Made by a program: the position numbers and the translations under genes
Shown: positions 1 through 48,756 of the stretch, one piece after another
Layout of the letters: each line of letters begins with the position of its first letter
Numbering within the stretch: position 1 is the stretch's first letter
The notes under the pieces: model-generated
Databases searched by the model: none
What the model saw: the letters and a program-made list of their open reading frames with translations, nothing else
What the model was told of the DNA's origin: nothing
Origin: Malacoraja senta
Lineage: Eukaryota
NCBI GenBank assembly: GCA_038087875.1
Contig: JAXLNO010005853.1
Coordinates: 186,001-234,756 of the forward strand
Reading direction: 5' to 3'
Length of the DNA: 48,756 nucleotides

Positions 1-509
1 GTGCTTTAAATTTTAGACTGCCCGTTATATTGTGGGTGGGATTTATGACATGTTTTGGGGCATGTTTGGAGCTTAGTTTAGTTTTTAGATTAGTTTGGAA
101 AGACCATGGGGAAGGTTAACCCTTCTACCATGTGAGATCATGCGGGATCATGCAGATCTTGCCAATGTTACGGAGACACGAGGAGTTTACTAATGTCTAA
201 AGTAATAAGCTGGAGTTGGAAGAAGATTGTAGTAATGAGTCGGAAGAAACTTGGATGTATTTTACTTTCTATCAACAATGAAGCATTTATTCATAAAAAG
301 ACTGTGTTTTGAAGCCATATCTGTGAAGAAGCTCTGAAGGTCTCTGCGAGTGAGCTCGCATGCGTTTAGAAGACACCCCTTCAACCATTCTCATTCAAAT
401 AGCAGCTAGGGTGCTAATTACCTGAAAGATATGAAAATCTGCCGCTACAACAACAACAACTATAATCTTATCCCCTCTGATAAACGTTGCTCCTCATCCA
501 TACCGATGA

Positions 510-740
510 ACATGCCCATACCATCTACACTAGTCCCATTTGCCTGCATTTGACCTACATCTCATTAAACCTTCCTATCCATGTACCTGCCCATGTGTCT
601 TTCAACTGTTGTTCTTGTACCCGCCTCAACTCCTTCCTCTGGAAGCTTGTTCCAGATGCATATCAACCTCTGTGTAAAAACATTGCTCCTCAGGTTCCTG
701 TTAAATGTTTCCCCTCTCAGCTTGTGGTTAGCTCTTAAAA
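510..740 (-). mobile_element. CR1 3' end fragment
   Basis: GETFNRNLRSNVFTQRLICIWNKLPEE..EAG matches the CR1 ORF2 C-terminus. Confidence 0.75.
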
Positions 741-1039
741 CTGCACTATAAGCATTCCAGTCTGTGTAGGTAGGAATGGGAAATAAGGGCTGGCTGTGCC
801 TGTGAAGCCCACAGAGCCAGCCACAGGCACCTCCCTGGATGCAGAGAAAAAAATGGGTTGGGTGAGACTCTGAATAGGCAATCGTTTTGTTCACCCCCGA
901 CAGGTTGAAGGGTGAGAAAGGGAGAGCAAGGGGTGGTGTGAGAGGAGTGGAGTGGGTGGGGAATGGGGGAGAGAAGCCAGCGAGGGGATGGGAGAGAATT
1001 CAATAAGAGGGTGGGAGTGAAGAAAGAGAAACAGAGGCA

Positions 1040-1350
1040 GCACTGTGGCACAGCGATAGAACTGTTGCCTGATGGCACCAGAGACCTGGGTTCGATACTG
1101 ACTATGGATGCTGTCCGATCAAAGTTTGTACGTTCTCCCTGTGACCACGTGGGTTTCCTCCCAGTGCTCCAGTTTCCTCCTACACTCCAAAGACACACAG
1201 GTTTGTAGGTTAATTGACTTTGTTAAAATTGTTCCGAGTGTGTAGTGTGTCCCTAGTTTGGACTAAAAGTGCTAGTGTACGGGGTGATCGCTGGTAGGGA
1301 CACAGACTCAGTGGGCCAAAGGGCCTGTTTCCACTCTATATCTCTAAAGG
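1040..1350 (+). mobile_element. tRNA-derived V-SINE (HE1-like)
   Basis: A-box-like tggcacagcgatag, B-box gggttcgatac, V-domain gttctccctgtgaccacgtgggtttcctcc, and CR1-type tail gggccaaagggcctgtttcc. Confidence 0.85.
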
Positions 1351-1994
1351 CCAAACTCAACACATTAACATTAATGTGTAGACAGTGGTTGCCCTGTCAC
1401 TGGTGTGATAACATTCTGCAAACCACAGTATTTTTGGAAGAGTGGTGTGATTCAGATTAACTTCCCTCACAAGGAATGGACAATAAAAATTGGATCAACC
1501 AGCAACAACCGCATCTCCTGAACATGTCAGTCTGAAAAATTAATGCCAATGATCGCAATGATTTTACAGAAGTGCTGACAAATTTATGTGCCATTCCTGT
1601 GTTGCAACAATTAAACTACAAAACCATTCTACACAATGTGTTGAGGGAGAAGGAGATAGTCATGTAGTATAGAAAAAGGCCCTTTGAAAAAGGCCAACTC
1701 ATCCCTGTTGACCAATGTCACCCATCAAAGCCAGTCCCATTTGCCCACATTTGCTCCATATCATCTCAATCTTTCCCCATTCCCAGCTGAACCTTAACCT
1801 GGATTGCATTTCACTCTCCTTAACGTCAATGTGCCCAGAAGTGAGTACTCTGTACTCTTTTGTTTATTGCCCCTCCTCTTCTCAAAGGTAGCTTCTCAAA
1901 GAATTTTATTGTCAAGCAGCAATGACTTGAACAAATTCTTGCTAAGTGAAGGTTTGTACTGCATCTGAGTGAATTATTACAATTTTTTATAATC

Positions 1995-2635
1995 ATTCTA
2001 TATCAATGACTTGATGGGATCATATACGGCAAGATTAGCAAGTTTGCAGATGATACAAAGTGGGTGGTTTTGCAGATAGGGAAGATGGTTGTGAAAAATT
2101 GCAGCAAGATCTTCATCGATTGGCCAGATGGGCTGAGGAATGGTTGATCGAATTTAATACAGAGAAATGTGAGGTGTTGCATTTTGGGAAATCTAGCATG
2201 GGCAGGACATACACAGTCAATGGAAATGCTCTGGTCGGTGTCGTAGAGCAGAGGGATCTAGGAGTGCAGGTGCATAGTACCTTGAAGGTGGAGTCGCAGG
2301 TAGTTCGGGTGGTCAAAAAGGATTTTGGCACATTCGCCTTCATCAGTCAGAATATTGAGTATGGAAGTTGGGAGGTCATGTTGCAGTTGTAAAAGATGTT
2401 GGTTAGGCCACATTTAGAGTATTGTGTTCAGTTCTGTGCAGAGACGTTTTACGAGGATGTTGCCAGGATTAGAGGGTCTGAGCTATAGGGGAAGGTTGAG
2501 TAGGCTGGGTAATACTTGGAGCGCAGAAGGATGAGGGGTGATTTTATAGAGGTGTATAAAATCATGAGAGGAATAGATTGGGTAGATGCACAGAGTGGCT
2601 TGCCCAGAGTAGGTGAATCGAGGACCAGAGGATCG
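1995..2635 (+). mobile_element. CR1 RT 3' fragment
   Basis: YINDL..KFADDTK; LQQDLHRLARWAEEWLIEFNTEKCEVLHFG. Confidence 0.88.
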
Positions 2636-2807
2636 TATCTATAATCTTATCCCCTCTGATAAACGTGGATCCTTCCAGTATCATCCTTATAACCCTGATG
2701 GTTGGAGCCTCTCCACTTTCCTTACTTGCTTCTATTAACGGTCTGGGGATATTTCATCGAGCTTGAGAACTTGCTCACTTTCAGTCAGATTAAGGCGGCT
2801 CACTTTC

Positions 2808-3030
2808 AAGGCAGCACAATGGTGCAGCAGGTAGAGCTGCTGCCTCACAGTGGCAGAGACCCAGGTTCGGCTGAAGGAGGGTCTCGACCGTAAAACATCA
2901 CCTATTCCTTATCTCCAGAGATGCTACCTGTCCCACTGAGTTACTCCAGCTTTTTGTGCCCAATCGGGTTCGATCCTGACCTTGCGGGCTGTCCGTGTGG
3001 GGTTTGCATGTTCTCCCTGTAACCGTGTGG
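2808..3030 (+). mobile_element. V-SINE 5' part interrupted by a hammerhead-motif repeat (about 2870-2958)
   Basis: tggtgcagcaggtagag...ggttcg[insert]gggttcgatcc...gttctccctgtaaccgtgtggg. Confidence 0.75.
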
Positions 3031-3589
3031 GTTCATAAGATTTATCTCGCCTGCACAAAGCCATTCTGACTAGAGTCAATAAGTCCATGCTTTTAAATGC
3101 ATTAAATCCTATCCCTAAGAATTTTCTCTGGTAGGTTCTCTACCATCAATGTAAGGCTCATCGCTCTGTAATTTCCTGGTTTATCCATTTTTTTCTTGAA
3201 CAAAAGGAACAACATTAGCTATTCGCCAGTCCTCTGGGATCTCGGCTGTGGCTAAAGAGGATATGAAGATATCAGTTGCCCAGTAATCTTCCCTCTTTCC
3301 TTTCCCAACATCGGTGTAAATCCCATCAGACCCTGAGAACCTATCCATCCTTAATATTCTAAAAGAGACCCAACAAGTTCCCTGAAGTTGTAGAATTCAA
3401 TATTAAGTCCAGACAGCTGCAACCTGTCCAGATGAAAGATGAGGTGCATCAGTCTGAAGAGAGGCCCCAACCGTCGCCGTCTCTTCATTTCCCCCCACAT
3501 ATGCTGATTGACCAGCTGAGTTCTTCCAGCACTTTTGTTTTGCTGTTCCTCCAGCTTGCACTGTGCCTCACTGTCACAAGACAGGAGGC

Positions 3590-4000
3590 CAAAGAATGTA
3601 AGTTGGATGGGGAATTACAGTGGCAGATGATAGAAAGCTTAGGGTCGCCCTTGCAGACTGAACACAGGTGATATGCAAAGCAATCACCCAGTCAGTGTTT
3701 TGTTTTTCCAATGTAGAGGAGAACTGCGAACGTTGAATGTTGGAATTGGAAGTTCTGCTTCACCTGGACTGTTGGGGTCCCAGGACGGTGCGAAGAGAAG
3801 AGGTGAACGGACATGTGTGGCATCACCTGCTGTTGCAAGGCAAAGCGCCATAAGATGGGGTTGGTTGGCAGGAACAGAAGAGTGAACAAGGGAGATACGA
3901 AGCGAACGATCCTTGCAAAATGCTGAATAGCGGAGAGGGGAAGATGTGTCGTGTGGTGGAGTCTCTTTGAAAATGGCAGAAATCATAGAGAGTGAATGTA
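3590..4000 (-). mobile_element. Older Penelope-like remnant
   Basis: Same SAF.KDRSL..SLV.SS motif and downstream nucleotide similarity to 4631-5086. Confidence 0.65.
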
Positions 4001-4344
4001 GAGGCTGATAGGGTGGAAGATCAGGGGGATCTATCCTTGTTCTTTCTAAGTTAAAAATGTTAATGCCTTGGAAGTAGTTCAGAGAAGGCTTACTAAACTT
4101 TTCCTCATCAGATTTCAGAGACGTTTGCCTTATGACAAATGATTGGGCAGGCTGGGCTTGTATCTCTTAGAGTTTAGAAAAGTGATAGGCAAGTTGTTAA
4201 TGCTGAAGGGCCTCATTAGAGTGGATGTGGAGAGGTTGCTTCCCCTCATCGGAGAGTCTAGAACTAAGGACCATGTTTATAAATAAGTAGTCACCCTAAA
4301 GGCAAGGTAACTTTCATTTTGCCTGAGGTTGAGAGCACTACTTG

Positions 4345-5162
4345 TTGTGGACACATCATGCTGGAGTAACGCAGCGGGTGAGGCAGCATCTATGGAGAGA
4401 AGAAATTGCCGATGTTTCAGGTCGAGACCCTTCTTCAGACTGATGTCAGGGGAGGGGACAGGACACAGAAAGAATGTAGGTGGAGACAATAAGACCAGTG
4501 GGAGAACTGGGAAGGAGGAAGGGATGGAGTGATAAAGCAAGGGCTACCTGAAGTTAGACAAGTCAATGTTCATACCACTGGGGTGCAAACTACCCAAGCA
4601 AAATATGAGGTGCAGTTCCTCCAATTTGCGCTAGGCCTCACTCTGACAATGGAGGAGGCCCAGGACAGATTGGGAATGGGAGGGGGAATTGAAGTGCTGA
4701 TCCACCGGGAGATCAGCTTGGTTAATGTGGACTGAACGGAAGTGTTCAGCGAAACAATCGCCAAATCTGCGCTTGGTCTCGCCGATATAGAGAAGTTGAC
4801 ACCTGGAACAGTGGATGCAGTAGATGAGGTTGGAGTAGGTGCAAGTGAACCTCTGCCTCACTTGGAAAGACTGTTTGGGTCCTTGAATGGAGTCATAGGG
4901 GGGAGGTAAAGGGCAGGTGTTGCAACTCCTGCGGTTGCATGGGAAGGTACCTGAGGAGGGGGTGGCTTGTGTGGGAAGTGACGAGTTGACCAGGGAGGTA
5001 TGGAGGGAACGGTCTCTGCGGAAAGCAGAAAGGGGTGGAGATGGGTAGATGTGGCCAGATCTTCCCATCTCCACACTACAGGCCACATCTTCCCATCTCC
5101 ACCCCTTTCTGCTTTCCGCAGAGACCGTTCCCTCCGTAACTCCATGGTCACCTCGTCCCTTC
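4345..5162 (-). mobile_element. Penelope-like element 3' fragment (GIY-YIG endonuclease plus pLTR with hammerhead motif)
   Basis: CNRRSCNTC...NLIYCIHCSRCQLLYIGETKRRFGDCFAEH (GIY-YIG), hammerhead-like core at 4411-4438, inverted duplication at the 5' end. Confidence 0.88.
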
Positions 5163-5199
5163 CGTGTGGCCTATTCACCCCACATTCCCATCAAATTCT

Positions 5200-5410
5200 C
5201 CCAGTTTCTATCACCCACCTACAGAGTGGGTATAATTTGCATCAACCAATTAACACCACCGCTTTGGAATGTAGGGGGAAGCTATGGGGAAGCTTGTATG
5301 GTCACAGGGAGAATGTGCAAACTCCATACTGACAGCACCCAAGATCAGGCAAGATCAGGATTGAACCCAGGTCACTGTAGCTGTGAGATAACGGCTCTAC
5401 TCACTGTGCC
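5200..5410 (-). mobile_element. V-SINE
   Basis: Reverse complement of the V-domain (ggtcacagggagaatgtgcaaactcc) and tRNA head. Confidence 0.7.
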
Positions 5411-6699
5411 TTTGAGATATCTGCTTGATAAACAAGAGGGTAAAAGATTAGCAGGGTGGACAGAAATATTGGGTTGAGGTTACAATCAAATCAACAATGA
5501 TCTTATTAAATGACAGAACAGGGTTTGAGAGGCCAAAGGGCTTACTTCTACTAGTTCATATATTAACCAGGAGCATAGGAGGGTGGTTGTGTAATCTCTC
5601 TTTTGGGAGGATGATGGGAAATGTAACGATGGCAAATAAAATGAAGAGGGGACTGGACAAGAACCTGGATCTAATAAAGAGATCCACTGGAAACAGGTTT
5701 CCATGGAAACATGATTGTCCCGGGGTGACCAATGATACTTGCTCCTGTGGGAACATGGGCTGACTTACCCCCAAAACTAACTCCAATACCAAATGACACA
5801 CTGATGTTGAGAGTTGCAAGCCCAAATCTGACCTGTGGATTGGCTGCCTGCAATGGTATAGGTTTCGGTTTAGTATTGTCATGTTTACCAAGGTACAGCA
5901 AAAAGTTTTGTTTTGCAGCCTTTCCAAATAGATCAGATATACTATACCGAAATACATTCAAGCCAAACTCAAATACAATAGGTACTTGAGAGAAGGAGTA
6001 GAATATAGTTCTTAGCATTGTACGGCATCAACATGCACTTTAATGTTGCACCACAATTCTGGGTATCTGCTTTTGCAACTTCCAAGGATGTGGCACCCCA
6101 TTAATCTACACCTATCAAGTGAAAACAAGAAGCTGATTCTTCCTGTCATTTAAGTTGTTTTCCTTCAATGTTGAGATCTTACTGCGGCTACTATTTCACA
6201 TAGCGAGTGACTTTGCTGAAGTGATAAAGGAACTAAAGCTATTTGACTTCCACCTTCTCTTACTTCTGCTTTATGGGGATGGACCCTGACCGTTGTATGA
6301 TGCGAGCACGTCAGGGCTTCCACACGGACACACTGGCCAACAAACTTTGGGAAGCACTGGGTGAAGGAAGAAATGTGCTTGTCAGACGTTGGTGGGACAA
6401 TGACTTTGATGCCTCCAAATCTGCCTATTTCACTACACTTTAGGCTAGCCTCCCTCATTGAATTTTCAGTGCCCTGTCCCTACTTACAATCCCCGTTCAC
6501 ACTTCACTCTTGGCTTTGCTAAACAGCGACCGCTCTTTAAAATTCCCTACCTGTGCTTTGAAATATCCTCCTATAACAGTCAGATGACTGTGTTCTTCCA
6601 AAAATTGGCTTCCTCATAACCTTTATTCGGTAGTCCTATCTTCAGCTGCTTGGGTCCCAAATTCTTCAATTCCCTGCCTGGTTCACTCACTCTCTTCCA

Positions 6700-7250
6700 T
6701 TGAGATAGAATACAGCAAAGAAGCAAACCCTTCAGCCCAACTCATCCAAGCTGTCCAAGATTCCCAAATACACTCCTCCAACTTGCCTGCATTTGACTTA
6801 TATCCCTTTAAACCTTTCCATGTACCGTTCCAAGTGTCTTTCAAATGCTGTTACTGCACCTGCCTCAACCACTTCCTCTGGCAGGTTGTTCTATATAATC
6901 ATCACTCACTGTGTGAAAACGTTGTCCTTCAGGTTACTATTAAATCTTTCCCCTCTCATGTTAAACCCATGCTCACTAAGTTCTTGATTTTGTATACTTC
7001 TATAAGATCATACCTCAGTCTCCTGTAATTAAGGAAAAAAGTCTCAACCTGCCCAACCTCTTCCGATAACTCAAGTCCCAAATGGCAAAACATCACACTG
7101 ATCTTAATCAAACTCCATTTGCCATTTTTTGGCCCACTTATTCTGCTGATCAGGATCCTGCTATAATTCTTCATCAATTCTTCACTGTCTACGATACCAA
7201 TTATTTTTGTGTCATTTGCACAATAACCTTATGTATTCTCAGCCAACACC
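6700..7250 (-). mobile_element. Degraded CR1 fragment
   Basis: CR1 3' motifs (WSLIKISVMF; YRRLRYDLIEVYKI). Confidence 0.65.
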
Positions 7251-7441
7251 CATATCTGAACAAATGGTTCCTAAAGTGGGTCCTTCTGATGTCTGATGTG
7301 TGAACATTAGTAGAGCCTTATAAATCAGCCACATTAGTAGAGTATTATAAATGCAAGCGATCTTTGTCATTTAGACAATAGACAATAGACAATAGGTGCA
7401 GGAGTAGGCCATTTGGCCCTTCGAGTCAGCACCGCCATTCA

Positions 7442-8071
7442 TAGAAACATAGAAACATAGAAAATAGGTGCAGGAGCAGGCCATTCGGCCCTTCGAGCCT
7501 GCACCGCCATTCAATATGATCATGGCTGATCATCCAACTCAGTATCTTGTACCTGCCTTCTCTCCATACCCCCTGGTCCCTTTAGCCACAAGGGCCACAT
7601 CTAACTCTCTCTTAAATATAGCCAATGAACTGGCCTCAACTACCTTCTGTGGCAGAGAATTCCTCAGATTCATCACTCTCTGTGTGAAAAATGATTTTCT
7701 CATCTCGGTCCTAAAAGACTTCCCCCCTTATCCTTAAACTGTGACCCCCTGTTCTGGACTTCCCCAGCATCGGGAACAATCTTCCTGCATCTAGCCTGTC
7801 CAACCAACTCCTATAAGATCCTCCCTCAATCTTCTAAATTCTAGCGAGTACAAGCCGAGTCTATCCAGTCTTTCTTCATATGAAAGTCCTGACATCCCAG
7901 GAATCAGTCTGGTGAACCTTCTCTGTACTCCCTCTATGGCAAGAATGTCTTTCCTCAGATTAGGAGACCAAAACTGTACGCAATACTCCAGGTGTGGCCT
8001 CACCAAGACCCTGTACAACTGCAGTAGAACCTCCCTGCTCTTATACTCAAATCCTTTTGCTATGAAAAATG
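7442..8071 (-). mobile_element. 5'-truncated CR1 nested in the 3' UTR of the large CR1
   Basis: (TTTCTATG)n tail at 7442-7463 and ORF2 C-terminus (7791-8018). The host sequence ccgccattc/aatgtg is split and ttca is repeated at both junctions. Confidence 0.8.
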
Positions 8072-11000
8072 TTCAATGTGATTATGGCTGTTCATCCCCA
8101 ATCAGTACCCTGTTCCTGCCTTCTCCCCATATCCCCTGACTCTGCTATTTTTAAGAGCCCTATCTAGCTCTCTCTTGAAAGCATCCAGAGAACCTGCCTC
8201 CACCGCCCTCTGAGGCAGAGAATTCCACAGACTCAACACTCTCTGTGAGAAAAAATGTTTCCTCGTCTCCCTTCTAAATGGCTTACTCCTTATTCTTAAA
8301 CTGTGGCCCCTGGCTCTGGACTCCCCCAACATCGGGAACATGTTTCCTGCCTCTAGTGTGTCCAAGCCCTTAACAATCTTATATGTTTCATTGAGATTCC
8401 CTCTCATCCTTCAAAACTCCAGAGTGTACAAACCCAGCTGCTCCATTCTCTCAGCATATGACAGTCCCGCCATCCCGGGAATTAACCTTGTAAACCTACG
8501 CTGCACTCCCTCAATAGCAAGAATGTCCTTCCTCAAATTAGGGGACCAAAACTGCACACAATACTCCAGGTGTGGTCTCACTGGGGCTCTGTACAACTGC
8601 AGAGGGACCTCTTTGCTCCTATATTCGATTCCTCTTGTTATAAAGGCCAACATGCCATTCGCTTTCTTCACTGCCTGCTGTACCTGCATGCTTACTTTCA
8701 TAGGCAGATGTACAAGGACCCCCCCAGATCCCGTTGTACTTCCCCATTTCCCAACTTGACGCCATTTAGATAGTAATCTGCCTTCCTGTTTTTGCTACCA
8801 AAGTGGATAACCTCACATTTATCCGCATTAAACTTCATCTGCCATGCATCTGCCCACTCCCCCAACCGGTCCAAGTCACCCTGCATTCTCATAGCATCCT
8901 CCTCACAGTTCACACTGCCACCCAGCTTTGTGTCATCTGCAAATTTGCTAATGTTACTTTGAATCCCTTCATCCAAATCATTGATGTATATTGTAAATAG
9001 CTGTGGTCCCAGCACCGAGCCTTGCGGCACCCCACTAGTCACTGCCTGCCATTCTGAAAGTGACCCGTTAATCCCTACTCTTTGTTTCCTGTCTGCCAAC
9101 CACTTCTCTATCCATGTCACCACTCTACCCTCAATACCATGTGCCCTAATTTTGCCCACTAATCTCCTACGTGGGACCTGATCAAATGCTTTTGAAAGTC
9201 CAGGTACACTACATCCATTGGCTCTCCCTTGTCCATTTTCCTAGTTACAACTTCAAAAAATTCCAGAAGATTAGTCAAGCATGATTTCCCCTTCGTAAAT
9301 CCATGCTGACTCGGACCGATCCTGTTACTGCTATCCAAATGTGCGGCTATCTCATCTTTTATAATTGACTCCAGCATCTTCCCCACCACCGATGTCAGGC
9401 TAACTGGTCTATAATTCCCCATTTTCTCTCTCCCGCCTTTCTTAAAAAGTGGGATAACATTAGCTACCCTCCAATCCACAGGAACTGATCCTGAGTCTAT
9501 AGAACAATGGAAGATTATCACCAATCCATCCACGATTTCTAGAGCCACTTCCTTAAGTACCCTGGGATGCAGACCATCAGGCCTTGGGGATTTATCAGCC
9601 TTCAGTCCCATCAGTCTATCCAACACCATTTCCTGCCTAATGTGGATTTCCTTCAGTTCCTCTGTTACCCCAGATCATCTGGCCACTACTATATCAGGAA
9701 GATTGTTTGTGTCCTCCTTAGTGAAGACAGATCCAAAGTAACTGTTCAACTCATCTGCCATTTCCTTGTTCCCCATAATAAATTCACCTTTTCGGTCTTC
9801 AAGGGTCCAACTTTGGTCTTAACTATTTTTTCCTCTTCACATACCTAAAGAAGCTTTTACTATCCTGCTTTATGTTCTTGGCTAGCTTACTTTCGTACCT
9901 AATCTTTTCTCCCCGTATTGTATTTTTGGTTATCTTCTGTTGTTCTTTAAACATTACCCAATCCTCTTGCTTCCCGCTCATCTTTGCTACGTTGTACTTC
10001 TTCACTTTAATTTTTATACTGTCCCTGATGTCCCTTGTCAGCTATGGTCATCCCTTTCTCCCCTTGGAATTCTTCTAGGAATGAACTGATCCTGCACCTT
10101 CTGTATTATTCCTAGAAACACCTGCCATTTTTGTTCCACTGTCATCCCTGCTAGTGTATCTTTCCAGTCAACTTTGGCCAGCTCCTCCCTCATGGCCCCA
10201 TAGGCCCCTTTATTCAACTGCAACACTGACACCTCCGATCTACTCTTCTCCCTCTCCAATTGTAGATTAAACCTGACCATGTTATGGTCACTTCCTCCTA
10301 ATGGCTCATTAACCTCGAGGTCCTTTATCAAATCCGGTTCGTTACATAACACTAAATCCAGAATTGCCTTCTACCTGGTAGGCTCCAATACAAGCTGTTC
10401 AAAGAATCCATCACGAAGGCACTCTACAAAGTCCCTTTCTTGGGGTCCAGTACCAACCTGATTTTCCCAGTCTACCTGCATGTTGAAATCTCTCATAACA
10501 ACCACAGCATTACTTTTACTACATGCCAATTTTAACTCCCGATTCAGCGCGCACTATGTCCAGGCTGCTGTTTGGGGGCCTGTAGATTAGTCCCATTAGT
10601 GTCTTTCTACCCTTACAATTCCTTAGTTCTATCCATACTGACTCCACATCTCCTGTTTCAATGTCACCCCTTGCAAGGGACTGAATTTCATTCCTCACCA
10701 ACAGGGCAACCCCACCCCCTCTGCCCACCTGTCTGTCTTTTCGATAGGAGGTATACCCTTGAATATTCAGTTCCCAACCCTGGCCCTCTTGCAGCCATGT
10801 CTCATTAATTCCCACAACATCATACTTGCCAGTTTCTAACTGAGCCTCAAGCTCGTCCACTTTATTCCTTATACCTCGCGCATTCATATACAGTACTTTG
10901 ACCTCTGTATTCACTTCCACCCTCGCACCGCTCGCAATTGGCCCTGACCTTACTCTGTTGTCAATTCTCAAACTTTCCTTCCCATTAATTCGAGAATCTT

Positions 11001-12194
11001 TCGTAATTTTTCCTGTAGCCACCTCCTTCAACTCCATCTTTATACTCCCAATTTGTCAATCCCTCCCCCCCACTATTTAGTTTAAACCCACACGTGTAGC
11101 CCGAGCAAACCTGCCTGCCAGAATGTCGGTCCCCCTCCAGTTAAGGTGTAACCCGTCCCTTTTGTACAGGTTACCCCTACCCCAGAAGAGATCCAAGTGG
11201 TCTATAAATCTAAATCCTTGCTCCCTGCACCAGCCCCTCAGCCACACATTCAGATCCCCTATCTCCCCGTTCCTGTCCTCACTAGCACGTGATACAGGAA
11301 GCAATCCAGAGATAACCACTCTAGAAGTCCTGCTTTTCAGTCTTCTTCCCAACTCTCTGAAGTCATGTTGGAGAACCTCCTTCCTCTTCTTCCCGATGTC
11401 GTTTGTGCCTATGTGCACAACTACTGCCGGCTGTTCACCTTCTCTCTCTCTCTCTCGAAGATGTTCAGAATTCAGCTCGTGACATCCTGAACCCTGGCAC
11501 CAGGGAGGCAACAGACCATCCTCACATCTTGTCTGCCGCCACAGAATCTCCTGTTCACTCCTCGGACAATGGAGTCACACACCACTAAGCCTCTGCCCGA
11601 TGTCGGTCTCGCCGGTCGTGTCCCATCTCCAGGATATGAGCCACCGACGTTTCAGACTGGAAACATTGTCTCCCCGGACAGTTCCCAAGAGGGCGTACCT
11701 GTTTTCATTAGGCACTGCCACCTGAGTCTTCTGCCCTCCACGATTTCCATCCTTTCTCTACATCACACACATTGGTTCTTCCCGTAACCTCGGCGTGACT
11801 ACCTCACTGTAGGTCCTGTCCAGGAAACTCTCGTTTTCCCGGATGGCCCTGAGGTCATCCAGCTGCTTCTCCAGTGCTCCAACACGGTCCTTTAGGAGCT
11901 GAAGCTGGACGCACTTGCCACAGTTGTAGCAGCCAGAGGCTCAATCCGTGTCCCTGGGCCCCACATTCAGCAAGCCTCACACTGTCTCATCTGCCCCGAC
12001 ATGTGTTTACCGCGTTCCATCCTCTCGAGCTTTATGCATAGCCTCCTCTCCTCAGCCTCTTCACCGAAGGCTCTCGAGCCAAAGACTCACACTTTTCTCA
12101 CAAGGCCGCTCCTTCACTGCCACTCCCTAAGAGCCCTTGCTTATATTGACTGATACATTGCCTAATTTACCAATTTACAAACCAAATTCCTCAG

Positions 12195-12465
12195 TTTTAA
12201 ACTGTTTTCCCCCTCTGACTCACTTCTAACTCCTCCCACTCGGGCTAGAGCCAATCAGTGCTTTTTCCTGCTTCTCTTTGCTGCTGTTTCTTCAAAATCC
12301 GCGGGAACTCTGAGTTAAGTCTGCCTGTGCTTTGCCTCTCCTTTTCAACTGTTTTCCCCTTCTGACTCACTTCTAATTCTCCTCCCACTCGGGCTAGAGC
12401 CAATCAGTGCTTTTTCCTGCTTCTCTTTGCTGCTGTTTCTTCAAAATCCACGGGAGTTCTGAGTT
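12195..12465. repeat. Tandem ~122-bp direct repeat at the CR1 5' end
   Basis: 12195-12316 and 12342-12465 are nearly identical and each contains agccaatca (CCAAT box). Confidence 0.9.
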
Positions 12466-12904
12466 CTTCTTGATACTTCTTGATATGAGCAGAACTGAGG
12501 TTAGGAGCTGAGATTCAAAAGTTTAGTTTTTAAATTAAACACCTTATATATGTGATGGAAAAGGAGGAAATGCAAACAAGATGAACAATTCAATTAGTAG
12601 AATAGTAGATATTGAAAAAACGGATAATCCCACAAGCATTCACTTGAATCAGTAAAGAGGGCTTATCACCAAGATAGCTTTAATTATAAGAACTTTATTC
12701 ACTTATGGGTCTATAAAACAGAATTAAATGATAGGTCAACAGAATTGGAATGTGGTTAATATCAGAGAGCAGAATAAGGATTGAAGGGGAATCATTCTCA
12801 GAAGGTAGACACAAGGAATTGCAGATGCTGGAATCTTGCGTACAACACAAAGTGGTGGAGTAACTTAGCAGGTCAGGCAGTATCTCAGGAGAACATGGAT
12901 TGGT

Positions 12905-12932
12905 GACATTTCAGGTCAGGACCCTTCTTCAG
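12905..12932 (-). ncRNA. Minimal hammerhead motif in a PLE-derived repeat
   Basis: Minus strand CTGAAGA-A-GGGTC-CT-GACCT-GAAAT-GTC. Confidence 0.55.
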
Positions 12933-13719
12933 ATGGATTGTGGTAGTGGAGAGAAAACTGCAAAACTTGCGGGGGAGGGGTTAAATCTTTGCAAGTGATG
13001 GTGGATAAGAGCAAGAGAGTACCTGGAATCACAGAGGGGGAGCAGTAAGAGGGTGTCACAGAACTCGATACAGAGAGAGGAGGAGATTTTCTTCAAAGTA
13101 GACATACCTTGTGGAGATATCGCAGTGGAGCAGTGAAATGTAAATACATGGAACTGCAAATGTTGAAATCTTGCGTAGACATTGTGTAGAATCATGTCTT
13201 CTCCTCCAATAAAAATCCGCGAAAGACCAGATAGGCTGATACAAGTGACACCAGAACTCCAAGTATGCGTAATTTATTCAAAGCCTCTTTACATCATTTA
13301 ATTATGTTTTATCTCTGGATTTTTCAATAAAAGATGGCTACAAACCACAGATAAAACATCTCTTGAGATAATCCTTAAAAGGGTGACAGCTTTAATGTGA
13401 AATTATTATGCAAAACCAATATTATATGCATTTAATACAATTCCGGCAACAACTTCCAATCAATATATTGGCTTTCAAGTAGCAGAAAGAAATGCAGCTG
13501 ATCAGATGGCACCAGATACACTTTGGCAGTCTTTTAATCTTCCATCTGGAATAGGAGCTAGCAGAGTATTGTGAGCAAAGAATGACGTCTATGATTTAAT
13601 GATTTCTATATCATTCTTTAAGTTCACTGTGTGCAAAACAACAGGGTAACTCCCTGATCTAATCTTGACAAACTTGTACTGAGGTAACACTACACCATCA
13701 CAAGGTGCATGCATTGAGA

Positions 13720-14200
13720 ATAAGAGTCAATTAGTCATGATGCAACTTTAGAGGACTTTGGTTAGGCTCCATTTGGAGTAGGGGTGCAGTTCCGGTGGCC
13801 CCAATATAGAGAGCATGTGGATGCTTAGGAAAGTGCAAAGGAGGTTTACCAGAATGATGCCTGGATTACAGGGTATTAGCTATAAGGAGAGGTTGGACAG
13901 ACCTCTCTGGAATGTGGGTGGCTGAAGGGAGCCTGATATTACTATATCAATTTATGAGAGGCGCAGATAGGGTAGACATTCAGAACCTTTTCCCACGGTG
14001 GAAAAATCGAAGACTACAGGGATAAGGTTTAAGGTGAAAGGAACAATGTTTAGAGGAGATGTGCGGAGGGTGGTGTTGGCTGGAACGTGCTGCCAGGGGT
14101 GGTGGTAAATAAGGCAAATATAATAGTGGCATTTAAGAGGCTTTTAGTTAGGCACATCAATAGGCACATTGATATGCAGGAAATAGACAGATATGGACCA
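13720..14200 (+). mobile_element. Degraded CR1 3' fragment
   Basis: Nucleotide similarity to other CR1 ends in the window (ggttaggctccatttggagta...gaggtttaccagaatgatgcctggatta). Confidence 0.7.
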
Positions 14201-14222
14201 TGTACAGAGAGATGAGATTAGT

Positions 14223-14326
14223 CTGAAGTTGGGTCTCGACCCGAAACGTCACCCATTCCTTCTCTCCAGAGATGCATTTTGTGTCTATCTTTGATTTGAA
14301 CCAGCAACTGCAGTTCCTTTCCACAC
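14223..14326 (+). mobile_element. 104-bp hammerhead-motif retroposon with 14-bp TSD
   Basis: Starts CTGAAGTTGGGTCTCGACCCGAAACGTC. gagatgagattagt is present at 14209-14222 and 14327-14340. Confidence 0.85.
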
Positions 14327-14424
14327 GAGATGAGATTAGTTTAGCTTGACATCATGTTTAGCACAGCATTTTCCTGTGCTGTACTGCTGTATGTACCATA
14401 TGTTATCACTGGGAAATCTGTAAT

Positions 14425-14745
14425 CAAACAGCACAGAAACATGCTCTTAGGCCCACTGAGCTGTGCCAATTGTCAAACATGAATTTAGACCTGTGATTCT
14501 TCCCATCTTCCGATTGACCTCTATCTCCCTGCCCTACAATTCTATCCCTGACCTACACACCAGGGACAATTTACAGCGGCCAATACACCCACCAACCCAA
14601 ACACCAGTGGGACGTGGGAAGAAATTGGAGCACCAAGAGGAAACCAACATGGTCACAGGGAAATCGTGCAAACTTCACATTGCCAGCACTGGAGGTTAGA
14701 ATCAAACCCTGGCAGCAGCTCTACTCCATCATTGTGCCGCCCTCA
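14425..14745 (-). mobile_element. V-SINE
   Basis: ggagcaccaagaggaaaccaacatggtcacagggaaatcgtgcaaac, the reverse V-domain. Confidence 0.7.
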
Positions 14746-15053
14746 ATCAAAGAGGGAAATCAGAAGAAAATGTTTTTCGCAGAGAGTGACCAGGATGTGA
14801 AACTGGTTCCTAAAGGGAAAAACTGAGGGGAACAGCAGAGATGTATTCAAGGTAAAATGGTGGTTGAACACACGAGGGAGAGGATGAAAATAGTGACCAG
14901 TCGTGATCTATAGGGGGGAATGAGCCTGGGCAAAGCGAAGACCCCAGGAGAGACAATCTGGGCCGAATGGCCCATTCTGAGCTGTGCATTCTCAATTTCA
15001 AAACTGGCATATATTTGGTGATATAGAAAAATTGGAAAATGATAGGTGATTAA

Positions 15054-16241
15054 TAGACAATAGACAATAGGTGCAGGAGTAGGCCGTTTGGCCCTTCGAG
15101 CCAACACCGCCATTCAATGTGATCATGGCTGAACATCCCTAATCAGTACCCCGTTCCTGCGATCTCCCCATATCCCCTGACTCCGCTATTTTTAAGAGCC
15201 CTATCTCGCTCTCTCTTGAAAGCATCCAGAGAATCTGCCTCCACCGCCCTCTGAGGCAGAGAATTCCACAGACTCACCACTCTCTGTGAGAATAAGTGTT
15301 TCCTCATCTCCGTTCTAAATGGCTTACTCCTTATTCTTAAACTGTGGCCCCTGGTTCTGGACTCCCCCAACATCGGGAACATGTTTCCTGCCTCTAGCGT
15401 GTTCAAACCCTTATCAATCTTATATGTATCAATTAGATCCCCTCTCATCCTTCAAAACTCCAGAGTGTACAAGCCCAGCTGCTCCATTCTCTCAGCATAT
15501 GACAGTCCCGCCATCCCGGGAATTAACCTTGTAAACCTACGCTGCACTCCCTCAATAGCAAGAATGTCCTTCCTCAAATTAGGGGACCAAAACTGCACAC
15601 AATACTCCAGGTGTGGTCTCACTAGGGCTCTGTACAACCGCAGAGGGACTTCTTTGCTCTTATTTTCGATTCCTCTTGTTATAAAGGCCAACATGCCATT
15701 CGCTTTCTTCACTGCCTGCTGTACCTGCATGCTTACTTTCATAGACTGATGTACAAGGACCCCCAATCCCGTTGTACTTCCGCTTTTCCCAACTTGACAC
15801 CAATTAGATAGTAATCTGCCTTCCTGTTTTTGCTACCAAAGTGGATAACCTCACATTTATCCGCATTAAATTTCATCTGCCATGCATCTGCCCACTCCCC
15901 AACCTGTCCAAGTCACCCTGCAGTCTCATAGCATCCTCCTCACAGTTCACACTGCCACCCAGCTTTGTGTCATCTGCAAATTTGCTCATGTTACTTTGAA
16001 TCCCTTCATCCAAATCATTAATATATATTGTAAATAGATGCGGTCCCAGCACCGAGCCTTGCGGTACCCCACTAGTCACTGCCTGCCATTCTGAAAGGGG
16101 CCCGTTAATCCCAACTCTTTGTTTCCTGTCTGCCAACCACTCTCTATCCATGTTAGCACTCTATCCCCAATACCATGTGCCCTAATTTTGCCCACTAATC
16201 TCCTATGTGGGACCTTATCAAATGCTTCCTGAAAGTCCAGA
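15054..16241 (-). mobile_element. 5'-truncated CR1, same family as 7372-12465
   Basis: ORFs 15873-16151, 15452-15766 and 15143-15448 match the RT and C-terminus of the large copy, with the same tail type. Confidence 0.93.
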
Positions 16242-17237
16242 CTATTAAGGAAATCAATAGATAATGAATTAGTGCAGGAACATGATGCAGGGAAGGGATC
16301 ATTATTACATTGAATAGTTCAGCAGCCACATGAGCCTGAATGGCCTACTCATCCTAATTAAGACCTATCTTTCTTTTATCATCCCAGACATCCATGACAA
16401 GCTGGAAAGACTGATGAGAATATTTACAAGGCTATTGCCAGGACTCGAGGGCCTGAGCTATAGGGAGAAGTTGGGTTGCCTAGGACTTTATTCTTTGGAG
16501 CACAGGAGGATGAGGGGGTTCTTATAGAGGTGTATAAGATCATGATGGAATAAACAGGTAAATGCACAGAATCTTTTATCCTATAGGAGTATAGGAGGAT
16601 CATGAATCAGGATAAATTTGACTTTGACTTTTGACTTTGGGAATATGTTTAAGGTGAGAGGAGAAAGATTTAATGGGAATCTGAGGGACAACATTTCACA
16701 CAGAGAGTGGTAGGTATATGGAACAAGCTGCCTGGGGTGGTGATTGATGCAGGAACTATCACAACCTTTAAAGGGCATTTGACAGGTACATGGATGGGGA
16801 AAGTTGAGAGCGACATGGGCTAAACGCAGGCAGATGGGACTAGCATCAATGGGGCATGTAGTTGGACTGAAGAACCTGTTTCCGTGCTGTATGAACCAAT
16901 GTTAAGTTGCCAAGATCAGTAGAAAGACTGGAGAGAGATAAAAAGCCTGTAAAAAGAATGACTAATTGAAGTACTATGTAGAGTCACTCTGTGAGCCTGC
17001 AGTTATTTCACATTCCTATTTGACCATGAATTGAGTGGCTTGCTGAAGCATTTTACCAAGTACAAATAGGAGTCACTCTTCCTTTCACAATTCCTCCAAC
17101 CTACACCCCCCACCCAGACCTGCTGAGTTCCTGCAACAGATTGTTTGTTGTTCTGCAATCCACCCTTGCAGTGGGCCTCAACAGACAGAAGAACAGCTGA
17201 TTTCCTTCCCCAAAAAGCAAACGTGTGCAATCTCACG

Positions 17238-17239
<2 letters not shown>

Positions 17240-17277
<38 letters not shown>

Positions 17278-17278
17278 C
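17240..17278. repeat. (ATCA)n microsatellite, probably a retroposon tail
   Basis: About nine perfect ATCA units adjoining ctttattgtc. Confidence 0.85.
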
Positions 17279-18018
17279 CTTTATTGTCATCTTGCAAGCA
17301 ACAGTTGTACAGTGCAAAATAAAAAGACGTTTCCCAGGGAATACCGGAGCATCGCACATTAAATTTAAAACATTTCACACATAATAACACTAAAAACAAT
17401 CCAGTCCCTGATGGAACAGTATAAATAGTTAAAAAGTAGGTAAAAATAACGTTAAAATACAGTAAAACCAATCATAAACATGTCCGGGGCAGCTGATTTG
17501 AATGGCCAGTGCCAGTTATTGAAGTGGCCAGTGCCAGTTATTAAAGTGTCCGTGCCAAGCCGCAGAATCAGGTGACTGTGAGTACAGAGTGGCTGTTTAG
17601 CAGCCTCACAGCATATGGCAGGAAGCTGTTTAGCAGTCTTGTATGATATGATAGTTTCATGTTCTGAAGATGAGCAGGGGAAAGGTTTTCCCAAATACCC
17701 GGGCTCCAACATTCACTTTTCAATTATCCATTCATTACTATGTTTCAGAAGACTTTTGCTGAGCTTTGACTCCGTCTTACGATAGTGACTGCACTTCAGA
17801 AGCAGCTCGCTGGCAATGAATTGCTCCGGTTCGTCCTGGCACTGTAACAGACGATTTTTTGCCGAGGAACTTAAATGCACAGAAGCCTCCGAAGTTTCAC
17901 AGACGTCCTACAGTGGGGCTCCCCCAGTCCCGGGTCTCAAGCTTTCCAATTCAACTCATGATCTGTAACTTCAACGTTATCCGAAAATACTAGGGAGGTT
18001 TGTCATGCGCAGGAGGTT

Positions 18019-18080
18019 TTATTCTCCACTTGCATCCTCGGCCTGTTCTTTTGTATATACAACCGTTGCGTAAATGCAGC
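18019..18080 (-). CDS. Terminal coding exon with ITIM-like CIYATV
   Basis: Acceptor ttgtttatctttcag|GC, phase 1. Translation GCIYATVVYTKEQAEDASGE then stop (TAA at 18019-18021). Followed by non-repeat sequence consistent with a 3' UTR. Confidence 0.72.
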
Positions 18081-19399
18081 CTGAAAGATAAACAATTTCC
18101 ATTTTATGATTTTATGCTGTTATTGTAAGATTCTGCTACCTTGATTCAAACCATTGAGAACCATAGTTATACAACACGAAAACAGGCCCTTCGGCCCAAC
18201 TTTCCAATGCCGACCAAGATGCCCCATCTACTCTAATCCCACATGCTTGTGTTTGGTCTATATTCCTCTTAACCTTTCCAATCCATGCACCCTGTCCAAA
18301 TGTGTTTTAAATGTTGTCATAGTATCTGCCTCAACTACCTCCTCTGACAGCTCGTTCCATATACCATCACCCTCTGTGTGAAAAAGTTGCCTCTCAGGTT
18401 CCTATTAAATCTTTCCCTTCACATCTTAAACTCGTCCTCTCGCATTTGATTGCCCTACTCTTGGAATAGATAGGTATGCAAACAACTTATCTATTATCCT
18501 CGTGAGAGGAAAACTTCTAATCTCTCAAACTCAGAGCCTATCCAGAACTGGAACCCTCTCTGCAAATTCAGTCAGCCTTCCACCCCAGATCCAACGTTCC
18601 CCTCTCCACTATCATCTGATGGCCACACTCCCCAGTCTTGCACTCAACTGCTGGTTAGACAGGTAAGATAAACCGATGACATGGTCATCCTGGTAGATTT
18701 GGGATCCTTGTATTCTGGTCCTTCTTCAATTGTGCCTGGCTTTCCCTGGACCTGCCCTCTCAATATTAGATAATTGCTTGAATTCAACCCAGTTTGAGCA
18801 AGGCCAGGCCCTCTCACCCATCAGAGAACCAGCTTGTCAGAGAGTCTCTCCTCTTTATTGTGGGTACTCTTAGTCTTCTCATTGCCAGAGGGAACTTGCC
18901 CCATTCCGAAGCTCTTTGCTCCCACACTGACCCCTTCCCCCCATCATCCATCCAACCCCCTGAGACCGCGATCATCAGCTGTTTATAGTCAGAGTCATAC
19001 AGTATGGAAACGGGCCCTTCGGCCCAACTTGCCCATACCTTCCAAGATGCCCATCTACACTAACCCCACTTGCCCACATTTGACCCATATGTCTCTAAAC
19101 CTTTCCTTTCCATGTACCTGACCAAATGTCTTTTAAATGTTATCATAGTACCTTCCTCAGCTACCCTCCTGGTAGCTCTGACCACCACCCTCAGTGTGAA
19201 AAAGTTGCCCCTCTTTTTCCCATTATATCTTTTAGCTCTCACGATAAACCTAAGTCTCCTGGTTCTTGAGTTAAACCTATATCCTCTGGTTGACAGCCGA
19301 CTACACAGAGCCAAGTTACTGTCTGAGGAATCTTCTCCACAGAATGTAAGGAATAGGGAGGGAAGTTGGCCATTCAGCCACTCAAGACTATTCTGCTAT

Positions 19400-20045
19400 T
19401 CAACATGATTGATGAAGGATATTGAGGCATTAGTCAGGCAAAAGGGGCATATGTCAGATATAGGCAGCTGGGAATCAAGCAAACTTCTCAAGTATAAAGG
19501 GTGTAGGCTTACAATTTAGAGTGAAATCAGGAAGACAAAAAGAGGACATGAGATAGCTATGGCAGATAAGATAACGGAGAATGCAGAGAAATTCTCGAAG
19601 TATATTTAGAGCAAAAGGCTAACTAAAGAGAATAGGATCAACATGGTCATCCATGGGAGATGGGCGAGGTTTTAAATTAACATTTCTCATCTGTATCGTG
19701 GAGAAGGTCATGGAAGTTAAGGAATTAAGAGTAATGAATTGCAATACATTGGAACATATATACATTACAAAAGAGGTGCTGGCAGACTTAAGACATATTA
19801 GGGTAAATAAATGCCCAAGGCCTGATCAGGTATATCATAGGATATTGTGGGAAGCTAGGGAAGAAATTTCAAGTGCTCTAGCAGAGGCATTTGCATCATC
19901 TTTAACACACGTATGGTACCGGAAGATTGGAGGGTGGTTAATGTTGTGCCCCTATTTAAGAAGGGCTGCAAGTACAAGACAGGAAACTACAGACCGGTGA
20001 GCCTGTAGTGGTGAGGGAATTACTGGAAGGGATTTTGAGGGTCAG
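19400..20045 (+). mobile_element. Degraded CR1 ORF2 internal fragment
   Basis: IRVNKCPRPDQVYHRILWEAREEI and gaaactacagaccggtgagcc, the CR1 pre-RT segment. Confidence 0.75.
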
Positions 20046-20416
20046 CATGTTAATTCTGGCCAAATTGGAGATGTCAGGACACTAAAATTGTGTAAAGGCT
20101 TCTGGCCTGCTAGGCCATTTGATCAATTTAAATGTGCCTTCTGCAGAAATGGGACAAGCTGCAGAATGGTGCCAGCTTGTCTAGAGCCTAGATAAGAGTT
20201 GCAGGGAAAGAATGGGACTTCTGCGGATTCTTACAATTAGGTGTAAATTGCATAAAACGGATTGGGTGAATGCAAACCAGACATACACATTGTAAATATT
20301 GTTGCAATGCTTTGCTTTGCTAGACGTTGATTGGGTTAAGTGTTGAGCCTTGTCTGTGTTTCTTGAATATCTGGGCAAATGTTTCTATGTTTGCTTCCTT
20401 CCAGAAGCTCCGTTTG

Positions 20417-22660
20417 CAGGGCTGCCAACTCTCACGCTTTCAGCGTCAGAATCACGCCTTGGAGCAAATTCTCACGCCCTCACGCTCATGACCGAGTTCT
20501 CACGCTGAGTTCAGTCCCTGTATAGTTTGTCCCTTTGCGCCGCATGCCAGGGATCTGCATGGTTTGGCGAAGCGCGTCTGTTGCCGGCTGTGAGTGACGT
20601 CGCGTCTCTTCTCTCTTGGTTGGATGTGCAGCCGCCGGGTGTCAGCAGCTCTATGTGCCGGCTGTGAGCGCTGCGCTGCCGGCCGCCACTGCAGCCTCGC
20701 TCCCTCCCTCCCTCCCTCCCTCCTTCCCTCCCTCCTGCCCTTCAACTCACACGGCAGCACCAGCGCCGCCAATCCACGCTGCACCGTGCCCACCAGACTC
20801 CCCATTGGGCGGCCGGGGAGAGAGAGGGAGGGGGGAAAGAGAGAGGGAGAGAGAGAGGGAAAGAAAAAAGGGAGGGATGGAGGCAATGCGAGACAAGGGG
20901 AGGGAATGTAGAAAGGGGATGAAGGAAGGAAAGGAGAAAGTGGAGAAAGAGGGAGGGGGAGGAAAGAGGGAAGGATAGGGGCAGGAGGAAGGGGTGGTTG
21001 GAGCGAGGGGGTAGAAAAGGTGTGTGTGTGCGCTTGTGTGTCTGTCTCCCTGTGTGTGTCTCCTTGTGTGTGTATGTATGCCTCCCTGTGTGTGTGTGTC
21101 TCCCTGTGTGTGTGTGTCTCCCTGTGTGTGTGTGTCTCCCTGTGTGTGTGCATGTCTGTGTGTGCGTGTCTGTGTGTCTCCCTGTGTGTGTGTCTCCGTG
21201 TGTGTGTGTGCGTGTCTGTGTGTCTCCCTGTGTGTGTGTGTCTCCCTGTGTGTGTGTCTCCCTGTGTGTGTGTGTCTCCCTGTGTGTGTGTGCGTGTCTG
21301 TGTGTGCGTGTCTGAGTGTCTCCCTGTGTGTGTGTCTCCGTGTGTGTGTGTGCGTGTCTGAGTGTCTCCCTGTGTGTGTGTCTCCCTGTGTGTGTCTCCC
21401 TGTGTGTGTGTGCGTGTCTGTGTGTCTCCCTGTGTNNNNNNNNNNNNNNNNNNNNNNNNNNNNNNNNNNNNNNNNNNNNNNNNNNNNNNNNNNNNNNNNN
21501 NNNNNNNNNNNNNNNNNNNNNNNNNNNNNNNNNNNNNNNNNNNNNNNNNNNNNNNNNNNNNNNNNNNNNNNNNNNCTGTGTGTCTCCCTGTGTGTGTGTC
21601 TGTCTGTCTCCCTGTGTGTGTGTGTCTGTCTCCCTGTGTGTGCGTGTCTGTTTCCCTGTGTGTGTGTGTGTGTGTGTGTCTTCCTTTGTGTATGTGTCTC
21701 CCTGTGTATCTGTTGTCACATCCTGGCCTTAGACAGGGCTGCCAACTCTCACCATTTGAGCGTGAGAGTCACGCATTTCAGCCAATGCTCACGCTGATGA
21801 CAGAATTCTCACGCTGTCTTCAATCCCTGCACAGTTTGTCTCTTTAGCGCCACATCACAGTGATCTGTGCAGTCTGGGGAAGCGCGTCAGTTGGCGGCTG
21901 TGAGTGACGTCGCATCTCTTCTCTTCTCTTCTTTCTTGGTTGGATGTGCAGCCACCGACAACATGAAGCAGCCGGAGATAGAACTAACCAGGTGAATTGG
22001 TTGTAACACATGGGGGGGACCATAATGAGGCCAAACATCTAGGACAGGGTTCGACAACCTACGGCACACGGGCCGAATCCGGCCCCTAACCCAAAAAAAA
22101 CACCTTTTTTTTTTCAATTCGTTTTCACGGAGTCAGGGCAGGCAAGCCGACCTGAGAACTGCACTGCAGCCAGTCCCTGGGATGCGAGCTGATCTGGGAA
22201 CGGCAGCCAGTCCCTGGGCACGCAGAATGCCAAATTGATCATTATGGACAAATTGGGCCAGCCATGTACATGTTGTATAACTCTGACTCTATGCAGATCT
22301 GAATGGGCTTAGAAGGACCATTTAAGCAAAATTGCCCTCACTTTCCCCATTTTGATTCTTGAGATTAATATCCCTTTGCTCTGTTAACAGCGTTAAAGTA
22401 CTTATGAGATAGAGTCAGGAAAGGGAACATGTTATTTTCTTTTAGTTTGCTTTAATTTGTTAGTTGATTTTTTGTTAACTGCCATAATTTCTGAAATGGT
22501 CTTAATGTAACTTAACTGTTATAAAGCAGTAATAAGTGATTTTTGTCCAAACAATTGGAACTTGCATAAAATGTTTGCATTATTAGCAGGGATGCCAACT
22601 CTCACGCATTGAGCGTGAGACTCACGCATTTCACAAAACTCTCATGTTCTCACGCTGATC
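20417..22660 (+). repeat. Three copies of a hAT-like terminal sequence CAGGG(C/A)TGCCAACTCTCAC (20417, 21734, 22587)
   Basis: Direct repeats of about 220, 225 and 75 bp with repeated CTCACGC subterminal motifs. Confidence 0.6.
20815..21715. repeat. Polypurine tract followed by a compound ctccc(tg)n satellite containing a 140-N assembly gap
   Basis: GA-rich at about 20815-21015, (TG)n units punctuated by CTCCC at 21016-21715, Ns at 21436-21575. Confidence 0.95.
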
Positions 22661-22971
22661 ACTAAATTATATAATGAGAATAGGACCTGTTTTGCTTAAT
22701 AAATAGTGTAGGAAGGAATTGCAGATGCTGGTTTAAACTGAAGATAGACACTAAAAACTAGAAGAACTCAGCAGGACAGGGAGCATCTCCGGATAGAAAG
22801 AATGGGTGATGTTTCGAGTCGAGACCTTCAGCCTGAAGAGGTTGAAAACCAGCCATAAAACACAATGACTGGACATGTGTGTTATTCAACTAAGGGCAGA
22901 AATCGGAATCATGTGTTCATCTTTATTCACGTGACACCATAATAAATATATTACAGAAAAAATAATTTAAT

Positions 22972-23180
22972 GGGGTGGCACGGTGGCGCAGTGGTAGAGT
23001 TGTTGCCTTACTACCACATGGGTTTTCTCTGGATATTCCGGTTTCTCCCATATCCGAAAGAAGTGCAGGTTTGTAGGTTAATTGGCTTCTGCAAATTGTC
23101 CCTGGCGGTAAGGATGGAATTGGTGTATGATAGATTGCTGGTCGGTGTGGACTTTGTGGGCGGAAGGGCCTGTTTCCATA
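22972..23180 (+). mobile_element. V-SINE, internally deleted
   Basis: ggtggcgcagtggtagag head, V-domain, tail gggcggaagggcctgtttcc. Confidence 0.75.
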
Positions 23181-23839
23181 TATATTTTTACATATATATC
23201 TTAATCTCATTGAACCATATATGATTGAATATGTGGCATTATTTTCGTCTTGTTTCTATATTCAAAGGGTAAGGTTGAAACCGTCTGAAGAAGGGTTTCG
23301 GCAAAAAATGTTGCCTATTTTCTTCGCTCCATAGATGCTGCCGCACCCACTGAGTTTCTCCAGCAACTTTGTCTACCTTCGATTCTCCAGCATCAGTAGT
23401 TCCTTCTTGAACAAGGTTGATTGATTTATTTGTGCAGAACAGTGATGGAAGTCCGACTTTTGCTTTGTTTCTCTGAGTTTTTCTCTATATATATACATAA
23501 CAGCATGAATATAATCTGATTTCCATATATGAATACAGTCATTCATGTGCTGCACCTGTTGATCAGAGCCTGGCTCTATTGTGGAATGTAATTAGGAATG
23601 TAATTTAGCCTAACCTTATTCATACCTAATCCAATTTAAAGCATAAATGTTGCATTCAAATGCAAGTTAAAAGACTCGCTACAGTATGCACCAGATTCCA
23701 CAATTTCATGTTGAAAAATGCAAAAGCTCCCACACCCTCCCTTCCCCCCCCCCCCCCCCCCCCCCCGGTCGCTACGCTCCCTCGCAATTTCTCACTCTCA
23801 ACTCTCACCAAATGATGGCGGCCCTGCGTTTGAATACAA

Positions 23840-24225
23840 TGTATTGGTTACTGTATTATTGGGTTTGGGAAATATCTATCATGTACTGTGTTAATTGATA
23901 TCTGTTATTGGACTGTAAAGAGACCAGCCCCATATGGTCCAGCCCCTCAAGGTTCGGCGACCTATAAAAGGCAGCTCCCACGAGGTCCTGTGTCGATCTT
24001 CTGGGAGAACGCTTGGGACTGCATGACCTTCTGGAGTGTCTCTGCTTGCACGAGGCTAGGAGGGCTTGGCCAAGCAGATACAAGGATCGAACCCGCGGTG
24101 GTTTGGGGTAGTAGTGGGTAACTGTTATTGTGTTTTTCCAAAATAAAGTATAGATGCGCAAGTGCTTGACTCAGTATCTTATTGACTGAAACTAGACTGG
24201 GGGCAAGCTTAGAACGAGCTTTACA
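23840..24225 (+). mobile_element. Solo-LTR-like sequence
   Basis: TATAAAA at 23963, AATAAA at 24142, ends ...TTTACA, several possible TGT starts. TSD not identifiable. Confidence 0.45.
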
Positions 24226-24834
24226 AGGATGTACAAGGATGTACAGTTTTGGTCTCCTAATGTACAGTTTTGGTCTCCTAATGTACAGTTTTTGGCTCCT
24301 AATTTGAGGAAGGACATCCTTGTGATTGAGGCAATGCAGTGTAGGTTCACGAGATTGATTCCTGGGATGGTGGGACTGTCATATGAGGAAAGATTGAAAA
24401 GACTAGGCTTGTATTCACTGGAGTTTAGAAGGATGAGGGGGGATCTTATAGAAACATATAAAATTATAAACGGACTGGACAAGCTAGATGCATGAAAAAT
24501 GTTCCCAATGTTGGGCGAGTCCAGGGGCCACAGTCTTAAAATAAAGGGGTCATTTAAGACTGAGGTGAGAATTTTTTTTTCACCCAGAGAGTTGTGAATT
24601 TATGGAATTCCCTGCCACAGAGGGCAGTGGAGACCAAATCACTGGATGGATTTAAGAGAGAGTTAGATAAAGCTCTAGGGGCTTGTGGAGTCAAGGGATC
24701 TGGGGAGAAGGTAGGCACGGGTTATTGATAGGGGACGATCAGCCATGATCACAATGAATGGCGGTGCTGGCTCGAAGGGCCGAATGGCCTCCTCCTGCAC
24801 CTATTTTCTATGTTTCTATGTTTCTATGTTTCTA
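24226..24834 (+). mobile_element. 5'-truncated CR1 with (TTTCTATG)n tail
   Basis: VQFWSPNLRKDIL...LYSLEFRRMRGDLIE translation, tail at about 24803-24834, triplicated 21-mer at the 5' junction. Confidence 0.92.
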
Positions 24835-26034
24835 CCCGGATTTGGAAAGGTAACGACTGATGAGGGATAGTTAGCATGGCTTTGTGTGTGGAATTTGTGT
24901 GTGACTCATGAATTTGACTGAGCTATTGACGAGGCGATGAGTCTATTGATGAGGGCAGAGCTGGTACACATTGCCTACATGGACGTTAACAAGGCCTTTG
25001 CCAAGTTCTCACTTGGCTTACTAGTCTGGAAGATTAAATCACATGAGGTCTCGGGTGAATGAGCCAATTGGATATAAATTTGGCGTGGTGGAAGGTGGTG
25101 GTGATGGGTTGTTATTCAGACCGGAGGCCTGTGACTAGTGGTGTATCACAGGGATCAGTGCTGGGCCCACTCAGTATGAAATGGGTTTGATGTGTTCCCA
25201 AGGGCTGTCCTCGCAGATGTGTGTATTTTGCCGCTCACGGTGTGTTCGGTGGTCCTTACCAGTCTCCTCCTCTTTGCAGGGAGGTCTTTGAATGTGCACA
25301 TTGCTGTAGAGAGTGTTATTCTCAGACTCCTGGGGATCTGAAAAGAACACAGATTGTTATTGCAATCCAGCATCTCTCCCCCACTGTATTCTATCACTCA
25401 AACCACCCACTCCCATTTAAACAACATTGGGACAGGTACATGGATTGGAAAGGTGTATAGGGATATGTGGATGGGGCATTTTGGTTGGCTTGAGCAAGTT
25501 GGACCAAAGAGCCTGTCTCTGTGCTCTATGACTCTATGAGTCCCCATCTCTGATTATCACTGTCTCTTGCCTGTTCCAATTGCCCCTCCTATAGTGGTCC
25601 ATCTTTTGCCAAGACTGTTCTTCACCCCTCATTGTGATACGTGGCAAGCCCCGAGAGAACCCTCGCTGCTTCTGTAGATACAGAACTGTACTGCAGAATA
25701 GACAGCATTGTACCTCCAGGTCTGATGTTTGGCTGCCCGATGGTGGGAAACAGAAAATAAACAACACCAGGATCTCTAGTAACTCCATGTCCTGGGTCTT
25801 TGTTACTGCTTCCACCATGTCTGGCCTTTGCTGCACCTTCCCTGAATGTTGGATATGGAGAGCTCTGGATCCCAGGCTCGATAGGAAACCCAGTGTGTAT
25901 TGTCAGTGCCAGTGGATGTTTCTAGTCAGTACATCAAGGGTTTGCCTCCCAGCCCATTGGGGACACTATTTTGCATGGGGCGTCCACACCACTACTGTTG
26001 TTTCACAGCTCACCGTGTGCTGACTGTTCCTTAC

Positions 26035-26112
26035 CTTTCTCCACTCCTACTCGGGAACGGCTTTGAACATGAATAATGCTGTAAATGAGGGCATCTGGAG
26101 AGTCACAGGGAT
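26035..26112 (-). CDS. Cytoplasmic exon 3 with canonical ITIM LIYSII
   Basis: Acceptor tttgtgtcctttccag|AT, donor G|gtaagg. 78 nt, phase 1-1. Translation DPCDSPDALIYSIIHVQSRSRVGVEK. Confidence 0.8.
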
Positions 26113-26462
26113 CTGGAAAGGACACAAATTTACTGCACAACTTCATCGCCTTGCTATCTTAACCTCACAATCCCAACCCCTGAACTACTATCTCCCTCTT
26201 TGGTGACCCTCGGACTGTCCTTGATCAGACTTTGTTGACTTTACTTTCACTAAACGTTATTCCCATATCATGTATCGATACACTGTAAATGGCTCGATTG
26301 TAATCATGCATTGTCTTTCTGCTGACTGGATGGCACGCAACAAAAGCTTTTCACTGTACCTCGGTACACGTGACACTAAACTAAACTGTAACTGTCCATC
26401 AGTCTCTCTCCCCCCATCCCTAGCCCTGACAGCCCAATCTCTCCCCTCTCCTATCACCCTAC

Positions 26463-26519
26463 TCCCTTTTTCTGCAGTTTTACTTCCCTGCAGGTGGAAA
26501 ATAGAATATTGACAAGAAC
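26463..26519 (-). CDS. Possible optional cytoplasmic exon (GSCQYSIFHLQGSKTAEKG)
   Basis: Acceptor cgtaccttcag|GT and a weak donor A|gtaggg. 57 nt, phase 1-1, open. Not needed for the gene model. Confidence 0.3.
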
Positions 26520-26689
26520 CTGAAGGTACGAATCTTGGGACTGGCAGTGTTTTGCTGCTCACCATGTGTTCACTGTTCCCTACACATGAGGGGGTTATTT
26601 GATTGGCAGGTGGGTTGAACAGTGGCCAGAGGTGAAAGACTGAAGGTGTGAGATAAGGATACATGTGAATTGTGAAGCCAGAAGAATGA

Positions 26690-27170
26690 ATGTGGGTGGA
26701 AGGGGAGGGGAGGGATTAAAATGGGTGCTCGTCCCGATGGGGCACAGAGAAGAGAGAGGTGGGGTGGGAAGTGGGTGGGGAGAAGTGGAGATGGGTTTTG
26801 CTGGTTAGTTACCTAAAATTGGAGAATTCAATGTTCATACCGTTAGGTTGTAAATGACCCAAGCGGAATATGAAGTGCTGTTTGTGTATGGTATCACTTT
26901 GACAATGGAGGACAGGGAGGTTAGGATGGGAATGGGAAGGGGAGTTAAAATGTATAGCAACAGAGAGATCCAGCAGGTCTTGTTGCACAGAGTTTGTGTT
27001 CAGTGGAACGGTCGCCGAAGCTATATTTGGTCTCGCCAATGTAAAGGAGGCCACATCAGGTGCAGTAGATGAGGTTGGAGGAGGTGCAGGCGAACCTCTG
27101 TCTCACCTGGAAGGACTGCTAGGGGTTCCTGGATGGATGTAAGGGAGGAGATGTAGGTTGTGGTTGCAAG
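26690..27170 (-). mobile_element. Penelope-like remnant
   Basis: HFNSPSHS...HCQS..HFIFRLGHLQPNGMNIEFSNFR, the PLE C-terminus. Confidence 0.75.
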
Positions 27171-28114
27171 GGAAAGTTTCACTCCTATATTCCTTAAAGA
27201 GGATGATGATTGGACTTTTTGGCCATCCATCACAGTGAGGAATGTAGGGAATCTGCTGTGGTGGACTTTTATATAATTGTGTGTCTTGTATGGCTGTATG
27301 GTAATTTGCATATCACTGTACCTTAATTGGTACATGTGACAATAAAAGACCTTTGTAAGCTTTGAATACAAGTTGAAAGCAAGAATCAACCACAGCTCTG
27401 CTTTTCAATGACATCATGACTGATATTCCACCTGTGCTAAACGTTCACCCCTGTGCTCATCAAGACCATGAAAAGTCTGACGAAGGTGTGTCCAGCACAA
27501 ATGTTGGTGTTTTCTCTTTTCACAGAGGTTGCCTGACCTGTTGTGGGTTTCCAGATATTTCTGTTTCCAGATATTCTCCATCTATCTCTGGCTCAAAATA
27601 TTCAAAACTCAATCTTTTGAGGAAGAGAGTTCCAAAGACCGTTGATCTAAGAAACTAAAATCAAGTCATCCTAAAATGGATGACCCTTACTTGTGAACAG
27701 TAACTCTTCATTCCAGGTTTGCTCACAAGAGCAAACATCTTCTCAAATCCATTCTGCAAAGATGCTTTGGGAGCTTAGTCAAGTTTGTTCTCACTCTAAT
27801 GCCTCCAATTTGTACATCCATGATACTGCATGTTCCCCCAGCCCCACTCCAAACACTTCTGCTGCTGAAACCCATGTCCCTATCTTCAATCGTTCCAGCC
27901 TTGTCACCTCTTACATGAGTTTTAATCTGTACACAACGCTCCATTGACCTCCACTGGCTCCAGCTCGGGGGCATCTCAGTGTGAAGATTCCCTTTTCCCA
28001 TTGTCTGTAAGCTGGTCCACTTTGCTAATCTTGGGATCTCTACCTTCTCCAGCTTGCCTCAGAAACATCCCCTCTTTGTTTCTCAGATCAATAGGAGCTC
28101 CCTTCCTTAACGAC

Positions 28115-28510
28115 AGTGGCGGCACAGTGGCGCAGCTGGTAAAATGTACAAACTCCACACTGATATCATCCAAGGTTTGGATCGAACATGGGTCTCAAGC
28201 GCTGTGTGGCAGCAGCTCTGCCAGCTGCACCACAACACAGCACCAGAGATCTTGGTTCAATCCTGAGTTTGGGTGCTTTTGGTATAGAGTCTGTGTTTGT
28301 CCCCGTGAATGATTGGGTTAACGCCGGCTGTTCCAGTTTCCTCCACCACCTCATAGATATGCGGGTTAATTGGACTCTGTAAAATTGCCCCTAAGATCCA
28401 GGGAGAAGATGAGAAAGAGGGTTGATATAGAATTAGTGTGAACGTATGATCAATGGTTGGCATGCTCAGTGGGCGGAAGATCCTATTTCCATGCTGTATC
28501 CATAAAATTA
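28115..28510 (+). mobile_element. V-SINE
   Basis: cagtggcgcagctggta head, gggttaattgg V-domain remnant, tail tatttccatgctgtatc. Confidence 0.65.
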
Positions 28511-28628
28511 CAACTTTTAGCCACTCTGCCACAGGAGCTGGATCATGAAAGCTGGCATTTACTTCCTGCATCTCTTCTTCCTGGTTACCTCTGAGCAAAT
28601 TCCAAATGGTAACCATCACTGCACTCAC

Positions 28629-28745
28629 CAACGTTCCTGTCCAATTCTCCTGGTGTTGGAACTGCCTGGGTGGCTGCCCTGTTTCTTGTCTCTGTGTTTA
28701 AATCAATAACACTGTAAATAGGGTCCACTTCAGGCTCCTGTGAAC
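28629..28745 (-). CDS. Cytoplasmic exon 2 with ITIM-like PIYSVI
   Basis: Acceptor ttttttgtgtctttgacag|GT, donor G|gtgagt. 117 nt, phase 1-1. Translation GSQEPEVDPIYSVIDLNTETRNRAATQAVPTPGELDRNV. Confidence 0.8.
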
Positions 28746-30036
28746 CTGTCAAAGACACAAAAAAGCAATGCGTATTTTAATGGAGAAATTAGAGCTCCCA
28801 AACTGTCCACCCCATCCCCTCCCACAGGGTCAAAACTGTAGATAAAATGGAAGGGAATCCTGGAGTAATCCCAAAATGCTGAACTTTCCAACCCTATCCT
28901 CAGGGGTGGTGGAGGGTTACATAGATGATGTTCTTTGTGCAAACCTATGAGATACATTAATCAGGTATTGTTACTTTGGGAATAATAGGATCAATTCCGA
29001 ATTACATTGGCCTTTCAAAACCAAAGCTGGTATATTAGGTATAATATTTTTCTCCTTACCCCAAAAGGCAATGTACAGGCAATTCCGCTATACCACGAAT
29101 GCCGCATTCTTAAGGAACATCTTATTGTAGAAAATTACATTCTGAATATAGTTGTGCCAATGAGAAAAAGGACGTAAGGGGCTAGTGATTATGAGACTTG
29201 CAATAACAATGTTATTTCTCCCACTGTTTTTTTTAAAACAAATATCTTTTCTATAGCTCCGAGTTTATTTTTGTAGCTGCAATCTACAAATACTGATGGC
29301 TCAATGTAACATTGTTTATTAGAGAATCACTGCACAAACGTCAATTGAAATGATTGCCTGGCCACCCATGACGATCTGTATTCATAAGAGACAGTGGTAA
29401 CTGATTACTGCAGGGTTACATGAACATGTTTTTATCCCCAGGTTGTTTTTTCTAAGATCGCTTTTTTCCTGCTTTCCAATGTAACTTTTAACTGGATCTA
29501 TAGTTCCTGATAGAGATTACCTTTTAACCAATTCAGGCTGCATAATAGCATTACCTAATTCAGCAATCGTGTTGTAGCCAATTTGCGATTTCAAAACCTA
29601 TGTTGAGCAGAACTACCTGTACTTACTTTGCAGGTTGAGCAGCAAAAGTTCATGAGGCTGGTTTCTGGGATGACAAAGAGATTAAATAGGTTGGACCTTC
29701 AATCTTTAGAGTTAAGGACAGGTGTCCAATACAAAATACTTCCAGTAGGTTTGACAGTGTAGATTAATTCCCATGACTGAGGAATCCGGAATCTTAGTGC
29801 AAGCCCTGGGCCTTGAGGCGAGTCTTTTAAGTATTAATATTCCACTTGAACACACAACACGATCTGCTCTGAGAGGGATTGTCTTTGCTGATCTAATTGG
29901 GAGGCTATGGGAGTTAGGGAATGAGGGTAGGTGGTAGCGACAATTGAAAGGCCAGTTATTAAATGTGGGTTTGAGCTCTGCTTTTCCAAAGAATGTCCTC
30001 AATGTGAAAGGAAGTTTTGGCAGATTCCCCTATTAC

Positions 30037-30108
30037 CTGGCTCTGGTCCTTGTGGTTTCCGACCATTGGCCACGCTGGCATCAACACAACACATACGCTG
30101 CTGTGAAC
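30037..30108 (-). CDS. Cytoplasmic exon 1 (GSQQRMCCVDASVANGRKPQGPEP)
   Basis: Acceptor ctttcctgtgtctttgacag|GT, donor G|gtaata. 72 nt, phase 1-1, in frame with the TM exon. Confidence 0.7.
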
Positions 30109-31019
30109 CTGTCAAAGACACAGGAAAGTATTCTGTCAGAATTCCCTCTCGATACCTCTCCCACTCTCCTCCTTTAACACACTTCTCTACTCTCAGCTCT
30201 AACCCATCTGGGCCTCCTAATTCCCTGCTCGAGTTCTTTCCTTTCATAATCTTCTTTAAAGACCCTATCCAATTTCAGTTCCTTTAACTTTGCATATGCA
30301 TCCTTTTCCTTAGAGACTAAATTTACAGCCACTCATCATTAAATCACTCTCACTTCCTGATGCAAACTTGCCCAATAGCAGCTGCTCCCTTAACTACTTT
30401 CCCCAGTAAAAAAACAAAGTGCTGGAGAGATTCAGAGGACCACGCAGGCTCTGTGGAGAGAAATGGATAGATAATGTTTTGGGTCAGGATCCTTCATCAG
30501 ATTGATGGAGTAGAGGGGAGAAAGCTGGCAAGGATAGTTGAAGGAGATCGGGTGTGGCAAAAACTGACAAATGTTGGTAGATTCAGAAGAGGGTTGAGTG
30601 GCAGATGGGTGGAGTTTGTAACAAAGGATTGAGATAAAATGAAGACAAAGCTGTGCAGATGTAGAATCAAATGAGGAAGAAGACTGTGGAATATAAAACC
30701 AAAGGGCAGGATGTGTGTCTCAGTGGGCCTCCTTGTGTTCCAGTGTTGAACACTATTCAGTACCAATCCTACCCTACCCCAGGATGTTCTGTTGTATTAA
30801 TAATGCCACGTGCTTGCTCAGTAGATTAACAAAATGTTTGGCATTTCTCCAACAACACGAGGCAATTTCTACAAATGCACCATTGAAAACAAGACAAAGT
30901 GCTGGAGTAATTTAGCAAGTCAGGCAGCATCCCTGGAGAACGTGGATAGGTGACGTTTAGGGTCGGGACCCTTCATCAGACTGATCGGAATACTGTCCGG
31001 ATGCTTCACAGCTTGGGAA

Positions 31020-31300
31020 CAGCTCCTCAAGACTGTAAGAAATTTCAGAGTTGTGGATGTAGTTGAGCCCATCACACAGACCACACTGGTTTCCTCCCAC
31101 ACAGACCACACTTCCCACTATTGACTCCATCTGCATTTCACGCTGCCTTAGGAAAGCAGTCAACCTAATCAAGGATCATTTTCACCTCGGTCATCCCCTC
31201 TTCTCCCCTCTCCTGTTGGGCAGAAGATACATAAGCTTAAAGACACAATCCACCAGATTCAGGAACAGCTTCTTCCTCCTCTTTTGTCAGACTACTGAAT
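31020..31300 (+). mobile_element. Rex1/Babar-like LINE 3' fragment
   Basis: TLPTIDSICISRCLRKAVNLIKDHFHLGHPLFSPLLLGRRYISLKTQSTRFRNSFF. Confidence 0.75.
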
Positions 31301-31423
31301 AGTCCTCCCACAAACTAAGGTGTAGTCCCGATCTTCCAACTTACTTCAGTGCAACCCATGCATTTTTTCTCTTTTTATCTGAACTTTTTCTGGAGCTGTA
31401 ACACTGTAATGAAGTAACTACAG

Positions 31424-31670
31424 ATGGCTCAGTGGCACAGCAGTAGAGTTGCTGCCTTACTGCACCAGAGAACCGGGTTTGATCCTGACTATGGGTGCTG
31501 TCTGTATGGAGTTTGTATGTTCTCCCTGTAACCACTTAGGTTTTCTCTGAGTGCTCTGGTTTCCTCCCACACACTATAGACACAAGTATTAATGATACAG
31601 GGTGCTCGCTGGTCGGCGCAGACATGGTGGGCCAAAGGACCTGTTTCCACGCTGTATCTCTACTAAAGTC
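31424..31670 (+). mobile_element. V-SINE
   Basis: cagtggcacagcagtagag head, gggtttgatcc B-box, V-domain, tail gggccaaaggacctgtttcc. Confidence 0.8.
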
Positions 31671-33304
31671 TAAAACACAATATTATGTACTCTGCTATTT
31701 TTCTCTTTACACTACCTGTTGTACTTGTATATGGATTGATTGTACTCATGTATAGTATGATTAGGTTTGACCAAATAACATGCAAACAAAGATTTTTACT
31801 GTATCACAGTAGAAGTGACTATAATAATAAATTAATACATGAATGCAAGCATTTGTTGCTGTTGTACAAATCTAAGGACCTAATCAAGAATCTATTAATC
31901 TCCACTTTAAATTTTCCACTGACTTGACCTCCACTGTTGCCTGTGGCATTGAATTCCATAGATTCATCAGTCTCTGGCTAAAAAAAAAAATTGTCCTCAT
32001 CTCCATTCTAAAGGTTCATCCTTTTATTCTGAGGCTGTGCCCTCTGGTCCTGGACTCTCTCACTGCTGGTAACATCCTCTCCATGCCCACATGTCCTTTT
32101 GATAGCATAGAGACCAAGGACCTATACATTTACACCTGAGTTCATATCTTCTTGCATTAAAGGCCAACATTACATTTGTTTTCTGAAATCCACACGTTTA
32201 ATACATAAAGTGAGTTATCTGTCAACAGGTATTCCCCAATCCGTCACCACTATAACAGCATTGAAGTTTGCCACCTTTTTTTTACTGAAGTGGATTATCT
32301 CACATTTTCACACATTCCCATGTTGTTTCCCAACTCACTTGGCTTGTCAATATATTCTCTTCAAACCTTGAGCCATCACATTCCCACTCAGTTTCACATC
32401 ATCTGCAAACTGGTCCACGATTGAATCAGAAAGCTCAGAACCTTTTTCAAATGATACCCAAGCATTTGAAGAACAGCGAGGATCTAAGGACAGAATCACA
32501 GCCGGACCTTCCCACAAATTCATCAGAGGGCAAGGGCAATGAATACCTTATCTCAGGACTGTATTATTAAGAACAGGAAATTCTGACCCTGTTATACCCA
32601 AGTCACCATGGACAAGGTCTGTCAGGGTAACAATGGTGAGGGCAGACTTGACCCTTCAAGGGGTACAGCCCCAGTCCACCAGAACTGAAGATTTAACGTT
32701 GGCACACGATGTCTGTGCCGACCACAATGCCAAATTAAACTAATCGCTTCTCTCTGCACATGGTTGATCTCTTTCCATTCCATGCATATTTACGTGTATA
32801 AATGCTCTTTAAACATTGCTATCGTGTCAGCTTCCACACCTCCCCTGGTTGCACGTTCCAAGCATCTACCATTCTGAACAAATGGCACCTCTTAAATCTC
32901 CTTTAAAAACTTTCCTATTCTCACCTTAACCCATGCTCTCTAGTTTTTGACATCTCAACTCTGGGGAAAAAGACTAACTACTCTTTCTATGTGTCTCAGA
33001 ATTTGACATTCTTTGATCAGTTCACCCCTCAGCATCAGATGTTCCAGAGAAAAACAATCCAACCTGTCCTTACAGTTAAAATCTTCTAATCCAGCCAGTA
33101 TTCTGTAACCCTCTGCACCCTCTCCAAAGTGTCCAAATCCTTCCTGAAATGTGGTGACCAGAACTGAACAAAATACTCCAAATGTGGCCTAACCAGGGAT
33201 GACTGGCCTCCTGTTCGCAGTTCCAACCTACAATATTTGAAAAAGCCACCAGTCCCAAGAACACCCACAACAGCCCACAATGTAGTTGTCATTGGCAAAC
33301 TCAC

Positions 33305-33679
33305 CTTTTTTCAAAGACATGAGAGCAAATACAATCACAAGGAGGACAATAGCCAATATGGGTAATCCAAAGTAGAGGCCTAGGTTCAACGGTCTCCCAT
33401 CATTGGGTAAGCTGATCTCACGCGTGTCTATCTGGTGTTCATTCACAGCCACACACGTGTATTTCCCTGGCAGCCTGGGGTGAAGCAGCTTTCCCACAGT
33501 CAGTAGTTTCTCTGGATCATGCGTGACTGTCATCTCACTACTGTTCCCGGGCAGTGCGCTGTTCCCTGGGCCGATCCACGTGATGTTTGCAGGGGGCTTC
33601 CCTTCAGCCCTGCACACGAGGGTGTGTTCTCCAGTTACATTGTCGTTCACAACAGACAGCTCCAGGATGGTGGCTGGGA
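33305..33679 (-). CDS. Ig C2-set domain plus transmembrane exon
   Basis: 375-nt exon, phase 1-1. Acceptor ttccttctccaag|TC, donor G|gtgagt. Translation (V)[10 protein letters not shown]...[18 protein letters not shown]...GKYTCVAVN, then hydrophobic [24 protein letters not shown] and KK stop-transfer. From memory this resembles the Siglec-15 C2 motif (LCTAEGEPPPALAWSGP...GRYTC). Confidence 0.92.
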
Positions 33680-34335
33680 CTTGGAGAAGGAAAAGATACA
33701 GTTAAATTCATTGAATTAAGCACTGTTGATTGTGTGTGCGGATAGAGTCCATCTGAATGGGGATTGGAAGGACACATCTAGGAGACTGCAGTGAAATATT
33801 TGCAGATATGATAGTGTCTTTGAGAAGCACATGGATCTACAGGGAATGGAGGGATATGGATCATGTGTCGGCAGATGACATTAGTTTAACTTACAGTACC
33901 ATTATGTTCTGCACAGATATTGAGGGCCAAAGGGCCTGTTCCTGTGCTGTACTGTTCTATGTAATATTCAGTGAGAGAACATACAGGTTCCCGGAGTCGA
34001 TGTGAATGAAAGAGACGGATGCAAATACCCCAGGGCAGTCTGTAGATCTTTGCAACACAGACCATGCCACAGACACAGGGACTGGAGGTTCAGCAGGTGA
34101 ATGTGGTTCTGAATCTCTGATCCTGCTGCAGGGAGCTCTGTGCATCCTGGGTGGAATCAGCACTGTTTTCCAACCACTAGGGGCAGTGCTGAGCAAGGGA
34201 AGCCCAGGGCAAGGAATGGAACCTACAATGGATTGGGCCGATCTCGGCTCCAGCTGTCAGTGGATCTCATGTCCTCTTACAGTTGTTAATGTGATTTTAT
34301 CGTTCACAGCACAACACAGACTGATCTTTCCTTAC

Positions 34336-34698
34336 CCACAACCTCCAGTTTCGTCTCATCCTGAGTCACCGTCTCCTGTGTGGAATTCCTGACCCAAACG
34401 TAACAGAAATAGTCACTGCTGTCGTTCAGTCTGAGCTCCTTCACTCTGATAGAGGCGTCTCCCTGGTCTAGTTTTCCCACCAGCTTATATCGACCTCCTC
34501 CCTTTACAGTGACAGTGTAGGGAGGGTTCACAGAGTGGGGGTGAGTGTGATTAAAGACTGTGGACTCTTCCCGTGGATTCCCCTTCATCCAGCAGACAGT
34601 GATGGGGCTGGGATTCTTGTTCAAGTTGCTGAAGAAGCAGGGCAGTGTGGCTGAATCTCTTCTCTTCCCAATCACCATGGATGTGTTCTTCTTTCCAT
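34336..34698 (-). CDS. Ig V-set exon V1 (membrane-proximal V)
   Basis: Open 363-nt exon, phase 1-1. Acceptor ttttctctatacaag|AT, donor G|gtaagg. Translation includes ATLPC, CWMKG, RYKLVGKLDQGDASIRV and YFCYVW. Confidence 0.92.
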
Positions 34699-34930
34699 CT
34701 TGTATAGAGAAAAGTTGTATTTAACAATCTATTCAACATGGTTTATAAAAATACATCATCCATGCCTGTGACTTTGATTCTCCATCCCACTCCCACTCTG
34801 ATCTGTCTGTCTCAGACCTCCTGCACTGTTCTAACGAGGCCCAATCTCAAGTAACAACACCTCATCTTCTGTCTGGGCAGCATGAAGCCTTTGTGCTAAC
34901 ATTTAAAGCAACAATTTTAATAACTTGCTT

Positions 34931-35339
34931 AAGAGCCAGTCCATCATACGCGAATTTGTAGGTGACTACAGGCGACTGGGTAGTCACCACACGGTCGCCG
35001 GGTGTCACCTGTATGGTTGTGAGTCGTCTCCTTAAGTCGCCCAAAGAGTCGTAGCATTTTTCTGGTCACCGCTGCATTTTGAAATGGTGAAAACTTTTCG
35101 GCAACACTCGGCGACCTTGGGCTTGTCGTAGCTTGTCTTCTCCTGACGTAGGTGCTGTCGTAGGTTGTCGCCAGGATAATGTAGGTTGTCGCCAGGATAA
35201 CGTAGGTTGTCGCCGGTGCTGACCTCGGTGAATTCAATTGGCGACTACCTACGTCAACCTACATCAACCGGCGACAGGTACCGGCGTCAAGAGAAGTCTT
35301 CAGTTGTCTTCAGTTGTCACCAAAGTGGGACAGGCCCTT
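34931..35339. mobile_element. Non-autonomous DNA transposon (MITE, Harbinger/PIF-like)
   Basis: Imperfect TIRs (aagagccagtcc / gggacaggccctt), CpG-rich interior with gtcgcc repeats and a 21-bp tandem gtaggttgtcgccaggataa. Confidence 0.6.
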
Positions 35340-35619
35340 TACTGTTTGTATAAGAACTGGCCAGAACTGCCTCAGAAGTCAATAGTACCTGACCCATACC
35401 ACCATAACCATAGGCTGATGACAATATCACTGGAGATGCCACAAGACTCCCGTCAACACCAACATTGGAGATGAGACAGTGACGTTCACCTCTGTTCAAA
35501 CATGAGAAAGTGAAGCCAATTGCAAGAGTACAGTCCACATAAGTGGCAGCTCAAATATCAAACCCACTCATGGGCTGTAGTGTGCTTATTGAAAATGCAA
35601 GAGTATCATGAGGAGGGCA

Positions 35620-36660
35620 GATAAACGTAGAACTGCCGAAAGATTCTGCAATTTTTAATCTAAATACAGATATAGGCAGAGAAATGGCAGATGGAGTTTG
35701 ATCTGAACATGTGTGAAGTGTTGACTTTGGGAGGTTGAATGCAAGTGGAAAGTAGACAACGGCAAGACCCTTAAAACCACTGATGTACAGAAAAATATTG
35801 GGATCCAATTCCATAACTCCCTGAAAATGGCAACATGTTAAAAACGTGTACTGTATTCTTGTTTAATTGGTCAAGGTACTGAATACAAGATGTGTAGGAA
35901 GGAACTGCAGATGCTGGTTAAAACCGAAGATGGACACAAAAAGCTGGAGTAACTCAGCGGGACAGGCAGCATCTCTGGAGAGAAGGATGGGTCACGTTTT
36001 GGGTTGGGAAGAAGATACTCAACCCGAAACGTCATCCATTCCTTCTCTCCAGAGATGCTACATGTCCCGGTAAGTTACTCCAGCTTTTAGTGTCGATCTA
36101 CTGAATACAAGAGTCAGGAAGTCATGTTGTAGCTCTATACAACTTTAGTTACAACACTGGGATTATTGCATTCAGTTTTATGTGCAGTTCTCACCCATTA
36201 CAGGAAGGATGTGGAGAATTTGGAAAGGGTTCAAAAGAGGTTTACCAGAATGCTGCCTGGATTAGAGGGTATTAGTTATATGAAAAGGTCGGACATACTT
36301 GAACTGCTTTCTCTGGACTGTTGAAAGTTTATAAAAATATGAAAGACATGGATAGGAGAGAGAGTCAGAACCTTTTGCCTGTGGCAGAAATGTCAATGAA
36401 TAGACGGCATTGTGATAAGGACAGAGGGGAAAAGATGAAAGGAGATATGTGGGGAAAGTTATTGTTTACACAGAGGGTGGTGGGTGCCAGGAAAATACTG
36501 CTAGGGGTGGAGGTGGAGGCAGCTACGATAGTGGAGTTTTAGAGGCTTTTTGAAATGCAGGTAATGGAAGAAATGTATCACCTGCAGGTAGACGAGATTA
36601 ACGTAGCATCATGTTCGGTACAGACATTGCGGGCCAAAGGGCCTGTTCCTCTGCTGGTCT
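35620..36660 (+). mobile_element. Degraded CR1 3' fragment in the V2-V1 intron
   Basis: gagtttgatctgaacatgtgtgaagtgttgactttggg...gaggtttaccagaatgctgcctggattagag. Interrupted by the 208-bp palindromic insert. Confidence 0.7.
35891..36098 (-). mobile_element. 208-bp palindromic PLE-pLTR-derived insert with 14-bp TSD
   Basis: tactgaatacaaga at 35877-35890 and 36099-36112. About 80-bp inverted arms. Confidence 0.88.
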
Positions 36661-36740
36661 ACGCTGTCACTGGGAGCTCATTCCTCTTAAGGTTGTTCAA
36701 TATGATATTATCGTTTACAGCATAACATACGTTTCCTTAC

Positions 36741-37103
36741 CCACAACCTGCAGTTTCATCTCATCCTGAGTCACAGTCGTCAACATTGAAGTCCTGACAT
36801 AAACATGACAGGAGTAATCACTGGCGTCACCCTGTTTGAGTCCCTTCACTCTGATGGAGGCATCTCCCTGCTCAAGGTTTCCCACCAGCTCATATCGATC
36901 TTCTTCATTTACATTTTCAGGAATGCGATGTGCTGCTGGGCGGGGAGAATTGTGACGAAAGACAACAGACCATTTTGGTGGATTCCCCTTCATCCAGCTG
37001 ATGGTGATGGAGCTGGGATTCCTGTTTGAGGCACTGAAGGAGCAGGGCAGTGTGGCAGTCGCACCCTTCCTTCCAATCACTATGGATGCTCTGTCATTAT
37101 CAC
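36741..37103 (-). CDS. Ig V-set exon V2
   Basis: Open 363-nt exon, phase 1-1. Acceptor ctctatgcaag|GT, donor G|gtaagg. Translation includes ATLPC, SWMKG, RYELVGNLEQGDASIRV and YSCHVY. Paralogous to V1 and V3. Confidence 0.92.
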
Positions 37104-37464
37104 CTTGCATAGAGAAGAGTTTTAAAGTGTGAATATGATTTAATATTTGAATACAATAACCACACGGTCTTTATCAATACTTCATCCACGCTTGTGACTT
37201 GGATTTTCCATCCCATTCTCACTCTGATCCATCTGTTCCTGACCTCCTGCACTATTCTAATAAGGGCCAATCTCAAGTAAAGACATCACAGCTTCAGTCT
37301 GGACAAGATGGAGCCTTGACCTTGAAGACCAGGAACCGGAGAGGAGGATGGAGGGTGACTAAAGGAGCGGTTAACTGAATTAGGAGGGGTGTGGGGGGGG
37401 GGGGGGGGGGGGGGAGTAGGGGTCTTAGGGTCTGCACCCGAAGCTCATCTGAGGGAGGCACGGT

Positions 37465-38745
37465 TCATAGGATCTTACGCGATAGGAGTAGAATTAGACC
37501 ATTCGGCCCATTAAGTCTACTCCGCCATTCAATCGTGGCTGATCTATCGTTCCTAACTCAATTCTCCTGCCTTCTCATAACCTCTGACACCTGCACTAAT
37601 CAGGAATCTATTTATCTCTGCCTTAAATATATCCACTGACTTTGTCTCCACAGCCTTCTGTGGCAAAGAATTCCATAGATTCAACCCACTCCGACGAAAG
37701 AAATTCCACCTCATCTCCTTCCTAAAAGAACGTCCTTTAATGCTGAGGCTAAAACTTCTCATCTTAGACTCTCCCACTAGTGGAAACATCCTCCCCACAT
37801 CCAAGCCTTTCACTATTCTGTCTGTTTCAATGAGGTCCCCCCTCATTCTTCTAAACTCCAGTGAACATAGGCCCAGTGCTGTCAAATATTCATCTGATGT
37901 TAACCTACAAGATGGAGGTCGGAGGGGAGAGTGGACGCTGGCGCGGTTTCGTTGCCGCTGCTCTCTCCTCAAATTGTGCTTCTGATTTTCTTTTTTGTGT
38001 TTTTGGAAGGAATTCTGTCCCTGATTTGTGTATTGGTCTTTATAACTTATTTTTAAAATTCTGATTATATGTTTCCTATAAATCTCTGTAAGGTGTCCTT
38101 GAGACCTCGGTATAAGGCGCCCATAAATAAAATTCATTATTATTATTATTACTCATTCCTGGGATCATTCTTGTGAACCTCCTCTGGACCCTCTCCAGAG
38201 CCAGCACATCCTTCCTCAGATATGGTGCCTAAAATTGCTCACAATATTCCAAATGTGACCTGACCAGCGCCTGAAAGAGTCTCAGCATTACATCCCTACT
38301 TTAGTATATAAGACCTCTTGAAATAAATGCTAGCATTGCGTTTGCTTTCTTTACAACTGATTCGACTTGCAGATTAACTTTTTGGGAAACCTGCACCAGC
38401 ATTCCCAAGTCGCCTTGCACCTCCGATTTCTGGAGTCTCTCTCCATTTAGAAAATAATCAACGCCTTTAATCCTATTAGCAAAATACATGACTCCACACT
38501 TTTCCACACTTTTCCGTCTGCCACTTCTCTGCCCACTCTCCAAACCTATCCAAGTTCTTCTGCAGAGTCCCTGCTTTCTCTGCACTACCTGCCCCTCCAC
38601 CTATTTTCGTATTATCCGCAAACTTAGCCACAAAGCCTTCAATCCCCTCATCCAAATCATTAATATACAGCGTGAAGAGCAGCGGCCCCAGCACCGAGCC
38701 CTGCGGAACTCTGCTAGTAACTGGCAGCCAACCAGAAAAGGCCTG
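37465..38745 (-). mobile_element. CR1 LINE 3' fragment, interrupted by a short (ATT)n-tailed insertion at about 37905-38150
   Basis: [22 protein letters not shown]...FADN and CR1 C-terminal motifs in ORFs 38476-38826, 38301-38600 and 37553-38137. Confidence 0.88.
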
Positions 38746-39182
38746 GGTAACCGATTTAGGAGTGGTGGGGGGTTTTAACTTCCGCGCCTTAATCACATCT
38801 GCGGGAGGAACCCCCCCACCGCACACCTCCCCTGGGGAAGAAGGGCTGAAGAGGGCTGTGCAAGGTGAGGGTCAACATTCCAGGACAACTGGAATGGAGG
38901 CGGCGGATGCAATGGGCCTCTGTGGCCACTGCATCGAGGACTGTAAAATGGTTCAAAATGGCAACTGTTGCCCAGACTCAGTGGGTTCTTCTGTACATTA
39001 TGTACTAACCGGGGGGATTGTGCTTATTGATGTAAGGTGATATTCTTACTGATCTGTATGCAAAAATGTATTTCACTGTAATTGGTACATGTGATAATAA
39101 AGAAACCATTGAACTGAAAATAGACACACAATACTGGAGTAATTCAGCGGGCAGGCAGCATCTCTGGATAGAATGAATGGGT

Positions 39183-39210
39183 GACGTTTCGGGTCGTGAC
39201 TCTTCTTCAG
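39183..39210 (-). ncRNA. Minimal type I hammerhead ribozyme motif, core intact
   Basis: Minus strand CTGAAGA-A-GAGTC-AC-GACCC-GAAAC-GTC = CUGANGA / stem II / GAAA / GUC. Confidence 0.6.
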
Positions 39211-40199
39211 GAGAACTGAGTCAGTATCACAGATGCTGTAGAACTCGCCAGTTCTGATAGAAACAGCGGGCAAGTCACCTGAAATTGTTCTATTCAAGGT
39301 TGACCCATTGAACCATTGAGTCAACATTGAATACAACAATTTCTGGTAACTTTCCCGTTGTTTTTATCAGATGTTCTACAGCAGGTTATCCATCTGTGAT
39401 ACTGACTCAGTTCTCCTCTCTCCACTGACACTGCCTGATCTGCTGGGTGTTTCTTGCAGCTCTGACGTGCATTTTGCAGCTCTGGTTTATATCTTTGTTT
39501 GTGTTCTCTGTCTCCAGTTTCCTTCCTTAATTTATCAACCAGATAATTTCATCAACAGCAAACCTAGACTCACCCTTTCAGAGATATTTCCTATTTCCGA
39601 TCCACCCCTCTATACAACCTCTGCAACTTCAGCTAATTTATTTTAAGTTGCAATAATCGTTGAGAGAATAACTGATTAATATTCCATTTTGCTTATCTTC
39701 AGTAGAACTGGTTAGTTCTGATAAAAGAGAGAAAAAGTATCATCCAAAATTCTTGAATTCAATGGAGTCTGCAATGATGCAGTGAGCCCTGTTCTTCAAA
39801 TTGCATTAGACCGGTTATAAGGAAGTCACAAAAAATAGTCAGAGGGGGAATTGCATGGATGATTAAAATTACAAGCAACAGAAAGCTCAGGATTAACCAT
39901 GTAGAATGAATAAAATGTTTTCCCTCGTTCCCCCGCCCATCAACTGCATTTATTCCTTGGGAAAGCAGCCAACATAATAGTAAGATTAAACGAGAACTTA
40001 CCAGTTTGAAGTTTGATCTGTATTTTATGAGGAGTTACGATGAGGGATTACGTGAAGACCCCGTCCAGCACGCATGCGCGACATTCTTCAAAGCAGCGGT
40101 ATGGAATCACAGGAAACACAATAATTGAAATAAACATAGTAAAGAAAAGGAGAACTAAGATACCTGTTGATCTATATATTTGAGGGTGGGAGCGGAGGG

Positions 40200-40310
40200 C
40201 ACGTAATCCCTCATCGTAACTCCTCATAAAATACAGATCAAACTTCAAACTGGTAAGTTCTCGTTTAATCTTACTATTTTACTTCGGAGTCACGTGAGTG
40301 ACTACGTGAA
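40200..40310. repeat. DIRS internal complementary region (ICR)
   Basis: 40200-40278 is the exact reverse complement of 39976-40054 (79 nt). 40276-40310 is the exact reverse complement of 44786-44820 (35 nt). Confidence 0.95.
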
Positions 40311-40479
40311 AATTTTAAAGCTCTGTGATTTCAAACCGTGTAACAGTTCATACTTCACTCGCTGCCGAAGTCATTCAAGGGAGGAAGTATGTTATCGTAA
40401 TCAACCATAATCTGTTTGTAAACAATAATGGTATCTATTAAACAATAACAAAAGACAAAATGCTCCCCCGGGCTTAAAT

Positions 40480-41470
40480 TATATATTTTTGCAGATTTTA
40501 AAACTCTTTCTGCAAATAACACAGGTTCTGCTAGCGGCTTGTGGTAGAACATTTGGAACGTTTTCTCCATGTTCATTCTTTTAGCCGCCGATGTGGATGC
40601 TGCCCTGGTGGAGTGAGATGTATATACATCAGTATCTACTCCAGCAGCTCCCAGTACCTGCTTGAGCCATCTCGAGATGGTTTGGCTCGACACCCAACCA
40701 TGAGGTTTCTTGTGTCTGACCCATAAGGCTTTTTTATTTATTTATTTATTTATTATTATTATTATTATTATTTTTTTTTTTTCCCTTCTCCCTCGAGAAT
40801 CTCTTGTTGTGTTGATGTAAGTGAATAAGTGAGTCATGACACACAACCGTAGGTCAGGTGGGTATGCCCGGAAATCCATAACTAGGACTCAAGTTCCTGG
40901 CTTGCTCTGCTTTAGCAGCTCCTGAATGGTGAATGAGACCCGGTCTGGTGTTATAACCATGTTGTCCAGTCGCAGTAAGTGGAGGGACTGGTCTCTTTGT
41001 GCTGAGACTAGTAGCATCAGCATGACCGTTTTCAGGGTTAGCTTTTCCAGGGTGAGAGACCTGGCTGGGGACCATCCCCTTAGGTATGTCAGGACCACAC
41101 TGACATCCCAGATTTGTGTATACCTAGGTCTAAGAGGGTTGGAGTTGATGATACTCCTCATGAGTTTGATCACCAGCGGGTGAGACCCTATGGCCTGTTG
41201 TCCTGGCACCTGTTTTAAGTAGGCTGACAGCGCACGTCTGGCAGTATTGATGGCGCTGTAGCTCAATCCTTCATTATGGTGAAGGCCCCCCAGGAATTCC
41301 AGTACATTGGTTATGGTTGCAGATGAGTACGTTGTCCCAGTAGTCGAGCAGTATCTTTCCCACTTCCTGATGCTCGATAGGTATTGTTTCCTGGTGTACA
41401 TACGGTGTTATCATGTTGATGGTCCTGTCAGACAATCCCAGTCCCAGCAGTGGTCTTTTGATAATCTGCA
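40480..41470 (-). pseudogene. DIRS tyrosine recombinase, disrupted
   Basis: ORFs 40889-41401 and 40355-40693. In-frame TGA at 40889, A/T microsatellite at about 40730-40782, and a shortened C-terminus. Confidence 0.88.
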
Positions 41471-41553
41471 ACCCAGTAGGTTAATTTTGGCATGGCATGG
41501 ATGACTTATGCCTGATACAGGGTGTGTCAATAGGTCTGGGCTACTGGGAAAGG

Positions 41554-41907
41554 TCATAGGAGTTTCGATGACCATGTCGAGGACCACTGGGAACCATGGC
41601 TGTGTAGGCCAGTTGGTACTATCAAAATACCTGAAGCAGAGTCCATCTGTATTTTGCGTAGTACCCTACAGATTAAGGCAGAAGGGGAAAAAGCATAGAA
41701 GAAATCGGTCCCCCAGTTCAGCGCGAATGCATCTATCGCTGCTGCCTCAGGGTGTGGTTCCCAAGGGACATACATTGGTACGTGGTGATTTAGTCTGGAT
41801 ACAAAGAGATCGATATCTGGTGTGCCATATTGGTTTGTAATTTTAGCAAAAGCTCTAGGATTTAACATCCATTCGGTGTTTATCATTGAATTTGCGTGAC
41901 CTGGCAC
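41554..41907 (-). pseudogene. DIRS DNA N6-adenine methyltransferase-like domain
   Basis: PDIDLFVSRLNHH...IDAFALNW..FFYAFSP..LI.RVLRKI, the MT motif typical of DIRS1 pol. Confidence 0.8.
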
Positions 41908-42297
41908 TGTATTTAGCTTACCTGGTAGGTAAGTTGCTGATATCCAAATATGTCTATCGACCCACCATTACCAGATTGTGTTGACCCAATTGTCACATGA
42001 TATCGATTTTATTCCGGTCATATGGTTAATATAGGCCACCACCGTGATATTATCAATTTGTAAATGAACATGGAAGTTGTGCATATTCCTACAATATGCT
42101 TTAAAACCATAAAACGCACCCAACATTTCCAAATAATTTATGCCCAGTGTTTGTAGTAAAGACGAGTCTAGGTTAGTCCATCTACCACCTGTGCTGGATA
42201 TGGTATTAGTTGCTCCCCAGCCTTGAGCACTGGCATCTGTTTGTATAGTTAACGTTGGGTTATTGATGATGATAGGGCTGGAACTATGCCAAATGTG

Positions 42298-43250
42298 TTA
42301 TATCCACCATTGTAACTCTGATATTGCTTCAATGGGTAGTTTCATGGATCTGTCAAAGTGACCTGCATGTCGTTTCAACGCCTGTACTTTTGCCCTTTGT
42401 AGGTGCTGATAGTGCAGGAGTCCAAATTGTGTAGCTGAAAATGCTGCTACCATTTTGCCAATTACTCTTGCCACTTGTCGGATGGTTGGTCGATTGCTTA
42501 CCATTAAATTGTTGCACATCTGGGCCAATTCTGCTGCTTTACCTTTTGGCAACGTTACAGACATGTGGATTGAGTTAATTGTGAATCCCAGATAGTCCAT
42601 AGTTGTGGATGGCGTCAACTTAGATTTATCTGGATGTATGACAAACCCAGGGTTTCAAACAATTGTTTGGCAGCTAATACAGCTGATTTAGCCAACTCCA
42701 TGGTTTTGCCAACTATTAGGATATCATCAAGATACGCCATGACAATATGTCTTTGTTTCGTTAATGTTGCCTAGGCTGGTTTTAATATCTTGGTAAATAG
42801 TCTAAGGCTGATGTCAACCCATTAGGCAACACTTTATACTGCCATAGTTGCCCCATCCAGGTAAATTTTCAGGTATCTGCGATGACCCTTGTGAATGGGT
42901 ACTGAATAGTAGGCATCTTTTAAATCAATGCTTGCCATAAAGTATCCTTTGGAAATCAGTTGTTTAGCAGTTACAAATGTTTCCATTTTGAAATGTACAT
43001 ACTTAACAAAGGTATTTAGTGAGGTTAAGTCAATGATGATGCGACATCCACCATCTTTTTTGCTTTTGGTAAATATATTTGAGACAAATTCCAAAGGATC
43101 ATGTTTGGATTTCTCAATGACACCCTTTGTAAGTAACCTCCCCAGTTCTGCTTGAGCCTCTAGTTCTCTTTGACTGAGAGGGTAAAGACCCTTTGGGGTA
43201 CGTGCTGAACTGGTGGCATGTTTTCTTGAATGAACTCTATTTTGTATCCC
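42298..43250 (-). pseudogene. DIRS reverse transcriptase, frameshifted
   Basis: ORFs 42834-43094 and 42298-42618 plus intervening frameshifted segments (YKVLPNGLTSA, YLDD). Confidence 0.9.
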
Positions 43251-45304
43251 CGAATACTGTTAAGTATATAACTATCATTCGTGAGACACCTCCTGTTAGT
43301 ACAGACCTCCTGTTAGTACAGTTCCCCATTTACATGCTGGTAGGAACCAGACCCACCTACCTCCATAGTTATGGTAGTGTTCCTTTCTTCCGTTTGTTCA
43401 TCTGTCGTTATACTGCTGGATGTACTGCTGATGTACTGCTGATTGGGGGTGGCGCATTTTCCATGGGGTCCGTTCTGGGCCCTGGCCTAAAAAGGCTTTC
43501 GGGGATAGTATGCGGACCCCGAGCTTTCACCAGTTACCTAAATTTGACCTTGACTGGTGGACGCGGTGGGGTACTGCCGTCTGGTTTTTTGTGTGGGTCT
43601 GCTCGTTCCGGGGCCTGCCCTCATGAGGCCAAATGCTTTGGACTCTTCCTCCAGGTCTTTCACTTGTCCTTCCAAATAACAGGATCTGCAGCTCTGAGGC
43701 CGGTGTTTTACACAGTCCTGCAAACCTGGGATTGAGGGCAGGTCTTATTCTCTCCTTGCGGAGGTTATTTATCTCATATTGGGTGTAGCACAGCAGAGCC
43801 AGAGTGTCTTGCTGGTTTGTGGTCATATCCACCCCATCCACGGAACGAGCATAGGCTGTTATCCCTGTCGTCAGGAGCTTGAGGATTTTAGCTCCTGGTT
43901 CCGGATACTCTGTCCCCCCCCCCAGATTTGGCTGTTAACAGCCGGTACATTGAGCGAACTGCAGTTCCAGCTCTAGTGCCTCATTAAGTACCTGTCTTGT
44001 AGGGGTTTGAGGGACAGGTGGTTGATGCTGGCCGCCAGTTTTGGCTCCAAAGGCCGCCCTGCTCGTGGTGAAACCATGTAGCGAATCTCCACACCCAGCA
44101 GCTCTTCCTGATCCTGTACCCCAAGCGTACTCCCGACATCTTCAGCCAATGACCCCTGTTCCTGACCAGCCCAGCCCTGGTCGCCAACGCTGCCCTGCTT
44201 TGAGGGGAAAGTGATGGCCAGTGCATTGTAGAGTACTGCTGTGGGAGTGCCTGATCCCCCTGGCGAGACTGCTCTAGCTCCTGAACCAAGTCTCGCTGGA
44301 GCAGTTGCTCCATGAGCCTTTCCATTCGGCTCAGGCAGCTAGCTCTGCCGCTCTAAGGCGGACCCTCCTCATCGGTGTCAGACATAACCGGCCGGTTTAA
44401 AAAAAAAATTGTTTTAAAAACTTTTCCTCCAGCCCGCTGCCGCTCATCAGGCTGCGCTAGCGGGACTGGGCTCGGCTCGGTCTCGATGAGGGTGGACCGC
44501 CGCATATACGGTCCAGGTGCCGCCTCTCGCCCCCCACTGATGAAACACTCCCGTTCTGTTGGAGTCGAACGGGGGGCGGTTTTCTCCTTTGCCGTGCTGC
44601 TCATTTTCCCAGTTCCTCTGGAATAGAGAGCAGAGCACAGCTTGCGGATTACGACCTCAGTGTAAGACTTACCTGATGGTCCGCTGTTTAGTTTTCACCG
44701 ACGTGTAGCGGGAGCGCCTGTACTCCCGGTCGTCGCTGTTGCACTGCGTGAACGCTAATGTCGCGCATGCGTGCTGGACGGGGTCTTCACGTAGTCACTC
44801 ACGTGACTCCGAAGTAAAATCAAGGATCACTCACACCCGAGTTACTCTCTCTTCTCCCCTCCCCCATTACCAGAACCAGAGGCTGACAACAATGTCACTG
44901 GAGGTCCCATGATTCTCCCATGAACACCAGCAATGGAGATTAGACATGATGTTCACCCATGTTGAACCACTAGAAAGTGAAGCCAATCACAAGAAAGTAG
45001 ACTCAATAAACGGCAGCTGAAATGATCAACCTGTCCATTCCCTCCCACACACACAGGTATCTCCAGATACATTATCACCATCGCTCCAAGATGGTGGCTG
45101 AAGCCTAGAGAGGGATAAAAGTCAATTACATTCACTGTTATTCATTGGTGCAGGGGGAGAACCAGGAAGGGGTGAAGATTTGAAAGAGACCCAGCAGGAG
45201 AATGGAGTGAAATATTCAGAGAGGAAACAGAACGAAGCTGATTCTTCTCACCGTTGTTCAATGCGATTTTATCATTTACTCCTCAACACTGACTGTTTCC
45301 TTAC

Positions 45305-45673
45305 CCAAAACCTGTAGTCCCGTCTCATCCTGAGTCACCTGAATATCTTCCTTCAGAGTGGATTTCCAGATCCAAACATGACAGAAATAGTTGTTGGTGT
45401 CATTCAACGTGAGTCCCCTCACTCTGATGGAGGCGTCTCCCTTGTCTAGGTTTCCCACCAGCTCATATCGACCTCCTCTATTTACATTGTCAGTGCCGTG
45501 ACCGCTTGTGGGGTCGGAGCGGGTATGATTAAAGACAACGGACTCTTCCCATGGAGTCCCCTTCATCCAGAGGATAGTGATCACCCTGCTCTTTGTGCTC
45601 GAGGGGCTGAAGGTGCAGGTCAGTGTGGCACCACCTCCTCTCTTCCCGATCACCATGGATGCGCTGACATCAC
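45305..45673 (-). CDS. Ig V-set exon V3 (most distal) of a Siglec-15-like Ig receptor
   Basis: Open 369-nt exon, phase 1-1. Acceptor ctctatccgag|GT, donor G|gtaagg. Translation includes ATLTC, ILWMKG, GRYELVGNLDKGDASIRV and YFCHVW, giving the canonical B-strand Cys, C-strand Trp and F-strand Cys. Confidence 0.9.
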
Positions 45674-45773
45674 CTCGGATAGAGAATGATTTAAAATATG
45701 GACATTAATCATTGGTCGAATGCATTAACCACATTTTCTTCATCAATACTTCACCTGTGTCTGTGACCATGTT

Positions 45774-45981
45774 GATAGACACAAAATGCTGGAGTAACTC
45801 AGCGGATGAGGCAGCATCTCTGGAGAAAAGGAGTAGGTGATGTTTCAGAATGGAACCCTTCTTCAGACCTGAAGAAGAATCTATTCCATTTCTCCATAGA
45901 TGCTGCCTGGCACGTTGTGTTACTCCAGCATGTTGTGTCTATCTTCGGTATAAATCATCATCTGCAGTTCCTTCCTACACA
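45774..45981 (+). mobile_element. 208-bp palindromic PLE-pLTR-derived insert with 14-bp TSD
   Basis: tctgtgaccatgtt at 45760-45773 and 45982-45995. Inverted arms centred on cttcttcag-acc-tgaagaag. Confidence 0.88.
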
Positions 45982-47499
45982 TCTGTGACCATGTTTCTCC
46001 ATCCCACTCCCACTCTGACCCATCTGTCCCTGACCCTCCTGCGCTGCTCTAGAGCGGTGAAATGTAACTGTAAATGTAACTTCATCTTCTTTATAAATAA
46101 TATGCAGAATTCTCAAATCAACTTGAATAATTGCAGGTGACCTGCTTGTATTTTTATATAACCTACAATGTTGCTAAATCACGCCTAAAACCTTGGAACA
46201 TTGTGCTGTCAGTCCTGCCCCTCGCTCACCAAAACTCTAATGGCCACAACATCATATTTCCATGCATTAATCCAAACTCTACATTCATCTGCCTTACACA
46301 TAATACACATAGCATTGAAATAAACACACTTCAGCCCATCAGTTCCACTGTGTTCATTAACCTGGCCCTGCCAGCCCTTCTGATCAGTCTTAAGCTGAAG
46401 TCTACATCCCATTCAATTCCTCCACCTGCTCCAGTTCCCAACCTTCTGCCAAACTATATTAAACCCTCCTAAGTGGCAGCAACACACCTTCCTACATGGA
46501 TATTGTCGCCCCTCCAGTTGACTCTGCATTCAGACCTGATTCATTTTACAGCAATTTATGTTTTAATTCTTGATGAAGGGGAAGTTCTGTTGTCAATGTA
46601 AGTGGAGTTTAGGGTTAGGGTGGACAATATATCTAGCAGGATTGATAAGGAAGGATCCGGTGGATGTAGTATACCTCTACTACATTTTCTACTGCATGTT
46701 GTACTACATGTTCATTTTCCATCGAATGTAACAAGATTGCAGATGGAATATGAAAAGGTGGAGAAGGTGTGTGTGATAAATATTGACAGAGACACACCGA
46801 GTGATAATACCTACACAGAAATGAGAGATAAGATAGTTAAACAGAACAATGCTCAAGGGTTCCATGGAACATGTGGAGAACTTACAAGACACAGTTAAAT
46901 AAAACAAATGTGACACATTGAGGCAATGGTTAGTGAAGTGCGAGACGCTGGGCTCAATGATGAAAGCATGAAGTACAAGATTACGATAGCTACATTGCCA
47001 TAAAACAGAACAAATCAGGAGAGAAACAGATGATTGTCAGGTTGATGGGAAAAGTTACAATAAAAACATGTATTTTATGTTGCAGAGAAGTGGGAAGGTG
47101 GAGGAATCTGTGATAGGTTGGGGACAGGATTGCCCTGGTGATCGGCTGTTGTGGTCACTTGTTTGGTAAGTGAATAAGAGTAAATATAGGGGTGAAGGCT
47201 GTGTTGAACCTGTTCAACTACAAGAGATTTGTTTCCAATTCCAGTCATCACTCTCCAGGATGTCAAGGATGAGAGAGGATGCATAAAAGTTCCTTCAGAG
47301 TCACCTCCAGGGTTAGACTGGAAAAGCTGGTTCAGTCTTCTTGAAAGTCGAGACGAGATTCGATTGAAGTGGACACAATAACAACTAGTTTCGAAGACAA
47401 GGAGACAGACTTAAATTGTCATGAACATAAGCAAAAATGATGCAAAGTACATTTCATTAATCCAGGGCCTCACTGCCTGTGAGGTTGGTAGATTCAAAC

Positions 47500-48140
47500 A
47501 ATGCTTCAGATAGAGAGATTGCCGATACTGCTGTTGTTGAATGAATATAAGATAATGATGAGTCAATGTACAGGAGGCAGACCCATAATCTGGTTGAGTG
47601 CTGCCAGAACAATGATCTTGCTGTGAACTTGAGCCAAACCAAGGAGTTCATTGTTGACTTGGGGAAGGGAAAACCTAGATTCCATCAACCTGTTATCATT
47701 GGGAGCACGACAGTGGTGAGAGTGAAGAGCTTCAAGTTCCTGGACATGCACTTCACTGAGTTTTCCAGGGCCCAGTACATTGATGCAATCACAAAGTAAG
47801 CTCATCAGCTCTTCCAATTCCTCAGATGTTTGAGTCACATCACCAAATGCACTATAACTTCTACAGGTGTACCGTGGACCATACTGACTGGTTACTTCAC
47901 AGCCTCCTTTGGTAACCAGAATGCCCCAAAAACCAAGGAGGCTGCAGAAAGACATTGCCCAGTCCATCATGGATTTCAACCTCCACAACAATGAAAGGAC
48001 TTACAGGTGTTGCCTCAGGTGGGCAGCCAATATCACAGTTGCACAGAACACGGCTTGATCTCCTCTTGTTGCTACTGCCAGGTAGAAGGTACAGGAAATG
48101 TGAACCATTACCTCCAGGTTCAAGAAGACAATCTTGCCAT
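47500..48140 (+). mobile_element. Rex1/Babar-like LINE RT C-terminal fragment
   Basis: YRRQTHNLVECCQNNDLAVNLSQTKEFIVD...VRVKSFKFL; LLLLLPGRRYR. Confidence 0.75.
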
Positions 48141-48756
48141 TAAACAGGTTGTTTTGATATCACTATAGATCTCCCTCCTGAACTGTGATTCAGCAATCCT
48201 GTTATTCATCCATACAGATGAGTGCTGAAGTTTGGTTGTGTTTAGGTTCATTGTTGCATCATCAGGTTCTTGAACCAAGACTGAGCACCAAACTATTGTG
48301 TACTTTGTATAAGGTTGCACTAATACTTCAAATGTTAATCAAATGCTTTTACCATGTATAACTGATATTGTATTATTGTTTGATGTAAAGTTATTATTAT
48401 GTTGCATCAATGTACCTGCAAAGTTGCAGCAATGAATAATTGTATTGTTCTAATCCCAGTGCATATGACTATTAAACACGCCTGACTGGAGTAATTTGGG
48501 GGATTGTGTGGAAAGAATGGGGGACTGGGACTGATGGATGTCAATGGACAGAGGGCTCTGGGGAATAGATGGATTTCACAAGTACTTGTGGAAAGTTTCT
48601 TTCCACCTGCTTATGATTCAAAAACCACAGGTTAGGGACTCGGAAAAGCAGTCAGACATTCAGGACAGAGGTCAAGAAATTCCCTACAAGAATGTTTGTG
48701 AACCTACTGAATTTTCCATCCCAGAGTTTAGTTTATTGTCACCTGTACCAAGGTAC

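Follow-up and report, generated by a model that had tools for sequence, protein, structure and literature searches.

Current descriptions of Siglec-15 present a conserved two-domain receptor with a purely activating role; it is under study as a target in cancer and bone. A single V domain and a single C2 domain make up its ectodomain. A lysine in the transmembrane segment of Siglec-15 binds the adaptors DAP12 and DAP10, and its arginine R143 serves for sialic acid (PMC7226832). We analyzed a 48,756-nucleotide stretch of Malacoraja senta DNA (the window), in which we find a genuine, intact skate gene whose product is a Siglec-15-related immune receptor of the cell surface. Most of this one minus-strand gene lies within the window. 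Its product is a type I membrane protein from the Siglec-15 lineage and probably an inhibitory member of a paired-receptor system. The CD33-related inhibitory Siglecs (CD33, Siglec-7) have the organization predicted for the skate protein: their N-terminal V domain is of the sialic-acid type and is followed by more Ig domains, the transmembrane segment is uncharged, the tail combines a membrane-proximal ITIM with a distal ITIM-like or ITSM-like motif, and DAP12-coupled relatives exist as pairs. Their extra domains are, however, of the C2-set, whereas those of the skate protein are of the V-set, and their sequence similarity to the skate family is far lower than that of Siglec-15.

The gene is composed of nine exons in the window, all on the minus strand. 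Three V-set exons, V3 (45305–45673, 369 nt), V2 (36741–37103, 363 nt), and V1 (34336–34698, 363 nt), each begin and end in phase 1 and match the Pfam V-set family with E-values of 5.9e-15, 2.9e-13, and 1.2e-13, respectively. V3 is the most membrane-distal V domain inside the window; its AF2 model has a V-set fold (pLDDT 85.5), and its exon is 93.5% identical in nucleotides to L001 14484–14852. A C2-type Ig domain, a stalk, an uncharged transmembrane segment, and a KK stop-transfer signal are encoded by a single exon (33305–33679, 375 nt), which exceeds the gathering scores of Pfam Ig_3, I-set, and Ig_2. The juxtamembrane exon t0 (30037–30108, 72 nt; SQQRMCCVDASVANGRKPQGPEP) contains a Cys-Cys pair, is the sole 72-nt open exon between AG and GT with a good acceptor, and is found in the family proteins P0154 and P0188. 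Tail exon t1 (28629–28745, 117 nt), containing PIYSVI, shares 89.7% amino acid identity with P0154, and t2 (26035–26112, 78 nt), containing LIYSII, is present in P0154, P0188, and P0159. The last coding exon, t3 (18019–18080, 62 nt including the TAA stop), carries CIYATV and is 96.6% identical in nucleotides to L001 40757–40815. Each of these eight exons is preceded by a pyrimidine-rich tract and AG, is followed by GT, and is in phase 1 in and out. Joined, they form a single frame of 1799 nt with 598 codons and a stop, and the recomputed coordinates and lengths agree with those claimed in an earlier note on this DNA. That note listed these eight exons and overlooked a ninth in-phase exon, t2b (25260–25337, 78 nt, phase 1 at both ends; DPQESENNTLYSNVHIQRPPCKEEETG), which encodes TLYSNV. 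It was recognized by tblastn against the tail of P0159 (78.8% identity, E 2e-11) and by its splice sites (acceptor ttttcag/AT, donor CTG/gtaagg); a second in-phase donor 21 nt downstream may place the exon end at 25239. With t2b, the model comprises 624 codons, and every splice site is intact.

Orthologues of the gene are present in Leucoraja erinacea (LOC129695366, XP_055488227/229) and Amblyraja radiata (LOC116971578, XP_032874704), and a near relative with 64% amino acid identity in Rhinoraja longicauda (LOC144611565). The window and the L. erinacea locus are collinear, with 90–94% nucleotide identity. The encoded protein is 85.7% identical to L. erinacea isoform X1 (P0188) and 86–88% identical to the two orthologues, and every exon has an open frame in each of three skate species. 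The RefSeq models at the collinear L. erinacea and A. radiata loci start with an extra V domain, V0, and have the order V0-V3-V2-V1-C2 in common; isoform X1 continues with TM-t0-t1-t2-t2b. The Leucoraja and Rhinoraja models also include the transmembrane segment and tail. The RefSeq models contain no leader, and at the 3′ end they run into a read-through or an alternative exon. The V3-V2-V1-C2 order proposed earlier thus stands, but not its completeness apart from the leader, as the orthologues have a fourth, N-terminal V domain. HMM and phmmer searches of six-frame pieces of the window revealed no V0-type or other Ig exon beyond the three V and one C2, and no convincing leader (ATG, hydrophobic segment, phase-1 donor) was found upstream of V3 or in either V intron. 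We infer from the orthologues that the leader and an arginine-bearing, Siglec-15-type V0 sit just past the window end (48756).

The V and C2 domains of the skate protein resemble those of Siglec-15, as the earlier note had recognized. When a profile built from V3, V2, and V1 was searched against the PDB, human Siglec-15 (7zoz) was the top match (E 4.2e-10), and one family member can be aligned to Siglec-15 across V and C2 into the transmembrane segment. Siglec-15 is also the best sequence match in the PDB of the orthologue V0, in which NCRVE is aligned with human FCRVE; among the V domains, V0 is the most similar to that of human Siglec-15 and retains the sialic-acid arginine. CD33 matches V0 weakly (E 1.5e-4). 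The skate protein and Siglec-15 share the V motifs W..G.P..VF, GR..L.GN...D.S.RV, and YFC, the canonical B-F disulfide cysteines, an arginine position directly after the F-strand cysteine, and the C2 motif C.AEG.PP..W.GP, which a 16-residue stretch of the C2 exon fits. In a fold search, which does not discriminate among V-set proteins, Siglec-15 gave the best TM-score (0.79), with many other V-sets scoring close. The skate family descends from the Siglec-15 lineage.

Three features set the skate protein apart from Siglec-15. The residue following the F-strand cysteine, occupied by R143 in Siglec-15, is His, His, and Tyr in V3 (YFCHV), V2 (YSCHV), and V1 (YFCYV), none of which has an arginine there. 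Instead of a transmembrane lysine, the skate protein has a 26-residue transmembrane segment with zero charged residues (Kyte-Doolittle 19-residue mean of 2.88), as had been claimed, and a long tail with tyrosine motifs. Its ectodomain has three V domains in the window and four in the orthologues, rather than one. Judged by the window V arginine, the transmembrane lysine, and the one-V ectodomain, the protein would not be a strict orthologue of Siglec-15.

Relatives retrieved by word-indexed protein searches all come from cartilaginous fish, in agreement with the proposed chondrichthyan restriction, and among the matches obtained the family appears limited to this group. In a V-domain tree, V1-type domains form a clade with a support of 100 (starred), and the V domains of the window fall into three skate-wide V1-type subclades, two with starred supports of 99–100 and one of 91; the V2 exon belongs to an orthologous clade across skates (99, starred). 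Chimaera sequences occur in both V-domain types. V3, V2, and V1 are the products of a skate-specific triplication of the second V domain of the family. In the homology check suggested earlier, Siglec-15 ranked first in the PDB sequence searches; bony-vertebrate Siglec-15 was missing from the search candidates and is therefore unplaced on the tree, so that the link to Siglec-15 is made by the PDB sequence and fold comparisons. The designation as an undescribed system holds in part. The orthologues are already RefSeq models named "uncharacterized protein", and relatives are named "Siglec-15" or "Siglec-12", but a search of literature outside subscription journals for Siglec-15 with shark, skate, or cartilaginous fish found no paper describing the family.

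From chimaera to skates, family members with an uncharged transmembrane segment have a tail with two to five Yxx[ILV] motifs, and those with a Lys or Arg in the segment have a short tail without Yxx[ILV]. Elasmobranch "Siglec-15" proteins with a transmembrane lysine (L. erinacea XP_055488168, Mobula XP_062903801) have V0, V1-type, and C2 domains in common with the skate protein. They differ from it in having a single V1-type domain, a short tail, a highly conserved lysine-bearing transmembrane segment (NFIIGMLCLIPLIKFLLLLITGIIL), and a leucine at the arginine position of V0. These proteins are probably the activating partners.

RNA of run X1 provides a contig from another, related skate species, which has a 12-nt deletion in C2 and could represent a close paralogue. 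In this contig, V1, C2-TM, t0, and t1 are connected through the predicted splice sites (34336 joined to 33679). It covers V1 fully and t1 in a piece spanning 28743–28629, and exactly 72 nt separate the C2-TM and t1 pieces; the t0 depth bin of 20.9 equals 58.1 × 72/200. Of the junctions predicted by the earlier note, those from V1 to t1 were thereby recovered; the V3-V2-V1 joins did not appear in the RNA of run X1. The contig stops precisely at the acceptor of V1, read depth in the intron between V2 and V1 is about one quarter of that of the exons, and the contig does not cover the V2 body. Such a break is expected if V1 has several upstream partners. The V exons could form a cassette and be spliced singly or in variable combinations; the receptors produced would then contain between one and four V domains, with the tandem form perhaps a minor isoform. 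Because every V exon is in phase 1 at both ends and has a length divisible by 3, omission of any one would preserve the frame. At least three isoforms are annotated in L. erinacea, and Rhinoraja models pair V0-V1, V3-V1, or V2-V1 types. However, the Rhinoraja combinations have differing transmembrane segments and hence probably represent different genes, L. erinacea isoforms X1 and X3 and the A. radiata model each carry four V domains in tandem, and the three V types form separate orthologous clades across skate genera. The absence of a leader exon before V2 or V1 agrees with a cassette. We consider variable splicing of this kind possible but less likely, and favor the tandem receptor.

The tail of approximately 135 residues probably contains four tyrosine motifs. 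All three motifs noted earlier are present, but the count of three tyrosines was probably too low, as t2b adds TLYSNV; the join of t2 to t2b is present in L. erinacea isoform X1. According to the ITIM signature used in PMC7226832, LIYSII of t2 is the only strict, canonical ITIM of the four, fitting [I/V/L/S]xYxx[L/V/I]. TLYSNV fits the ITSM pattern TxYxx[V/I], and PIYSVI and CIYATV, with Pro and Cys at position −2, are ITIM-like only. The tail tyrosine motifs are conserved from chimaera to skates, and proteins from skates, rays, sharks, and chimaera have a C-terminal IYA[TA]V motif homologous to that of t3. The t2/t2b exon pair is present in one copy in the window, at least two in A. radiata, and three in L. 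erinacea. All four motifs also match YxxPhi, and Yxx[IV] could act as AP-2 sorting signals of an endocytic or adhesion receptor, with the V stack used for adhesion as in CAR, JAML, or nectin. The fold-search E-values of CAR, Nav-beta4, JAML, CRIg, nectin, and MPZ are similar to that of Siglec-15, and NCBI has automatically named some relatives "CXADR-like" or "CD276". Nevertheless, Siglec-15 ranks first in the sequence searches, LIYSII and TLYSNV match ITIM and ITSM at position −2 too, and the split between charged transmembrane segments and tyrosine tails is typical of paired immune receptors, which makes an endocytic or adhesion role improbable.

We read the gene product as a putative inhibitory member of a paired-receptor family, displayed on leukocytes. 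V0 would bind a sialylated or other ligand, with the extra V domains keeping it at a distance from the cell surface; these domains are diverged mainly in the loops and may have separate ligands. Src-family kinases would phosphorylate LIYSII (ITIM), TLYSNV (ITSM-type), and PIYSVI and CIYATV (ITIM-like), and phosphatases of the SHP-1/SHP-2 type could dock at the phosphorylated motifs and dampen activating signals. The receptor would be the inhibitory counterpart to neighboring family members with a transmembrane Lys or Arg, which presumably signal via DAP12-type adaptors. If an inhibitory multi-V relative stands beside the Lys/Arg-bearing ones, the Siglec-15 lineage would once have formed, or would still form, activating and inhibitory pairs. 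The gene would also be a natural example of tandem V-set stacking with ITIM/ITSM exons of variable copy number, and it offers comparative immunology a concrete, testable gene in an established laboratory animal, the little skate.

The tail exons have dN/dS values of 0.22–0.68. Those of the ectodomain range from 0.55 to 3.3, near 1, which fits relaxed constraint too. A recent family copy drifting toward a pseudogene, with frames open by chance, could produce such ectodomain values, a 4.8-kb DIRS-like element in the V3-V2 intron, and the loss of the F-strand cysteine from A. radiata V1. This decay is very unlikely given the nine open exons with intact splice sites, the frames open in three species, the dN/dS values of the tail, and the expression of a closely related transcript in run X1. 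The extra V domains of the intact receptor differ chiefly in CDR-like loops, and dN/dS of V3 is 1.3–3.3, with values above 1 marginal (bootstrap P 0.025 in one pair, Fisher 0.06, remaining pairs not significant). The extra domains may therefore be a ligand surface and not mere spacers. As the excess in V3 is only marginally significant, positive selection is not claimed. Tyrosine-tail members mostly retain the V0 arginine, whereas the elasmobranch lysine-bearing "Siglec-15" members do not. Tentatively, we speculate that cartilaginous fishes possess an ancient paired-receptor system derived from Siglec-15, in which the extra V domains of skates are a fast-evolving, pathogen-shaped, non-sialic binding surface.

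The assembly gap, an N run at 21436–21575, lies in a non-coding (TGTGTGTGTCTCCC)n minisatellite array (21020–21713) in the intron preceding t3. No exon lies within 3 kb of the gap, and no reading frame spans it. The gap belongs to a 3.4-kb segment (23828–20416) that the collinear locus of L. erinacea lacks; the sequences flanking the segment are directly adjacent there. The minisatellite setting and this absence rule out a gap that hides or breaks an exon. The DIRS-like insertion in the V3-V2 intron is specific to the species of the window.

The receptor gene lies on the minus strand of the window and includes eight exons whose recomputed join agrees in exons and length with that of the earlier note: one frame of 1799 nt, which holds 598 codons before a TAA stop. 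Each exon is preceded by a pyrimidine tract that ends in AG, is followed by GT, and is entered and left in phase 1. The exons V3 (45673-45305), V2 (37103-36741), and V1 (34698-34336) each encode a V-set domain matching Pfam PF07686, with E-values from 6e-15 to 3e-13. The Ig (C2-type) and transmembrane exon, C2-TM (33679-33305), is recognized by Pfam Ig_3, I-set, and Ig_2, each above the cut-off. The short exon t0 (30108-30037) and the tail exons t1 (28745-28629, encoding PIYSVI) and t2 (26112-26035, LIYSII) are defined by splice sites in phase 1, and the last tail exon, t3 (18080-18019), encodes CIYATV and ends at the stop. Searches of all six-frame pieces of the 48.7-kb window with a V-exon HMM and with the C2 exon in phmmer found no further Ig exon.

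The best matches of V1 among 1.8 billion representative proteins are skate multi-V proteins, which are RefSeq predictions from Amblyraja radiata (LOC116971578; P0001, 596 aa) and Leucoraja erinacea (LOC129695366; isoforms X3, P0154, 694 aa, and X1, P0188, 790 aa). All three have the domain order V0-V3-V2-V1-C2, where V0 is a further N-terminal V domain. After C2, both L. erinacea isoforms continue with TM-t0-t1-t2(-t2b), and the A. radiata model has an alternative 3' exon as its end. The window and the L. erinacea locus (L001) are collinear, with a nucleotide identity of 90-94%, and the spliced product aligns to P0188 with 85.7% identity; the gene is therefore the orthologue, in another skate, of the L. 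erinacea gene. In L001, 2.2 kb separate the V0 exon from the position, downstream of it, that corresponds to the last base of the window. Therefore, V0 and the leader, neither of which was found within the window, must be located beyond position 48756. By collinearity, a V0 exon with the motifs C(K/T)F(T/A)HP and NCRVE would be expected some 2 kb upstream of the gene part in the window, and the leader beyond it. The V3-V2-V1-C2 order claimed previously is present, but the orthologue models begin with the additional V0. In A. radiata V1 (L002, the locus in that species, 29456-29818), the F-strand cysteine is replaced by arginine (YFRYV), and the domain would thus be without its core disulfide. 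Window positions 32521-32450 (minus strand) encode 24 residues that are identical to the C-terminus of A. radiata XP_032874704, a model without a transmembrane segment; they may represent a conserved alternative 3' exon from which a soluble protein would result, or a repeat that became an exon.

The tail of P0159, from a Rhinoraja relative, matches the window by tblastn at 25338-25240 with 79% identity. The exon t2b at this site (25337-25260, minus strand, 78 nt, phase 1-1) has the acceptor ttttcag/AT and the donor CTG/gtaagg, and encodes DPQESENNTLYSNVHIQRPPCKEEETG. An alternative in-phase donor 21 nt downstream places the exon end at 25239. The t2-to-t2b join is present in L. erinacea isoform X1, and the model including t2b spans 1877 nt and 624 codons. 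The predicted tail then contains PIYSVI, LIYSII, TLYSNV, and CIYATV; the three motifs reported in the earlier note were found, but the fourth, TLYSNV, lies in the in-phase exon that it had overlooked. TLYSNV conforms to the ITSM pattern, TxYxx[V/I], and in common usage isoleucine at +3 is also accepted for the ITIM. Under the ITIM signature as quoted in PMC7226832, extended by isoleucine at +3, LIYSII is the only canonical ITIM, and PIYSVI and CIYATV are ITIM-like. Relatives from rays, sharks, and chimaera share the C-terminal IYA[TA]V, and this recurrence argues for a function of the motif. Pairs of t2 and t2b, combining an ITIM with an ITSM-type motif, occur once in the window (26112-25260), three times in L. 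erinacea (L001 31842-36215), and two or more times in A. radiata (L002 38531-40617), so closely related skates differ in how many tyrosine motifs their tails could contain. All nine exons are intact in each of three species, which makes a decaying duplicate an unlikely description of the gene.

Splicing was followed in X1, an RNA-type run of a related species with 3-6% differences from the window. A single 2306-nt contig, at depth 58, contains pieces corresponding to 34699-34336 (V1), 33677-33303 (C2-TM), 72 nt that agree with the depth expected for t0, and 28743-28629 (t1). V1, C2-TM, t0, and t1 are thus spliced at the predicted sites. The earlier note had regarded a lack of reads joining C2-TM to the tail as grounds against its model; the first two tail exons are joined in X1, and the V3-V2-V1 joins are predicted from sequence. 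The contig starts exactly at the V1 acceptor, the RNA joins extend from V1 to t1 only, and every V exon is frame-neutral. These features would suit V exons used as a cassette in variable combinations, which we consider possible but doubtful. The V2-V1 intron (34700-36770) is covered in X1 at a contig depth of 12-16, compared with 58 for exons, and no contig piece was placed on the body of V2. Unspliced pre-mRNA, a retained intron, or DNA carry-over could account for the intron coverage. The X1 transcript also carries a 12-nt deletion in C2, and could by this sequence difference derive from a close paralogue.

The profile of the three V exons has human Siglec-15 (7zoz) as its best match in the PDB (E 4.2e-10), in an alignment that takes in W..G.P..VF, GR..L.GN, D.S.RV, and YFC. 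Siglec-15 also ranks first for the orthologue V0 (E 2.3e-10), with ..NCRVEltGe opposite ..FCRVEfaGd. P0161, a family member with a transmembrane lysine, aligns to Siglec-15 through V and C2 (C.AEG.PP..W.GP) into the transmembrane segment. The Siglec-15-like V and C2 motifs recognized earlier are therefore upheld. The AF2 model of V3 (pLDDT 85.5) has a V-set fold, and its top TM-score, 0.79, is to Siglec-15, with many other V-sets close to it. By our count in the human sequence, we take the Siglec-15 arginine R143 to be that of 'FCR', directly after the F-strand cysteine. This position is occupied by histidine in V3 and V2 and by tyrosine in V1. R143 has been reported as essential (PMC7226832). 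According to a fish Siglec study that covers teleosts only, Siglec-15 is activating and has a conserved lysine together with R143. The window gene combines an uncharged transmembrane segment and the substituted arginine positions with a tyrosine-motif tail.

Three family queries, in a search without reach to distant relatives, retrieved proteins exclusively from skates, rays, sharks, or chimaera, and the family table of 38 proteins shows two main forms. The first form, named 'Siglec-15' by NCBI, is V0-V1-C2 with a highly conserved lysine-bearing transmembrane segment and a short tail; where V0 would carry the sialic-acid arginine, it has leucine in elasmobranchs and arginine in Callorhinchus. 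The second form, V0-V1(x1-3)-C2, has an uncharged transmembrane segment and mostly keeps the V0 arginine. In the window product, and in six models that represent five species, its tail contains between two and five Yxx[ILV] motifs. A third form, from skate, has an arginine within the transmembrane segment. By protein, V0 leucine is found in the elasmobranch lysine forms P0007, P0160-P0162, P0165, P0168, P0172, and P0174, and mostly arginine in P0008, P0154, P0159, and P0164, which have uncharged segments; the chimaera lysine form has arginine. The shark protein P0163 (Heptranchias perlo isoform X2) carries an independent, near-identical duplication of its V1-type domain.

In the domain tree, V0-type and V1-type domains form distinct clades, split with a support of 100, and chimaera is present in both. 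The window's V3, V2, and V1 each fall in a clade of their own, together with domains of Amblyraja, Leucoraja, and Rhinoraja. Therefore, the V triplication predates these skate genera and postdates the batoid radiation. Tandem V gain seems to be recurrent in this Siglec-15-like chondrichthyan family.

Ectodomain dN/dS among three skates is about 0.55-3.3, and changes cluster in the CDR-like B-C, C'-C'', and F-G loops. V3 (window 45305-45673, L001 14484-14852, L002 14446-14814) has values of 1.3-3.3, above 1 in all three pairs, with weak statistics. The tail exons are under tighter constraint than the ectodomain (0.22-0.68). From this conserved architecture, and by analogy with paired Ig receptors and inhibitory Siglecs, we infer that the protein is an inhibitory receptor. 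The ectodomain would bind a ligand, the tyrosines of the four tail motifs would become phosphorylated, SHP-1/SHP-2 would be recruited to the phosphorylated tail, and the receptor would oppose its lysine- or arginine-transmembrane relatives. That the motifs and the V stack instead serve endocytosis or adhesion is improbable. As to the proposal of an undescribed system, the literature searched, subscription journals excluded, yielded no description of Siglec-15 relatives from cartilaginous fishes. Databases already contain automatic predictions of the gene in relatives, under the names 'uncharacterized', 'Siglec-15', 'Siglec-12', 'CXADR-like', or 'CD276'.

The N run at 21436-21575 is located in the intron preceding t3, inside a (TGTGTGTGTCTCCC)n array that flanks the gap on both sides (21020-21713), and the nearest exon is more than 3 kb away. 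The segment 23828-20416 lacks a counterpart in the L. erinacea locus; there, the sequences on its two sides meet directly, at L001 37052-37056. The gap therefore leaves the reading frame unaffected. The V3-V2 intron contains a DIRS-like retroelement (39976-44820) with integrase SAM-like and reverse transcriptase fragments. The element is missing at the orthologous L. erinacea site, where the flanks join at L001 15325-15327, and the A. radiata intron measures just 2.5 kb; the insertion is thus recent and specific to the window's lineage. LINE fragments are located downstream of the gene, at 8698-11511 (minus strand) and 2060-2392, with matches to reverse transcriptase (RVT_1, E 9e-17) and endonuclease (Exo_endo_phos, E 2e-9).

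Follow-up and report, generated by a model that had tools for sequence, protein, structure and literature searches.

Three tandem V-set exons in a probable Siglec-15-like inhibitory receptor gene of the skate Malacoraja senta

INTRODUCTION

Siglecs normally carry one V-set domain followed by a string of C2 domains. Mammalian Siglec-15 pairs a single V domain with a single C2 domain and has a DAP12-type activating design, with a Lys in its transmembrane (TM) helix. Two V-set domains are present in Siglec-12 (S2V), the closest mammalian parallel to a multi-V Siglec. Tandem V-like domains, each encoded by one phase 1-1 exon in an ectodomain grown by internal duplication, also occur in the polymeric Ig receptor (pIgR) and other multi-V IgSF receptors, and a domain-skipping splice form of pIgR exists in some mammals. 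In Dscam, where the choice among them is mutually exclusive, and in the clustered protocadherin and UGT1A genes, where it depends on the promoter, sets of related exons precede shared constant exons. A search of the literature identified nothing on cartilaginous-fish Siglec-15-like multi-V genes.

The window analyzed here is a stretch of 48,756 nucleotides of Malacoraja senta DNA (contig JAXLNO010005853.1, positions 186,001 to 234,756), in which exactly three V copies were identified using tblastn. We put at roughly 70% the probability that these (V3, V2, and V1) are internal exons of a single minus-strand skate gene running from beyond position 48756 to ∼25260, a Siglec-15 paralogue that encodes an inhibitory receptor whose ectodomain comprises four V domains and a single C2 domain.

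RESULTS

Layout of the gene in the window

The three V exons described in the sequence-only reading proved to be intact, and their coordinates, phase 1-1 boundaries, and open frames were all confirmed (Table 1). The V3, V2, V1, and C2+TM exons each have a length divisible by three and remain open when joined, and joining all eight exons in the window produced an open frame of 604 residues. The phase symmetry that had been taken to permit combinatorial splicing does hold for the V exons but is not special, as the four cytoplasmic exons share it and phase 1-1 is, to our knowledge, the general rule across IgSF genes. Similarly, the C2-TM exon previously described as single is the only intact one, but V3 and V2 are each followed by a decayed copy. 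The GAG acceptor noted for V3 is real and is identical in two other skates; G is the least favored base at acceptor position −3. The pyrimidine tracts of all three V acceptors were judged, qualitatively, to be short.

Table 1. Features of the predicted receptor gene and of the decayed and mobile sequences within the window
Feature	Coordinates	Strand	Details
V3 exon, V-set	45305..45673	-	369 nt, phase 1-1; acceptor ...tatccGAG/, donor /GTAAGG
psi-C2TM-3, decayed C2+TM pseudo-exon behind V3	44930..45106 (limits approximate)	-	
DIRS-type retroelement in V3-V2 intron	39976..44820		tyrosine-recombinase and RT ORFs
V2 exon, V-set	36741..37103	-	363 nt, phase 1-1; acceptor ...tatgcAAG/
psi-TM-2, decayed Arg-type TM/cytoplasmic remnant behind V2	35431..35571	-	
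V1 exon, V-set, membrane-proximal V	34336..34698	-	363 nt, phase 1-1; acceptor ...tatacAAG/
C2-set domain and uncharged TM helix, single exon	33305..33679	-	375 nt, phase 1-1
Cytoplasmic exon 1 (GSQQRMCCVDAS...)	30037..30108	-	
Cytoplasmic exon 2, contains DPIYSVI	28629..28745	-	acceptor and first 8 nt identical to exon 1
Cytoplasmic exon 3, canonical ITIM LIYSII	26035..26112	-	
Cytoplasmic exon 4, ITSM-like TLYSNV	25260..25337	-	used in longer Leucoraja isoform X1

A fourth V exon, V0, is predicted ∼2 kb past the end of the window; it would encode the N-terminal domain of the protein, after the signal peptide. V0, the kinship with Siglec-15, and the ITIM in the tail had all escaped the sequence-only reading. 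The V3-V2 intron has been stretched to 8.2 kb by the DIRS-type element. The orthologous Amblyraja and Leucoraja introns lack this element (synteny break at 44818/39978), which is thus a lineage-specific insertion.

Domain identity and kinship with Siglec-15

All three V exons matched the Pfam V-set family (V3, E value 2.4e-15; V2, 2.1e-13; V1, 7.3e-14) with scores of 50.8 to 57.1 bits against a cut-off of 26, and Cys20, Trp36, and Cys98 are invariant across the three copies. The exon that follows them matched Pfam Ig_3/I-set/C2-set_2. An AF2 model of V1 (pLDDT, 81.6) displayed strands A-B-C-C'-C''-D-E-F-G, and comparison with the PDB using Foldseek returned at least 500 V-domain matches, the top one being the V-set domain of Siglec-15 (7zoz_A; TM, 0.82), which was also the best single-domain sequence match (E value, 8.6e-8). 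V0 of an orthologue likewise had the Siglec-15 V-set as its best match (E value, 2.3e-10), including the CRVE motif that contains the essential F-strand, sialic acid-binding arginine of Siglec-15; this motif was found in V0 of both the Amblyraja and Leucoraja orthologues. In the window the arginine is replaced in each V domain, the corresponding residues being C-Y-V-W in V1, C-H-V-Y in V2, and C-H-V-W in V3.

The gene departs from the Siglec-15 architecture of one V domain, one C2 domain, a basic TM helix, and a short tail. Its TM helix has no charged residue, and LIYSII (exon 3) and TLYSNV (exon 4) are in frame with the TM exon, with the same motifs present in the Leucoraja orthologue. Judged by these motifs and the uncharged TM helix, the predicted tail fits the inhibitory ITIM receptor class and resembles those of CD33-related Siglecs. 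The TIM (HAVCR) family, suggested by an RYxLxG...DxSLxI motif, was rejected because Siglec-15 is the better-scoring match and the extra cysteines specific to TIM proteins are missing. The true skate Siglec-15 orthologue is likely a separate gene of V0-V-C2 arrangement with a Lys in the TM helix (P0161, P0176, and P0160). Relatives with the base architecture in sharks and rays carry the NCBI name "sialic acid-binding Ig-like lectin 15", and those in Heptranchias and Chiloscyllium are named "Siglec 12". With its Lys-TM, Arg-TM, and ITIM forms, the wider family in cartilaginous fish has the look of a cluster of paired activating and inhibitory receptors.

Orthologous loci, gene models, and transcripts

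Two orthologous loci (L001 and L002) share 92 to 93% nucleotide identity with the window (94 to 95% for the V3 exon and 92.7 to 93.6% for V2), and have identical splice sites. In each of them, one leader and one V0 precede V3. In a phylogenetic tree, V1, V2, and V3 each formed a well-supported clade containing all four skate genera. For Amblyraja radiata and Leucoraja erinacea, the orthologue is modeled as a leader, V0, V3, V2, V1, C2+TM, and an ITIM/ITSM-like tail. The order V0-V3-V2-V1-C2 is given by XP_032874704.1 from Amblyraja (P0001) and, continued through the TM helix and tail, by isoforms X1 and X3 of Leucoraja LOC129695366 (P0175 and P0154), and two Rhinoraja models cover V0-V3-V2 (P0158) and V2-V1-C2-TM (P0156); these NCBI models are computational, begin inside V0 without a leader, and may rest largely on homology. 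The models from all three genera join V3, V2, and V1, in agreement with the tandem-ectodomain alternative that had been proposed alongside exon choice, and a single long ectodomain is the most likely arrangement of the three domains.

In run X1, from a related skate, a 2,306-nt RNA contig (depth, 58) joins V1 (34699..34336) to C2TM (33677..33303) at the predicted sites. As the contig starts exactly at the V1 acceptor, it is silent on what precedes V1, and a 12-nt deletion in its C2 part means that its source may be a paralogue. In the same run, V1 and C2TM were covered to a depth of ∼58, V2 to a depth of 0, and the intron behind V2 to ∼13; such a pattern is compatible with V2 being skipped, with a paralogue, or with a technical gap, and a coverage hole alone proves nothing. 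Runs X2, X4, and X6 were DNA-like, with introns covered as evenly as exons. Across the runs, V1-C2TM was the only joint of this gene and X1 the only run with a spliced contig, and the V3-V2 and V2-V1 joints had no direct transcript in any species; read placement covered stretches of up to 6,000 nucleotides, against 8.2 kb for the V3-V2 intron. Repeat-derived joints and loose ends were abundant among the read joints. Protein searches for transcript-derived proteins spanning the V joints, including those in Logan, returned only genomic ORFs that read through the donor (P0178 and P0179) and NCBI models.

Divergence and selection

The three V exons share 52 to 55% amino acid identity. V1 and V2 are identical at 64 of 120 full codons, in line with the earlier hand count of 64 of 121, and have no identity at positions 55 to 64 of the C'-C'' region (HSVNPPYTVT versus RPAAHRIPEN). 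The loop-focused divergence described in the sequence-only reading was borne out both between paralogues, where identity was 24 to 33% in the CDR-like loops and 61 to 66% in the framework, and between orthologues. With loops defined in two ways (from the AF2 model and by an IMGT-like definition), the density of nonsynonymous changes between orthologues was 3 to 4 times higher in loops than in framework (Fisher P = 9e-6 and 9e-8), whereas the two regions had equal densities of synonymous changes. The corresponding pN/pS ratios were 1.8 to 3.0 for the loops and 0.6 to 0.7 for the framework, the latter not significantly below 1 with three species (P = 0.09 to 0.21). In Amblyraja, V1 has an Arg at the position of the canonical F-strand Cys, a hint of relaxed constraint on this domain.

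Paralogue dS between V exons was 0.27 to 0.50, compared with 0.01 to 0.12 for the species splits, making the V lineages 4 to 10 times older. In four genera, the V exons remain open and their splice sites intact, while the adjacent C2-TM copies are dead. The V exons contain no stop and 0 indels in 1,095 nt, where 5.0 were expected from the intron frequency of 4.6 indel events/kb [P(0) = 0.0065], and the earlier suggestion of selection on them is upheld.

Decayed C2-TM copies

What survives of psi-C2TM-3, the pseudo-exon behind V3, is the acceptor region, ∼75 nt from the start of C2, and a terminal TM remnant of the Arg type; the C2 core is gone. The pseudo-exon contains at least four stops, and the stops and the deletion are also found in Amblyraja and Leucoraja. 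Behind V2, psi-TM-2 has one stop and neither an acceptor nor a C2 part, and an orthologous remnant is present in L001 and L002. The position of these remnants behind V3 and V2 argues that the array was built by tandem duplication of V-C2-TM units.

DISCUSSION

Such a duplication would have taken place in the skate stem lineage. The upstream C2-TM copies, whose Arg in the TM helix gives them an activating-type flavor, would then have decayed, and the V exons of the decayed units could have been retained in the transcript because of their phase 1-1 splice sites, yielding a longer ectodomain. The main or only splice form would include all three V exons. V0 is predicted to bind sialoglycan; V1 to V3, in which Tyr or His replaces the essential Arg of Siglec-15, may therefore serve as a stalk, as extra fast-evolving contact surfaces, or as both, with putative signaling via the ITIM and SHP phosphatases.

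Subsets or single V exons could instead be spliced between V0 and C2, which would allow up to eight ectodomains differing in length and loop surfaces. Any subset would stay in frame, since every V exon has phase 1-1 boundaries and a length divisible by three, but such phasing holds throughout IgSF genes and for the tail exons here. The weak acceptors, with GAG at V3, would suit such use, as would a run in which V2 is uncovered and V1 and C2TM are well covered, although that hole is uninformative by itself and the contig concerned may be paralogous. Among relatives, a related gene in Heptranchias perlo has undergone a recent V-exon duplication, and its NCBI isoforms carry either two V exons (X2) or a single one (X3); in Rhinoraja paralogues, a V3-like exon is joined straight to a V1-like one (P0157). 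Rhincodon and Hemitrygon have partial-V0 isoforms, but these arise from internal donors instead of the clean skipping of an exon and were rejected as precedents. Against these stand the models of the gene itself in Amblyraja, Leucoraja, and Rhinoraja, none of which skips V3, V2, or V1; the Leucoraja isoforms X1 and X3, which differ in the tail only; and the Logan-derived spliced proteins, which were searched for and not found. Variable inclusion of the V exons is unlikely. Somewhat more doubtful is the stronger proposal that the inner V domains are independent binding modules under diversifying selection, like antibody CDR positions, with exons combined differently in different cells; if true, one non-rearranging Siglec-like inhibitory receptor gene would generate a small ectodomain repertoire varying in reach and recognition surface.

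It is also conceivable that V2, V3, or both are leftovers of dead copies that are no longer spliced and have yet to decay, so that the protein would be V0-V1-C2-TM or V1-C2-TM. Dead C2-TM copies directly follow V3 and V2, V2 is the exon uncovered in run X1, the overall dN/dS is 0.55 to 3.3, and the overall exon substitution rate equals that of the introns. Yet lineages 4 to 10 times older than the species splits have stayed open with intact splice sites in four genera, none of the five expected indels has occurred, and nonsynonymous changes avoid the framework (P below 1e-5) where synonymous ones do not, a pattern that neutral decay would not give; we regard this as very improbable. A protocadherin/UGT1-type choice of promoter, in which each V exon starts its own transcript and splices to the shared constant part, is hardly credible. 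The layout of several variable exons upstream of one constant region is similar only superficially, as each V exon begins in mid-codon (phase 1) after an AG acceptor and has neither a start codon nor a signal peptide. Separate genes for the V exons were rejected on this anatomy. In tblastn searches, full-length relatives including the leader-bearing P0155 matched, near the V exons, only those exons and C2-TM remnants and showed no V0 homology, a negative that is soft for the leader given that its exon is short and weak matches were filtered; the orthologous loci have one leader and one V0 upstream of V3.

Taken as one gene with a four-V ectodomain, the locus is closest to human Siglec-15 (structure 7ZOZ) in the sequence and fold of its inner V domains and, even more so, of its orthologues' V0, which keeps CRVE, and it shares the order of V-type domain, one C2, and TM helix. 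It differs in having four V domains, an uncharged TM helix, and an ITIM tail, and in the lack of the arginine in V1 to V3. An inhibitory tail with an ITIM plus an ITIM/ITSM-like motif, and fast-evolving extracellular loops, are points in common with Siglec-12 and the CD33-related Siglecs; however, there is no orthology, the skate V domains are Siglec-15-like, and the skate array has four V-set domains with a single C2, where those Siglecs have one or two V domains and then several C2 domains. pIgR resembles the skate gene in its growth by duplication but belongs to another V subfamily and lacks a Siglec-type N-terminal domain and an ITIM tail, and we know of no decayed C2-TM copies between its domain exons. 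Unlike Dscam, protocadherin, and UGT1A, the skate gene has only three copies, none with its own promoter or leader, and its known models include all three V exons, with no evidence of exclusive choice. The skate gene builds on principles already known and does not amount to a new kind of system.

On this evidence, a Siglec-15-like inhibitory receptor was probably lengthened in the skate lineage by three extra V-set domains. The locus preserves how this happened: dead C2-TM copies sitting behind two of the V exons indicate that a single transcript can take in neighboring duplicated units. The bias of amino acid change between species toward the loops suggests that the added V domains touch something ever-changing, such as pathogens or polymorphic self ligands.

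Exon anatomy and selection

Exactly three V copies were found in the window using tblastn, sharing 52-55% amino acid identity, and each gave a clear V-set domain in Pfam. They precede a C2-transmembrane exon (C2TM) with a Pfam match to Ig_3/I-set/C2-set_2. Exon limits and splice sites bore out the sequence-only reading of three phase 1-1 V exons with a GAG acceptor at V3 and AAG at V1 and V2; the donor is identical in all three. Its hand count also held for V1 versus V2 (64/120 residues identical), as did the lack of identity in the C'-C'' stretch (HSVNPPYTVT versus RPAAHRIPEN, 0 residues in common) and the loop-focused divergence, with CDR-like loops 24-33% identical between the window V paralogues versus 61-66% for framework. 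A run of 140 N occupies 21436-21575.

Exons of the gene located in the window
Exon	Position	Strand	Length (nt)	Acceptor	Donor	Phase	Content
V3	45673-45305	minus	369	AG (GAG)	G|GTAAGG	1-1	V-set
V2	37103-36741	minus	363	AG (AAG)	G|GTAAGG	1-1	V-set
V1	34698-34336	minus	363	AG (AAG)	G|GTAAGG	1-1	V-set
C2TM	33679-33305	minus	375			1-1	C2-type Ig domain and transmembrane helix
Cytoplasmic 1	30108-30037	minus				1-1	
Cytoplasmic 2	28745-28629	minus				1-1	
Cytoplasmic 3	26112-26035	minus				1-1	
Cytoplasmic 4	25337-25260	minus				1-1	

Compared with Amblyraja radiata, introns of the window differed by 6.1% and showed 4.6 indel events per kb; the V exons (1,095 nt) carried 0 indels versus 5.0 expected (P = 0.0065). 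Whole-exon dN/dS between orthologues was 1.3-3.3 for V3, 0.7-2.4 for V1, and 0.55-0.67 for V2. Using either AF2 strands or an IMGT-like rule to separate loops from framework, nonsynonymous density was 3-4 times higher in the BC, C'C'', and FG regions (Fisher p = 9e-8 and 9e-6), while synonymous density was equal (p = 0.58 and 1.0). Under the two definitions, pN/pS was 3.0 and 1.8 in loops versus 0.60 and 0.69 in framework; counts were small, and loop values exceeded 1 only marginally (p = 0.03 and 0.17), with framework values not significantly below it. The loop bias was strongest in V3. Neutral decay of the V exons is ruled out by the dense nonsynonymous change in loops and the even spread of synonymous change. 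The earlier proposal of selection on these exons is supported by the absence of indels, and the pattern of substitutions is consistent with diversifying selection, or at any rate with constraint confined to the framework.

In A. radiata V1 (∼29730 of the orthologous locus, L001), the canonical F-strand cysteine is replaced by Arg (TGT to CGT, YFRYVWV), and the domain would thus be without the Ig disulfide. V1 of the window carries an extra Cys (TVCW; TVRW in the other two skates).

Origin of the array

The sequence-only reading of a single C2-TM exon stands for the one intact copy, but decayed C2-TM and TM remnants lie behind V3 and V2. Approximately 200 nt behind V3, sequence aligns to the acceptor region and first ∼75 nt of the C2 exon, then skips to a TM-like segment, and has at least four stops. 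Another TM/cytoplasmic remnant with a stop follows V2. At the protein level both match the Arg-type TM of Rhinoraja paralogues (P0006) rather than the window's own TM, and their defects are common to Amblyraja and Leucoraja. Nucleotide similarity between the units reaches into the flanking introns. These features point to tandem duplication of a V-C2-TM unit, after which the two upstream C2-TM copies would have decayed and their V exons would have been kept in the transcript.

V1, V2, and V3 each formed a starred clade containing all four skate genera under maximum likelihood, and the triplication is therefore older than the skate radiation; V1 grouped as sister to the inner V from the Lys-TM gene of skates. 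Values of dS were 0.27-0.50 for paralogues versus 0.01-0.12 for orthologues.

The V3-V2 intron contains a DIRS-type element (39976-44820) absent from Amblyraja and Leucoraja, and Amblyraja has its own ∼8-kb insertion in the V2-V1 intron (window position 36188/36189; L001 18221-26334). Intron sizes in this gene thus change quickly among skates. In the Amblyraja and Leucoraja loci the V3-V2 intron measures just 2.4-2.9 kb (L001 14416-18300; L002 14454-21920), and V3 and V2, plus V1 in Leucoraja, fall inside 6-7.5 kb. A ∼210-nt palindromic repeat, self-matching in reverse, was found in the V2-V1 intron (35888-36101) and just upstream of V3 (45771-45984); its summed contig depth lies between hundreds of thousands and tens of millions in four skate runs, and it looks like a hairpin/MITE-like element that is highly abundant in skate genomes. 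Tail fragments of a LINE reverse transcriptase, with very high contig depth in all runs, lie directly behind the C2TM exon (33076-33304) and inside the V3-V2 intron (37553-38826).

The complete gene

Searching 1.8 billion representative proteins with a profile built from the three V domains identified multi-V proteins of skates and rays. Among the best matches were A. radiata XP_032874704.1 (P0001; V0-V3-V2-V1-C2) and Leucoraja erinacea LOC129695366 isoforms X1 and X3 (P0175 and P0154; V0-V3-V2-V1-C2-TM-tail), which differ solely in the tail. One Rhinoraja longicauda model spans V0-V3-V2 and another V2-V1-C2-TM. The Amblyraja and Leucoraja loci (L001 and L002) show synteny to the window, with 92-93% identity in nucleotides, which marks the window as coming from a third skate. 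In these relatives V0 is a Siglec-15-type V-set (E value to 7ZOZ, 2.3e-10) carrying the CRVE arginine motif, and a single leader exon lies farther upstream in both loci. Given that window end 48756 aligns to L001 12243 and V0 in L001 ends at ∼10366, the V0 exon should lie ∼2 kb beyond the window end.

The eight window exons joined form an open frame of 604 residues, with no charged residues in the TM, and the four cytoplasmic exons encode DPIYSVI, LIYSII (a canonical ITIM), and TLYSNV (ITSM-like). The acceptor context and first 8 nt (tgtctttgacag|GTTCACAG) are identical in cytoplasmic exons 1 and 2, which suggests that the tail was also enlarged by exon duplication. The C2TM exon is ∼90% identical between skates, its TM contains a 6-nt indel that keeps the frame, and window-versus-relative dN/dS is 1.45-1.8; its TM/juxtamembrane part (33305-33420) is conserved less than introns.

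Use of the V exons

A constitutive or mainly constitutive four-V ectodomain is favored (probability of about 0.70), since V3, V2, and V1 are all present in every model of the gene from three other skates, the V exons cannot serve as first exons, and phase 1-1 is the norm in the IgSF and holds for the tail exons too. The inability to act as first exons also makes separate promoters for the V exons highly improbable. That the V exons are relics is improbable as well, given that their loop-dense nonsynonymous pattern excludes neutral decay.

Alternative inclusion of V exons as cassettes is unlikely, though less so than either of these. Transcript evidence came solely from run X1, marked "RNA?", from a related skate ∼3-6% diverged. 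In a 2,306-nt contig (depth, 58), V1 and the C2TM exon are joined at the splice sites predicted for them. The first base of the contig coincides with the V1 acceptor, a start attributed to branching of the assembly graph where spliced and unspliced RNA diverge; contigs spanning introns were also present, at depth 8-16. The V2 exon had a depth of 0 in this run, although a coverage hole alone proves nothing, and the gap could be technical or could reflect skipping of V2 or a transcript from a paralogue, the contig having lost 12 nt in C2. NCBI isoforms of a related Heptranchias gene carry two V exons or one, so V-exon skipping is at least modeled in the family. Against cassette use stand the inclusion of V3, V2, and V1 in the models of the three skates and the generic nature of phase 1-1. 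In the Heptranchias perlo gene, a shark ITIM-type member, the inner V exon was duplicated independently and very recently, and its copies are almost identical (P0163 versus P0008).

Relationship to Siglec-15

By sequence, V1 was nearest to the Siglec-15 V-set (E value, 8.6e-8), followed by TIM-1 to TIM-4 and CAR. Foldseek placed its AF2 model (pLDDT, 81.6) closest to human Siglec-15 (7zoz_A; TM, 0.82). In V1-V3, Tyr or His occupies the site of the essential arginine of Siglec-15. The family's base architecture, V0-V-C2-TM, is present in chimaera, sharks, and rays, with three forms: conserved Lys-TM, ITIM-tailed, and, in skates, Arg-TM. The Lys-TM form is probably the Siglec-15 orthologue; the window gene is related to Siglec-15 yet, by membership tests on domain number, TM charge, and tail, is not its orthologue. 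Among mammals, the closest precedent for a Siglec with several V-sets is Siglec-12/S2V, and pIgR is the classic multi-V ectodomain that was built through exon duplication. Public annotations of family members read "uncharacterized" or bear assorted automatic names, and a literature search found no paper on this cartilaginous-fish multi-V Siglec-15-like family.

Further skate paralogues on the same chromosome (A. radiata LOC116971575 and LOC116971577 [P0002 and P0155]; R. longicauda P0006, P0007, P0157, and P0166) show the combinations V2-V2-C2, V0-V3-V2, and V3-like joined to V1-like plus C2, as well as an Arg-containing TM. These arrangements suggest a paired-receptor cluster with both activating and inhibitory members. 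The window gene itself resembles inhibitory Siglecs in its N-terminal sialic acid-type V and ITIM tail, and is predicted to work as an inhibitory-Siglec-like receptor.
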